Shown here: in pieces, positions 1 through 64,000 of the stretch | How the letters are laid out: each line of letters starts with the position of its first letter | How positions within the stretch are numbered: the stretch's first letter is position 1 | Origin: Pecten maximus | Lineage: Eukaryota | DNA: 64,000 nucleotides | Direction: 5' to 3' | NCBI RefSeq assembly: GCF_902652985.1 | Contig: NC_047015.1 | Location: 49,724,001-49,788,000, forward strand | Notes under the pieces: model-generated | What the model was told of the DNA's origin: nothing | The model's database searches: none | The model's input: the letters and a program-made list of their open reading frames with translations, nothing else | Made by a program: the position numbers and the translations under genes

Positions 1-440
1 GCTTTATTATATCATTAATACATGTAATGATGTTGACCGGTACGGTCAGGGATGTAAATTAAAGCTGTCATATATCTTTAATACAGGTACTGATGTTGAC
101 CGGTACAGTCAGGGATGTAAATTAAAGTTGTATATTATAATTAATACAGGTACTAATGTTGACCGGTACAGTCAGGGATGTAAATTAAAGCTGTAATATA
201 TCTTTAAAACAGCTACTGATGTTGACGGGTACAGTCAGGAATGTAAATTAAAGTTGTATATTATCATTAATACAGGTACTAATGTTGACCGGTACAGTCA
301 GGGATGTAGATTAAAGCTGTAATATATCTTTAACACAGGTACTAATGTTGACCGGTACAGTCAGGGATGTAGATTAAAGCTGTAATATATCTTTAACACA
401 GGTACTAATGTTGACCGGTACGGCCAGGGATGTAAATCAA
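1..440 (+). repeat. Tandem array of a 63-bp unit (~7 copies); left arm of a foldback-type element, truncated by the window start
   Basis: Unit ttaatacaggtactaatgttgaccggtacagtcagggatgtaaattaaagctgtaatatatct recurs every 63 bp (gatgtaa at 51, 114...). It is the reverse complement of the array at 4565-5710. Confidence 0.9.
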
Positions 441-470
441 TATTTGCATCTGTCTTGTTTCTGTTGTCAG

Positions 471-1101
471 TTTCCCGTGGTGCAAGTTTCACAAAGTATC
501 TAAAAGTTTGATTACCTCAATCTGTTGCCATTCGCTAGCCGTTCGCCTTTTAATGTACCATATTGTAGAATTGCGGGGAAATCTCAGCACTATATGGAAA
601 ACCTGTACACCTATCGGCTGCGATTTGTAGTTATATCGGAGAAAATAAGTTTCATCTTTAAACGGGTACATGGAGTGGATATCAGTGTCGAAAGTTTGAA
701 TTGGTATACGTAGTCATACATAATATTTTACATAAAGTGGTTAAAGATAGAAAAATTACATCACTGTATACGCAAGTAAAAATGGCAGTATCTTACATAC
801 ATACTATTAATATTCAATGGTTTTCTGTTAATCCTATGATTGATAATACAAACATACTAACTACAGAACGTGTTTATTTCAGTTGCTGACAAAAGTCTGT
901 GGGAAAGCATGAATCAATACGTATTCGATTCCTTAAGAACTCTGCAGTCAAAATTGTCCAGATGTAATGACTGCTGTAGCGGAGATTATTTATCCATCCA
1001 CTGCCCTCTATGTCCAGTTTCAAAATATAAACCCAGAGCAGCATCAAAATTACGTGCACATTTGGAAGTGCATTGAAAAACACGCATAGAAGGTAGAAAT
1101 G
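471..1101 (+). pseudogene. Decayed exons encoding a Cys/His zinc-binding fragment (RCNDCC...HCPLCP..KYKP...KLRAHLEVH*), probably a transposon protein
   Basis: AG acceptors at ~470 and ~881, gtaagt donor at ~1102, in-frame TGA at 1074-1076. By recall the CxxCC/HCPxC/HL..H pattern resembles N-terminal clusters of KDZ/Zisupton-type transposon proteins; not verified. Confidence 0.4.
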
Positions 1102-2975
1102 GTAAGTAGCGAACAAAGTCAATTCCTTAAGTAAAGAGTTATAATGATATAAGCAGGGTCCGTTTTTAGATAATTGGTCACTACTTACTAATGGGGTAAT
1201 GCTCTTTTCCGCGTCAGCGTCTACACACCTTAAAGTTATGCAGGTAAGTATTTAAAAAGATATTGTGTCCACAAGTATGCATCCTAGACCCCTCTAATTT
1301 GGCATATACAACCATTAGATATTTAAGATTGATGTCACGTCAATTTACTGTTGATTTATTGGGTAATTTTTGGACGTAACATTCGTCCTGTTAATTGTGA
1401 AAGACTTTTAAGTTTACGAATATGTATCCCATATTAGTTAATAAATAATTGTGTAACAAATACAGTTGACAATTTGATCTTAATACGTATGTATTGATGA
1501 TCAATCTCAAACGACAATGCCGAAAAACCCTGTAATGATATAACTTTTAAGATTCGCCGATTTTAGTGTCAGGACCCGAACGAAGTGAAGGTTGAAGTAG
1601 TTGGTTTCCCATCAAAATCTTTTGCGTGTCCATATTGGGTTCTCTGTAATATTTGATATATTACAATTTGTGTTAGCGATTATTACCAGCTAACATCATA
1701 CAATGGTAAATTACTACGTGAAGTGGCCAATTCAAAAAGGTGTCGTATTGTTTCTCCTTTAAAAGTGCAAGCAAAATAATGGTAATATCTGTTTCACTCG
1801 TATGACTCTTGCTTCGCACTCGAGAAAAAATGTACTTTGTTTCTGTATTAGTAATACTGATATACTGATAAAGCATATAGATCTCTTTGTGTATGAGGGA
1901 AACATTTCCTCTGGACCAAATCATTTCTTTTTCATGCTTTATAGCTAACGTCCATAATGCACCAACTACATGTGCAAGTAAAGCTAGTATTTTCTCAAAG
2001 TAGAATGTGATATTCAAAATCCCCCGCCGAATATCCAGATGACACTTTATGAAATATTTTTGCATGCCAATTAAAATCATTTGTTATGCGAAGTATAAGA
2101 ATGTGAAAAATAACTTCAATGGCAATAACACACAAATCACAAAGAATGCAGCTATCAAACTGTAATCACATCTTCACATAGTGGTGTACCACACTTCAAA
2201 ACGTAGATCTAATCCTCAGGGCACAGTAAATTTGTTCCCGAATCCCTTGACCATTACTGTCTATCATAGATTACTGTTCACAATTCTATTCCCGAAGCAA
2301 ATGTATACAAACGCGGGATCAGTTTGTGGAAACAGCTGGTCGACTCAAGGCGATAATACTCATTTATCAAACAATTAATTATAGTCATTGACACTATGGC
2401 TGTCCTGCCGTCAAGATAACACTCTTTAGTTAAAACAAGTTTTATTTCCAGATAAATGCAAAAGGACTGGACACAAGTTACCCTAGAAAGTTATCTCTGC
2501 ATTCATGTATAGATGTATATATAAAATTGTAAAGTTGCTGAAAAGATTATCTGCATATTTATCGCATCATCGAATGTGCGTGTGTGTGTGTCTTTTCTGG
2601 TCGTTAGTAAATATTAGTTGTTCGATATGTTAAGTGCTAAGAGTAAACTAATGACCCGAAATTCGAGTGGAAATTTAATTAAGTTATCTTTCAATTCTAA
2701 ACTGTCTTATTAGCCAGTGCAGGGAGATTGTTTTACCTGTCAGGACACCTGGCTTGCTAACCTTTAGTATATGTCCGATAAGGTTAAGTCATCACCTCTC
2801 CGGATTAAGGGGGGCACAACTTATTTCAAGCCTATTTGCGTGTGTCATTTTTCATGTGAAGGTATGATGAAAGTATCGTGCATGTTACTAATCAGTTTCA
2901 TCGTAAACATCTTAGCTAGGCGCACGTCAACGCTTACCTCCAAGTCTAACACAAAACAGTCTCAGAAGATTGAGT

Positions 2976-3330
2976 TTATTGTACCCCGGGGGTATACTGG
3001 AATCAGCCTGTCGGTCTGTCTGTCGTCCCATAATCGTGTCCGGACAACTCATCCTAAACCGATGGGCCGATTCCAATGAAACCTCACACGCATATAAAGG
3101 ATCGAATGTAGATTTGCATGCAGCTGTTAAAATTACAAAATTTCGGTTGGCAAGGTGGCCGGTCATTTTCAACAGGTTTTCCTTGTCCGGACAGCTTCTT
3201 AACTGGTGATCCGATTCCAATGAAACTTCACACAAATATAAAGGGTCGTGTGTAGAATTATGGTTACTATGGTAATAGGTCATTATAAAGAGCTATACCC
3301 CTCAGTCGTTTGGCCGATTTCATATTTATC
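2976..3330 (+). mobile_element. Helentron-associated (HINE/DINE-like) non-autonomous element fragment
   Basis: tttattgtacccc..ggggtatactggaatca start, (GTCY)n microsatellite, then two ~143-bp internal repeats sharing cgattccaatgaaac(c/t)tcacac (3068, 3211). Confidence 0.55.
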
Positions 3331-4102
3331 CAAAATGAAATATGAATTTGTAAGTATTCAAAATACTACAAAACTGTACTTTGCAAATAGCATGGAGGGG
3401 GAGCGGGGTATATAAGTCAGCCATCGGCTTACAGTTATAAAAGGTCATAATTTTTTTTAAAGATGTTTTATCTCCCAATACAGGTAAATATGAATGATTA
3501 GAAAACAAGAAGAGACTGTTTCATGTTTTTATGCAACACTTTAAATATCTTGAACACCTGTACTTAACGCTAAACTTTATCTTTATATCTTTTAAATTTA
3601 AGATGCGAATAGATAATTGATTGCATTCAGATGAAATTCCGTTGCGCAGAGTCTCCACATTTTACCCGAAATTCTGTAATACAAATGTATATGCGATTAT
3701 TTTTTGACGCTGATATTTCTTTATTCAGTTATTCCATTTGCTGCTATGGATAACATATATTTCTTTACCGTACGGCACTGAGATACATTTGATGCATTTT
3801 TGTGACCAGTAGTGAATACGTTGTCAGCGGTGTTACATTTGAATTATCATACTTGTTGTAATACTATTGATATATTAGTTTGTTTCTTGAAATTGATCTA
3901 TTAATGTTAAAAGATTATTTGAATACAAACTTCAAATATATGTCCGTGATAGAACATATTGGATGTTTCGTGTTCATAATATCGTAAGTGAAAACAACGA
4001 AATCATTAAAAAATGTTTTATGCACATTTAATATACGCACTATAATCCCATAGATCGTCGCCCGATTCTCAGCGATCCTCGTTGTTTCTCAAACTTTTCT
4101 TT

Positions 4103-4564
4103 ATAGAGACCAACCAACCAATTGTTTTCCCATAGACTTTAGTGTTAACGTTTTGGAGTATTTCATTCAAATTCTTGAATTCAATATGGCAATATGGTTT
4201 ATTACAAATGTTTAGGGTCTGATATAACACCTAATCAAAAAAAAAAGTTGGGTCCTTCAGCTCAAATTTTCTCCAGGGTAGCCATTTTGAAAATAGGTGA
4301 ATTTCGCAGTAAAAATTCTCAAAAATCTTAAATGTTTACCTGTTTACTATTATTACGTGAACTTTTGGGAAAAAAACCAATCGGACTTAAGAAATTTATA
4401 TCAACATTTCTTATTGATAGTTACCTATCAGGCTACATATCTATTTTCTCACTTCATAACATACTGGCCAATCAGTGGCTGCCAGACATTTTATCCTTGG
4501 CTCAACGTTCTATACACAGGGGCTGTTTCAAAAATATTTTTTTTCAATTGGTTGGTTGTTCCTT
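4103..4564. mobile_element. MITE-like element
   Basis: Inverted repeats caaccaaccaattg (4110-4123) and caattggttggttg (4546-4559); abuts the 63-bp array. Confidence 0.45.
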
Positions 4565-5710
4565 AGTACATGTATTAAAGATATATTACAGCTTGAATTT
4601 ACATCCCTGACTGTACCGGTCAATATTAGTACCTGTATTTATGATATACTACAACTTTAATTTACATCCCTGACTGTACCGGTCAATATTAGTACCTGTA
4701 TTAATGATAAAATACAACTTTAATTTACATCCCTGACTGTACCGGTCAGCATTAGTACATGTATTAAAGATATATTACAGCTTGAATTTACATCCCTGAC
4801 TGTACCGGTCAATATTAGTACCTGTATTTATGATATAATACAACTTTAATTTACATCCCTGACTGTACCGGTCAGCATTAGTACATGTATTAAAGATATA
4901 TTACAGCTTGTATTTACATCCCTGACTGTATCGGTGAACATTGGTACCTGTATTTATGATAATATACAGCTTTAATTTACATCCCTGCTGTACCGGTCAA
5001 CACCAGTACCTGCATTTAAGATATAATACAACTTTAATTTACATCCCTGACTGTATCGGTCAGCATTAGTACCTGTATCAAAGATATATTACAGCTTGAA
5101 TTTACATCCCTGACTGTACCGGTCAATATTAGTACCTGTATTAATGATAAAATACAACTTTAATTTACATCCCTGACTGTACCGGTCAGCATTAGTACAT
5201 GTATTAAAGATATATTACAGCTTGAATTTACATCCCTGACTGTACCGGTCAATATTAGTACCTGTATTAATGATAAAATACAACTTTAATTTACATCCCT
5301 GACTGTACCGGTCAATATTAGTACCTGTATTAATGATAAAATACAACTTTAATTTACATCCCTGACTGTACCGGTCAGCATTAGTACATGTATTAAAGAT
5401 ATATTACAGCTTGTATTTACATCCCTGACTGTATCGGTGAACATTGGAACCTGTATTTATGATAATATACAGCTTTAATTTACATCCCTGACTGTACCGG
5501 TCAACACCAGTACCTGTATTTATGATATAATACAACTTTAATTTACATCCCTGGCTGTATCGGTTAGCATTAGTACCTGTATTAATGATAATATACATCT
5601 TTAATATACATCCCCGACCGTACCGGTCAACATAAGTACCTGTATTTATGATATAATACAACTTTAATTTACATCCCGGACCGTACCGGTCAAGATCAGT
5701 ACCTGTATTT
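4565..5710 (-). repeat. Tandem array of the 63-bp unit (~18 copies); right arm of the foldback element
   Basis: tttacatccctgactgtaccggtc at 4661, 4724, 4787... with alternating sub-variants; reverse complement of 1-440. Confidence 0.92.
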
Positions 5711-6124
5711 ATGATAATAATAATAATGATGTAATGTTGAGAGGAACAGTTGTGATATTGCCATTCGTCTTTAAATAACACTTAATGTGTAACAAAAGCC
5801 TGTATAGACGTCACAGTACATGTTGTATCGAATGCACCCCGGTACAGTTGGGTCCTTCCGGTACAGACAGAGACATGTACAGGCGGGGATGTAGGCTTAC
5901 AGACCCTACTCTATTATTGACACCGAGGTGGTATCAAAACACGGAAGTAAACAGGTATTGTAGCATTATAAACTGTATAACATATGTACAAATAAACAAA
6001 CAGCTGGATAGGTGAAAATATGCTTGTCACACTTTCGCGATTTCGATATGTAAACCCTACGCGTGGGGGTAATTTTTACGATCGATCTACCCATTTGTTG
6101 TTCGAGATTAGGCAAACTGATATC

Positions 6125-8506
6125 TACGGAAGCCAGTTAGGGTCACAGCGAAAAAATATTTTATGTCGTAATAACGACATAATATCTCGTAATAACGACT
6201 AAGCTATGTCGTAATAAGGACTTAGTATCTCGTAATAACGACTTAGCCATGTCGTAATAACGACTTAGTATCTCGTAATAACGACTTAGCTATGTCGTGA
6301 TAACGACTTAGCTATGTCTTAACTTGGAGCAAGTCATGTGTGGTATTATTGCGTGTACAAATATACAACAGATCAACAACGACTGGGGTTAAAGCAACGT
6401 ACTCCCATACAATCTAAAATTCTAGTTGCACACATGTATTAATAGCAATCCAAGATGCTCATTCACTCTCTCCTAACATTAAAATGACCACTGGCCTGGA
6501 CGCTTGACCGGGGGAGTCCTTGAGACATCAGTGTATAAAAATATTTATCGCGAGATTTGTCACGGAGCCGAGAACGAGGCTACTATATCTGTATAACAAC
6601 GTGCACTGCACATAAACTACACACATGGCCGTTCACATATCGAGCATACATGAACAAATGTATGTATGTATGTCTAATAATGCTTTCATTTAAACATATT
6701 AACAAAATATTCGCGTAATAACTGAACAAGATAAACATAGTTTACATTTAGATACGTAGTTTTTTTAATGTATCAATATGCATACAACAAAAATTCGATA
6801 AAATTTAGATCGGTGAAGTTTGATTGAAATGCAGTGATTTGGTTGATTATTGGATGACAACTTGACTTGCTATACAAAAAGTCAAAACATTAAGATACAG
6901 GTAACAGGTTAAAAACTTCGGGTCTTCGTGACCGTCTTGGTTTAATGAGGACCATGAAATACTTACCGACAATGATAATACCTTGACACTCATATTTATG
7001 GCTGTACGTATAATCTATTTTAATACACCTGCTGTGTAAAACCATCGAAATAGTAGGTGATGAGTAACACTGGTGTCGGTGCTAAGCAGAATTCATGTCT
7101 CAACAGTTGCAATATGTTCGTTCTACTCATTTCTGAGTGTGCTTACCATGAACACCATAGTACAAACTTATTGAAGTACGCAATCCCATGGACATATATC
7201 TTTAATCGGATGATACTTAGCAATACCAATAATGAACATCAAGCTAACATGTATTTCTTACTTTTAATCATTTCGTTGATTTCACGTAAATTTAAACAAT
7301 GATAGTTCAATCACTTTATAGTCAAGTGCATTCATCGTGAGTCCCAAACACCGGTCTCATTGTTGCATTACTCAATCCATGTTCAATGAGTAAGAGCCGT
7401 TTCACAAAATGTTTGCTCGAGTCAAGTGGTTGTAGCTATTAGTGTGTAAACATTTTACAAATTCAACGATGTTTGCATTAAACCGATCAAGTTGATGCTA
7501 CAGTAACTAACTGTTACATTTTGAAAGAAATAAGGAACACAATACAAAAATGTAGTTACATTTTTTGTCATAACAAGTTTGTACAAATGATTGTTTTTAA
7601 CTTGATGGACGTTGGACCATCTATATTCTATCATGTTTCGGAGTTGAGAAGCAGATTTTTGAAATATACGTCATTTTGACCTTTTCTGGCCCCGCCTCTC
7701 AGGCTTCCGAGTGGTGAGGACCACATATTTCACAGTTTTGGTTGAACATTTATCGAATTTTGTCGCAGGTAAATTGTTTACAAACGCACAAAGGAAAACG
7801 ATGGACAAAGGGCAACCTAAAATCTTGTCTGAAAGTGGCACTGGAACAAAGAGCTTCACCTTTACCTCTCACCAATTATGATCTTTCAAATTGTTCCTTG
7901 CCAAAATGTCAACAACGTATATACTATTTAGATACTAAATGACTTACTAAGCCATATTTTACACTGCGCTCCAATATTCCAAGATGGACTTTTAATGTAT
8001 GCATATAATGTACCAAACTTGTAGAGTCCAGTTTAACATTACCAGTTTTTGTGTACTCTTAAAAACCCGAAATGGCCACTTGGTGGCGATATTGTGATTC
8101 TGGTCAGTCCCAAACAGTAAAATGCACAAGGACTAGATTCTACTACATTAGAATGTACAAATAAATTAAAATGGGATTTGAAAAAAGTTATGTGCAACAT
8201 TTTCTGATAATAAGCAATCAAAAGCTGAAACTGATCAATCCAATGAAGTCACATGTCCCAACAGATGACTTGTATATAGCTAAGTCGTTATTACGAGATA
8301 CTAAGTCGTTATTACGACATAGCTAAGTCGTTATTACGAGATACTAAGTCGTTATTACGACATAGCTAAGCCGTTATTACGACATAGCTAAGTCGTTATT
8401 ACGAGATACTATGTCGTTATTACGACATAGCTAAGTCGTTATTACGAGATACTATGTCGTTATTACGACATAATATATTTTTTCGCTGTGACCCTAACTG
8501 GCTTTA
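6125..8506. mobile_element. Non-autonomous IS3EU-type DNA transposon with 6-bp TSD GATATC
   Basis: Left end TACGGAAGCCAGTTAGGGTCACAGCGAAAAAA. Right end TTTTTTCGCTGTGACCCTAACTGGCTT-TA lacks CCG. GATATC at 6119-6124 and 8507-8512. Both arms contain 21/22-bp repeats with a GTCGTAATAACGAC core. TAY..RTA termini with a 6-bp TSD fit IS3EU. Confidence 0.75.
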
Positions 8507-9049
8507 GATATCAAATAAAACGCGAGGGGAAAATGTTCGCGATCAAAAGGACTCTGCGTAATTAGCGTAAAGAGGTACATTGTATGGTCGTTTCCCGCTT
8601 GTCCTGACCTAGGCTACGTACAGCGATAGTCTGGGCTAAAAATACAGGTAAAATATCACGTGACCCCAGTGATTCCCACACTACCAATATAGATCGTCAT
8701 GGTCCATTGGCGCGCTGTACTTTGTGAACGGATTACAATGTATGTACTCAATCAATACCATATGAAATAAAGTAAAATTGACATGTTTAATATGAATTTT
8801 ACACTTCCCATCCATGTCTGCCTGTTGTCGACGCTGCAATTCATTTACATTTTACTTTGTATGATATGGGGTAAGGCGGTTAAGGTTTTACTCTTTTTTT
8901 TATCCCAGTGAAAATTTAGTATCACAACATTTTTATCTTTATACTAAATATTTTATAGTAGATATGCATTTAATGTTGCAAATATCTTTAAAATACGATA
9001 AAGAAAAAATAAATGTTATTAAGAAACATAACAAAATATGAAAAAGGTA

Positions 9050-9120
9050 CATTTTGGTGATTCGAACTCCAAACTTTTGGGTTACAAAGCGATGGTTCTA
9101 CCATATGAGCTATGCGGACT
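9050..9120 (-). other. tRNA-like relic (Pol III A/B boxes, TGT in the anticodon-loop position), probably part of a repeat element
   Basis: Minus strand reads gtccgcaTAGCTCATATGGtagaaccatcgctTTGTAAcccaaaagtttGGAGTTCGAATCacc. Acceptor and anticodon stems do not pair, so it is not a functional tRNA. Confidence 0.45.
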
Positions 9121-9915
9121 TACGGCAATGACATGTTTATGTTATCAGATATAGTCAGTCTAGTTAATATTTTAGGTAGGTTGGTCACCGAAAAACAAAA
9201 TCCTCAGTATTGTTTAACTCAATAAACATTTTGTTCAATATTCTTTCATACTCCCTTCTTTAAAAAAATATTCTTATATCTTATTGTTCACTGATTGATA
9301 TCTATATTTCCTTTTGTTTAATCTCGTTGATTTTAAACTCTGTATAATTCAGGACACGAATGACTATACTATTGCTTTTGTATATTGCGCATATAGGCTA
9401 CTTGTTCAAATGTTCCCCCCTAGAAACCCTATCTAGAGGCAACCTGTATTTCATCTGCAGGTTCACTAATTCATAGCGATATTTTCGTATAAATATCAAC
9501 CTGGATTTTTTTTTCGGAAAAGCATTAATGGCGATTGACATTCTTTTAATTCTGCTGGGGCTGTAGGTTTTCGGACAAAACTAAACGACTGTATGAAAAT
9601 ATTGGCCTATGTAAACATACGATATGCCAAAGGGATACTCCTTAGAAGATTTTAGGCATAAAATGTTTCTGCTCTCTGGAGTATTAATCCCTATTCGTCA
9701 GATTTCTTTAACGTGCTATCATAGTAAATCCGCACATATTGTGGTGGTATAAGCATGGCTTCAGTCCTTTCTTTTGAAGTTTTTTTTTTAGAATTTCAGT
9801 TTTAACCAAAATATTTCTTCAAAGGTGGTGGAACTGTAACTTTAATGCACATAAAACCGAAATGTTGATGTTATTACCCATTTATACCTTTGTTACATTC
9901 TCATTTTGCATACAG

Positions 9916-12900
9916 AGCTCACCAGGGAGGAAGAAGAACTGCTTGAAAAGACAAAGGAAGCAAATCAGTTACTCGAGAAAACCAGAACGGAGCTGCAAAA
10001 GGAAGAAGCTCTATTGGAAAAACAAAAGAAGGCAAACGAGTTACTCTTAAAAACCATGGAGGAGCTGATGGAGGAAGAAGCACTTCTACAAAGTCAAAAG
10101 AAAGCAAATGAATCACTCTCGAAGCCGTGGATTTGTAATATTGACTGGAATTCTACCGTATGTTGAAATTTTCTATTGTTTGTATGCAGAATGCAGCATT
10201 CTGATTGGTTGATTTTTTTTCCTAAAGTGAAAACAAAAACAAAAACAAAATCTTAAATAAAAAAAAAAAACGTAACGCCACAATACGACCATTGTCGTTG
10301 CGTATTGATTTGTCAAAATAAACCCTTATCAAATAAATAAAAATGTACATAAAACTTGGTTTTAAACTTTGAAAGAACAGTTTCAGAAAATAATTATAAA
10401 CATTGATGTCAATATTCTTTTTCGTTTCATAGGAATATGACAAAAAGATTGTGCGTGCGCGCGTGCATGTAGATACATAGCCAGACACATGCCCTTACAT
10501 ATACCTGATAAAAGGCCAGACATGTAGTTAGAAACCTAGCTAGATACATGCCTATGACACTTAGCAAAGCACATAACTAGGCACATTGCCAGACACATAG
10601 ATAGTCATCTAGCCAGGCACATAACTAGTCATCTAGCCAGACACATAGGTCATAGCTAGTCATCTAGCCAGATACATAACTAGTCATCTAGCCAGACACT
10701 TAGATAGTCATCTAGTCATACACATATTAGTCATCTAGCCAGACACATAGGTCATAGCTAGTCATCTAGCCAGATACATAGCTAGTCATCTAGCCAGATA
10801 CATAGCTAGTCATCTAGACAGACACATAGCTAGTCATCTAGTCATACACATATATAGTCATCTAGTCAGACACATAGCTAGTCATCTAGCCAGACACATA
10901 GCTAGTCATCTAGCCAGGCACATATCTAGTCATCTAGCCATACATAGCTTGTCATCTAGCCAGACACTTAGCTACTCACCTAACCAGACACATAGCTAGT
11001 CATCTAGTCAGACACATAGCTAGTCATCTAGTCAGACTCATAGATAGTAATCTAGCCAGACATATAGCTAGTAATCTAGCCAGGCACATAGCTAGTCAAC
11101 TAGCCAGACACATATATAGTCATCTAGTCAGACACATAGCTAGTCATCTAGCCAAACACATAGCTAGTCATCTAGCCATACACAGATATAGACATAACTG
11201 ACACAAAAGCCAGGCACATAGCTAGTCATCTAGCCAGACACATATATAGTCATCTAGTCAGAAACATAACTAGTCATCTAGCCAGACACATAGCTAGTCA
11301 TCTAGCCATACACATAGTTCTTCATCTAGCCAGACACATAACTAGTCATCTAGCCAAACACATAGCTAGTCATCTAGCCATACACATAGCTAGTCATCTA
11401 GCTAGACACATAGCTAGTCATCTAGTCATACACATAGCTTTCCATCTAGCCAAACACATAGCTAGTCATCTAGCAATACACATAGCTATTCATCTAGCCA
11501 AACACATAGCTAGTCATCTAGCCAGATACATAACTAGTCATCTAGCCAGACACTTAGATAGTCATCTAGTCATACACATATATAGTCATCTAGCCAAACA
11601 CATAGGTCATAGCTAGTCATCTAGCCAGATACATAGCTAGTCATCTAGCCAGATACATAGCTAGTCATCTAGACAGACACATAGCTAGTCATCTAGTCAT
11701 ACACATATATAGTCATCTAGTCAGACACAAAGCTAGTCATCTAGAAAGACACATAGTTCTTCATCTAGCCAGACACATAGCTAGTCATCTAGCCAGACAC
11801 ATAGCTAGTCATCTAGCCAGACACATAGTTCTTCATCTAGCCAGGCACATAGATAGTCATCTAGTCATACACATATATAGTCATCTAGCCAGACACATAG
11901 GTCATAGCTAGTCATCTAGCCAGATACATAGCTAGTCATCTAGCCGGATACATAGCTAGTCATCTAGACAGACACATAGCTAGTCATCTAGTCATACACA
12001 TATATAGTCATCTAGTCAGACACAAAGCTAGTCATCTAGCCAGACACATAGTTCTTCATCTAGTCAGACACAAAGCTAGTCATCTAGCCAGACACATAGC
12101 TAGTCATCTAGCCAGACACATAGCTAGTCATCTAGCCAGACACATAGTTCTTCATCTAGTCAGACACAAAGCTAGTCATCTAGCCAGACACATAGCTAGT
12201 CATCTAGCCAGACACATAGCTAGTCATCTAGCCAGACACATAGTTCTTCATCTAGCCAGGCACATAGCTAGTTATCTAGCCAGACAGAGCTAGTCATCAA
12301 GACAGACACATAACTAGTCATCTAGCCAGACACATAGTTCTTCATCTAGCCAGACACATAGCTAGTCATCTAGTCAGACTCATAGATAGTAATCTAGCCA
12401 GACATATAGCTAGTCATCTAGCCAGGCACATAGCTAGTCATCTAGCCAGACACATATATAGTCATCTAGTCAGACACATAACTAGTCATCTAGCCAGACA
12501 CATAGCTAGTCATCTAGCCATACACATAGCTAGTCATCTAGCCAAACACATAGCTAGTCATCTAGCCATACACATAGCTAGTCATCTAGCCAAACACATA
12601 GCTAGTCATCTAGCCATACACATAGCTACTCATCTAGCCAGACACATAGCTGGTCATCTAGTCATACACATATAGTCATCTAGTCAGACACATAGCTAGT
12701 CATCTAGCCAAACACATAGCTAGTCATCTAGCCATACACATATATAGACATACCTGACACAAAAGCTAGGCACATTAACTAGACACCTAGCTGCTATTTC
12801 CGTTTTGACAACATGGTTGTGTACGTTGGCAAGATTTGAAATACTACATCTGTATCTCTGTAGGTAAACATTACCTATTCTTGGCCTACTTTTGTAATTT

Positions 12901-15900
12901 GTTTTTTTGTTTGTTTTTTGTTTGTTTTTAATTGTTTGTTGTTTGTTTTTTTTTTAAACTTTTAGTTTGAGATACATCAACACGGCCATCTTATATTTGT
13001 CTTTGTCAATTGTCTATGCATCAATGCTTTGTTCTAATGACATTGTTTTCTTATTTCAAGTCACCAATGTCTTCAATTTATTTTTAATTTTGCAAACAAT
13101 TAACATTTCTTTTTCAAATTTCTGATGCATTGTTTTATTCCCTTTGTTCAGTTTGAGGAAGAACTAAAGGATAAAGTGGTATCTTATAAACCGTTAACCG
13201 GAACGGATATCAAGCAGGCGAGAATCCTACTGGTTGGACAGGTCGGGGCTGGAAAGTCTAGCTTCTTTAACACCATCAACTCAATCTTCAGGGGCCGTCT
13301 AAGTATTCAGGCCAATGCAGGCAGTGCTGAACATAGTTTAACCACCTCTGTGAGTATATAGTCATTGATATTCTCTTCAGATATATTCCATCAGTATTTT
13401 GTGAAATTTTGCCTATGGAGCCATCATATAATGGTATTGATCAAGGCCATGTATGGTAAGTTATGATTTTAAGTTTAAGAATTTATATAAGCTGGAAACT
13501 ATTGAACTAAAATATGCATGTTGTACATGCAAATTCGGAATAAAAACAACAAAAGGTCCAATGCGCCTGTATGGCTCACGTGCTTCTGATACGACATTGA
13601 AGTTGTTCTAGATCATTAATGCAGATACTAAGCTGACTACCACTATACTTTCATTCATCAAATATCTGCGTCTCCTGGTCGTCGAGAACCGTTCTTTAAA
13701 AATTTAAGTACACTTTTCTTTGATTTAAAGAAAACTCAAAGCCTTTCATCCCAACATCATACTAGCACAATGTCGGGTATCTTGTCTTCTGGTTGATATG
13801 AAGTTGTTATTTGAAATATTTAGCCTATTTTACCCCCGTTACTTTGAATATAGGTCAAGGTCATTCATTTGAAGGAACTTTGTAGTTCTTCCCTCCAGCA
13901 TGCTTCATACCCAGTACCAGGTCATTGGACCCCTTTGTTATTAAAAAGTTATTTAAAGTCTTTAGCCTATTTGACTCATGTGAATCCTTAAAGATATGCC
14001 AAAATATTGATTGAAATTGAAATCCTGTGCTAATTTCACTGTGCGAATGAACTGTCGATCATATATGCTGTTGTCCAAATGATTATCCCTTTCTGATAGC
14101 ATCAAATCATCGATTTACTTTTATTCATAATCCTCATACAACGTTCTCTGATTACATTCTGTTGATGCTAGAGGTATATTATATGATGTCGGCTTGTAAA
14201 CAAACAAATAAAAACAAGAATAATGCTACAAGAAGACATATAGCCACCTTGCTTATTTGAGTAATGTTTTTTTTTTTTTTTTTTTTTGAAATAATTATTC
14301 TATTATGTCACAGTACCGGATGTATCAAGTCAGAGCGGGATATGCTGGAAAACCTCTCAACTTCCGGTTATGCGACACACGTGGTATAGAAGAAGACCAA
14401 AGCCTTGATGACCAGGAATTCAATTATCTACTTGACGGTCATGTGCCCGATAAATACAAGGTGACAATATATTTTCAAATGTTTCGATTGTATACATATT
14501 TTGATTAAGCATTACTTTGTCACTGCATCTCAAAATCAGGAAAGCAAATTCCTGCTATACAAGAATTAATATCTATATACGATATCGAATTCATTGGTTG
14601 TCTATAGATGTAATTCTGACTAGGACGATGGAAAGTAAGTACGGAACTTTATGTAGAACTAGTATTTAGCTTCTCAATGTAGCGCCTACCATAACATCCG
14701 AGAGGGTGTGCCAGATGTGGTGACGTTGCAGCCAGATGTGGTGACGTTGCTAGCCAGATGTGGTGACGTTGTAGCCAGATGTGGTGACGTTGTATCCAGA
14801 TGTGGTGACGTTGTAGCCAGATGTGGTGACGTTGTATCCAGATGTGGTGACGTTGTAGCCAGATGTGGTGACGTTGTATCCAGATGTGGTGACGTTGTAT
14901 CCAGATGTGGTGACGTTGTAGCCAGATGTGGTGACGTTGTATCGAGATGTGGTGACGTTGTAGCCAGATGTGGTGACGTTGTAGCCAGATATGGTGACGT
15001 TGTAGCCAGATGTTGTGACGTTGTATCCAGATGTGGTGACGTTGTAGCCAGATGTGATGACGTTGTATCCAGATGTGGTGACGTTGTAGCCAGATGTGGT
15101 GACGTTGTAGCCACATGTGGTGACGTTGTAGCCAGATGTGGTGACGTTGTAGCCAGATGTGGTGAGGTTGTAGCCAGATGTAGTGACGTTGTATCCAGAG
15201 TTGGTGACGTTGTATCCACATGTGGTGACGTTGTATCCAGATGTGGTGACGTTGTAGCCAGATGTGGTGACGTTGTAGCCAGATGTGGTGACGTTGTAGC
15301 CAGATGTGTCGACGTTGTATCCAGATGTGGTGACGTTGTAGCCAGATGTGATGACGTTGTATCCAGATGTGGTGGTCGTTGTATCCAGATGTGGTGACGT
15401 TGTATCCACATGTGGTGACGTTGTAGCCAGATGTGGTGACGTTGTAGCCAGATGTGGTGACGTTGTAGCCAGATGTGGTGACGTTGTAGCCAGATGTTGT
15501 GACGTTGTATCCAGATGTGGTGACGTTGTAGCCAGATGTGGTGACTTTGTAGCCAGATGTGGTGACGTTGTAGCCAGATTTGGTGACGTTGTAGCCAGAT
15601 GTAGTGACGTTGTATCCAGATGTGGTGACGTTGTATCCACATGTGGTGACGTTGTAGCCAGATGTGGTGACGTTGTAGCCAGATGTGGTGACGTTGTAGC
15701 CAGATGTGGTGACGTAGCCAGATGTGGTGACGTTGTATCCAGATGTAGTGACGTTGTATCCAGATGTGGTGACGTTGTAGCCTAATGTGGTGACGTTCTA
15801 TCCAGATGTGGTGACGTTGTAGCCACATGTGGTGACGTTGTAGCCAGATGTGGTGACGTTGTATCCAGATGTGGTGACGTTGTAGCCACATGTGGTGACG

Positions 15901-18177
15901 TAGCCAGATGTGGTGACGTTGTAGCCACATGTGGTGACGTTGTAGCCAGATGTGGTGACGTTGTAGCCAGATGTGGTGAGGTTGTAGCCAGATGTAGTGA
16001 CGTTGTATCCAGAGTTGGTGACGTTGTATCCACATGTGGTGACGTTGTATCCAGATGTGGTGACGTTGTAGCCAGATGTGGTGACGTTGTAGCCAGATGT
16101 GGTGACGTTGCCAGATGTGTCGACGTTGTATCCAGATGTGGTGACGTTGTAGCCAGATGTGATGACGTTGTATCCAGATGTGGTGGTCGTTGTATCCAGA
16201 TGTGGTGACGTTGTATCCACATGTGGTGACGTTGTAGCCAGATGTGGTGACGTTGTAGCCAGATGTGGTGACGTTGTAGCCAGATGTGGTGACGTTGTAG
16301 CCAGATGTTGTGACGTTGTATCCAAATGTGGTGACGTTGTAGCCAGATGTGGTGACTTTGTAGCCATATGTGGTGACGTTGTAGCCAGATTTGGTGACGT
16401 TGTAGCCAGATGTAGTGACGTTGTATCCACATGTGGTGACGTTGTATCCACATGTGGTGACGTTGTAGCCAGATATGGTGACGTTGTAGCCAGATGTGGT
16501 GACGTTGTAGCCAGATGTGGTGACGCAGCCAGATGTGGTGACGTTGTATCCAGATGTAGTGACGTTGTATCCAGATGTGGTGACGTTGTAGCCTAATGTG
16601 GTGACGTTTTATCCAGATGTGGTGACGTTGTAGCCACATGTGGTGACGTTGTAGCCAGATGTGGTGACGTTGTAGCCGGATGTGGTGACGTTGTAGCCAG
16701 ATGTGGTGACGTTGTAGCCAGATGTGGTGACGTTGTATCCAGATGTGGTGACGTTGTAGCTAGATGTTGTGACGTTGTATCCAGATGTGGTGACATTGTA
16801 TCCAGATATTGTGACGTTGTATCCAGATGCGGTGACGTTGTATCCAGATGTTGTGACGTAGTATCCAGATGTGGTGACGTTGTATCCAGATGTGGTGACG
16901 TTGTAGCTAGATGTTGTGACGTTGTATCCAGATGTGGTGACGTTGTAGCCAGATGTGGTGACGTTGTATCCAGATGTGGTGACGTTGTAGCCAGATGAAG
17001 TGACGTTGTAGCCAGATGTAGTGACGTTGTAGCCAGATGTGGTGACGTTGTATCCAGATGTGGTGACGTTGTAGCCAGATGTGGTGACGTTGTATCCAGA
17101 TGTGGTGACGTTGTAGCCAGATGAGGTGACGTTGTATCCAGATGTGGTGACGTTGTAGCCAGATGTGGTGACGTTGTAGCAGGAGCTAGAATTTGTATCA
17201 CACTTCATGCCGAAAGAGGCAAATGTGCTAAAACACATTTTTCTCGTAACGTGAATATTATCCATACATTTACTTTTACCATGAAGTTCTCTCATATATC
17301 AAAGCAACATATTCTGTTGTTATACTTGGTAGTTTCTTTTAAACATTAGAGTTATATATTTTATTGCTTGTCAGTTCAACCCGGCCCTTCCTCTTTCGCC
17401 TGACGCCATAGGATTCATTAAGAACCCCACGCTGTCAGATAAAATCCATTGTGTGGCTTTTATCCTGGACGCTAGTTCTGTAGACGTCCTCCCACAGAAA
17501 GTGATGGAACGGTTCAAGTCATTGCAGACACGGATGAACCAAAGAGGTAAGACGTTGAATGCTTTTTTATTTCTTGGTATGAATAGATAAGTAAAATATA
17601 AAATTATATTAAAAACAATAAAAACAAGAAACAAAAAATCCAATAGAAATAAAAGATAAATATCATTTTGTATATTGCAACTATGTCATTTTATGATAAG
17701 CACTATTATGATATGTTGCGGGCACAACCAATCGGAACTCCTCAGCTGTGCTACACAGATGTTGCGTAGTCACATCCGAGGAGTTCCGAGTGAGGCACGA
17801 CCTGATTTGAAATTGAACAGAATATAAAAAAATGCATGGCTGACGTTTATTTCCTCGCAGGTATACCGCAGGCTGTTCTGTTGACTAACATAGACAAAAT
17901 ATGTGAGGAAATATCAGATGACGTCAGTAAAGTGTTCTTCAGTGGAGCGGTGAAAGAGTGTGTGGAGAAGGTTGCCATGATGATGGGACTACCACAGTCC
18001 CAAGTACTTCCTGTTAAAAACTACCATCGCGAGGTCGAGCTAGATCAAAACATCAACATCCTATCACTTATGAGCCTCAAGCGAATCCTCAACTTTGTCG
18101 ACGACTTCCTCTACAACAAGCTGGATGAGATTGAGGCTGAAAATGGAGCTCAAGTCAGAATCGCTGAATCTAAATAA
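9916..18177 (+). CDS. Interferon-induced protein 44-like (IFI44/IFI44L family) P-loop GTPase, 5'-incomplete; exons 9916-10157, 13152-13349, 14314-14460, 17375-17546, 17861-18177
   Basis: All junctions are GT-AG and phase-compatible. Motifs: RILLVGQVGAGKSSFFNTINSIFRG (Walker A), FRLCDTRG (G3), DKIHCVAFILD, GIPQAVLLTNIDK (G4-like), VLPVKNY. Stop TAA at 18175-18177. No start-codon exon found in the window. Confidence 0.9.
10475..12790 (+). repeat. Intronic minisatellite, 24-bp unit gctagtcatctagccagacacata (two related 12-mers), ~95 copies
   Basis: Read directly; degenerate at both edges. Confidence 0.95.
13545..14000 (-). mobile_element. Degenerate Helentron/HINE-type repeat in an IFI44-like intron
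   Basis: aacaa..aggtccaatgcgcctgtatggctcacgtg end motif, aggtcaaggtca and internally repeated tttagcctattt blocks, as I recall from bivalve HINE elements. Confidence 0.4.
14705..17180 (+). repeat. Intronic minisatellite, 21-bp unit gccagatgtggtgacgttgta (~118 copies) with a ~811-bp higher-order duplication
   Basis: Variant units gtggtcgttg (15372/16183) and cctaatgtgg (15781/16592) recur 811 bp apart. Confidence 0.97.
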
Positions 18178-18967
18178 AATTAGAGAAATATGTGTTGGAC
18201 ATTTGCGGCCAAGCTACACTGTACGTGGGCTAAAACCAAAAGATCTTAGCCTCTTTTACTAAACCGTATTTATCAGTTTCGTCAGTCTTTAACAAAGGCA
18301 TAATACCATGAGGCTCTCGACTAGAAAAAATCCATTGTTTTCATATCCCACCACATTCCCTTTGTAGGGAATTTATTATCATTTTGATTTACATTTATTT
18401 GCTATAGAACGTATGGGGTATCTATCGCTGAAGAAAAAAAGTCTGTATTTGAGTATAATCGGAATTCTATTATTCTTAAATATTTAATCCACTTGTATAT
18501 TTTTCGATGATCCAACATGTCATAATGAAGGTAAGCATCTTCATTATGTTGCCCTGGTGAACATAAAAACTCCTAGAAATAAAGGATGAAATGTAAAGGA
18601 TGGATACAGCTAGGCGCTTGTATCTGTTAATTAACACCAGAGTTAAAATCATCCTCGATATGTACTATATACAGAAAGGTATTCAGCTTCCGTTCGAGAT
18701 CTTCGGAAGATCGTTCGAACATCCTAGTAAAAAATAGAAAATTCGAGAATTAGCTAATTTGAAACCAAAGGCACTTATGTCTCACAGAACAGATGATCTC
18801 AGAAATATACGGAGGTAAACTTATGTCTTTTATCGGTAAAACGCACGTGACTTATGTTTGGGACGTCCCCTTAAGGTTAGTCGAGCATGTTAAATTGATG
18901 TAGCTACAAACTACGACAAAATTTGAAAAAATATCGAATTTTCTGCGTTTTTTTTTGTTTCCGAAAT

Positions 18968-19467
18968 NNNNNNNNNNNNNNNNNNNNNNNNNNNNNNNNN
19001 NNNNNNNNNNNNNNNNNNNNNNNNNNNNNNNNNNNNNNNNNNNNNNNNNNNNNNNNNNNNNNNNNNNNNNNNNNNNNNNNNNNNNNNNNNNNNNNNNNNN
19101 NNNNNNNNNNNNNNNNNNNNNNNNNNNNNNNNNNNNNNNNNNNNNNNNNNNNNNNNNNNNNNNNNNNNNNNNNNNNNNNNNNNNNNNNNNNNNNNNNNNN
19201 NNNNNNNNNNNNNNNNNNNNNNNNNNNNNNNNNNNNNNNNNNNNNNNNNNNNNNNNNNNNNNNNNNNNNNNNNNNNNNNNNNNNNNNNNNNNNNNNNNNN
19301 NNNNNNNNNNNNNNNNNNNNNNNNNNNNNNNNNNNNNNNNNNNNNNNNNNNNNNNNNNNNNNNNNNNNNNNNNNNNNNNNNNNNNNNNNNNNNNNNNNNN
19401 NNNNNNNNNNNNNNNNNNNNNNNNNNNNNNNNNNNNNNNNNNNNNNNNNNNNNNNNNNNNNNNNNNN
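18968..19467. other. Assembly gap (500 N)
   Basis: Run of N. Confidence 1.
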
Positions 19468-19590
19468 CCTTTTAAAAAATGTTTTTTTTTCAACAGAAGT
19501 CAATGCTAATCACGGTATATATAACGACGATGTAATAATCTGGTTGATGTCAACATCACACATATAATCAGGATGACTGTTAGAATGTTT

Positions 19591-21982
19591 TTATCCGACG
19601 ACTGTACTTGGAGTATTCTTCGCTAATGATGGGAGGTATTGGTTCCAGAACTGGACCCTGTCAAGTGTCACGTGATATTGTGGTGATATATTGCTGTCAA
19701 ACCGTTGGTAGAGCCCAGCTACCTGGTCGTATCTTGGCCAATGAGGAAGACCAGGACCATTTGGTGAACTGTAAACAAAAACAACAGATACAAGATTATT
19801 GTTTCATAAAATTATGATTTCTATAGGAAAAGGAAAACTGGATTTCAAATTTGTGTCAGTATGATTTATATTGCATGTGTTGTGATATGATAGACAGAAA
19901 TATCATAGGGAAATATTCATATCGTCTCAGTCTTTTTATGTGGTACGAATATTATTGATTAGATATCAAAACAATGTACAGTGATCGGTAGCATATTTTA
20001 CATGAAAGGAATTTATTACATAAGAAAAACTGAGACAGTAAAAACAAACAGAACACAACGTCATACATCATTAAATCATACGACGTAAAAATTGCTAGCT
20101 GTTTTGATATCAAATGCTGTAAACGTATATATTTTAGCGGGGAAATTGTTTTAGTGATTTTTCGCTCTGAAAATATTACACTTGATTACGATTCTAATCG
20201 GAACGTCTATATAACATTTTGCATATATAGTGGATGCATCCATTCATAAATAAGCCAATGTCAGATTTTTTTTAATGCTTAAATTCCTTTGTGGTCGATG
20301 GGGAGTGGTAATTGGATATTCTACAGAAACTGGTTATTACAGTTTTCCTACATAGCGAAAGTTCCATGGGATAATTTCGAAACAGTAACTATCATGCACT
20401 TTGAAACTTGTATTGAATTTGTTCAGAAAAGAAACATTACAAAGCAATGCATAGCTTACCCAGTCTTAGCGAAATTTGCCCAGTATGTCATCATGATCAA
20501 AGACAGCACTGGGTCATCTGCTTTGGAACCAGCAAACGAGAACAAATAGGAAAGTTCAGCGGCATGGCTTGCCCCAGTGAACCAAGAAGGGCGTTCGTTC
20601 GTACTCTTTGGTTCCTTGGTGAACATATACTGAAATGTATTCCTGCCCATGGTCAATCCAGGAGATGAGTGGCAGTCGAGAGTGCTGACCGTAGGGGCTA
20701 CCATAATGCCATCTGTGTACAGGTTGATGACACTTCTGCTTTGCTCAATGTCATTAATTTTGCTGTATTTTTGACAGATGGCGTCAGCAGCGGCCATGTT
20801 TCCCTCGAAGAGGTCTTTCGCATACTCCGGAGAAAGAACATCACATAAAAATCGAGTTGGTATACCAAGTGAAACATTAAAATTATATTGACGTTCTAAA
20901 TCATTCATATTGATGTCCAGCAGTATTGAACCTTCAGCGTCTGTATTGCCAAACATAGCATCCAAGGTTCGGAAAAAACAGGAGCCCTCTGAAGAGATAT
21001 TTGCCATCACATCTACGGGAAAAGCTTTAATAAGATCACCATCAACTACAGGTGCATCTCTCATTGCTATTTGATTGTCTCTATACTTTCCTTCATTTAA
21101 ATCCATTTGGGCTTGTATAATTTCTGCAGCGGATTTTCCTCTCAAACACTGAACAAGGACGGATGAGTCGAAATTTGCATCATGTTCATTTATGCAATGA
21201 AGGAAAATACCATATCCTCTAGACACCTTCTTAGCCTCTAAACTCATTGATGAAGGAGAATTAGCAGGTCCACTTTCACCGATAACGCGTTGGAATAGTC
21301 CATGGTTTTGTGGATTAAGAGCATGCAGAGCAACACTCATGGAGCCAGCTGATTCACCGAAAAGTGTAATTGAGTTCGGATCCCCACCAAATGCAGCGAT
21401 ATTTTGCTTTACCCATTGAATTGCAAGCCGCTGATCCCACAGACCGTAATTTCCCAACGAAGCATCGTCCATTGTACTCAGAAATCCGAGAAGTCCTAAA
21501 CGATAATTCACCGTGACAACAATAACATCTCCTACATTAGTGAGAGGTGACGCATCGTAAATGGTGCCTTGGCCAAATATATATCCCCCTCCATGTATCC
21601 AGATCATTACACTTTTTTTGTTTGTTAGGGAAGCATTGTATGGTGTGTACACATTTAATTGAAGACAGTCTTCCGACCTTTGCCTATTTTCGAGTATGTT
21701 TGAAATATATTTTGGATCTTGCATACATGACGGTCCGAACGATGTTGCATCCAGGACGTTTGTCCAACTACCAAATGGAACTGGTTTTCTAAGCCTCAAG
21801 TTTCCGACAGGTGGTTTTGCATAAGGAATATTTCGATACTGATATACTGAGTGATTCCTGTTCTGAATGGCAATGCCTCTGACGGGTCCAGATGGAGTAC
21901 GCAGCGTCTTGTAAGTTACACCATTTGCTACACTTACAAAGACTGCCACTAACGGTAGCCAATTGGCCTTGTACACCATCAT
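19591..21982 (-). CDS. Carboxylesterase type B, paralogue A (intact, secreted); coding exons 21982-20460 and 19768-19591
   Basis: Signal peptide MMVYKANWLPLVAVFVSVANG; SEDCLQLN, WIHGGG, FGESAG (Ser), NTDAEG (Glu), GASHAAEL (His). Phase-2 intron after FAKTG. Terminal exon SPNGPGLPHWPRY...DRVQFWN...TPSTVVG*. Confidence 0.93.
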
Positions 21983-22586
21983 ATTTTCTGAATAATCGGA
22001 AACGAAAAGTACACTTATAATATCTTTCATTCATTATTCAATATTTATCTCCGCATATATCTTTAATTCGAATTGGTACCTGTATCATTCCCTTTCGCTC
22101 TTTGTGCTCCCGGAAAGGGTCATGACAAAATCGAAAGCTCACTTTCCACATTCTTGTGGAAAAACAAATAAACTAGTTGCTTACTTTGTTCTTCAAACAA
22201 ATCTTGAGGTTGACATATAGAAAAATTGTCGGATTGTCGATCCTATATAGCCGTTAAAAGAAACACATCAGCTTAAAGATATTTGATGTTTTTTTCTTAC
22301 ACCAACCGAATTGCTAGTCGCTAGTCTTTGATTTTGTCATGGCATTCCAGAGGAGCAGAAAGTGAGAGTCAACGTTACCCCCGGAGTGGAAAAGCATGTT
22401 AACAGTCCCATAAAATGTTATACATCATCTGGGAACGGGGTGACGCTATGAGAAGGAAATCTCAATCGGAAAATGTTACAGCGCATTGTAACATGGAATA
22501 TTAGAACAAATGTAAAACTTTTTTAGGTTCATAATCAAAACATTTTATCAAACATTGTTAACTCAAGATATTACTTAAGGCCTTAC

Positions 22587-22670
22587 CTTTGTTGGTAATT
22601 CCGGTCTTATTCAGTCTCAAGGGACAACTGGCAGATATCGAGTTGGTAGTAAAGGTCAATATATAGATCA
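22587..22670 (-). promoter_or_regulatory. Putative core promoter and non-coding exon 1 of esterase A
   Basis: Minus strand: ctatatat TATA-like (~22660), ccagtt Inr-like ~30 bp downstream, AG|GTAAGG donor at 22587/22586. The block is conserved upstream of B (30782-30865). GATA motifs lie nearby. Confidence 0.55.
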
Positions 22671-22789
22671 GTCGCGATAACATTTGACCCATCGTTATCT
22701 TAGCTTGCTGGTTAATTTAGATTCATGAGAATGTCCCTGTGGTTACAAATATTGTAGGTCAGGAGAGAAAACATCAGAAACTACTCGTT

Positions 22790-24790
22790 CTAGCTTCCCG
22801 TAATGTTAAGAAGAGACACTCCAAACAGTCACTTTTGGAGGCCATGCTGAAGACCACTGATATGTTATGCCTACGTCAGCACTGGCTCTTTGAATTCCAA
22901 TAAGACAAGCTGAACTCCTCATCACTCTGCACACAGTAAGTCTATGGACTCCGATCCCATCAACACATGTTCCTAGAGGCTATGGTGGAGTTGCCGTAAT
23001 CTATAGCATTGACATTCATACCAAGATCACAGAACATCCGGATGGGGGAACAGATTGGTCTTGCCTTCTCGTGGAAATTCAACAATCCATGAATTTCTTG
23101 ATTGAACTTCAAATGTGTTGGTTTCAATGGTTCATTCTTACGACAAGAAAATAATGACAGAGACAGCTTACTGAATTTGTAAACCGAAGTTAAATCATCA
23201 CAGAATCACATTTTGACATCCTGTTTATTAACCAGAAATGCCGAAAGTGACTATATGTTCTGCAACCGGAAAGAATATCCACAAACGGTGAAGATCACAT
23301 TCCCTTTTCAAAGATATCATTAGGGAAAGTAAAATCATCAAAAACACTGCAATCCAGCAAACCAAAATGGGCAAGCTTTGACAAGGATATCTATCCGAGA
23401 TAAATCATGGAATCACAATTACAACGCAACCGAAAAAAAACACATACGGAAGTTAAATTCAGGCAGCTGTCAAACTTAGCAAACTTAGAGAGAATTATCA
23501 ATAATAGAACGGTCAGAGTTGTGAGACTATACACAATGTGGCAAGTCTAGGAATATACTCAATAGTACTGTGTTCTAGGTTGGAAACCACAAAGGTGAAG
23601 TGCTTCTATCTTTGACCCCACTGAGTTCCGTCTTTACATCGGGAATATTCTTCTCTTAGCTCTGCATTACTCGTAACGAAAGCCATACCAATGATATCAT
23701 CCCCGTTTTTAACGACATTGGATACAAAGTAGGCCTTTGACGTTATGGAACACCAGGTACTCTACAGACAACTGTACTCGGACAGTATCCAGGAGGGGGG
23801 GCTGGTTTATTGCCCAAGCTATCAATGTAAGTGATCAGTGTCGGATAGCCTTCCCATACGGCATGAGTCAGACAGTCCTCAATGCATTACAAGAGGTACA
23901 ATACGCCACTCCTACACTCCTAATGGGCTTTGAACAATCTTGATACCACACGTAACATGTGCCGCGCTACTGGCAAAATCAAAGAAGGATATGCAGACCT
24001 TATTATACTAGGTAAATACCTATAGAAGTAGGGGTGAGGGCAAGATACAACATAAACCCACTCAAGAGCAAGGTGATCCAATTCACCACCACCACCAATA
24101 TCCTCTTAAGTTAGAAGACCAGCCACTGGAAGTTATGGAGGGAAATGATCATTTAGGAGTTAATAGAAACATAAAAAGGACTTTGATATCGAAAAAAGGA
24201 ACAGGCAGACAGAAAGAGAGCTTACCTGTTAATAGGCGCTAGATTCCACGGCGAGCTATTAGAGGCATTGCAACGAGAGTCGCTACGCCAGGTGGAACAT
24301 ACTACGTATAGATTTCCGTCAGTTATAACCCTAGAACTTCTTTGGTTATCGCCAGTCGAGACATTAATCCACAAGAACATCCTGAACCTGTTTCGTAGTA
24401 TTATCTCCAGAGACGGTAGTATAGAATCTCAAGTGGCCCATCAACAACTAGCAGTGATGCACTTCAAGTCCGGCAGCTTCTTCTCTAAGGTACGAAGACA
24501 ACACGAAATGTATGGATTCCCAGACGTTTACCAACTACTCTTGAACACCACTTAAAAACTAAAGGGAAGGAAAGTGTCAATCTGGCCATCAACAGAAGTA
24601 TCACGCAGACATAGAGCGATGAGACGGAAGTGAAACCCCCACTGAAGGAAATTTACTTAAAGAACAAACACGAGGGAAAGTGTAGCATATCAACAGTGAA
24701 ATCGGTCCTAACCTGTTAGACGCAAAACGTGCAGAAATAAAAACAGACTGCTCACAGATACATACAAACTACAGGGAAACAGGCGCTAAG
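22790..24790 (+). mobile_element. Highly decayed non-LTR retrotransposon (CR1/L2-group LINE)
   Basis: Fragmentary translations include endonuclease-like HWLFEFQ, PRGYGGVA and HPDGG. RT-region IPHVTCA-ALLAKSKKDMQTLL has the DD deleted. C-terminal pieces LIHKNILNLF..QLAV..SGSFF and RLLTDTYKLQGNR are present. Confidence 0.7.
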
Positions 24791-26412
24791 TGAATGTGTA
24801 AGGCCTGGATGAGTAGTACTTAAGTTCTTATTATAGTTTCGTTAAGCTAAGTAAAATGTTTATAAAAAAATAGTATGTTTGTTTATTTATTTGAGTCCAT
24901 GGACCCATCCATTAGTGATTGTGTTAGAGTGATGGAGTGTTGAAATTCATATAGCATATACGCAAAACCTGTGGTTCCTAGAAAAGATCAAAAGATTGCA
25001 ATATGAGGACATGCTTCAGAAAGTGAGTTAGTATAAAAGTACTATCGGGTATATCAGGAGTGTCATGGTACATGTTATAAATGATAAATATGTTAATTAA
25101 TAAATATACGTGAGTTGAGATTCCCGTGCATGCGTACGTATCCATTATAGTATATGCAATTGTCAGTATAAAGAATATGAACGTGCTACATGAAATATCT
25201 AAAAGTAAAATATCTACATTCCGTTTGGCAAGTAATTCATTATATTTTTGACTGTGAAATGTAGAACATTATCAAACTGATAAATATATATGGTTTCCCG
25301 GAACTGCGTTCTTGAAGTATCGTAGCATATTGCCCATTGACAACGAGAGCGTATGAAGCTGTAGACCAACTCTAAATAATCCATATCTCGCGTGAGTTTG
25401 TTGTCTCAATTTAACGGATTTATGTACCGTTTCCATGCAAAGTCACATCAGTCACTTAGGCATCGGCGCAGTAATACCAGATGGCCTACATTTGATAAGC
25501 ATTACAGATCTTTATCCAATTACAATGTTTACATAAAGACTGGATAAAATATCGTGTTTTAGGAATTAATAAACGCGAACTGTAGTTTATAAGTGTCGTT
25601 TGTTATTTTTAACGTATTTTAAATGTGGAACTATATCTTGTAGCGTATTAATGTTTTGAAATGCGCACTTATCCCAATCAGCTGACTCGACCGGTTGTCA
25701 TTTTGACGAATTGGTGTATCTACTTTAAGTAAGCAGGTAAAGAAAAAACATGATAATAGCATGTTAAGGCCTCATTCATATCAAATATATTTCACCGCTA
25801 TTAAGCTGTACACCATTGAATATCCTCTATATGTTTGCATAAAAAATCTAAAGCAAAAACAAAAAAACAGGTACACTGTGAAAATGAGGGTACCTTCAAC
25901 TTAAGAGTCAAGGACAATGTGCTTAACGGTCATGAATTAAACATAACATAAACAAAATTTACAGTTCAGTTTAGAGCTCATGATGACGTCCTTTAAGTGA
26001 AAAAACGGTCTTTATGTATTGATGTATGGACTTGTGTTTATGATGTTTGGATATCTATGAATGATGTCTAGCAATATTCTTTACTCGATGGAATACATTA
26101 TGACTGACATTCGTTCCAGTAGCTTGTCAGGTACTGCCCAATTCTGTACATTACGTTCTTCAATTCGATAGTATTATATGCCAAATAAAAAAGTCCGGAA
26201 TGCCAGGAAAGAATTGAATGTTTAATACTTTTTTTCTAAACACTGAAGGGAAATAAAACCTGGATGTTTAAATTAAATTGTACATTATTTCATCATCTTA
26301 AAATGTTTTTTTCAACAGAAGTCTATGATAATCACGGTATATATAACGACGATGTAATAATCTGGTTGATGTCAACATAACAAATATAATCAGGATGGCT
26401 GTTAGAATGTTT

Positions 26413-28803
26413 TTATCCGACGACTGTACTTGGAGTATTCTTCGCTAATGATGGGAGGTATTGGTTCCAGAACTGGACCCTGTCAAGTGTCACGTGATAT
26501 TGTGGCGATATATTGCTGTCAAATCGTTGGTAGAGCCCAGCTACCTGGTCGTATCTTGGCCAATGAGGAAGACCAGGACCATTTGGTGAACTGTAAACAA
26601 AAACAACAGATACAAGATTATTGTTTCATAAAATTATGATTTCTATAGGAAAAGGAAAACTGGATTTCAAATTTGTGTCAGTATGATTTATATTGCATGT
26701 GTTGTGATATGATAGACAGAAATATCATAGGGAAATATTCATATCGTCTCAGTCTTTTTATGTGGTACGAATATTATTGATTAGATATCAAAACAATGTA
26801 CAGTGATCGGTAGCATATTTTACATGAAAGGAATTTATTACATAAGAAAAACTGAGACAGTAAAAACAAACAGAACACAACGTCATACATCATTAAATCA
26901 TACGACGTAAAAATTGCTAGCTGTTTTGATATCAAATGCTGTAAACGTACATCTTTTAGCGGGGAAATTGTTTTAGTGATTTTTCGCTCTGAAAATATTA
27001 CACTTGATTACGATTCTAATCGGAACGTCTATATAACATTTTGCATATATAGTGGATGCATCCATTCATAAATAAGCCAATGTCAGAATTTTTTGTAATG
27101 CTTAAGTTCCTTTGTGGTCGATGGGGAGTGGTAATTGTGTATTCTACAGAAACTGGTTATTACAGTTTTCCTACATAGCGAAAGTTCCATGGGATATTTC
27201 GAAACAGTAACTATCATGCACTTTGAAATTGTATTGAATTTGTTCAGAAAAGAAACATTACAAAACAGTTCTGAGCTTACCCGGTCTTAGCGAAATTTGC
27301 CCAATATGTCATCATGATCAAAGACAGCAATGGGTCATCTGCTTGGGAACCAGCAAACGTGAACAAATAGGAAAGTTCAGCGGCATGGCTTGCCCCAGTG
27401 AACCAAGAAGGGCGTACGTTCGTACCCTGTGGTTCCTTAGTGAACATATACTGAAATGTATTCCTGCCCATGGTCAATCCAGGAGATGAGTGGCAGTCGA
27501 GAGTGCTGACCGTAGGGGCTACCATAATGCCATCTGTGTACATGTCGATGACATTTCTGCTTTGCTCAATGCCATCGACTTGACTGTATTTTTGACAGAT
27601 GGCGTCAGCGACAGCCTTGTTCCCATTGTAGACGTCTTTCGCATATTCTTGAGAAAGAACATCACATAGAATTCGAGTTGGTATACCAAGTGAAACATTA
27701 AAATGATATTGACGTTCTAAATCGTTTATGTTGCTGTCCAGCAGAAGTGACCCTTCAGCGTCTGTATTGCCAAATATAGCATCCAAGGATCGGAAGAAAC
27801 TGGAGCCCGCTGATGAGATATTGGATATTACATTTTCGGGAAAAGCTTTAATAAGATCGCCATCAACTACAGGTGCGTCTCTCAGTGCTATCCTATTGTC
27901 CGTATACTTTTCTTCGTCTAAATCCATTTGAGCTCTTAGAATTTCCGCAGCGGATTTTCCTCTCAAACACTGAACGAGTAAAGATGAGTCGACATTTGCA
28001 TCATGTTCATTTATGCAGTGGAGGAAAATACCATATCCTCTAGACACCTTCTTAGCCTCTAAACTCATTGCTAAAGGAGAATTAGCAGGTCCACTTTCAC
28101 CGATAACGCGTTGGAACAAGCCTTGGTTTTGTGGATTAAGAGCATGCAGTGCAACACTCATGGAGCCAGCTGATTCACCGAAAAGTGTAATTGAGTTCGG
28201 ATCCCCACCAAATGCAGCGATGTTTTGCTTTACCCATTGAATTGCAAGACGCTGATCCCACAGACCGTAATTTCCCAACGAAGCATCGTCCATTGTACTC
28301 AGAAATCCGAGAAGTCCTAAACGATAATTCACCGTGACAACAATAACATCTCCTACATTAGCGAGGGATGATGCGTCGTAAATGGTGCCTTGGCCCAGAA
28401 TATATCCCCCTCCATGTATCCAAATCATCACACTTTTCCTGTTCGTAGGAGAAGCATTGTATGGTGTGTACACATTTAATTGTAGACAATCTTCAGACAT
28501 TTGCCTATTTTCGAGTATGTTTGAAACATATTTTGGATCTTGCATACATGACGGTCCGAACGATGTTGCATCCAGGACATTTGTCCAACTACCAAATGGA
28601 ACTGGTTTTCTAAGCCTCAAGTCTCCGACAGGTGGTTTAGCATAAGGAATATTTCGATACTGATATACTAATCGGTCTCTGTTCTGAATGGCAATGCCTC
28701 TGACGGGTCCAGATGGAGTACGTACTGTCTTGTAAGTTACGCAATTTGCTACACTTACAAGGACCGCCACTAACGGTAGCCATATTGCCTTGTACACCAT
28801 CAT
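26413..28803 (-). CDS. Carboxylesterase type B, paralogue B (intact, secreted); coding exons 28803-27281 and 26590-26413
   Basis: 508-aa exon ORF with signal peptide, FGESAG, NTDAEG and GASHAAEL; close paralogue of A; C-terminus TPSTVVG*. Confidence 0.93.
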
Positions 28804-30781
28804 ATTTTCTGAATAATCTGAAACAAAAAAAATGTATTCATTTTATCCACCACTCATTCACAGGTTACCTTTCTCGGTTACGATTAAGCTACCCTTGCTA
28901 TAAAATTCACTTTCGCTCTCTGTACAACCTGAATTTGTCATGGCAAAATTTAGGTCTGACTAACCGCCTTCTTGTGGATAAAACTAACAGACTAGATCGA
29001 TACTTTGATATACATTAAACAAGTCTCGAGTTTGCCATATCGAAAGCTTAGCGATCCGTTATGGTGTTTTCCTGACACGTATGTCTTCGATTTGTCATAT
29101 TCTACGGGAACAGAGAGCTAGTATGAATGTTGGAGTTAAAAGTGATTTATATATGAGAATAATTATCAGTTTTAAAAATTTACGAATAAATTTGCAAAAA
29201 AAAAACCAGCTCATGTGATATACAAAATTAATGACTGGACGTGTAGTTTGTCAAATTGTTTATATTTCACAGAATATACTATAACTTTCTTCTTTAGAGT
29301 TACTTTGTGGGAAGATTTAGTAACAATTATTAATCACACAAATGATCAAACCAAAAAACAGAATAATGCTGCTATGCTCACAATCGTTTAACCTTATTTG
29401 ATTTTATGTATACATGGACACTTTTTTTACCTTGAAATGCGAATGGCGGCTATGAAAAATACAACACAAATATGGCTTAAAGGAATCAATTTCAATCATT
29501 AACTCATATTTCTTTCTTTTAAGACACCTGATTATAGAAAGGACGATGTTTAAGGCCTTTTTCGGGAATAGGTATCTTTTAATTCAAACTCAGCAACTGA
29601 ACATTTTTACATAAAAACAATCTTCTTACCATGTTCAGAACCATTGATGGCGTCTAATAAGAACATTTGTTATGCCAGAAACGTCTCCCTTTTTGCCATA
29701 TTAGTGTAATATTATCTATCGCCGCTATTTGCATTTCATGCTCAAAATAGAACCATTGTTTAGGCACATGTAAAGTCAAACCAATGATTGTATTGCATAT
29801 CATAGACACTTGTGACTATTTTGTGCATTAAAACGTGATACAACTGAACTAATTATGTTCTCCTGAAACATGCATTGTGTTAAAAATTGATCAAAATTAC
29901 TTCTATTAATTTTTTCAATAGTAGAGATGGAATTGCTTGTAAATGGATGTCCCTTTAAAGTCGCACATGCTGTTACATAAATTACTGACAATAATAATCA
30001 TTTCATACAATGGTATTTTTATTGAGCATGCTTTATAAACAATTAGAGATGAACCTGATATCGGAGATTATGGTTTTTAATATCAGCTATGAATAGAAAT
30101 GAAACCGACAGTGTATTACATTTTGTTCATCACACGTGACGAAACGGATTCAACCAATATTTACGAAAATTACAAAATTGCTCAAATTCCGAGCATCAGT
30201 TCCGGTTTCACACCCCTATCGTTCCCAGAGTGGAGAATGGACCAGCACCACGATAGAATACAGTGTTATATCCGTTATTCTTTACGGACTCTATCTATTA
30301 CTTTATTCCGATATAAACATTAATTACTTGTATGCCTATTGTACTATACACAGTTTAGCTAGCTGCTTAATGTGTTCATACGGAGAGAAATATAGTTTAC
30401 ACGATTGCGCGTCATCAAATCTATACATGTATACCAAGTTATAGATATTAAAGAAATGCAATATTCAACTTTGCAATATGTTTACTTAATTTTAAGATAT
30501 TTTGTTATCATGTGGATTGCAAATTGTAAATGTTGCATAATGTTTGAGCTGCAAACCAAAGTATAAGTGCGATTTCAAAAAAGAAAAGTTTAGAAGGCAA
30601 ATCAAGAAATATTCACAGTACTCAGAAGAAAGGTTTTAATTCAGAAATGGTGTAGTACATTTTATAATGGAATCTTAGAACTAACGCCTTCTACAAATGC
30701 GGAACTTCTTAAATATCCATAACCTATACATTATGACAATATTGTTATATTGGCATATTGACCGACTCTTTGAGGCCTTAC

Positions 30782-30865
30782 CTTTGATGTTCGTTCCGGT
30801 CTTATCCAGTCTCAGGGAACAACTGGCAGATATCGGGTTGGTAGGTAGGGTCAATTTATGGATAA
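30782..30865 (-). promoter_or_regulatory. Putative core promoter and non-coding exon 1 of esterase B
   Basis: Homologous to 22587-22670: donor AG|GTAAGG, ccagtt Inr-like, cataaat TATA variant, adjacent GATA sites. Confidence 0.55.
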
Positions 30866-31535
30866 AACTCGCGATAAACATGGTCTAACATTTGCGCCAC
30901 CAGCCTAGTTTCACATATGTAGTATACTTATCTTAATCTCCTGTGATACCAGGGCAGTGTCAACAAATAAATGGACATGTGTATCAAGTTTGTCAAAATA
31001 AGGAAAACTGGACATTCAGCATAAACCATGTGTATTAATTCAAATACGATTAGCAATATCTTCTGTGAAGAATCTATACCTGGTATTACTGAAAAACTTA
31101 TCTCAGATTTTAAACAAATACGAAATCTTCGTTAACATCCTTAAGTAATTTAGAAATACTTAGATCCGTCACTGAGATGAATTTGTGAGGCTTAAAGGTG
31201 AAGCAAATCGTTGATAGAGAACAAATTATACACGTTTCATAGATAAGTCGACATACTTATAACTTGTTATGTTGAATTCCAATTCAACCCAAATATAGAA
31301 ATACGTTCTGTGACATCTAGGTAGTTTTTGATTGAATGTCAACCATCAAAGATTTACCAAAAAATAAAAAACAAAAACAAAAACAAACAAACAAAAAAAA
31401 ACAAAAAAAACAACACTGTATGTGCATCATCTCGGAATTATTAAGAGCTTGAATAAATCGTGCCAGTAAAACAAGGAAATTCTTATTACATAATAATAAA
31501 GTAATCCGAACGAGGAAGAATGTTTTGGTGAATGC

Positions 31536-31989
31536 ATAGAGGATATCTAACAGTGTCTTCAGTAATACCAAATATATTTCACGAGTGGGGCTAATATTTT
31601 GATATTTTTCACGAGTGCGCAGCACGAGTGAAAAATATCAAAATATTAGCCACACGAGTGAAATATATTTGGTTTTACTGAAGACACTGTTAGATATTCT
31701 GTTTATTACATTTTTTATCAACGAAAACCCTACCCCGTATGCTAACTAGGACTACAACGATAATTTGTAAACAAAAAAAGTAGTTTCCCCTGTCCAGGTG
31801 CTGACATAAATGTCGGGCTTTCTGATTGGTCAATTATTTTGGAATTTTCTAATCATTAATTTGATTGGTCAAATCAGCAAAAGTGATATTTTTCACTAGT
31901 GAAAAATATGATATTCTTCACTAGTGAAAAATATCACTTTTATAGAATGAATATTTTTTGATATTTCACTGGTAAAAATGTAATAAATA
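31536..31989. mobile_element. Palindromic non-autonomous element (possibly Crypton-like)
   Basis: ~80-bp-arm near-perfect palindrome at 31536-31703 centred near 31618, plus internal ttcactagtgaa palindromes and a tttattacatt/aatgtaataaa pair. Confidence 0.5.
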
Positions 31990-33044
31990 CATATATTTGA
32001 TTGTCGACTGGTGAAACGATTATCCCATTTGACTTTCACCAAGAAGGTCGGAAATTCTATTAATCGATTAAACATGAAAAATAGCAAGGTTAATGTGTCA
32101 CCTGACCGACAAAGTGGATTGTCAATCGGGAACCTTCGGCACTTTCCCTAAACTAGAAAGCGCCGAAGGTTCTCGATTGAGTTTGACTGGGTTGTTTGTC
32201 GCTGTGTACTCAAGTTTGGTTCTCGCATAACCATCTTTCGTGCGCTTTGATATTGTTCAATAGCAATGACGAATGCAAGCTGGCATCATTTATTGTAATG
32301 TTTTGTTAAACATTCTGAGAGTATTGCTCAAACCATGCATGTCTCCTACCGAGCCTTACATATATTAAACGTCAGAGTAAGATATTATTGTTGTTGAAAA
32401 TGTAAAATGCAAATTGTCCACATCATTATTATTATTACGTGACAAGTGAAACATTATAAAACTAAACAGATGTTTTAACATGACAATTTGAAAAATAAAC
32501 GACTTCGCCTTTTGCCTCTTATGGACCAGGAACACATTATAATAATTAATGTACTCTAACTTGTTACCTCCCTCCCCTCCCCCTCCTCTCAAATGTATCG
32601 TAGGATATTTAATCAAAGAAAAAGGCATTGTCACGGAGATTGAAAGCCATCTCTAAGGACCTCAACATTGCACATATCTATGCTCTGTTGTTAAGCAACC
32701 ACGAAAGTTTATTGAATTATTTCAGGTGGTTTTGAAGATGATGTATATTAGCAAAGTAGGACAACCCTGACGACGGAGGAAGACGACAGATAATACTCAT
32801 GATATTAACATATTTACCACACAGGTATGCCTGGTTATAGTCAAACCGATCCTAAAGTTTTAGAGTGGACACAATTTCCTGTATTTCATAATATAGCGTA
32901 TAATGAGAGGTTTGAGACCTTGACTTTAACACGACAAACACAATTTGGATAACAAGTTTGCAATGCCCCGTCCCTCTATGAGTGGTAACAAACTAATGAA
33001 GCGCATCGTGCTTTATGTTGTTCAACAAAATGGTCTAAGACCTT

Positions 33045-33438
33045 CGCATGTGGGTTAATGTTGCATTTATAATTGAAAAAACCCACCGTCCTCGTTGTTG
33101 TCATGGCACCCGATCCAAACTGCGATTACGTGTGCACCGACAAAGTGAAACTTGAAATCTTGTGCGAAACATGCCGATTTCTCGTAAAACTACCTTCATA
33201 TCTCGTAATGATTGAGTTGTTTTATGATATCTAATCAATTAAGAATAAAAGAAATATTACAAAAACAATCAAAAATATAAAATGAAGCCTTCGTTTAAGG
33301 CATTGCAGACACAACGCGTTACATGTAAACAATGTGACGTCATCGGAATAGGCAAGTTGAAATAATGTACAACAATGTATATTTTACATGAATACACTAA
33401 TGAGCAACAGAATGGGACACATCATTAACCCACATGCG
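33045..33438. mobile_element. MITE-like element with 16-bp perfect inverted repeats
   Basis: cgcatgtgggttaatg (33045-33060) and cattaacccacatgcg (33423-33438). Confidence 0.5.
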
Positions 33439-35268
33439 TTGACATTTGAGTAACAAAACTTTAGTATTCAGCTCATCTTCTCAAATCGGTTAACATCACT
33501 TAATATTTACGTTAACTAAATTAAAAACTTCGCCATCCGATTGCAAAATTCGGTCGCAACGGTGTGACATAAGTGCGTCACTTTGTAACATTGTTATACT
33601 TATCGTTCATGTGTGCACAGTAGTGGAACAGCAGACAGTCAGCTATTCTCGTCGCCAAGGCAACAACTAAAATATAGTGCCATACACGTTTTGATTATTA
33701 CGATGTTGATACACATACAGTGTACATACGATATTTTCAAGGGAAAATATTCATTTATAACAAATATTTATGATATTGTATAATTAAACCTTACCAATAC
33801 CCATATGAATACGTATTTAAAGTGCATTGTTGACAGTATAGTATGTGTGTGATTTGGTCACACGAGACACAGGGACTCGGTTAAAAAAATGAGCACAAGG
33901 TTCAGAGAAATATCACAACATTAAAAAGCAGTGCTTATATACTCTCTAAAAAATTCGATTTTGTAAGGTTTTAATAATATGAATGAATGTTGGATCTTTA
34001 GTTTTTCGATTATTTAAAGATGTCATATGTTACTAAAAAAATAACCCCGAACCCCTGTGACCGTATGTGATGCAGTCTAATAGCAGGGATTTTCAGAGCA
34101 CGAGAAAAAGTGTAACAATGTGGATTTTAGTCGCAAATTAGCTGATGATTTACATAGTATTCTTGAAATATTGGATTTCATTGTCGCACTGGCGTTTGGG
34201 GATGTAAATTCTGATAATAGTAAGTAAAGAAAAATTGATTTGAAAATTGGCGGTATTCGACGGCCGGAAACTTGTGTCCTCCATATGTTTAGATTGAGTC
34301 AAATTACGACAATAATGTGTCCCTGTGCTCGATATAGCATACCTGCTGCTACCAGTCGGTTTTGTGTTGTTAAATAGTGTTAAAATTGAGGTTTATTTTC
34401 TGTGACCACTAAAATGGTATCAAGCATGATATTCGAGTTACGGCTAATGTTAGACCTACTGGGCTAAATGTACGTAGGTCTTGAGCTCGGTGCTATCGGA
34501 AGTGTCAGTGTTCTGTCAGATCCTGGCATTATACTGGCATTTTTTATTAGCACATAAAGCGGCTATTCCCCTTGTGTTCATAAACGCTTATAACAATGTT
34601 ACACAATTCACAAAATGAAAGTGCATTCAAGTCTGAGGCGGTAGAGAACTCGATCGCCATTGTAAATTCAATGTATTCACACGCCAGCAAGAAAGTGATT
34701 CGTCTCTCAAAACATAAGCACGCGACCCAAAATCTTCAACGGGGAATAAAGTGATCTGAGCTTACTATGTTCATTGAGGCGAAGCGAAGTGAAAATGTAA
34801 ATATTCTGATATGAGTGGTTACAACATTATAAAACGGGCACAAAATAGACGCCCGTGCGCTGATAAAGCAGATCACTATAGGGGTATCTGGTTGACCCTA
34901 CCGGTAAATACCTTAATATACTCATGTAAAACAGATAGACGTCAAGACAAAATGGTTCACTGGTGTCCAGATTGTTTTCCTAGTGATACAAATATTAGGC
35001 AAGATAAGTTATTCATGTTCTGATATTGAGTACTGATATCGCTATACCTGCATTCCTGACACAGAAAGACAAGCTATTGAGGTAAATGTATATGTAATCT
35101 GATCAGTTGATAACGCGTAGTAAATTTATCAACTAAACTAAAGCTATACTACCATGCACATGTAAATTAGTGCTTTGTTTGAAATATTTACACAAATAAC
35201 GATACATCTTTAAAGATGTATGTGTGTTGTTCTAAAATATAATTGTTGTTCCCTTCTTTATAGACTTT

Positions 35269-37277
35269 ATGAGGATGTTGATTCTAATATGGCTTCTATC
35301 GATGTCAGACATGACGCCGGATGTGAATAGTCAAATGAACAAGAAGACTGTTGACACACCGTTAGGACCTATAACGTGATTGACGACGCCCATTCAAACT
35401 GGAAGTATATCTCAATTCCGCAAAATCCCTTACGGGAAAACACCTGTTGAAGACCGAAGATTCAACAAACCGGAACCGTTCGGAAAATGGACTGGAACAT
35501 ATGATGCAACGAATTTTGGCCCAAACTGTGTGCAGGATATGAGTATATCATTCAGATCTGGGGATAATTTTCTTCCCAACTATGGAGTGTCCGAAGACTG
35601 CTTACATCTTAATATTTTCGTTCCAACATCAGCGTCGCCCACAAGCTTGAAGTCGGTAATGGTGTGGTTGTACGGGGGTGCTTTTGTGTCCGGACAAAGT
35701 GGTATATACGATGGTTCTGCTTTGGCCTTCAATGGTGACGTAATTGTGGTTACTTTGAATTACCGCATTGGTCTCCTGGGATTCTACAGCACAGGAGACG
35801 AAGCTGCACATGGTAATTATGGATTGTGGGACCAGCTTCTGGCATTGCATTGGATCAAAGACAATATTAGGGCGTTCGGAGGTAATCCGAATTCAATAAC
35901 AGTATTTGGCCAATCTGCAGGATCCTTGAGTGCTTCAAATTATGCTCTGAATCCAAGAAAATAAAGGAATGTTTCACAGGGTGATTCTTGAGAGCGGGAC
36001 AGCAAATCAGGTAGCTGCATTCAATCTTGAAATAAATGCATATGCCAGAGAGTACAGCATTCTATTAAATTGTACAGATAAGGGCATTAATCATCCTAAC
36101 ACTACAGAAATGGTGGAATGCATGCGTACTAGATCGGTGAAGGAAATTATAAAAAGTCAGCAAGACCATGTCGTCAAAACATACGCTAATTTCGTCCTCG
36201 ACTTTAGTATATTCCCTGTTGTGGATGGAGAACTAATTCCAATACACCCAAAAATTATTTTAAAGAATACCTCATCTCCAGCATACAAATTCCTACAGTC
36301 TCTTGATGTTATTGGAGGAACAACCAGCGGTGAAGGTTATTTGTTGCTAGATTACCATGGCAAAAGCATGGAAAGACTTTGGGGACTTAACTTAACAGAA
36401 GGCCTATCAACTGCCGATTTCTGTTCCAGGATAGCACCAGAAATGGCCAATGACTTCTACCACAGCCATCCGCATGTGGCCAATGACATTTGTCAGATGT
36501 ACAAGTCGGGTGTAAGTGATCAGGACCAAGCCCTGAATGTTACAAAGGCGTATGGTGATATGATAATGCAGGCACCAACTGTTTCGTTCCTAAAACGCCA
36601 TGCTAAAAATAACAATCAGACCAAAACCTTTCAGTATCTTGTATCCCATGGAAATTGTATCACCAAAGTTCGCCGGGATCCACCCTGGTTCAAGGGTGTT
36701 CCTCATGCTGGTGAACTGCCCTACTTGTTTCGGCCAAAGTTCATTGGAATACTCATCGATACTTGTCCCGAAGACATCTTATTGTCGGCTAAATTTATCA
36801 AGTACTGGAGCAATTTTGCCAAGACTGGGTATGTCATATCGCAATTACTTCAATTGAATGTTGTTTTTAAATCGCAGAGTTATATTTTCGTCATTTCTTT
36901 GTTTGAGGTTCTTATATTTTGTTGGACATAAAAGGTACTTCATCCATCCAATTAATCTAATTTATTATAATTCCGTACATGATTATTTTATCATCTATTT
37001 ATTTTTCAACAGTAATCCGAATGGTCCTGGTTTACAACAATGGCCATTGTTTGATCTGAGAAGGTTTGGGTACCTGAACTTCGATAATAATATCACTGAC
37101 CAAAAAAAACTCTATTGGGACCGGGTTCAATTTTGGAACTACCAAATCGATAGACAACAGAACGCAACGTATGATAATGATTCACAACTTAACAGGAGCA
37201 ACCCCCAATTCCATCAATATGGCATCATCATCTGCTTTGTTACAGCACTGCTCGTGTTCCTTCTGTTTGTGAGATGA
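35269..37277 (+). pseudogene. Carboxylesterase paralogue C (GPI-type tail), disrupted; exons 35269-36828 and 37013-37277
   Basis: ATG 35269 with signal-like MRMLILIWLLSMS. TGA at 35377-35379 replaces a conserved Gly (GPIT*L). Extra A near 35960 in NPRNKG. Triad GQSAG/TTSGEG/GVPHAGEL is intact. Tail ...NRSNPQFHQYGIIICFVTALLVFLLFVR*. Confidence 0.85.
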
Positions 37278-38500
37278 ACTGTGAACAGTTACCGTACACT
37301 CTATAAGATAATTCCAATATCAATCATAAAATAAGGAAAATGGATCTGAATAATTTATAAATTGTATAAAGCATATTAACACCACGTGTATATCTATAAC
37401 TGTGCTCTTTAGAAATGGTATCTATGACATTTTACATATTCAACTTTTTGTATTAATACCTATTTTGTCATGACAATGAAACAACTATACCATTGTGATT
37501 TGGATACAGTGATCTGCAATGAATTCTAAATGATTCCATAAATATGAATTAGGAAGTAAACCTTTTATAGTGTTTATTGATTTCTAAGCAGTGTTCAAGT
37601 ATAATTTATGTTAAATTGGTTCACACAGCTGTTTCGTTCTTCCTAGGACCCATTAGTGATGTTAGGGGCCGAAAATGTGGAAATCTAAACGGGAAGTCCG
37701 GAAATCAAAATGACTCTAGAGAAATGTCTACCTACCGATATTTTAACTTTTATATCATCTCGATGATTTGTTTTTCCAAGTTTTCCATTTTCATTATAAT
37801 CAGACAGATCATATCGCTAAGGTAGTAAATGGACACACGTCGAATTATCTGTGGATTCCTTTAATCTTTAACGGCTTTGACAGATAGAAAAGGAGGATTC
37901 AACCATTTTGATATCTATCTTTTATCATCCTATCTTTTATTAATACTCCTTTTTATGCAGCTGTTCCATATTCTCTAAGTTATCATGTTGGAAAATATAT
38001 CCTAAGTAGGAGACACAAAGCCTTTAACGACGACTTTCCAATCGGCAACATTTAAGATTAAAATTGACACTTATATTAACAGTATCGGTACGTAGAGACA
38101 GGTCCTGGCGACCGTAAAATTTCCTCATTGACGACTGGAGATAAAGAAACCTAACTGCATGTGGACGTCCCCAACATCGGTATTTAACTTACTAGGTCAT
38201 AGTTACATGTTAAAATCTGGAACGTTAAGGTTCAATATTAAATGATATTTCTGCAGTAAGTGATCACATATCCAGTGAATATACATGGCGGTAAAATAAG
38301 AGATTAAGGAATAGGTATTGTGTTTTTGAAGAAAATAGAAACTCGAGGCTATTTGGATCATTCTCAGGCGCAATTTAGGTATATGTGGTTTTGTATATTG
38401 TTTAAACATATTTATGTTTATCTGTAAAGATTTTTCGAATACTTTATAAATAAATAGCTGTTGTCATTAGTATATCAGAGGGTGGAATTAAAAGTATGTA

Positions 38501-39729
38501 CTGTAAAAGTGGATATTTTCGCGCGTTGAAATTTTCGCTTAGTCAGCCTCCAAACTGTTCGCGGTGTGGATATTTTCGCGCTGTCAATTATGATGAAAAT
38601 ATATTTTCGCGCTGCGATGTCATTGGCCATGTACATGAAGTATGATTATTATCGGCAAACTCCATTGAAAGCTCGCGACGATCGGTCCAGTTAATATACC
38701 ATACTTTGATCAACAGACACGTTTAGGTTAATTGGTTGTAAGTGTGATCATTGCATTACGTCTTAGTGACAGAAAAAAAACATCAATATAAATAAAATAT
38801 TTAAGCGTTGTTTCAGTTTTTTACGTTGAAAATACACCACATACGAGACACCTGATTGCAACTGTAGGCCCCGATAATGTATAAATAACTTCGTTATCAG
38901 TACTCGTACGGTATGGTAAATTAAGAAATCGTCCGTGTATTGTTGAATGCATTGTTAACTAAGTATTTTTATTATTTAATTGCAACTGAAAATCTCTTAA
39001 TTATTTCCAATCAAACTATTACCTGTAAACCTGCTCCCTCAAGCTAGGTAGACAGGCCACGCGAGGTGACACTCGCGGTCATGTTGAAAGGATCGGACGT
39101 CCGGTCATGCCGAGTGACGTGTTATACTTTCATGTCTAGTCAAAACAACACCAGGTGTCCCAATTAGCGATAGTTGATTTTGCAGGTATCAAATAAGTTC
39201 GGTAGTAATTAAATACGACAATTAAAAAGCAGACATATTGATGTTCTGACCTAATTTTACCAACATACTGTATATAGACCTATTTCTACAGTAGCCCTTT
39301 CGTATTTTCAATATATTAAACGGATCATTCGTTACAGTTAACTATCGGTGGTTTCTGATTCAAATAAAACATATAACCACGCGGAGACTCAACATTAACT
39401 TTTTTAATACAAGCAAGTTTATCTATTTTGTCACAAATGAAACGTGTGCTGTTTTGGGGCCTATAGCTTCACAATGATCAATCAACATTAAACTAGATGC
39501 AATATTATCATTTTACTAATTATTCAAATTAGTATAGCAATGTCTCAGACAAATGACCGACCATGACAACGTTACACAGCACGGACGACATGGTTTACAG
39601 CAGGAACTTTCGTCTTGGATGTGGAAATATTCGCGTGCCAATATTCTCACGTGTTATTATATTCGCGGAAATTTAATGATCGCGAAATAAGCGAAAATTT
39701 CCACGCCGCGAACATTTCCACTTTTACAG
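38501..39729. mobile_element. Tc1/mariner-type (pogo/Tigger-like) non-autonomous element with TA TSD
   Basis: TIR ctgtaaaagtgga...tccacttttacag flanked by TA (38499-38500, 39730-39731). Absent from the paralogous site near 46045. Confidence 0.85.
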
Positions 39730-40838
39730 TATATTGTATACTGGGTATTTTAAAATATATATTGAGGAGGTTAAATATAAATTCACAACCCGCTGTATAT
39801 ATAATCGGTGTTTTTACATTTTCTGACTACATTTAATGACCGCGAATACAACAAGATTAAATTCGAGCAAATATTACCAACTACATGTACTCAGTTTTGA
39901 CTATATGAGTTGATGTTGCAGAGATATTTCTTTTCTAAAATGGAACAAGATGTGTAAAATTTCAATGAATCCATGTCACCGAAAGTCGATATATCATAAT
40001 AGAAACTCATTAACAACACGATTATCAAACAGGATAAACAACACAATAAATAGAAATGTATTTCTGTGCGACAGAGCCATTTCGAATGATTTATTTAATA
40101 GATTATTTTATATAAAACAGTTGTGTTATGGAAATGAAACATATATGTACCTACAAACAAAGGATTTCATTTACATGTGATTATAGATTGATCATAAACT
40201 TTATCCGTTGGGAATACACTTCAAAGCTACTCCTGATATCACTGATTACCATGTATATATATATATATCATTTATAGAATAAATCAAGCATTTGAATTAT
40301 ATTTCCGCCAAAACTCACTCCCATTTTTTTCTGTTCTTTTATTGATGTAAAATCTGTCTGCCGCTACCCATCGGCCCTAAATAACTCATACACATACAGG
40401 TAACACGCGGTATTGATTTACACGTGCAAATCACATATCATTACGCCGGCTATTGGCACTGCATAACATACTGAAAATAACTCCATCAAAATTCCTACCC
40501 GTCATACGGTTGAAATTAAATGACTAGCTATTTGTTAACGAACCCGTTAATCTAACTCGTAATCTAACAATAAAGAACAAGTTATCGACAAAATTCTAAT
40601 TTTGGCAATGTCTCGTTTGAAGCTATTTGCGTTTTAAAGTCATTACAAGATGTGAGATAAACTAAAATACTCATAATGTGAAATTGTGCGCTTGTTTGTG
40701 TGAAGATTATGAAAACGTCATATTAACCAATGTTAAAACTATGTTTTGCTAAATAAACGCCTTCATTTAAAACAATTATTTTATTTGTTTTAGTGTTTAT
40801 GAAAATATGATTTTATATCTATTCCAGAAACGACGACA

Positions 40839-42357
40839 ATGGAACGTAGCGTTCTGATGTATCTGTTCCTTTCGGCTTTTGTGTGCGATGGTTTATGTTC
40901 CAACTATAAAACAGTGCGAACTCCGTCAGGACCCGTCAAAGGAATTGGTATACCTTATAATGGTGATATGGTGTTTCAATACCGTAATATCCCATATGCT
41001 GAATCTCCGGTAGGTGATTTGAGACTACAGAAGCCGGTACCACACGGAACATGGACAGACGTTTTGGATGCGACAACATTCGGTCCTTCCTGTATTCAAG
41101 ATGTTGCCCGAATAAAAAGTTTAATACCGAAACTGCCGAATTCTAATTTTTCTGAAGACTGTTTGCAACTCAATGTGTATACACCAAACATTGTTTCAAC
41201 ATCACAAAACAGAAAGAGCGTCATGATATGGGTTCATGGAGGAGCTTTCATGTTAGGACATGCCACGTATTATGATGCATCTAATATTGTATCCAAGGGA
41301 GACGTCATACAAATTCTTCCGGTCTTTAGACATTATATATGGCACATGTAGCAGTGAAGGTTTGGTTGCAACTATTATCGCTGATGGTCTTCAGAAGAAA
41401 TACGGGTTCAATGCAACGCTTGAAATACCTACCATTGTTTTACGTGACGAGTTTGCACCAACAATTTCTCATTATTACTATAATAGCAATGAGCATGTGT
41501 CCCGCGCTATCTATGACAAATACACTAGCAAGGATGCACTTACACAGAGCAAAAATATGATAGATGTGTTCACCGACTATATATTTCTTGCCTCGACAGT
41601 AAAAGCACTGAACTCACATTCATCAACCGGTCTTGCCACAGGAGGAAACACTTTCCAGTTCATATTTTCAGCACATGGTGTTTTGAAAGGGTATGTTGTT
41701 CCCGTCTATTTAGAAGGAGCGTGGCATGGGGCCGAACTTCCCTTCTTGTTTGGTCTAGATGGTCAAGGAGTTGTTGTGAACAAAACTGCAGATATCAACG
41801 CTGTAACAAACACAATGATTACATATTGGACAAACTTCGCCAAACACGGGTAAGTGGTTTCGGGAAAATCCTAAATATGAAATTAAACCGTGTCAATTTA
41901 TCTCAACTGAAATATCCTACCATACTCACAGTCAAATGTACAAATAGGCTTCAATATTGGAGGTTTCGGGTCTTTCTGTGAGCTGGGACAGCTTTTATAA
42001 TTTTGCACCACTTCCGGTAACACTATGCGTTGAAACTGTCAGTTAAATAAAAAAAATACACTAATAATAATTTCAAAATACCGTTAAGATTGTCACTAAT
42101 GAATTATTAAGGTATGTATGTTGCAAAAGTGTTATGAAAATATATACATATGTGTGCATTGTGCATAATTATTCAGAAATCCGAATAGCCACGGACTTCC
42201 TGATTGGCCTGTGTATAATCCGGTGACAACCGAGTATCTGAACATCAACACAATAATGTCCACAGGAAGTCACGTGGCCGAGGACAGAATGAGGCTATGG
42301 AACTGGTACATCCCGTCACTGCTAAAGCTTCAAACGAGCGCAATTTTAGGAAAGTAA
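40839..42357 (+). pseudogene. Carboxylesterase paralogue D: near-identical copy of F with a 536-bp internal deletion that removes the catalytic Ser
   Basis: Junction gacgtcATAcaaattc at 41307-41309 joins F positions 48113 and 48649 and shifts the frame. Terminal exon 42177-42357 ends QTSAILGK*. Confidence 0.92.
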
Positions 42358-43467
42358 CAAAGCTTTTGATTGATGCCAGGTCGATGATTTCAAATCTCAT
42401 TACGCACTGTAGACTTGAATGACACGTAGTTATCAATTGACGTACAATACAGTGACTACTGATGTTGTTATGCAAACGAGGACTTTGAATATTATTTCTA
42501 GTTTAGGAATCGAATAAACGTTGTTTATATACTTCAATGTTTGTTACATAAACATGACGGGAAGCTTTCTATTAACAAATTAAATGCATCAAATTTTTTA
42601 TAAATAAAAATAATGTTGAATGGCGTTTTCGATGTTCTGTTTACTTTTGGGTGGACTTCGCTTGGTTCGGGTTAGAAGGGGATAACGTTCGTAGTACGGC
42701 TAATTTGATGGGGTCGTAGTATAAGTAGAATGGAATACGAAACGAACAGTATAACCATCATAGTATAAGCTATGACAAAATGACAAAACAGGATGGTTAC
42801 TAAAGAAAAATGTCCTTGTATATCATACATGATATTTTGTGCAGCAAAATATTTATTATCATAGTGATTTTTTTTATTTATTATTTGTTTACAGTTATAC
42901 ATTTTTTGATATTATCATCATTTTGAATCTTAATCTTAATTTCCGAAATGACTTGAATAGTACTATGGTTTATTGTGCATTATCAACATTTTCCCTTAAA
43001 ATTGAGTCATTCTAAAACAATAAACATTGATTGCTAATTTTGATTAAAATACCTTAAAATAGGAATTGAAGAAATTCGAGGAAGAAGTTGTTTGGTCATA
43101 AAACATGGATAATGTCTCAGTATCAGATACCGGCGTGCTGTGTCATTATTTAGATAGTAATACACACATAATCTAGCAGCTGTGTTTTCCGCTACCTGTA
43201 CGGTAACACGGAATGCTACGATAATCGAATTTAAAACGACAAAAAGAGAAAAGGCAAACTTAATATTTTATTGATCTTCCTAACAGCATAATAGTTAGCA
43301 ACTGTAAAAATATGTCATGTACACCTGTTTGTCCAGGTTTATTTGTTGGTATAGAGTGTTAATAGTTCATAATGTCAAAAATTATGTACGACGAACAAGT
43401 TATCAACATATCTTAAGTGTGCATGCTGCCATACACGTAACAAATAAATATAATGGATATCAGAGGT

Positions 43468-44718
43468 ATCTTGAAATAAAAAAAAACATATGTCAGAGAG
43501 TACGGTATTCTATTAAATTGTACAGATAAAAGCATTAATCATCCCAGAACTACAGAAATGGTGGAATGCATGCGTACTAGATCGGTGAAGGAAAGTCAAG
43601 ATCATGTCGTCAAAAAATAAGCTGATTTCGTTCTCGACTTTAGTATATTTCCTGTAGTGGATAGAGAACTAATTCCATTACATCCAAACAAATTATCAAT
43701 AATCCTCATCTCCATCATAAAAAATTCCTACCATCTCTTGATGTTATTGGAGGAACAACCAGCGGAGAAGGTTCTTTGTTGCTAGATTACCATGGCCAAA
43801 ACATGGAAAGAGTTTGGGGACTTAACTTAACAGAAGGCCTATCAACTGCCGATTTCTGTTCCAAGATAGCACCAGAAATGGCCAAGGACTTCTACCACAG
43901 CCATCCGCATGTGGCCAATGACATTTGTCGGATGTACAAGTCGGGTGTAAGTGATCAGGACCAAGCCCTGAATGTTACAAAGGCGTATGGTGATATGATA
44001 ATGCAGGCACCAACTGTTTCGTTCCTAAAACGACATGCTAAAAATAACAATCAGACCAGGACCTTTCAGTATCTTGTATCCCATAGAAATTGTATCATCA
44101 AATTCCGCCGGGATCCACCCTGGTTTAAGGGTGTTCCTCATACTGGTGAACTGTCCTACTTGTTTCGCCCAAAGTACATTGGAATACTCATCGACACTTG
44201 TCCCGAAGACATCTTATTGTCGGCTAAATTCATCAAGTACTGGAGCAATTTTGCCAAGACTGGGTATGTCATATCGCAATTACATGTACTTCTATTGAAT
44301 TTTGTTTTTAAATCGCAGAGTTATCTTTTCTTCATTTCTTTGTTTGAGGTTCTTATATTTTGTTGGACATAAAATGTACTTCATCCATCCAATTAATCTA
44401 ATTTATTATAATTCCGTACATGATTATTTTATCATCTATTTATTTTTCAACAGTAATCCGAATGGTCCTGGTTTACCACAATGGCCATTGTTTGATCTGA
44501 GAAGGTTTGGGTACCTGAACTGCGATAATAATATCACTGACCATGAAAAACTCTATTGGGACCGGGTTCAATTTTGGAACTACCACGTCGATAGACAACA
44601 GAACGCAACGTATGATAAGGATTCACAACTTAACAGGAGCAACCCCCAATTCCATCAATATGGCATCATCATCTGCTTTGTTACAGCACTGCTCGTGTTC
44701 CTTCTGTTTGTGAGATGA
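43468..44718 (+). pseudogene. Carboxylesterase paralogue E: 5'-truncated duplicate of C
   Basis: Begins mid-exon relative to C (36024) and lacks the signal peptide and GQSAG. Stop near 43618 plus indels. Retains the intron and hydrophobic terminal exon. Confidence 0.92.
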
Positions 44719-47221
44719 ACTGTGAACAGTTACTGTACACTCTATAAGATAATTCCAATATCAATCATAAAATAAGGAAAACGGATCTGAATGATTTACA
44801 AATTGTATATCTAGAACTGTGCTCTTTAGAAATGTTATCTATTACATTTTACAGATTAAACTTTTCTGTCTTCATACCTTTTTTGTCATGACAATAAATA
44901 AACATACCATTGTTTTTTGGATACAGTGATCTGCAAAATGCTATAATGGCGGAATAAAACATATACGTATAGCATTCTGGAAAATGTTAACATATACAAA
45001 CGGTTTCATTTTATTAAAAAAACCAACAAGATAATTTGCAATGTAAATTGATTGATGATCAGGGTTTTTGAAAACTTTACTTTGAAAACAACTTTAGAAG
45101 CAATAACTATCAATTATATAACAATAAATTCATAATAAATCCATAAATATGAATTTGGGAGTAAACCTTTTATAGTGTTTATTGATTTCTAAGCAGTGTA
45201 CAAGAATAATGTATCCGAAAATGTGGAAATCTAAACGGGAAGTCCGGAAATCCAAATGGCTCTAAAGAAATGTAAACCTACCGATATTTTAACTTTTTAT
45301 TCATCTCGATTATTTGTTTTTCCAAGTTTTCAATTTTTATTATAATCAGATAGATCATATTACTAAGTAAGTAAATGGACACACATCGAATTATCTGTGG
45401 ATTCATTTAATCTTTAACGACATTGAAAGACAGAAATCGAGGATTCAGCTATTTTGATATCTATCTTTTATCATCTTATCTTCTATTAATACTCCTTTTA
45501 TGCAACTGTTCCGTATTCTCTAAGTTATCATGTTGGAAAATATATCCTAAGTAGGAGACACAAAGCCTTTTACGACGACCTTCCAATCGGCAACATTTAA
45601 GATTAAAATCGACACTTATATTAACAGTATCGGTACGTAGAGACAGGTCCTGGCGACCGTAAAATTTCCTCATTGACGACTGAAGATAAAGAAACCTAAC
45701 TGCATGTGGACGTCCCCAACATCGGTATTTAACTTACTAGGTCATAGTTACATGTTAAAATCTGGAACGTTAAAGTTTAATATTAAATGATATTTCTGCA
45801 GTAAGTGATCACATATCCAGTGAATATACATGGCGGTAAAAGAAGAGATAAAGGAATAGGTATTGTGTTTTTGAAGAAAATAGAAACTCGAGGCTATTTG
45901 GATCATTCTTAGGCGCAATTTAGGTATGTCTGATTTTGTATATTGTTTGGGTATATTTTTGTTTATCTATAAAGATCTTTCGAATACGTTATAAATAAAT
46001 AGCTATTGTCATTATTATACCAGAGCGTGGAATTAAAATTATTGTATATTGTATACTGAGTGTTTTAAAATATATATTGAGGAGGTTGCTAATGGTAGTT
46101 CAGACATTTTATATTCCATTATGTTTTATAAACTTTTAATTTATATCATACTCAATTCATTAAATATGTAATGTATCATATGTTTAATTGATCTGAAGTC
46201 ATAAGAAATCAAAAATGTATTTCATATATCTAGCGAATGGTTTCGATGAGGATTAAGACACATTTTAAGGTCAAAGAATAAACTGGTTGCTGGTATGAAA
46301 ATTTGCGATACAGCTTTGTATAAATACTCTACATTAAACAAGCGAACAAATTCCAACATTTGTGTGTTTATATAATTTAAATTGATAACTCATTGTATAA
46401 ATAATCGCTGGTATACATTTTCGAGCTACATTTAACGACTGCGAATACAACAAAATTAAATTCCAGCAAATATTACTATACTATTAAGTTTTGCATATTT
46501 ATACGATATGAGTTGTTGTATGTAGGAATATTAATTTTTTTTTTTCTAAAATTGAACAAGATGTTCATCGATGAATCCATTTCACCGAAAGTCAAAATAT
46601 CATAATAGAAAATCGCTAACAACACGCTCATCAAACAGGATAAACAACACAATATATAGAAATGCATTTCAGTGCGATAGAGTCATTGCTAATGATTTAT
46701 TTAATAGATCATTTTTATATAAAACAATTGTGTTATGGACATGAAACATACATGCACCTACAAACAAAGGATTTCATTAAATTATAGATTTATCATAAAC
46801 TTTATCCGTTGGGAATACACTTCAATGCTACTCCCTATATCATTGATTACCAATATATGGTTATATAACATTTATAGAATGAATTTAATCCTTTGAATTA
46901 TATTTCGGCCAAACCTCCTTCCCATTTTTACTGTTAATTTAAAATTCAATTTCCGTCTGCTGCCACTACCCGTGTCGCCTGAATAGCACGTAAACGTTAC
47001 ACACGGTAGGGATTTGCACGTGCAGATCACATATCGTTACGCCACCTATTGACAATGCATAACATACTGAAAACAATTTCATCCTAAGTCCTACCCGTCA
47101 AACGGTTGAAATCAAATGACTAGCTATTTGTTAACGAACCCGTAATTCTAATCCACGTTATCGGCAAAAATTACAACGATACCTATGAAAAAGTACCAGT
47201 ATGATAAGGTGTTCCGAGCGG

Positions 47222-47389
47222 ACACGTGTCCCGCGCTATCTATGACAAATACACTAGCAAGGATGCACTTGCACAGAGCAAAAATATGATAGATTTGTTC
47301 ACCGACTATGTATTTCTTGCTTCGACAGTAAAAGCACATTCATTAACCAGTCTTGCCACAGGAGGAAACACTTTCCAGTTCATATTTTC
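47222..47389 (+). other. Inserted 168-bp copy of esterase D/F coding sequence upstream of the F coding exon
   Basis: Matches 48835-49011 with a 9-bp deletion; absent from the paralogous region upstream of D (~40580-40610). Confidence 0.88.
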
Positions 47390-47644
47390 CATGAAAATCT
47401 AGGTCTAATCTAGGCAAAGTCTCGTTTGAAGTTATTTGTGTTATAAAGTCATTACAAGATGTGAGATAAACTAAAATACTCATAATGTGAAATTGTGTGC
47501 TTGTTTGTGTTATAATTATGAAAACTTCATCTTTATCACTGTTAATACTAAGTTTGGCTAAATAAACGCCTTCATTTAAATCAATTTTTTTTTGTTTAGT
47601 GTTTATGAAAATATGATTTTATATCTATTCCAGAAACGACGACA

Positions 47645-49703
47645 ATGGAACGTAGCGTTCTGATGTATCTGTTCCTTTCGGCTTTTGTGTGCGATGGTTT
47701 ATGTTCCAACTATAGAACAGTGCGAACTCCGTCAGGACCCGTCAAAGGAATTGGTATACCTTATAATGGTGATATGGTGTTTCAATACCGTAATATCCCA
47801 TATGCTGAACCTCCAGTAGGTGATTTGAGACTACAGAAGCCGGTACCACACCGAACATGGACAGACGTTTTGGATGCGACAACATTCGGTCCTTCCTGTA
47901 TTCAAGATGTTGCCCGAATAAAAAGTTTAATACCGAAACTGCCGAATTCTAATTTTTCTGAAGACTGTTTGCAACTCAATGTGTATACACCAAACATTGT
48001 TTCAACATCACAAAACAGAAAGAGCGTCATGATATGGGTCCATGGAGGAGCCTTCATGTTAGGACAAGCCACGTATTATGATGCATCTAATCTTGTATCC
48101 AAGGGAGACGTCATAGTTGTCACAGTGAATTATCGTCTTGGAGCGCTTGGATTTTTCAGTACAGGTGACGATGCGGCAAGAGGGAACTTTGGTCTTTGGG
48201 ATCAAAGACTAGCATTCCAATGGGTGAAAGATAACATCGCATCCTTTGGTGGCGATCCTGACACGATGACCATATTTGGACAATCTGCTGGGGCCTTTAG
48301 TGTTGGTATCCACGCAACGATACCTCTGAACAGAGGATTATTTACACGGGTGATTTCTGAAAGTGGAGGACAAGGTTCAAAAATATCAGTCCGACAAGAT
48401 GCAGATCTCATCACATTCGAATACGGTCGAAAGATCAACTGTATTACAGGGGCAGATAATCACATTGATATGCCGACACTCGTTCAATGCCTTAGGAGGA
48501 AAACTACTGATGAAATAATGGATGCTCAAACAAATCTGAACTCTTCTTTGTATGGAGGTGATTATGGCATCGAATTCATGCCAGTTGTTGATGGAACTCT
48601 GATAAAAGCCTTGCCTGATGTTTTAATTTCAAATTCAACATCTGAAGAATACAAATTCTTCCGGTCTTTAGACATTATATATGGCACATGTAGCAGTGAA
48701 GGTTTGGTTGCAACTATTATCGCCTACGGCCTTCAGAAGAAATACGGATTCAATGCAACGCTTGAAATACCTACTATTGTTTTACGTGACGAGTTTGCAC
48801 CAACAATTTCTCGCTATTACTATAACAGCAATGAACACGTGTCCCGCGCTATCTATGACAAATACACTAGCAAGGATGCACTTACACAGAGCAAAAATAT
48901 GATAGATTTGTTCACCGACTATGTATTTCTTGCTTCGACAGTAAAAGCACTGAACTTACATTCATCAACCGGTCTTGCCACAGGAGGAAACACTTTCCAG
49001 TACATATTTTCAGCACATGGTGTTTTGAAAGGGTATGTTCCTCCTGTCTACTTGGAAGGAGCATGGCATGGGGCCGAACTTCCGTTCTTGTTTGGTCTAG
49101 ATGGTCAAGGAGTTGTTGGGAACAAAACTGCAGATATCAACGCTGTAGCAAACACAGTGATTACATATTGGACAAACTTCGCCAAACACGGGTAAGTGGT
49201 TACGGGAAAATCGTAAATATGAAATTAAACCGTGTCATTTTATTTCAACTGAGCTATCCTACCATACTCACAGTCAAATGTACAAATAGGCTTCAATTTT
49301 GGAGGTTTCGGGTCTTTCTTTGAGCTGGGACAGCTTTTATAATTTTGCACCACTTCCGGTAACACTATGCCTTGAAGCTGTCAGTTAAATAAAAAAAAAA
49401 ATACTAATAATAATAATTTCAAAATACCGTTAAGATTGTCACTAATGAATTATTAACGTATGTATGTTGCAAAAGTGTTATAAAAATATATACATATGTG
49501 TACATTGTGTATAATTATTCAGGAATCCGAATAGCCACGGACTTCCTGATTGGCCTGTGTATAATCCGGTGACAGCTGAGTATCTGAACATCAACACAAT
49601 AATGTCAACAGGAAGTCACGTGGCCGAGGACAGAATGAGGCTATGGAACTGGTACATCCCGTCACTGCTAAAGCTTCAAACGAGCGCTTTAATAGGAAAA
49701 TAA
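47645..49703 (+). CDS. Carboxylesterase type B, paralogue F (intact, secreted); coding exons 47645-49191 and 49523-49703
   Basis: Signal peptide MERSVLMYLFLSAFVCDGLC; SEDCLQLN, WVHGGA, FGQSAG, CSSEG, GAWHGAEL; C-terminus QTSALIGK*. Confidence 0.94.
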
Positions 49704-51317
49704 CCAAGCTTTTGATTGAACCTGCCATGCCGATGATTTCAAATCTCATTACGCACTGTAGACTTGAATGACACTCAGTTATCAATTGACGTACAATACA
49801 GGGACGGTGCTGATGTTGATATGCAAACTTGGACTTTGATTATTATTTTTAGTTCAGAACTCGAATAAAAACTGTATATTCTTCAATGTTTGTTACACAA
49901 GCATCACAGAAAGCTTTCTATAAACAAATCAAATGCATCAAAAATGTCTTAGAAATAAAAAAAAAATAATGTTGAATGGCATTTTCGATATTCTGTTTAC
50001 TTTTTGGTGGCCTTGCACTTGGTTCGAGGTTAGAAGGGGATAACGTTCGCAGTAATGGGGTCGTGGTAAAACGTAGAACGGAATACGAAACACAAGGTAA
50101 CCATCATAGTATAAGCTATGACAAAATGACAGAACAGGATGGTTACTGAAGAAATATATATATGTTCTTGTATATCAACAGCATAATTTATGCAGCAAAA
50201 CTTTATGATTATTTTTTTTTTCTGATACATTTTTTGATATTGTTACAACTTTTAATCTTACAGTAATGGTTTAGAAAGTACTATGAGTTATGATACATTA
50301 TCAACAATTTTTTTCATTAAAAAATAATTAAAAGACATGTTCCATAAAAAAATCGGGAAAGAAGTTTTTGTTGATGAAACATCTTCTCTTATAAAATTTT
50401 CGCTGAATATTGATGGCTATCAAACCAATACTGTCAATTGGCAAAATGGGCGCAACGATATCCGTTTATCTAGCTTGGTCAGATAACCATAAGAACTGAT
50501 AACAATAGATATCTCAGTATTAGATACCGGCGTGCCGTATCATTATTTAGATAGTAATGCACATATAATCTCACAGCTGTGTTTCCCGCTACCTGTACGG
50601 TAACACGGAATGCTACGATAATCGAATTTGAAACGACGAAACGAGGAAAGGTAAACTTGATATTTTATTGATCTTCCTAACTGCTAAACGGTTAAAAACT
50701 ATAAACATATGTCCTGTACACCTATTGGTACAGGTTTATTTGTTGGTATAGAGTGTCATTAATTCATAATGTCAAAATTATGTACGACGAACAAGCATCA
50801 ACATATCTTAAGGGATGCATGCTGTCATACACGTAACAAGTAAATATAATGGATATCAAAGGTATCTTGAAATAAATGCATATGCCAGAGAGTACGGTAT
50901 TATATTAAATTATACAGATAAAAGCATTAATCATCCCAACACTACCATATACGTAATATGTAAATATAATGGATAACAGAGGTATCGTTTTTTTCTATTT
51001 TACTAATTCAAACATGTGGATGTTAAAAGTGAAGTTATTTTATAAATAATTCCACTTCATCATTTGCTACAAGAATTAAAACTGTTAAACGTAAAATATT
51101 AATAAAATTCTAACATATATCATGCTCATTAGTTTATTAGCAATCAGCTCTTACGGAATCTGGATTCATTTCAATTGAGGTGTTATTTATTCAACCAAAT
51201 AATTTTTTCCATGACAGAAGTCATAAAGACATTATAACCTTTTAAATATCGAATTCGCGTCTTGGTTTCTTATCTCCAACATAGCAACAAATATTTGAAA
51301 ATGAATTAAATCTACAG

Positions 51318-53651
51318 ATGTGCGCAGGACTGCTGGTGATAATGATTGTTTCCACGACAGCAACGTTAGCGAAAAGTCTTACTCTTCCCGTCGTTCAAAC
51401 ATCCCTAGGATCTATAAGGGGTGTTACAACAAGGGTTGATAATGAAAAAATATTAGAATTCAGAGGAATTCCGTTTGCACAGCCTCCAATCGGAAAATTC
51501 CGTTTCCGAAAACCTAAAGCACGTGGACCTTGGAATGGCACATTAGATGCCACCGGTTTTGGGCCGGCATGCATACAGAAGATTTCTGACTCTATATCGT
51601 TATTACCGAATATGGAAGTCTCTGAAGATTGTTTAACATTAAATATATATGTCCCTATGGAAATATCGTACAGTAAGAGGAAAAGTGTAATGGTGTGGAT
51701 TCACGGGGGAGGTTTTTATAGTAGTCAAGGTTCTTTGTACAACGGAACAAAACTTGCCTTATATGGAGACGTGATTGTGGTGACAATAAACTATCGTCTA
51801 GGAGTGTTAGGTTTCCTCAGTACAGGTAACGAGGACCTTCCCGGAAACCTAGGACTCTGGGATCAGCACCTTGCTCTACAGTGGATCAAAGACAACATAT
51901 CATCATTCGGGGGAAATCCTAACTCAATTACTTTATTCGGAACATCCTCGGGTGGAGCTAGTGTTTCTTTACACTCTCTCATCCCTCGTAACAAGAACTT
52001 GTTCCACAGGGTTATTGCCCAGTGTGGAATTGCGAATTCATACCTTGCCTTCGTGTATGAACCTTGTATTATGTAAATATGCTCGGCAAAATATTGGCCT
52101 GTGGGAATGGCACCGAAGTAGTTGACACAAAACTATTGGTGCATTGTATAAACAAAACCTCAGCAGACGACATCTTGGCAGCTCAAGAGGCTATGTCGTG
52201 GCATCGGAGGGACAGGGCACGCTATGAACTGATGTTTGGGGCAGTGGTGGATGACGATCTCTTTACACATCATCCCGAGGAATTACTAAATGACAAAACG
52301 TCTGCCTCATTCCAGCTTTTCCGATCTGTAGATTTTCTCGCAGGCGGGACAGACAAGGAGGGATCCATGTTCTACGACATTTTCTCTGGAATGTTGTCGG
52401 AAATGTTCAATATTAGCCCTGCGGGTGGCTTTCCAGCAGAAATTGTGTGTGAATTCTTGATCCCTGGTTTAGTAAAAGATTTGTTTCCAAATTGTTTGCA
52501 TAAACGGGTTCTAGAGCAAGCAATTTGTCATAAGTATCATGGAAATGATGACCGTTCGCGTGCAAGTAAAATGCTTGATTTATACGGGGATGTCTTGTTC
52601 ATCATTCCTGTTGTCAAATGGCTTGGTGCACACTCCAAGGAAAATTCAATGACGTCTAGCTACCAATACATATTTTCACGACATTATACTTCCAAGATGG
52701 ACTCAACATTACCTGAATGGTTCCATGGCACCCCTCACACGGCCGAAAAACCACTCCTGTTCCAAGGGATCCATGAACCCAACAACGTTTTGAATGGTAT
52801 AGAAGATTTAACACTATCTAAGAAGATTATAACATTTTGGACTAACTTCGCAAAATACGGGTGAGAATTTATTTCTGCAAGGTTTGTATATATCTTATGG
52901 TTCAAACATCAATGAATATTCTTCGGTATTCTTCATGTAAGACGAAAGTTGTCTGCCACACAGCTTTGGATATTTTTGAAATTTTACGTTGGACAGAAAT
53001 TTCATATCATTCAACGCAGATGTAGTTATATGACCAGATCTATTGATATGTCAAATTTGGTTTCGCTGTGTATTCGAAAAATTCGGTAGAAAGTACGTTC
53101 CCCATTTACGTAAATTTCGAGCCCCATTGCATCGCGATTGTGTAACCTTTGCACCTTTGAAGCCAGGAACGACAATTAAATATTGTAAATATGTCATAAT
53201 TTATTTTTGAGTTATCCACATATGAGTTCAAGGTTTATACAAAAGTATGTACATGTACACATAAATATATATAAATGACGATTATTTCGAGACGTTTCAA
53301 CAAATTAATTTGCTATGCGCCAGTTGATATTTTTAATAACACTTTTTGCTTGATGTAAAATCTTAAAACGAGAAATATATAATTGGTTTGGAAAATGTGA
53401 TATCATTCTACTGACCTTTTCTAAAATTCTTAAGAATTCTGTCGCACTTTAAAAATCATCCGTTATGTTTCAGAAACCCAAACGACGGAACATTTCCCGA
53501 CTGGCATACCTTCAACGACAGTGACAGACACTTTTATAACATAAGCTACAAGCCATCCTCTTCTACACATGTTTTCCGAGACAGAGTCTCGTTCTGGATG
53601 TTAGAGGTTCCCGAAATCATCATGGCGTCGTGTCATCACCAGGAGCTGTAA
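51318..53651 (+). CDS. Carboxylesterase paralogue G, ER-retained type (HQEL); one 1-nt frameshift at ~52064; coding exons 51318-52860 and 53474-53651
   Basis: Signal peptide; FGTSSG, GTDKEG, GTPHTAE. Adding one T at 52064-52065 restores YEPLYYVNMLG, matching HQPLIFTGSFG in H. Terminal exon ends ...IMASCHHQEL*. Confidence 0.8.
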
Positions 53652-53829
53652 GATGGTTGCTTGCTGTGAAATGTTGGAGATATAAATTTATACAACGTAT
53701 AACTATTGTTTAATTTCATCATTCAACATAAATTATAGATTAGTACTGTAGGTACAATTGTATCATGGTAGTTTAGTTTTGTGTGGTATATAGTAGATAC
53801 AGCATTTTTAGCAACAGGTGTAAGTTTTG

Positions 53830-54650
53830 GTAGATATAGACATACGGGGGCTACGGAAGTATCTATGGTTACTACAGACCGGTAGTGGCTATGGTTACTT
53901 CTGAATGGTAGTTGCTATGGTTACTAGATACAAATGATCGCTATGGTCACTAGAGATTAATAGTGGTTGTGGTTATTTAAATTGGTAGTAGCCTTGATTA
54001 CAACACACTGTGATCGCTATGGTTACTACAGATTTGTAGTTGCTATGGTTGCTATTGACAAATAATCGCTATGGTCACTAGAGATTAATAGTGGCTGTAG
54101 TTATTTAGACTGGTAATAGTCATGGTTACAATAGACAGTGATCGCTGTGGTTAGTACAGATTGGTAGTTGCTATGGTTACTATTGGCAAATTATCGCTAT
54201 GGTTACTACATATTGGTAGTGGCTGCGGTTACTTTAGACTGGTAGTAGCTATGGTGAATATAGACTATTATCACTATGGTTACTAAGGACTGGCGGTAGC
54301 TATAACTACTTTAGACTAGCAGTAGCTATAGTTTTGAAGTGTTTTAGCTACAGTAACTATGGACTAGTCGTAACTATGCACAGGTCTTGGAATACATGCG
54401 CAGTAACTATACACTGGTGGTAAAGTTGGTAGTTAAATGTACATCCATATGAAATATTTATGATAGATAAAGATGCGTGGTAACTATGTTTAACTATAGA
54501 CGATTGGTAGCTTTGGTAAATAGACGGGTTGTAAGGTTTTGGTAGTTATGGTAGTTCTAGACAGTGGTAGTTATAGTAACACTAAACAGATGGTAGCTAT
54601 GGTAACTATATATATGTGGTAATAACTAGAATATACAGGTGGTAACAACA
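53830..54650 (+). repeat. Degenerate minisatellite, ~26-bp unit (ctatggttactacagactggtagtgg)
   Basis: gctatggttact core recurs about every 26 bp and decays towards 54650. Confidence 0.8.
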
Positions 54651-54739
54651 GACATGCGATAGTTTATTGGCAGATGTTAGAAATAAGCAGGTGGCAAATA
54701 CACTGATAAACTGATACACAGACAGGACTCGCTGACATT

Positions 54740-54955
54740 CTGTAAACGTGCATATTTTAGAGGTAATATAATTTTAACGTTTTTTTCGTTGAAAGCCGTA
54801 CCTGCACTTAATTATTATTGCGCTGATTTTCTTATATTGTTTTATATGGGAACTATCATTACTGCACTAATTCATCATTGTTTTAATCTGTTTGGATTTC
54901 AATTATTTTGGGGATACGATAAAATTTGAGTACGCCAAAATTAATGTGTTTACAG
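54740..54955. mobile_element. Short Tc1/mariner-type MITE relic
   Basis: ctgtaaac...gtttacag(ta) termini. Related left ends occur in the A/B last introns (~20118, ~26939). Confidence 0.45.
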
Positions 54956-55881
54956 TATATATATACAGTAGTTATGAATAGGTGCTAGCTAAACACCAAG
55001 ACAATTTGACTTGGTATAATGTATAACATAAATGACAATGTCATAAGACTTTGTCATAGTTTTAATTTTGATCTTTAAACTTCGATACATTTGTAAAATG
55101 AAATGCACACGGTGTGTAAGAGAACGTTCCTCTGTTACTGTACTGTGGTATCTTAAAGGTCCTTAATCAGACACTTTACGGTCAATGTCGCACTTTCTGG
55201 TGAGAGATAAGAACCACGTTATATCAGGTAAATTTGGACGTTAAACACCAGCTAGGTAAGTAGGACATCATTCACTTTCCCGCTTTTAGATATACAACTG
55301 CTGCATTAACACAGATACTTGAAATGATATCTTATGAGTTACAAAACAACCGCGAAATCTAGTAAAAATATAACTACAAAAATAACTTTGATTCTGATTG
55401 TAAATGTCCTGGAACTGGAATCGGTTTTATAAGCGTTTCTTAACTTTAAAACTGACATAGGAATGCATTAATATCGGATTTAGGATGAAAGTTAGCGAGC
55501 TTTCCTTAAATTATGTTATGCTCTCCCGTGGAAAATGTTAAGGTAAGAAAGAAACCGGGACCTGGTGACACATTTTCCGTCAAGTTTCGATGACGCATTT
55601 ATACGTCACAAGAAATGTAGTGCTTTGAAGAAATTACAATGCTGCCAAGGGAGATAATTCTATGACACGTAGCCAATTGTATCTAGTTTGATAGTGTTTT
55701 GAATTTGAATAGTCTGGAATAGGAATAGTAAGTTAATGAGAATATCCAAGACCAAAACTCCTGATTTAGCAAGATGAAAACCGATGTGGATTAAGCACTA
55801 TTTATTTATCATATATTTATTTATTTATTTATCATTCGTTTACATATATGTATATCTTTATTTGTTTTCCAGCATTAATTA

Positions 55882-58264
55882 ATGATGCGACAAGGTGTGG
55901 TATATACAGTCTTGGTTTTTACGGTTCTGGTGGTTAAAATTACCGGACAAAACACGAAAGTCATCGCGACTGCCTCTGGACAACTGCAAGGGCTCGTGAC
56001 TTTAGCAAATGGCTCGACCGTTTACCAGTTCAGGAATATCCCATACGCAAAACCGCCTATAGGTGAACTTCAGTTCGCAAAGCCAGTCGAATATGGCTCT
56101 TGGACCGGCATCCGTAACGCAACGGCCTATGGTCCAGCATGTATTCAAGATGTCCCCAAGGGTAAAAACCAGAGCATTTCCGAAGATTGTTTGTCATTAA
56201 ATGTCTACGTTCCTGTGAGCACGGTTGGTAGAAGGACGGTTATGGTTTGGATACACGGTGGAGGGTACATCAAAGGGGACGCCGCCATGTTTGATGGATC
56301 ATATCTCGCTTTACGTGGTGACGTGGTGGTCGTTACAATAAATTATCGTTTGGGGGTCTTTGGCTTCCTCAGTACCAATAACACTGTTTTACCTGGCAAC
56401 AATGGCCTCTGGGATCAGCAGTTAGCACTGAAGTGGATAAAATCTAATATCAAAGCTTTCGGAGGCGATTCGGATTCCGTGACAATATTTGGTGAATCTG
56501 CCGGTGGGTTTAGTGTTGGAATTCAATCAATTATTCCCCAAAATAAAGGATTATTCCACAGAGCTATTGCTCAAAGTGGCGCAGCGCCCTCTTTCGTCAG
56601 CATTGTTCATCAGCCTTTGATATTCACTGGTTCGTTTGGGGAACGAATCGGGTGTCATTTCAATTATACAAACTCGCCGATGTTTTTAAAATGCTTGAAA
56701 ACCAAAACCGTTGAAGAACTCCTCAAAGCCCAAATAAACGCCTCGGCCCCTGTCTCAGTAGCGCCATTTACGTTTGGGCCTGTTATTTCTCCTGTTGTCG
56801 ACAGGGATCTGCTACCGGATGTTCCATCGGCCCTCCTGAAGAACAAATCATCGGAAGCATACAAATTCTTCCGGTCTCTAGACTTCATGGCGGGAAACGT
56901 TAACAAAGAAGGCTCAATTCTCATTAACAAATATCTTCGTAATTTCTCGCAGATTTTCCATTTCGACCCGGAAATGGGAGTCCCAAATTATGTTGTGTGT
57001 GACGTCTTGGCTCCTGCAGCTGTTAGCGCATTCTTCAAAAATATTGTTAAGAACAAAACGATTGAAAAAGAAATATGTGACAAATATAAAGACAATGATC
57101 TTGGGGAGGAAGGAAACAAAATGGGAGATCTATTTGGTGACGCTTTTTTCGTGGTCCCATCTGTAATAGCTCTCGATGTCCATTCTAATGGAAACAACGA
57201 AACCAATACATTCCAGTATATTTTCAACCGACGCAATCCTGCCATGAAGGGAAATGGTCCATATCCACAGTGGTTTGTGGGAACACCCCACGCGTCGGAT
57301 AACGTGTTTCTCTTTGGGATTCAGCAACTGGCACAGCGAATTCACGTCTCTGATGAAGATTTGGATCTATCTACGCATATGCAACAATCTTGGGCCAATT
57401 TTGCTAAAACTGGGTAAGATTCTGATTTTTTACGGGCCAAACCTAGCCTTGTGTCATATTACTCGTTACATCTGTAAATATCTGTACCACTAAACACTTG
57501 GTCTTGACACAAATACTCAACCCATTCATTAGTTTATTTATTATTTTTTCATTTTTTGTCAAGCGCCTGTCTTCGGCAGTATGCTTCAGTGAGGTAGCAC
57601 TATAAATCGGCAAAACTTCCGGCCTATCACAAGGAGACTTAACATAAACATACCGCAGCCTCTCAAAACACACATACGCACTCACCACACGCATGCATGT
57701 CGCACGCACGGGAGGCCGTCCTTAAATGACCTTAGCTGTTAATAGGACGTTAAACAAAATAAACCAAACTTTGAGAACTTCACTGTACACTATTTTTGTT
57801 TAGATTGAACAATATTTATTCATTACTCAAAATAGTCAATACATATACAAATATTTTTATGGGATGGGAAAACAAGCTTAGAGCTTATATTAATTCGTTT
57901 CCCATGTACATACACAAAGGCAAATATAAATATTCGGAACTGGAACACCTTACATCAATATGAAATGAAATAATAGTTAAATTTATATAATCATATTTTT
58001 GTTTTGCCTTTTTCTATCAACAAATCAGAGAGAAGTTACGTTGGCTAAATGGCGTTAATTAAATGCAACAAGATTACACCATTTCTGCTGTATAATTAGT
58101 AATCATGATTTTCAGAAAACCTTCTGCTGGTGGTTCTACGATTTGGCCGATATTATGACGGAATCAATCGAATGTACCTCAACTTGGATGACACAATATC
58201 TGTCAAGGAACACATCTTTGCTGATAGAGTTTCGTTTTGGACGGAGAAAGTGCCAATTTTCTGA
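55882..58264 (+). CDS. Carboxylesterase paralogue H; catalytic exon 55882-57413 intact, terminal exon from 58116 frameshifted
   Basis: Signal peptide; FGESAG, NVNKEG, GTPHASD. The spliced frame stops at 58156-58158 (WPIL*). The family motifs YLNLD...DRVSFW continue in the +1 frame to 58264. Confidence 0.8.
57560..57770 (+). mobile_element. 3' part of a tRNA-derived SINE (MetaSINE-like bivalve family)
   Basis: ttcagtgaggtagcactataaa core and ggaggccgtccttaaatgaccttagctgttaataggacgttaaacaaaataaaccaaac tail; related copy at 61180-61530. Confidence 0.65.
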
Positions 58265-59000
58265 AATGCTACATGAAACATACAATAAATAAGCTATACA
58301 TGCAATAATAATGAGTATTTCCACGCTTTCCTTGTCCTTATTTTAGAAGGGGTATGATGGCGTACAATGGAGCACCTATATTACAATTTGTCGCTTTGAT
58401 ACGATCTCAAAATACCATTCCGTGTCTATAAATAGTACGTATTGCAAAATATTGTTTGCATTTGACAGTTTGTTTTATTTACTTTTATCATTTTATGAGT
58501 TTTATGAATATGATGGAGACACAATTTGGTGTAGCCTACGTTATAAATACATATAAAAATTATGTAAATTTATACTGAATTATTAAAGTAGTATTATAAA
58601 AATGCCAATTAAACGTGTTGCTATTGTCCATTGTTAAAATACACGTTACTTTCAACAAACATATATATATAAATTACTATCATGTATTTGAAAAATACTT
58701 AATTTTAATTGTTGCTGTCATTTTATAAAGTAAAACAATTGTCAGTGATCTCACTTAAAATCTATCTAGTTTTGGAAAAAAAATGCCTTTGAAAAAACTT
58801 AAATGAGAATAAGACCAGGTGTTCCGGAAGAGGAAGGGTATTATGTTTCATCCACGACATCCGCCGTTCAGATCTCGTTAAGTCCATGAATACCACATCC
58901 TCTTAAATGATAATTAGGGCACTGACAACGGAACCACTAGTCATACACTACATCAACAAGCACCAATCACGTGTGAATTCGTATCGCACAACTTAGGACT

Positions 59001-59001
<1 letters not shown>

Positions 59002-59037
<36 letters not shown>

Positions 59038-59039
59038 AA
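59002..59039 (+). repeat. (GAAA)n microsatellite
   Basis: Read directly. Confidence 0.95.
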
Positions 59040-59221
59040 TGTAATATTGACTCGAAATCGACAAATTACGAACACAATACAGATTTGCATGGAAATCCTT
59101 GAAAATGTACATGGAGAAAAGACGAGACGTTCCGGGAGGGTAAACATCTTACAAATCTAGGTCAAAGCCGGGTTTTAGCACAAGAAAATCATACACACGT
59201 ACATTGATTTAAAAACCAGAT

Positions 59222-60645
59222 CATACTTGCCAACTTTCCCGATTTAGTCGGGAATTTCCCGATTCCAGACTCCCTGTCCCGTCTCCCGATCGTATAGATA
59301 AAACATAGTGTATTCTCCCGATTTTGGAGAATATGTCTTGATAACCCCGTATGGAGCCCCTATTCATCTTGTTAGATTCACTTAGGCCTATGACAGGTAA
59401 CGCTTGCTGGCTGGTGAAAGACATATGTGTGGGCCATTGGTCAGTTAACTGACCTGCTCACAGACCGTAACGAAATTCTGACACTTCACTGACTGCAAGG
59501 GTGACAATACCCCGATAAATAAACAATTAATTAAAACCAATTAAGCTGAGGACGCGTGGTGATGGTTTTGTAGCAGGTCAGTCATGGTTGATTAAACGCT
59601 TGTAAATGGCTTCGTATACTGCCTTTGATGTCAAGCGCATAAACGACCTCTACTCGACAGTATATCTCGGACAGAAAAAGTGAAAACAACACTGGCAATG
59701 TTATCAACGGAGTATCGAATGTGACAGATTACTTATTGAAATGTTAACTACATTTAAACATTGGCTGATCTTCAGATAATTAGCACAAGGAAATAAATTC
59801 ACAATAACGACCATATAGACCGAAGGCCTGGTTGCCGGTAGGTAACGTCGTTTCAATCACCGTATCATCAGCATACTTAGTGTCAATTAGCAGAGACTTA
59901 TTTTGGCAGAAACTTTCCCAATTCACATTTTGAACGACAAAAACATGTCCACAAATATTCACTTTCTTAAACTAAATACTGTCATGTTAAAACTTTGATT
60001 TTAAGTATCAGTCCCCACCTACAAAGCACTGAGTTGTAAGCCTATAGTGATTACAACTGCTGGTACAGCCCTTTTTATTTTTTTTGTATTATTGTCTTTG
60101 TTGTAATCCAAAGAAACATTTGAAATTTCATTCAGATATTATATTGTACTCTAGATATTTATCGTGACATTTTAGGTATTTTCTTTTGAAGTTTACTGCC
60201 AGAGAGAAAGCTTGATAGAAAGTGATATCATTGTGATAATTTGCATTTAATTGACTGACATCTATCTTACAACATACTTTTCATAACATATCTAAGTAAA
60301 TACTTTTATTTAGAGTGAACAGTGAGTTAAATAATTTCCAGAAATAATTAAAAATGATGTAATTTTGCAGCTATTTTTTGTAATTTGTTGCTTATATAAT
60401 TATCTTTCCAAACTTAAATAAAAAAGATCATTGGCCAAGTTTGAAATAAGTTTTTTTTTCACCCTTTTTTTCAGTGAGGGAAGGAAGCTTAAGTGATCAT
60501 GCAAGGAATTTATTTTCCAATAGCAAATTATCTCCCCCTTAGTTTTTGTTTGCTATCTGTGTCGCGCGTGAAATGTGTTTTCCGGTCAAAAATGTCGCTC
60601 ACGCACTTTCTCCCCCATGAGAATTTTAAAAAGTTGGCAAGTATG
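59222..60645. mobile_element. Non-autonomous hAT-like DNA transposon with 6-bp TSD CCAGAT
   Basis: TIR catacttgccaacttt (59222) / aaagttggcaagtatg (60645); ccagat at 59216-59221 and 60646-60651; subterminal tcccg motifs. Confidence 0.8.
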
Positions 60646-61179
60646 CCAGATCATGCCGCCGATCTAAAAAAAATGTCTCGTTATCTCCTTCAATCTACAA
60701 AATTCGAGACTCTGTGCTTTTTTTTGTCAGCAGTCGGCATCTGTCGCGTCACAGAATTCGTGATATTGGAAATAAATTCATCAATTGAATCGATTGTAAC
60801 TGTTCTATTTAAACACAGGAGTTGGGTGATCATAGATGTTACTATCATGCAATGGAAAATTAACATGAAATCATCACGCTTGTAATACAAATCTAGCTGT
60901 AAGATATTTTAAGCAAAGATGGAGGTGAGCGTCTGATTTTGAACATTATGCCAGTGCCATTGTTTTCTATATGGTATATATCCGATTGACGTGGTTCATA
61001 AAGTCGGACTGGGGTCATATATCGTACTGTCTAAGTAACCTTATCAACATTCTCTTTTCCAATACTGCTTGCAGGTTGAGAAAAAGTGATTCATAGGAGG
61101 CCACTAAATATTGTCTCCGTTGACATTGTTTTAATTTTGGTTTTTTGTTGAGCGTTCGTTCTGGAGAGGAAGGCTTTGT

Positions 61180-61530
61180 GTCCCTTTCCCTGGCCGAGAC
61201 ATATATCAGTGTCTATCAAAATTGTAGCATATTCTCCTGCACAACGCTTACGTAGTATTTTAGGGAGTATAATGTGACAAGATGGAGTCTCCTAACTATT
61301 GTTTCTTCTTCGGTAGCATGATTCAGTGAGCTAGAATAATATAAAGTTGGCATCATTTCTCTGCGTTTACACGAACGTTACCACATGTTTACCGCAGCCT
61401 CCCGAAACAAGCACACTCAACGCACACTTTAATTACCTATTTCGCACACAAGGGAGGCCATCCTCAACTGACTTTGGCTGTTGATAGTACGTTAAAAGAT
61501 ACAAAATACAAACTCAACCAAACCAAACCT
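61180..61530 (+). mobile_element. Diverged SINE copy (same family as 57560-57770)
   Basis: ggccgagacat..., ttcagtgagctag..tataaa, accgcagcctc, gggaggccatcct..gctgttgatagtacgttaaa and (aacca)n tail. Confidence 0.6.
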
Positions 61531-62283
61531 TTCTAGAATTCCAACATGACCGGATATACCAAATAACATTAAGTGGCATGGGGTTAAAATCCTGTGATTT
61601 TTTAAAAATGTCTTTCATTTTTCTGTTCTTTTCTTTTTGCTGCTGTTTTTATGCTATAGTACTGCCAATAAGTGAACTGATTATATTGTTTCCTTTTTGT
61701 ATTTTTTTTTTTTTTTTTTTTAATGTATTATGAGAGCTTTGTGTATATTTAATCGCGGTCTGTTTGCCAAATCAGTAATTGATAAGTAATTGATGATATA
61801 TTGATATAGATATTTTGCATAAAATAGCATGGCTATGAATAATCATCATGATACATTGTTTCCCAAATCTTGTATGAATATTATTTCATTATAGAGACAA
61901 CCTTTTGTGCATAACTAAAACTAAAATCTCTTCATTAATGCTGGAAAATAAGTGTATGCTCAAATATTAATCTATTTTGCACATTATCTCAGAATCAGAT
62001 AGAAAAATTGAGGCATTTCCCATTTTTTAACATAAGAAAGAAAGAAAAAGAAAACGAAGAAAGAATTAAATATTATTTTATTCAGAGCTCAGTTTTATAA
62101 CTTTAAGTAAATCGATCAGCTCATCAGTACAATACACACATTTATAAACATTGCAAACAGGCAGAACAATGAGATACCGTGAAAGAAAGGAGGGGGGGGG
62201 GGGGGGGGGGGGGCAAACCAAAACAACAACAACATAACTGATCACTTCTGTAGACCAAACTGAGTTAGTCTATATCCACACAA

Positions 62284-62356
62284 CTATTTCTTTTTAATGA
62301 CGACATGGCTGTCATCTTTTTTATCTCCTAATTCTTCTATATCGGCTAATGAGATT
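62284..62356 (-). CDS. Possible terminal coding exon of a minus-strand gene lying beyond the window
   Basis: tttttag acceptor followed by ISLADIEELGDKKDDSHVVIKKK*; AATAAA on the minus strand near 62080. No family recognised. Confidence 0.2.
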
Positions 62357-64000
62357 CTAAAAATGTATGGAAATACCGCAGACTTTTTTCTGCGTATCAT
62401 AATAGCACGAAAACATTCAGTATAAAAATATCCCAATTTAAAAATAGGATGGCATTTTATTTTAACTTTTTTTTTCTTATTTATTGTTGATATCATAGGA
62501 CAAGCATTCAAGGAGTTGGTTGTGTGATGTACACTTTTAAGTTTAATCAGGGACATATATAGACCAAATCTATATGTACATCCCTGAGTTGTGTAGATAA
62601 TATAATTTTAACAATATACGCGCACCTTCACGTGAGTTTCTCAGAATTAATTTACTTAAATTTCATATGTTTCCGATTAAAATAATTGAAAATTTCTACG
62701 TTCTATTGTGATTCAAAGATGAGAAATATAGAAGGTTTTGAAATGTGATAATTAAAAGCATGACTTACCATCAAAGAACGATAACTCTCTATGGCAATAC
62801 AAAGGAAGGTTTTGATTGGTTGATCGCGGAAAGTGTGCGAGTTTCAAACAAATTGCAGGTGCTCGAATGAAGACTTCCGGTTAGCAAGAATCATAATATA
62901 TACCATTATATTATGTCAATAAGAAGATTGTGCCTGTAACATTCATGCCAGGCTCCTTCCCGTTGTACACTTAACGCTTCGCTATCCAAACAAGGACGGA
63001 ATCTCCATGCAAGGTTTGTTTAGAGCCGGTAAACAGGTGTACTGGCCCGGGTGTAAGGCTTAGGGTTTTGAATATAGGCCTATATGGTTTCAAAGATTTT
63101 GCCGTGTTTCGCATATCTCCTCAATGCGAGATAGAAATTAAGTTTCTTCTATTAACGCCTTTTCTGTATTGATTTAATGTTATAAGCATTGTACTTGTTT
63201 ATTTTCATTGTTGTGAACTCAAATATTGACATAATCAAACGGACGATTAGGCCTATTTGGTTCGTAAAAAGTGGGCGGGAAATCTGTGTTGACAATCTTC
63301 CTTCAGGCTGTTTTCCATTGCAATAATTTCCTATCAGACGCTTCATCTTCCATGCGTGTTACGGATTTATGGCATATATTATCTGGTTAATTGATTCTTT
63401 CATCCTAGAGACAATTACGCGACTTTACGAGAATCAATCCTATGTTTCACAAATTATACAAGAAAGGCCTACTGTAGTCTATACAGGATTCTAATTAAAA
63501 TTAAATCAAATATTTGATGTAGTCATTACAGGAAGCTAATTTATTCATTAACTGAAATCACTAATTAACAATTTCTTTTTCAACGAGACTGTATTAAGAC
63601 AGTATGTCTACTATTATATTTTTCATTTGTACAAACTATAATGATTGGCATGATATTATATTAACAAAAACATAATAAATTTTGTATTAGTTATATATAT
63701 ATATATAATTACTATGTTAAAATTGGTAGTGCAGGGTCCCATATTACTTATTAGTAGTGGAGTGTACACTTCACTTCCTGAGCGAGGAAAGGTCATTATA
63801 TATACATTGCAAGTGTATTTTTATCAATTTATAGTTTGAGTCCTAAAATTTTGACAGGATTATATTTTTCACCAATCGATCACCACCCTTTCTTTTCACA
63901 GATTTGTTGCTGTTGACTACCCCAACTGTGTATGAGCTAATGATATAACTTTTAACTTTAAATTTACTTGTTGATTTTTGGCACAAGACTTCATATAATT

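Follow-up and report, generated by a model that had tools for sequence, protein, structure and literature searches.

A hydrophobic-hydrophobic-glycine C-terminus in bivalve secreted carboxylesterases as a candidate amidation signal

The 64,000-nucleotide stretch of the Pecten maximus genome analysed here (the window) holds a cluster of eight carboxylesterase (PF00135) copies, A to H, whose positions and state are given in Table 1. The PF00135 COesterase domain scores above the curated cut-off in A, B, F and H (423, 428, 419 and 431 bits, respectively), and all four retain both the catalytic GxSxG serine and the histidine motif. These read GESAG and HAAE in exon 21982-20460 of A, and GQSAG and HGAE in F. 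The N-termini of A, B and F are signal-peptide-like, with an 11-residue hydropathy of 2.45–2.69 (simple hydropathy, not SignalP). Gene D has lost around 536 nt of exon 1 near position 41309, including the catalytic serine motif, and is frameshifted. The intron of A was placed by its GT/AG borders and by likeness to gene B.

Table 1. Carboxylesterase copies and C-terminal motifs in the window (window coordinates)
Feature	Positions	Strand	Description
Gene A	19591..21982	-	Intact carboxylesterase; exon 21982-20460, phase-2 intron, last exon 19768-19591
Gene A C-terminal motif STVVG*	19591..19608	-	Stop at 19591-19593
Gene B	26413..28803	-	Intact carboxylesterase; exon 28803-27281, last exon 26590-26413
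Gene B C-terminal motif STVVG*	26413..26430	-	
Gene C	35269..37277	+	Broken paralogue; in-frame stop at 35379, frameshift near 35955
Gene D	40839..42357	+	Broken duplicate of F; last exon 42177-42357
Gene D C-terminal motif SAILGK*	42337..42357	+	
Gene E	43498..44718	+	5'-truncated duplicate of C; hydrophobic GPI-type tail
Gene F	47645..49703	+	Intact; exon 47645-49191, last exon 49523-49703
Gene F C-terminal motif SALIGK*	49683..49703	+	
Gene G	51318..53651	+	Paralogue; frameshift near 52060; end HQEL* (ER-retrieval type)
Gene H	55882..58264	+	Paralogue; exon 1 intact; last-exon frameshift near 58152

An earlier note on this DNA had claimed that A, B, D and F share a C-terminal hydrophobic-hydrophobic-Gly(-Lys) motif, and the sequence confirms all four stops, each of which closes exon 2 of a two-exon carboxylesterase gene. 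RNA contigs from all four runs join the splice of gene F (49190>49522); one run has a loose poly(A) end at 49979, and the motif codons show no variant letter. The gene B splice (27281>26590) is likewise joined in four of four runs, but the last exons of A and B are near-identical and these contigs do not necessarily derive from B alone. The GK* codons read GGA AAG TAA and GGA AAA TAA; together with the RNA joints, they rule out that the GK* ending of F is a splice-donor artefact produced by read-through of a GT donor. By chance, a hydrophobic-hydrophobic-Gly(K/R)0-2 ending precedes 69 of 15970 six-frame stops (0.43%), and 0.77–0.92% are expected from composition.

The motif was also said to lie past the last helix, and this holds in an AlphaFold model of the A-type protein P0012 (monomer only), where the helix ends at residue 559 and residues 561–566 form a coil with a mean pLDDT of 52. 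The nearest solved structures are mammalian CES1/CES2, AChE and bile-salt lipase; matches to them end at about residue 560, short of the motif. Taking a terminal hydrophobic stretch of 13 or more residues as the mark of a GPI-anchor signal, hydropathy reveals none in A, B, D or F, whose maximal tail values are 0.32 (A, B) and 1.13 (D, F) versus 3.27 in C and E. The tail of C is long, hydrophobic and of GPI type and lacks the Gly motif, as does H, which ends in KVPIF*. None of the four motifs occurs with an xxEL ending, which within the cluster is found in G. The Cys of a CaaX box, which in a cytosolic protein is the fourth residue from the C-terminus, is also absent from the window's motifs; only the CIFG/CVFG ends of Mytilus resemble one, and both belong to proteins with signal-peptide-like starts.

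Two points of the earlier note do not hold as argued there. It had regarded A/B and D/F as two clearly divergent lineages, whereas in our tree they are sisters within one well-supported clade of 12 rows, all 12 of which carry the ending. Since the last exons of A and B are identical, those of D and F are 95% identical and all fall in this one clade, the window supplies one or two independent cases, not four. The exchange of IL for LI between D and F, offered as a sign that the pattern is kept, is weak evidence because D is a broken copy. The real support for the motif is the rest of the esterase family.

We therefore turn to homologues, of which 256 were collected and 124 with a last exon were kept; the other 132 were exon-1-only calls, fusions or fragments. 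Among the 124, 35 tails are hydrophobic (GPI-type), 29 end in xxEL, 32 end in Gly with or without basic residues, and 28 are of other types; xxEL ends make up nine of 40 last exons in the P. maximus genome. Setting the xxEL and hydrophobic tails aside leaves 60, of which 32 end in G(K/R)0-2 or a G-basic extension, where around 5% would be expected. In the Gly-ended set, V, I, L or F occupies position -1 in 32/32 and position -2 in 31/32 (background 0.285 each), which confirms the two hydrophobic residues before Gly far beyond chance (under 1%). These 32 homologues form 10 clusters at 50% identity. The ending occurs on esterases of scallops, mussels, oysters and freshwater mussels; it was found in Pecten, Ylistrum, Mizuhopecten, Argopecten, Mytilus, Ostrea, Magallana, Saccostrea, Pinctada (PFGK), Potamilus and Sinanodonta. 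A signal-peptide-like start, defined by an 11-residue hydropathy of 1.8 or more (simple hydropathy, not SignalP), is present in 27 of the 32. A profile of the last exon gave only 16 hits against longer proteins, and the final 20 residues of P0012, used as a feature query of the ESM Atlas, matched only unnamed clusters below 0.9.

The distance from a conserved Trp to the Gly ranges from 16 to 35 residues, and therefore the motif tracks the terminus rather than the fold. The intervening stalk is free to vary except at its tip, with positions -4 to -6 unconstrained. The motif is followed by a stop in 23 cases, by K in four, by R in four and by no other residue, so that K or R begins all eight extensions (K+R background 0.105). 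G*, GK* and GRK* endings interchange among relatives, and Gly is terminal, directly or once K/R is removed, in 30 of the 32 Gly-type homologues as well as in A, B, D and F. Placing the tail types on the tree requires seven changes, at least six of them forced by starred branches, on a tree that carries long-branch warnings and accommodates both repeated gain and a single gain followed by losses. The family thus displays a motif that is anchored to the end of the protein, selected across bivalves, extended only by K/R and mutually exclusive with xxEL and hydrophobic tails.

Outside the esterases, the earlier note's impression that -IIG/-IVG ends are common on molluscan secreted proteins gains no clear support in this genome. 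Across seven families, the strict motif closes one of 170 domain-end frames (a good part of which are internal exons), which is about chance: 0/4 readable last exons for ependymin (from nine loci), 0 in 30 loci for CBM14 (out of 108 matches, with four Gly-type ends), 0/25 for ShK, 1/40 for trypsin, 0/50 frames for C-type lectin (62 loci of 148 matches, with two CYG* ends), 0/3 readable for lipase and 0/18 for copper monooxygenase (three ending in G at possible donors). The vWA (30 loci) and beta-lactamase (17 loci) families, nearly all internal exons, were left out of this count, and a genome-wide DNA pattern count was discarded upon calculating that background would swamp it. The single trypsin case is backed by orthologues: trypsin-like proteases end in SVLG*, TVLG*, AVLG* or AVIG* in four scallop genera and in SALFG-RR-ETEEFRMYR* in Dreissena (53% identity), while a Tegillarca cluster has an SSG-KR extension; the Pinctada orthologue goes against the pattern, having KR without a preceding Gly. 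Four chitinase-type last exons of this genome end in YVG*, YTGRK*, GSGK* and TSGK*.

What could such an ending be for? Mussel myticalins are C-terminally alpha-amidated by PAM (PHM plus PAL) after trimming by carboxypeptidase E/B and a convertase, in the manner of neuropeptides, according to PMC5577615, which also cites molluscan PAM and CPE. The proteins with the ending resemble PAM substrates in their signal-peptide-like starts and their Gly, Gly-Lys, Gly-Arg-Lys or Gly-dibasic-extension ends. They differ from PAM peptides in that the substrate would be an intact 60-kDa enzyme (or 30-kDa protease), that two hydrophobic residues are required and that the amide is a prediction. A further parallel is offered by the large Chlamydomonas ectosome proteins Cre03.g204500 and Cre12.g487700, whose amidated C-termini end in -GR/-GRRR (PMC6919629). 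There too, a large secreted protein carries the signal as its last residues and carboxypeptidase trimming is enough; however, those are signalling proproteins, whereas here a hydrolase family alternates the ending with ER-retention and GPI-type tails.

The esterase tail is, in our judgement, probably the signature of carboxypeptidase/convertase trimming followed by PAM amidation. Established chemistry makes the following route equally probable. The signal peptide would take the esterase into the secretory pathway, a carboxypeptidase E/D-type enzyme would remove K/R, with a convertase cutting first where a dibasic site follows, and PHM/PAL would turn X-Gly into X-NH2, leaving a hydrophobic C-terminal amide on a short free stalk. 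The amidation proposed in the earlier note gains real support from the interchangeable G*, GK*, GRK* and G-RR-extension ends, the free tail, the signal-peptide-like N-termini and candidate PAM exons in the genome. The latter are two DEMCNFY exons 17 kb apart (G000:C9:3.60-3.62 Mb) whose best PDB hits are PAM at weak scores (E 0.04 and 0.16); for a third candidate exon there was no match. The Cu2_monooxygen matches sampled first proved to be DBH/MOXD-like and not PAM. Extensions confined to K/R, some of them dibasic, follow what is the standard amidation layout. Where the reading fits poorly is in three relatives that end in IVGREM, IVGRET and IVGRGTE: the Dreissena (G-RR) and Tegillarca-cluster (G-KR) extensions start with a dibasic site, whereas these are monobasic. 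Convertases cut poorly at a lone Arg that has no basic residue upstream of it, and such ends would therefore be hard to amidate.

A point against the reading is that amidation by itself does not need two hydrophobic residues; PAM may favour hydrophobic residues before Gly. The amidated tip may act as an address label for a trafficking or docking partner that reads it. That it is a label and not mere protection is the weaker part of our proposal, somewhat short of even odds; it is suggested by paralogues that stop after the last helix without any tail, while the motif-bearing proteins keep a 16–35-residue stalk of which only the tip is fixed. A sorting role is compatible with the exclusion of xxEL and GPI-type tails. 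Type-B carboxylesterases and cholinesterases are known with HXEL/KDEL-like and GPI tails. The bivalve proteins share the PF00135 fold, catalytic Ser and His motifs and a localisation set by a swappable C-terminal tail, but depart from the known tails in having a third class; if the Gly tail is an address label, it would be the third in the family, next to the ER-retention tails and membrane anchors of sister genes. PAM itself may be the reader, carrying the enzymes as cargo into regulated granules. PAM is a non-catalytic cargo carrier for proANP (bioRxiv 10.1101/2020.03.08.982777), which offers a reader joining amidation and sorting; proANP itself lacks both an amide and a tag of this kind, and binding of PAM to the esterases is conjecture. 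For the whole explanation, comprising trimming, PAM and an address label, we put the probability at roughly 0.55.

Trimming to a free Gly-carboxylate that is read by a receptor gives an identical sequence signature. In such a scheme, K/R would be trimmed or tolerated and the receptor would bind the unamidated hydrophobic-hydrophobic-Gly carboxylate as a sorting or recapture signal, for which sortilin-ligand and plant vacuolar C-terminal signals are models. This would account for the strict hydrophobic pair, the GRET/GREM/GRGTE ends and the mutual exclusion with xxEL and GPI-type tails, as well as for five of the 28 "other" ends, which close with a hydrophobic pair but no Gly (p 0.07). However, the K/R-only and dibasic extensions match the amidation layout, and a Gly-carboxylate exposed in the secretory pathway is a default PAM substrate according to PMC3652174. 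This is the strongest rival, yet an improbable one.

Less probable again is that amidation serves only to shield the C-terminus of the enzyme against gut or haemolymph carboxypeptidases; the hydrophobic pair would then simply make a good PAM substrate, and there would be no reader. This reading rests on the same sequence evidence as the label, and PMC3652174 and PMC5577615 describe amidation as stabilising peptides; but the tail lies outside the fold and paralogues manage without it (VLPKA, VMPKD, PKFLL), so trimming should cost little. The sister relationship of the window's two lineages would suit an inherited ending that packs on the enzyme or a partner subunit without processing. This we consider quite unlikely given the variable stalk, free in sequence except at its tip, the low-confidence coil, an unrelated protease with the same ending and a Gly followed only by K/R. 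Least likely, by a little, is release of the tail as a short amidated signalling peptide by cleavage at a K or R that sits 7–9 positions upstream of the terminus in A, B, D and F as well as in several relatives. This residue is absent from P0002, P0008 and P0011, and the sequence linking it to the motif varies; the esterase tails show no conserved peptide between cleavage sites of the neuropeptide-precursor type.

Returning to the amidated label, a broader and rather unlikely version is that in bivalves the hydrophobic C-terminal amide is a portable label that PAM makes on folded enzymes destined for secretion (esterases and some of the proteases and chitinases). PAM, with or without an amide-binding receptor, would route these enzymes into regulated granules or recapture them, adding to KDEL and GPI a third means of sorting. 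We found no description of the motif in the literature searched, whose coverage left out most subscription journals and all supplements. Amidation is usually regarded as a modification of peptide hormones. If our reading is true, a whole class of animal enzymes would carry a selected amidation signal, widening the substrate range of PAM, and would make it possible to ask directly whether the trafficking of folded proteins can be governed by an amide label. A large family of bivalve detoxification and digestion enzymes would then fall into ER, surface and tagged-secreted classes that the last three or four residues tell apart.

Four of the window's esterase copies end in two hydrophobic residues and Gly, sometimes followed by Lys, directly before the stop codon: STVVG in A and B, SAILGK in D and SALIGK in F. 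These endings, reported in the earlier note, are confirmed in the sequence. RNA contigs from 4/4 runs join the exons of F with the motif codons unchanged, and the A/B-type exon joint is likewise present in contigs from 4/4 runs. A read-through splice donor as the source of the motif codons is ruled out by the codons themselves. AlphaFold models P0012, the A-type protein, at pLDDT 93 from a 64-row alignment; there the last helix stops at 559 and the tip is a low-confidence coil. The earlier note had treated A/B and D/F as two divergent lineages and the difference between D and F as evidence. Neither argument holds in that form, as A/B and D/F are sister groups in one 12-row clade (SH-aLRT 99), all 12 rows of which end in the motif, and D lacks ~536 nt, including the catalytic Ser. 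Because the two pairs are sisters and D is broken, the window by itself is thin evidence.

All eight type-B carboxylesterase copies (PF00135), A to H, follow one plan: a phase-2 intron, placed after a WxNFAKxG motif (a label taken from the sequence), separates one long coding exon from a short last one. Their closest named proteins come from Pecten maximus, Ylistrum, Mizuhopecten and Argopecten. Three of the copies, A, B and F, are intact and have both the Ser and the His motif as well as a start resembling a signal peptide; assembly error may lie behind some single-base frameshifts of the broken copies. C-D versus E-F is a tandem duplication with 81–96% identity by block. One more STVVG last exon lies just upstream of the window, and two others lie on a small contig (C3730) and may represent the A-type copies on the other haplotype.

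Locations of the features described, in coordinates of the window, which spans C1:49724001-49788000, or by contig of the same genome
Feature	Location	Remark
Tandem arrays of 24, 21, 63 bp	window 10570-12742, 14710-17180, 1-437, 4563-5722	long repetitive open frames result
N gap	window 18968-19467	directly behind gene A
Broken or partial copies C, D, E, G, H	window 35269-58264	5/8 copies
Additional F-like exon fragment	window 47223-47390	
Poly(A)	window 49979	terminates one F RNA contig
Chitinase-type cluster	C1:18.33-18.41 Mb	CBM14 last exons end YVG, YTGRK, GSGK, TSGK
PHM-like exons	C9:3.60-3.62 Mb	two exons, 17 kb apart
Esterase row	C14:36.07-36.12 Mb, minus strand	~12 carboxylesterase domains
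Trypsin-like protease	C17:25664514	ends YGATSVLG; AATAAA ~35 nt further on
Duplicate esterase pair	C18:16.86-16.88 Mb	one ends IVGREM; other with stop and small deletion in its last exon, motif shifted out of frame by the deletion

The family as a whole is more informative. Across the 918 Mb genome, 40 esterase last exons were read, as lower bounds that include several recent duplicates: 14 end in G(K/R)0-2, one in IVGREM, nine in an ER-retention-type xxEL tail, eight in a hydrophobic, GPI-type tail and eight otherwise, the last including an RKGKL end although the script had assigned it to the Gly class. A V/I/L/M/F pair precedes the Gly in 11 of the 14; two others are AIGK and one ATGK. From 256 homologous proteins, 124 with a last exon were retained (132 exon-1-only calls, fusions and fragments were left out), comprising 35 hydrophobic, 29 xxEL, 32 Gly-type and 28 other ends; two of the 35 also finish in G or GR. 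The Gly-type ends, which were not selected on hydrophobic residues, carry V/I/L/F at -1 from the Gly in 32/32 and at -2 in 31/32. The whole motif is expected by chance at 0.4–0.9%, and on these sequence counts chance can be dismissed as the origin: the ending lies far beyond it. The 32 proteins, 6 of them from Pecten maximus, form 10 clusters at 50% identity, and 11/34 soluble-end clusters hold a Gly-type member. The last conserved Trp lies 16–35 residues before the Gly, and the motif therefore tracks the terminus. Judged from sequence, the ending is real and selected.

In a quick IQ-TREE phylogeny built from the domain with its tails removed (71 rows, being 51/69 complete homologues and 20 genome exons, with near-copies, fusions and fragments left out), the ending requires seven changes, six forced by starred branches; the tree carries long-branch warnings and is compatible with gain or loss alike. 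Among the named rows, the ending is carried by scallops, Mytilus, oysters, Pinctada and unionids. Outside the bivalves only a few rows have a name (Lottia, Batillaria, Babylonia, Gigantopelta, Lineus, fishes and a millipede). The ending is absent from all of these, but the sample is too small to bound its range.

Elsewhere in the family, at least seven exons of the C14 row run one domain's tail in frame into the next body and the last exon encodes a hydrophobic tail, apparently a single giant, surface-anchored multi-esterase. Multi-domain relatives of 1500–3400 aa exist.

The earlier note's impression that such endings are common on molluscan secreted proteins is not supported here, since outside the esterases the strict motif occurs in 1/170 domain-end frames from seven families, about chance in this genome, with many of these frames being internal exons. 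Orthologues of the trypsin-like protease in three more scallop genera end in TVLG, AVLG and AVIG, weak evidence alone because they are >90% identical. More distant orthologues read SALFG-RR-ETEEFRMYR in Dreissena (53% identical), SSG-KR-extension in the Tegillarca cluster and, without Gly, SQ-KR-GLHYV in Pinctada; the dibasic site is kept with or without a preceding Gly, and a short peptide follows. In four last exons of the chitinase type, the ends alternate between G, GK and GRK in the same way, with the full hydrophobic pair missing; two of them, 420 bp apart, may be alternative termini of a single gene.

In the esterases, the position after the motif is a stop in 23 cases, K in four and R in four; extensions always begin with a basic residue. 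PAM favours hydrophobic residues before Gly, a preference for which we found no literature support. The IVGREM, IVGRET and IVGRGTE ends would require a monobasic cut for amidation, which is unlikely by the convertase rule. As described in PMC5577615, PMC6919629 and PMC3652174, trimming of the carboxypeptidase E type, assisted by a convertase if required, converts G, GK, GRK and G-dibasic-extension ends into one peptidyl-Gly for PAM, and PMC6919629 already describes large amidated proteins in Chlamydomonas. Most likely, with a probability of roughly 0.65, the esterase would enter the secretory pathway, lose its C-terminal K/R and be amidated to a Val-Val-NH2 or Leu-Ile-NH2 end. A receptor reading the free Gly-carboxylate, with no amide, would predict the same sequences. 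Two exons on C9 encode a PHM-like DEMCNFY stretch with PAM as their best, albeit weak, PDB matches (E 0.04, 0.16), and may belong to a PAM gene whose monooxygenase domains are in tandem; a third candidate PAM exon gave no match. DBH/MOXD-like copper monooxygenases are greatly expanded (39 and 41 exon matches, clusters on C2, C9 and C18), with variable soluble or hydrophobic ends.

The chemistry of amidation after trimming is already known. A literature search outside subscription journals and supplements found no description of this ending on bivalve esterases. Following amidation, the tip could act as an address label. xxEL and GPI-type tails set location, and because such tails occur within this esterase family and a Gly ending excludes both, we tentatively favour a label over mere protection, at slightly below even odds. 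Since there is no tail to protect in paralogues that stop at the helix, an expendable stalk whose tip alone is fixed resembles something displayed. PAM is able to carry soluble cargo without catalysis, according to a preprint (bioRxiv 10.1101/2020.03.08.982777). PAM acting as a cargo carrier would unite the amidation and sorting readings of these esterases.

What the first reader, a model, noticed from the sequence alone, without database searches (positions are those of the whole stretch)
19591..58346. Carboxylesterase cluster whose small terminal exon appears to act as an interchangeable subcellular address label
Seen: all eight loci have the same phase-2 intron at WxNFAKxG followed by a short terminal exon that is largely missing from the ORF track. 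Splicing by hand gives three classes of C-terminus: TPSTVVG* (A, B) and SAILGK*/SALIGK* (D, F); a small-residue site plus spacer plus ~18 hydrophobic residues (C, E; possibly relic in H); and HHQEL* (G). Known: HXEL retains mammalian CES1/CES2 in the ER lumen, and hydrophobic C-terminal signals direct GPI anchoring, as in the AChE-H form. Inference: one tandem array supplies the same hydrolase fold to the extracellular/luminal space, the cell surface and the ER. It would do this by gene duplication and terminal-exon divergence, whereas vertebrate AChE uses alternative splicing. This could be a layered detoxification or digestion system.
Basis: partly seen in the sequence, partly recalled or inferred. 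Interest (0 to 1): 0.8.

Follow-up and report, generated by a model that had tools for sequence, protein, structure and literature searches.

The report
Scallop esterase genes with different tails
This is a cluster of duplicated carboxylesterase genes in the great scallop whose proteins end either in a secretion-type tail or in an ER-retention signal, a pattern already known from mammalian carboxylesterase clusters, and the copies with a membrane-anchor tail are broken in this assembly.

Summary
The window is Pecten maximus chromosome 1. It holds eight type-B carboxylesterase (PF00135) loci. RNA contigs confirm the junction for F and G.

Only A, B and F are intact in the reference:
- C has an in-frame TGA plus a frameshift.
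- D lacks 536 nt, including the catalytic serine.
- E was born truncated by a 7.4-kb duplication.
- H has an extra A in its terminal exon.
- G has a 1-nt deletion in the reference, but another individual's DNA and an RNA contig carry the intact allele.

So the HHQEL gene is live, and its Mizuhopecten orthologue ends in QHQEL. The GPI-like tail exists here only on dead copies. H's ancestral tail is short (…KVPIF), not hydrophobic.

The terminal exon is not a pure label. About 41 of its codons finish the catalytic fold. Tail class follows the catalytic-exon tree, so it arose by divergence, not exchange.

All tail classes are common in annotated bivalve esterases. Secreted and ER-retained paralogues in one tandem cluster are known in mouse Ces1.

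Verdict: real and mostly ordinary, a new member of a known kind.

The parts
20460..21982 (-). Locus A, main coding exon (intact; an upstream in-frame ATG lies at 22030)
   Evidence: ORF and Pfam COesterase 2e-126. 98% identical to P. maximus P0012. Donor GG|GTAAGC.
19591..19768 (-). Locus A, terminal exon, ends ...TPSTVVG*
   Evidence: Phase-2 acceptor and translation. 100% identical to the tail of P0012.
27281..28803 (-). Locus B, main coding exon (intact)
   Evidence: dN/dS against A is 0.27.
26413..26590 (-). Locus B, terminal exon, ends ...TPSTVVG*
   Evidence: Intron plus terminal exon are 98-100% identical to A's, against 87-96% in the main exon.
35269..36828 (+). Locus C, main exon, disrupted by an in-frame TGA at 35377-35379 and a +1 frameshift in an A-run near 35952-35957
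   Evidence: RefSeq models only a 293-aa product starting at ATG 35969 (P0200).
37013..37277 (+). Locus C, terminal exon with a GPI-like tail (N-R-S, 7-residue spacer, 18 hydrophobic residues, R*)
   Evidence: No use in transcripts was seen and no database protein carries it.
40839..41849 (+). Locus D, copy of F lacking 536 nt (F positions 48113-48648, including the catalytic Ser); pseudogene
   Evidence: D-derived DNA contigs laid on F skip 536 nt (table 5).
42177..42357 (+). Locus D, terminal exon, ends ...SAILGK*
43468..44263 (+). Locus E, 3' part of a C copy, truncated at the boundary of the 7.4-kb tandem duplication (the unit starts at C position 36024)
44454..44718 (+). Locus E, terminal exon. 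Its last 33 codons are identical to C's; upstream there are 7 non-synonymous and 0 synonymous differences
47645..49191 (+). Locus F, main coding exon (intact, transcribed)
   Evidence: RNA contigs in X6 and X10 cover it.
49523..49703 (+). Locus F, terminal exon, ends ...SALIGK*
   Evidence: The joint 49190/1 to 49522/3 (GT..AG) appears in two RNA runs and in no DNA run..
51318..52860 (+). Locus G, main coding exon. The reference has a 1-nt deletion after 52063. The allele with a T there gives an uninterrupted 573-codon ORF
   Evidence: The T insertion is present in X4 DNA (32.3/32.3) and X6 RNA (18.4/18.4) and absent in X1. ORF check.
53474..53651 (+). Locus G, terminal exon, ends ...CHHQEL* (KDEL-type ER retrieval motif)
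   Evidence: The joint 52859/60 to 53473/4 lies in a 3190-nt RNA contig. The orthologue P0067 ends ...CQHQEL.
55882..57413 (+). Locus H, main coding exon (intact)
   Evidence: 100% identical to RefSeq P0121.
58116..58264 (+). Locus H, terminal exon. An extra A at 58150 gives a stop at 58156-58158. The conserved frame ends ...FWTEKVPIF* with its stop at 58262-58264
   Evidence: The orthologues P0122 and P0123 read WPYYD...KVPIF.

Best explanation
This is an old tandem array of secretory-pathway type-B carboxylesterase paralogues on Pecten maximus chromosome 1. At least part of it is shared with Mizuhopecten.

Gene structure. Each gene has a main coding exon of about 1.5 kb and a terminal exon of 180-265 nt. 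D and F also have an acceptor 11 nt before the ATG, inferred from a RefSeq model, which implies a 5' exon. A phase-2 intron in the Gly codon of NFAKxG separates the two coding exons. The terminal exon encodes the last ~41 residues of the catalytic fold plus a variable tail of 7-45 residues.

How the tail would act. Every protein has an N-terminal signal-peptide-like segment, so the tail should set its fate in the secretory pathway (inferred, not tested).
- G ends in HHQEL. It should be retrieved to the ER lumen by the KDEL receptor, as HXEL carboxylesterases are in mammals.
- A, B and F lack any retention signal. They end in two hydrophobic residues plus Gly (optionally Lys) and are most likely secreted or luminal.
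- H's lineage ends in a very short ...KVPIF.
- C's lineage acquired a GPI-type signal.

How the tails arose. They diverged after whole-gene duplication and are inherited with the catalytic exon. There is no sign of exon exchange between classes.

State of the array. It is partly decayed in the reference individual. C, D and E are dead or were never complete. H is truncated. G carries a frameshift allele that other individuals lack.
For: Identity and family: Pfam COesterase E about 1e-125 for A, B, F and H. A GxSxG serine and a hydrophobic N-terminus are present in A, B, F, G and H. Closest solved structures are CES1, pig liver esterase and AChE.

Species and locus: the genome is 918,306,378 bp in 3983 contigs and the window is C1:49724001-49788000. 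H is 100% identical to a P. maximus RefSeq protein on a 60,076,705-bp contig.

Intron and exons.

Transcription and splicing of F and G, and the intact G allele.

Terminal exon belongs to the fold: in full-length relatives the Pfam domain runs about 41 residues past the junction, and this stretch aligns to ordered residues of CES1.

HQEL conserved in the orthologue P0067, at 73-75% identity.

Shared array: M. yessoensis F-like P0010, the A/B-F-clade short-tail protein P0006, and the G and H orthologues P0067 and P0122 all sit on one 564,533-bp contig.

Tail class clusters on the catalytic-exon tree: 9 changes observed, 26 expected from shuffled labels, 0 of 200 shuffles as low.

Tail classes are common in the family: of 118 full-length relatives, 36 are hydrophobic, 33 xxEL, 25 hydrophobic-hydrophobic-Gly(K/R) and 24 other.

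Disruptions.
Against: No localisation was measured. SignalP, NetGPI and PredGPI could not be run.

Whether C's TGA and frameshift and H's extra A are fixed, polymorphic or assembly errors is therefore unknown. G's frameshift turned out not to be universal, which warns against calling C and H dead everywhere.

X6 is labelled RNA only by guess. Its splice joints and empty introns argue that it is RNA.

The tree used the 'quick' method, and C sits on a long branch.
Confidence: 0.75

Rival explanations
1. One reading: this one array currently delivers the same fold to three places (secreted, GPI-anchored on the cell surface, ER lumen). On this view C is a working GPI-anchored esterase in at least some haplotypes.
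For: C's tail fits the rule-of-thumb GPI signal: N-R-S small residues, a 7-residue polar spacer, an 18-residue hydrophobic end. Hydrophobic tails of the same form are common in intact bivalve relatives, including P. maximus P0130 and P0189. A C-lineage protein from another organism, P0201 at 57% identity, is open across the region where C is frameshifted. G's frameshift proved to be absent from other individuals, so single-base defects in this assembly need not be fixed.
Against: C carries two independent defects, and one is a substitution-type stop codon. RefSeq models only a 293-aa N-terminally truncated product, spliced into D rather than into the hydrophobic exon. No protein in the word search or the 1.84-billion representative search carries C's tail. 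C has no other paralogue above 41% identity in the genome except E, and E was created truncated. C-E dN/dS is 0.59, and in the terminal exon the count is 7 non-synonymous to 0 synonymous. C sits on a long branch.
Confidence: 0.15
2. The terminal exons really are interchangeable modules, moved between paralogues by gene conversion or exon shuffling, so that the address is re-assigned independently of the catalytic exon.
For: Between A and B the intron and terminal exon are 98-100% identical while the main exon is 87-96% identical. This suggests conversion of the 3' segment.
Against: That homogenisation is between two genes of the same tail class. Across classes, tail type follows the catalytic-exon clades. 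The conserved part of each terminal exon resembles that of the orthologue of its own main exon: A with P0012, F with P0002, G with P0067, H with P0122.
Confidence: 0.07
3. The tails are functionally neutral leftovers. HHQEL and the hydrophobic ends are accidents of where a stop codon fell, and all paralogues share one location.
For: No localisation data exist for any mollusc esterase in the papers searched.
Against: The last four residues, HQEL, are kept in an orthologue whose preceding tail residues differ. 33 of 118 relatives end in K/H/R-x-E-L-type motifs, including a whole clade ending KTEL. [quoted passage not shown]
Confidence: 0.05

Closest known systems
Mammalian CES1/CES2 tandem clusters (mouse Ces1a-h, Ces2a-h): HXEL-bearing ER-resident members beside Ces1c, which lacks HXEL and is secreted (PMC5818367)
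   Same: Same family (PF00135, best solved match CES1). Tandem duplication. A signal peptide, plus a C-terminal H-x-E-L motif that decides ER lumen versus secretion. Different fates among neighbours of one cluster.
   Different: Mammalian genes have 12-14 exons (PMC5818367). The scallop genes have almost the whole coding region in one exon. No GPI-type member is described in those clusters. The scallop short tails carry their own conserved hydrophobic-hydrophobic-Gly(K/R) ending.
Vertebrate acetylcholinesterase H (GPI) and T forms made by alternative 3' exons (own knowledge, not tested here)
   Same: Same fold. C-terminal peptides decide anchoring. A hydrophobic C-terminal GPI signal, as on C/E and on many bivalve relatives.
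   Different: In AChE one gene chooses between separate tail-only exons that follow the complete catalytic domain. Here each gene has one terminal exon that also encodes the last ~41 residues of the fold. For F and G only one junction was seen in RNA.
Human BCHE gene layout: four exons, with a very long exon 2 (PMC5891924). From memory, a 167-bp exon 3 then finishes the catalytic domain
   Same: One long exon holds most of the catalytic domain, followed by a short exon of about 170-180 nt. From memory, the scallop intron at NFAKxG|xPN is the likely counterpart of that boundary.
   Different: BCHE has a further exon for its tetramerisation tail. Homology of the intron position was not tested here, because no vertebrate gene structure was available.
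Annotated bivalve carboxylesterase/cholinesterase-like proteins (RefSeq models of Pecten, Mizuhopecten, Ylistrum, Argopecten, Mytilus)
   Same: A, H and part of C are already RefSeq models (P0012-like, P0121, P0200). Orthologues P0002, P0067 and P0122 show the same junction and the same tails.
   Different: No RefSeq protein for G or F turned up in the searches. For G the reference frameshift may be the reason (inference). No paper found here discusses the tail classes.

Membership tests
Type-B carboxylesterase/cholinesterase family (Pfam PF00135) | Significant match to the COesterase profile over the whole domain | tested here: met
   A, B, F and H main exons give E 1e-125 to 1e-129 over profile positions 2-472 of 515. 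Full-length relatives reach 515/515 through the terminal-exon part.
Type-B carboxylesterase/cholinesterase family (Pfam PF00135) | Nucleophile serine in GxSxG | tested here: met
   GESAG in A, B and H; GQSAG in F and C; GTSSG in G. D has lost this region.
Type-B carboxylesterase/cholinesterase family (Pfam PF00135) | Catalytic Glu and His in register with solved enzymes | tested here: inconclusive
   Motifs of the expected form (..AEGS / ..SEGL / ..KEGS and GxxHxxE) are visible in the translations. P0012 aligns end to end with CES1. I did not map the residues one by one.
KDEL-receptor-dependent ER-lumen proteins (HXEL carboxylesterases) | Entry into the ER: an N-terminal signal peptide | tested here: inconclusive
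   G starts with a strongly hydrophobic N-terminus (10-residue Kyte-Doolittle mean 3.08). SignalP was not available.
KDEL-receptor-dependent ER-lumen proteins (HXEL carboxylesterases) | H/K/R-x-E-L as the last four residues of the mature mRNA's ORF | tested here: met
   G ends ...HHQEL* and an RNA contig uses this exon. HXEL is described as necessary and sufficient in mammals (PMC5818367).
KDEL-receptor-dependent ER-lumen proteins (HXEL carboxylesterases) | Motif conserved in orthologues | tested here: met
   M. yessoensis P0067 ends ...CQHQEL, although the residues before it differ.
KDEL-receptor-dependent ER-lumen proteins (HXEL carboxylesterases) | ER localisation that depends on the motif | not testable with these tools
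   Needs expression of tagged and tail-deleted constructs.
GPI-anchored proteins (C/E tail) | C-terminal signal: small omega, omega+2 residues, polar spacer, hydrophobic end with no cytoplasmic tail | tested here: inconclusive
   By eye there is N-R-S, then a 7-residue spacer, then 18 hydrophobic residues and a final R. NetGPI, PredGPI and big-PI were not available.
GPI-anchored proteins (C/E tail) | An intact ORF with a signal peptide upstream of the signal | tested here: not met
   In the reference, C has a TGA at codon 37 and a +1 frameshift. E lacks its 5' half.
Alternative-terminal-exon addressing (AChE H/T type) | One gene spliced to two or more alternative tail exons | tested here: not met
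   One junction each for F and G in RNA contigs. The only alternative seen is a RefSeq read-through of C's donor into D's main exon.

The most novel reading that the evidence does not exclude
The 'plain' tails may not be a default. In several separate bivalve clades the proteins end in two hydrophobic residues plus Gly, optionally followed by Lys/Arg (VVG, VLG, IFG, IVGK, LIGK, ILGRK, IVGRET), while the linker before them is unalignable. This could be a fourth conserved C-terminal signal. One possibility is a peptidylglycine-type amidation or processing site, or a sorting motif, on a 60-kDa hydrolase. In addition, the GPI-tailed C gene could be alive in other haplotypes, just as the HHQEL gene is broken in the reference individual but intact in others. 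The array would then be a segregating, three- or four-destination esterase system.
Probability: 0.2. Interest if true: 0.55.

Novelty: new member of a known kind. Interest (0 to 1): 0.3.

Why it matters
The finding shows that bivalve carboxylesterase expansions, which are often cited for detoxification and digestion, are sorted into ER-resident, secreted and membrane-anchor-type forms by short C-terminal tails. It also shows that one syntenic array mixes these forms. This is useful for annotating and interpreting esterase biomarkers in shellfish.

It also gives a practical warning. In this assembly three single-base indels sit in the esterase genes G, C and H. At least the one in G is not shared by other individuals, so calling genes dead or alive from the reference alone is unsafe.

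The principle itself, paralogues of one cluster differing in an HXEL signal, is established in mammals. The result extends a known rule rather than opening a new one.

Tried and rejected
Reads. Only one sequencing-run run and one read-laying run were allowed, and I spent them on 47660-53655 (F and G). C, H, A and B were therefore not checked against reads.

I could not fetch the DNA around the C-lineage protein P0201 to see its tail.

Pfam on terminal exons alone gave no hit because they are too short. I used full-length relatives instead.

Searches for C. The word search with C's 287-aa piece is limited to proteins of 158-502 aa. A full-length C-type protein of about 600 aa would be missed there. 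The representative search has no such limit and found only P0200 and P0201 above 50% identity.

Spliced models. Searches went exon by exon, by reference. Joined reading frames were checked only in local scripts.

Literature. Searches for mollusc or scallop carboxylesterase tails, and for the BCHE exon-boundary details, found nothing specific. The BCHE/ACHE intron comparison therefore rests on memory.

Rejected readings:
- H as a relic GPI form. Its orthologues end ...KVPIF.
- The X4 loose end at 50864 as a structural variant. It is cross-mapping of C coding DNA onto an 82-bp copy.

Not run: structure prediction, complex prediction and the ESM atlas, because the fold is not in doubt.

Full report
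WHAT IS THERE

The window is G000:C1:49724001-49788000 of a 918,306,378-bp assembly in 3983 contigs. Locus H is 100% identical to a Pecten maximus RefSeq protein on a 60,076,705-bp contig (P0121). Locus A is 98% identical to P. maximus P0012. The animal is therefore the great scallop.

Between 19.6 and 58.3 kb lie eight loci of the type-B carboxylesterase family. A, B, F and H give Pfam PF00135 E-values of 1e-125 to 1e-129. The closest solved structures are human CES1, pig liver esterase and acetylcholinesterases.

The array continues upstream of the window. One more full copy and an A-like fragment lie at C1:49698096-49702738. The genome holds at least 45 such loci, nearly all with the coding region in one long open frame. 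They form further clusters on C1, C14, C15, C18 and C7.

THE OBSERVATION

In all eight loci the main exon ends GG|GT inside the Gly codon of WxNFAKxG, which is phase 2. An AG acceptor 184-702 nt downstream opens an in-frame terminal exon.
- A and B: ...TPSTVVG*
- D: ...SAILGK*
- F: ...SALIGK*
- C and E: ...NRSNPQFHQ, then 18 hydrophobic residues, then R*
- G: ...CHHQEL*

Logan contigs of an RNA-type run (X6) and of a declared RNA-Seq run (X10) carry the F junction, 49190/1 to 49522/3. X6 also carries the G junction, 52859/60 to 53473/4, in a 3190-nt contig. Both junctions are GT..AG. Neither appears in the two DNA runs, which cover the introns.

The H 'relic' is not confirmed. In phase, the exon stops after 14 codons. 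The conserved reading lies one frame over and ends ...FWTEKVPIF*. The orthologues P0122 (Mizuhopecten) and P0123 end the same way. The reference has one extra A at 58150, after the codons for W-P.

- C has an in-frame TGA at 35377-35379 and a +1 frameshift in an A-run near 35955. RefSeq models only a 293-aa product starting after the frameshift. That model is spliced from C's donor into an acceptor 11 nt before D's ATG, so it ends ...NFAKTG-NDDNGT* (P0200 = XP_033753606.1).
- D is F minus 536 nt, including the catalytic serine.
- E begins exactly where a 7.4-kb tandem duplication unit begins, at C position 36024. It was therefore never a complete gene.
- G has a 1-nt deletion after 52063. An independent individual's DNA (X4, 32.3 of 32.3) and the RNA contig (X6, 18.4 of 18.4) have a T there. 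X1, probably the assembly's source sample, does not (0 of 11.8). With that T the gene is an uninterrupted 573-codon ORF.

So G is a live, transcribed gene with a loss-of-function allele, or error, in the reference. Only A, B and F are intact as assembled.

WHAT THE TERMINAL EXON IS

It is not a pure label. In full-length relatives the Pfam domain runs about 41 residues beyond the junction. For P0012 the junction is at 508|509 and the domain ends at 549 of 566. The picture is similar for P0002, P0067, P0122 and P0130. This stretch aligns to ordered residues of CES1, where the motif WANFA(K/R)xG-xPNG-GLPHWP is nearly identical.

Only the last 7-45 residues are tail. The truncated H product in RefSeq (524 aa) therefore lacks part of the fold.

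TAIL CLASSES IN THE FAMILY

Among 118 full-length relatives fetched here, most of them from bivalves, the counts are:
- 36 end in a hydrophobic segment.
- 33 end in K/H/R-x-E-L-type motifs (KTEL, HDEL, KEEL, RDEL, HQEL).
- 25 end in two hydrophobic residues plus Gly, with or without Lys/Arg.
- 24 end otherwise.

P. maximus itself has intact hydrophobic-tailed genes (P0130 at C1:39.65 Mb; P0189). It also has a KTEL cluster at C1:51.36-51.44 Mb.

DIVERGENCE, NOT EXCHANGE

On a maximum-likelihood tree of the catalytic exon (57 rows, quick method), tail class needs 9 changes against a shuffled mean of 26, and 0 of 200 shuffles were as low.
- A, B and F lie in a 12-row clade in which every member has a short tail.
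- G pairs with P0067 (QHQEL), and H is sister to that pair.
- C is a long branch beside the short-tail clade.

Each terminal exon matches the orthologue of its own main exon. The one sign of 3' homogenisation is between A and B, which share a class. Their intron and terminal exon are 98-100% identical, against 87-96% in the main exon.

The M. yessoensis proteins P0010 (F-like), P0006 (short-tail, in the A/B-F clade), P0067 (G orthologue) and P0122 (H orthologue) all come from one 564,533-bp contig. At least part of the array therefore predates the Pecten-Mizuhopecten split.

HOW IT MOST LIKELY WORKS

Shown:
- The family, the gene structure and the splice junctions of F and G.
- Transcription of F and G.
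- The intact G allele.
- Conservation of HQEL.
- The defects in C, D, E and H.

Inferred:
- All products enter the ER, because their N-termini are hydrophobic.
- G is retrieved by the KDEL receptor. [quoted passage not shown]
- A, B and F leave the ER.
- C's lineage was GPI-anchored. The rule-of-thumb signal is present but no predictor could be run.

The 'layered detoxification or digestion' idea remains speculation. The runs are coded, so no tissue can be named.

COMPARISON WITH WHAT IS KNOWN

The closest precedent is the mouse Ces1 tandem cluster. There Ces1c lacks HXEL and is secreted into plasma, while its neighbours are ER-resident. CES4A and CES5A also lack the signal (PMC5818367).

The analogy with AChE H/T holds for the kind of signal but not for the mechanism. 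Here there is one terminal exon per gene, and it also encodes part of the fold.

From memory, the layout of one long exon followed by an exon of about 170 nt that finishes the catalytic domain resembles human BCHE. PMC5891924 confirms only four exons and a long exon 2. I could not test whether the intron is homologous.

I found no paper on mollusc esterase tails.

VERDICT

It is unsupported for the GPI arm in this array and wrong about interchangeability. The principle is already known, so this is a new member of a known kind, and interest is about 0.3.

Two things are worth a follow-up:
- the conserved hydrophobic-hydrophobic-Gly(K/R) ending of the 'plain' tails;
- the segregating loss-of-function alleles.

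LIMITS

- Searches of spliced genes were done exon by exon, by reference.

Noticed in passing
window 19591-19620, 26413-26440, 42340-42357, 49686-49703; relatives P0002-P0013, P0041, P0044, P0051, P0068, P0071, P0078, P0080, P0083, P0086, P0113, P0114, P0126, P0134: 25 of 118 relatives, from several separate clades of the tree (scallops, mussels, a unionid), end in two hydrophobic residues plus Gly, optionally followed by Lys/Arg and a few more residues. The linker before this ending is unalignable. It looks like a conserved C-terminal motif and resembles an amidation signal (my recollection, untested).
   Followed up: partly
window 19591-20460 versus 26413-27281: The intron and terminal exon of A and B are 98-100% identical, while their main exons are 87-96% identical (dS 0.20). 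This suggests recent gene conversion of the 3' segment.
   Followed up: partly
window 52063-52064: The 1-nt deletion in G is absent from another individual's DNA and from RNA, but is present in the probable source sample. It is either a segregating loss-of-function allele or specific to that individual. No RefSeq protein for G turned up in the searches.
   Followed up: yes
window 40828-40838 and 47634-47644: A splice acceptor lies 11 nt before the ATG of D and of F, which implies an upstream non-coding exon. RefSeq isoform X1 of C (P0200) joins C's donor at 36828 to D's acceptor. This is a read-through model ending NDDNGT*.
   Followed up: partly
window 36024-43467, 43468-50863, 50864-50945: A tandem duplication unit of about 7.4 kb starts inside C's main exon. 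It produced E (truncated from birth) and the D/F pair. An 82-bp third start of the unit, 91% identical to C coding DNA, lies at 50864-50945, as the scan's note s1-789220 said.
   Followed up: partly
G000:C1:49698096-49702738 (21-26 kb before the window); loci L007, L010: One more full esterase copy (57% identical to A, tail ...ASMVLG) and an A-like fragment with a frameshift. RefSeq P0001 (859 aa) looks like a chimeric model of the two.
   Followed up: partly
window 47223-47390: An isolated fragment 88% identical to F residues 398-456 lies just upstream of F. A matching piece is at 41494-41669.
   Followed up: no
window 49957: Four letters of the reference are left out in all four runs laid, including the probable source sample. 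This is likely a small assembly error in F's 3' UTR.
   Followed up: no
window 18968-19467: A 500-N gap lies 124 nt beyond the stop codon of A. A's 3' UTR and flank are therefore incomplete. I did not fill it or look it up.
   Followed up: no
window 14001-18000: A stretch with higher G+C (0.44 against about 0.35) and strong positive GC skew (0.27-0.30). I did not examine it.
   Followed up: no
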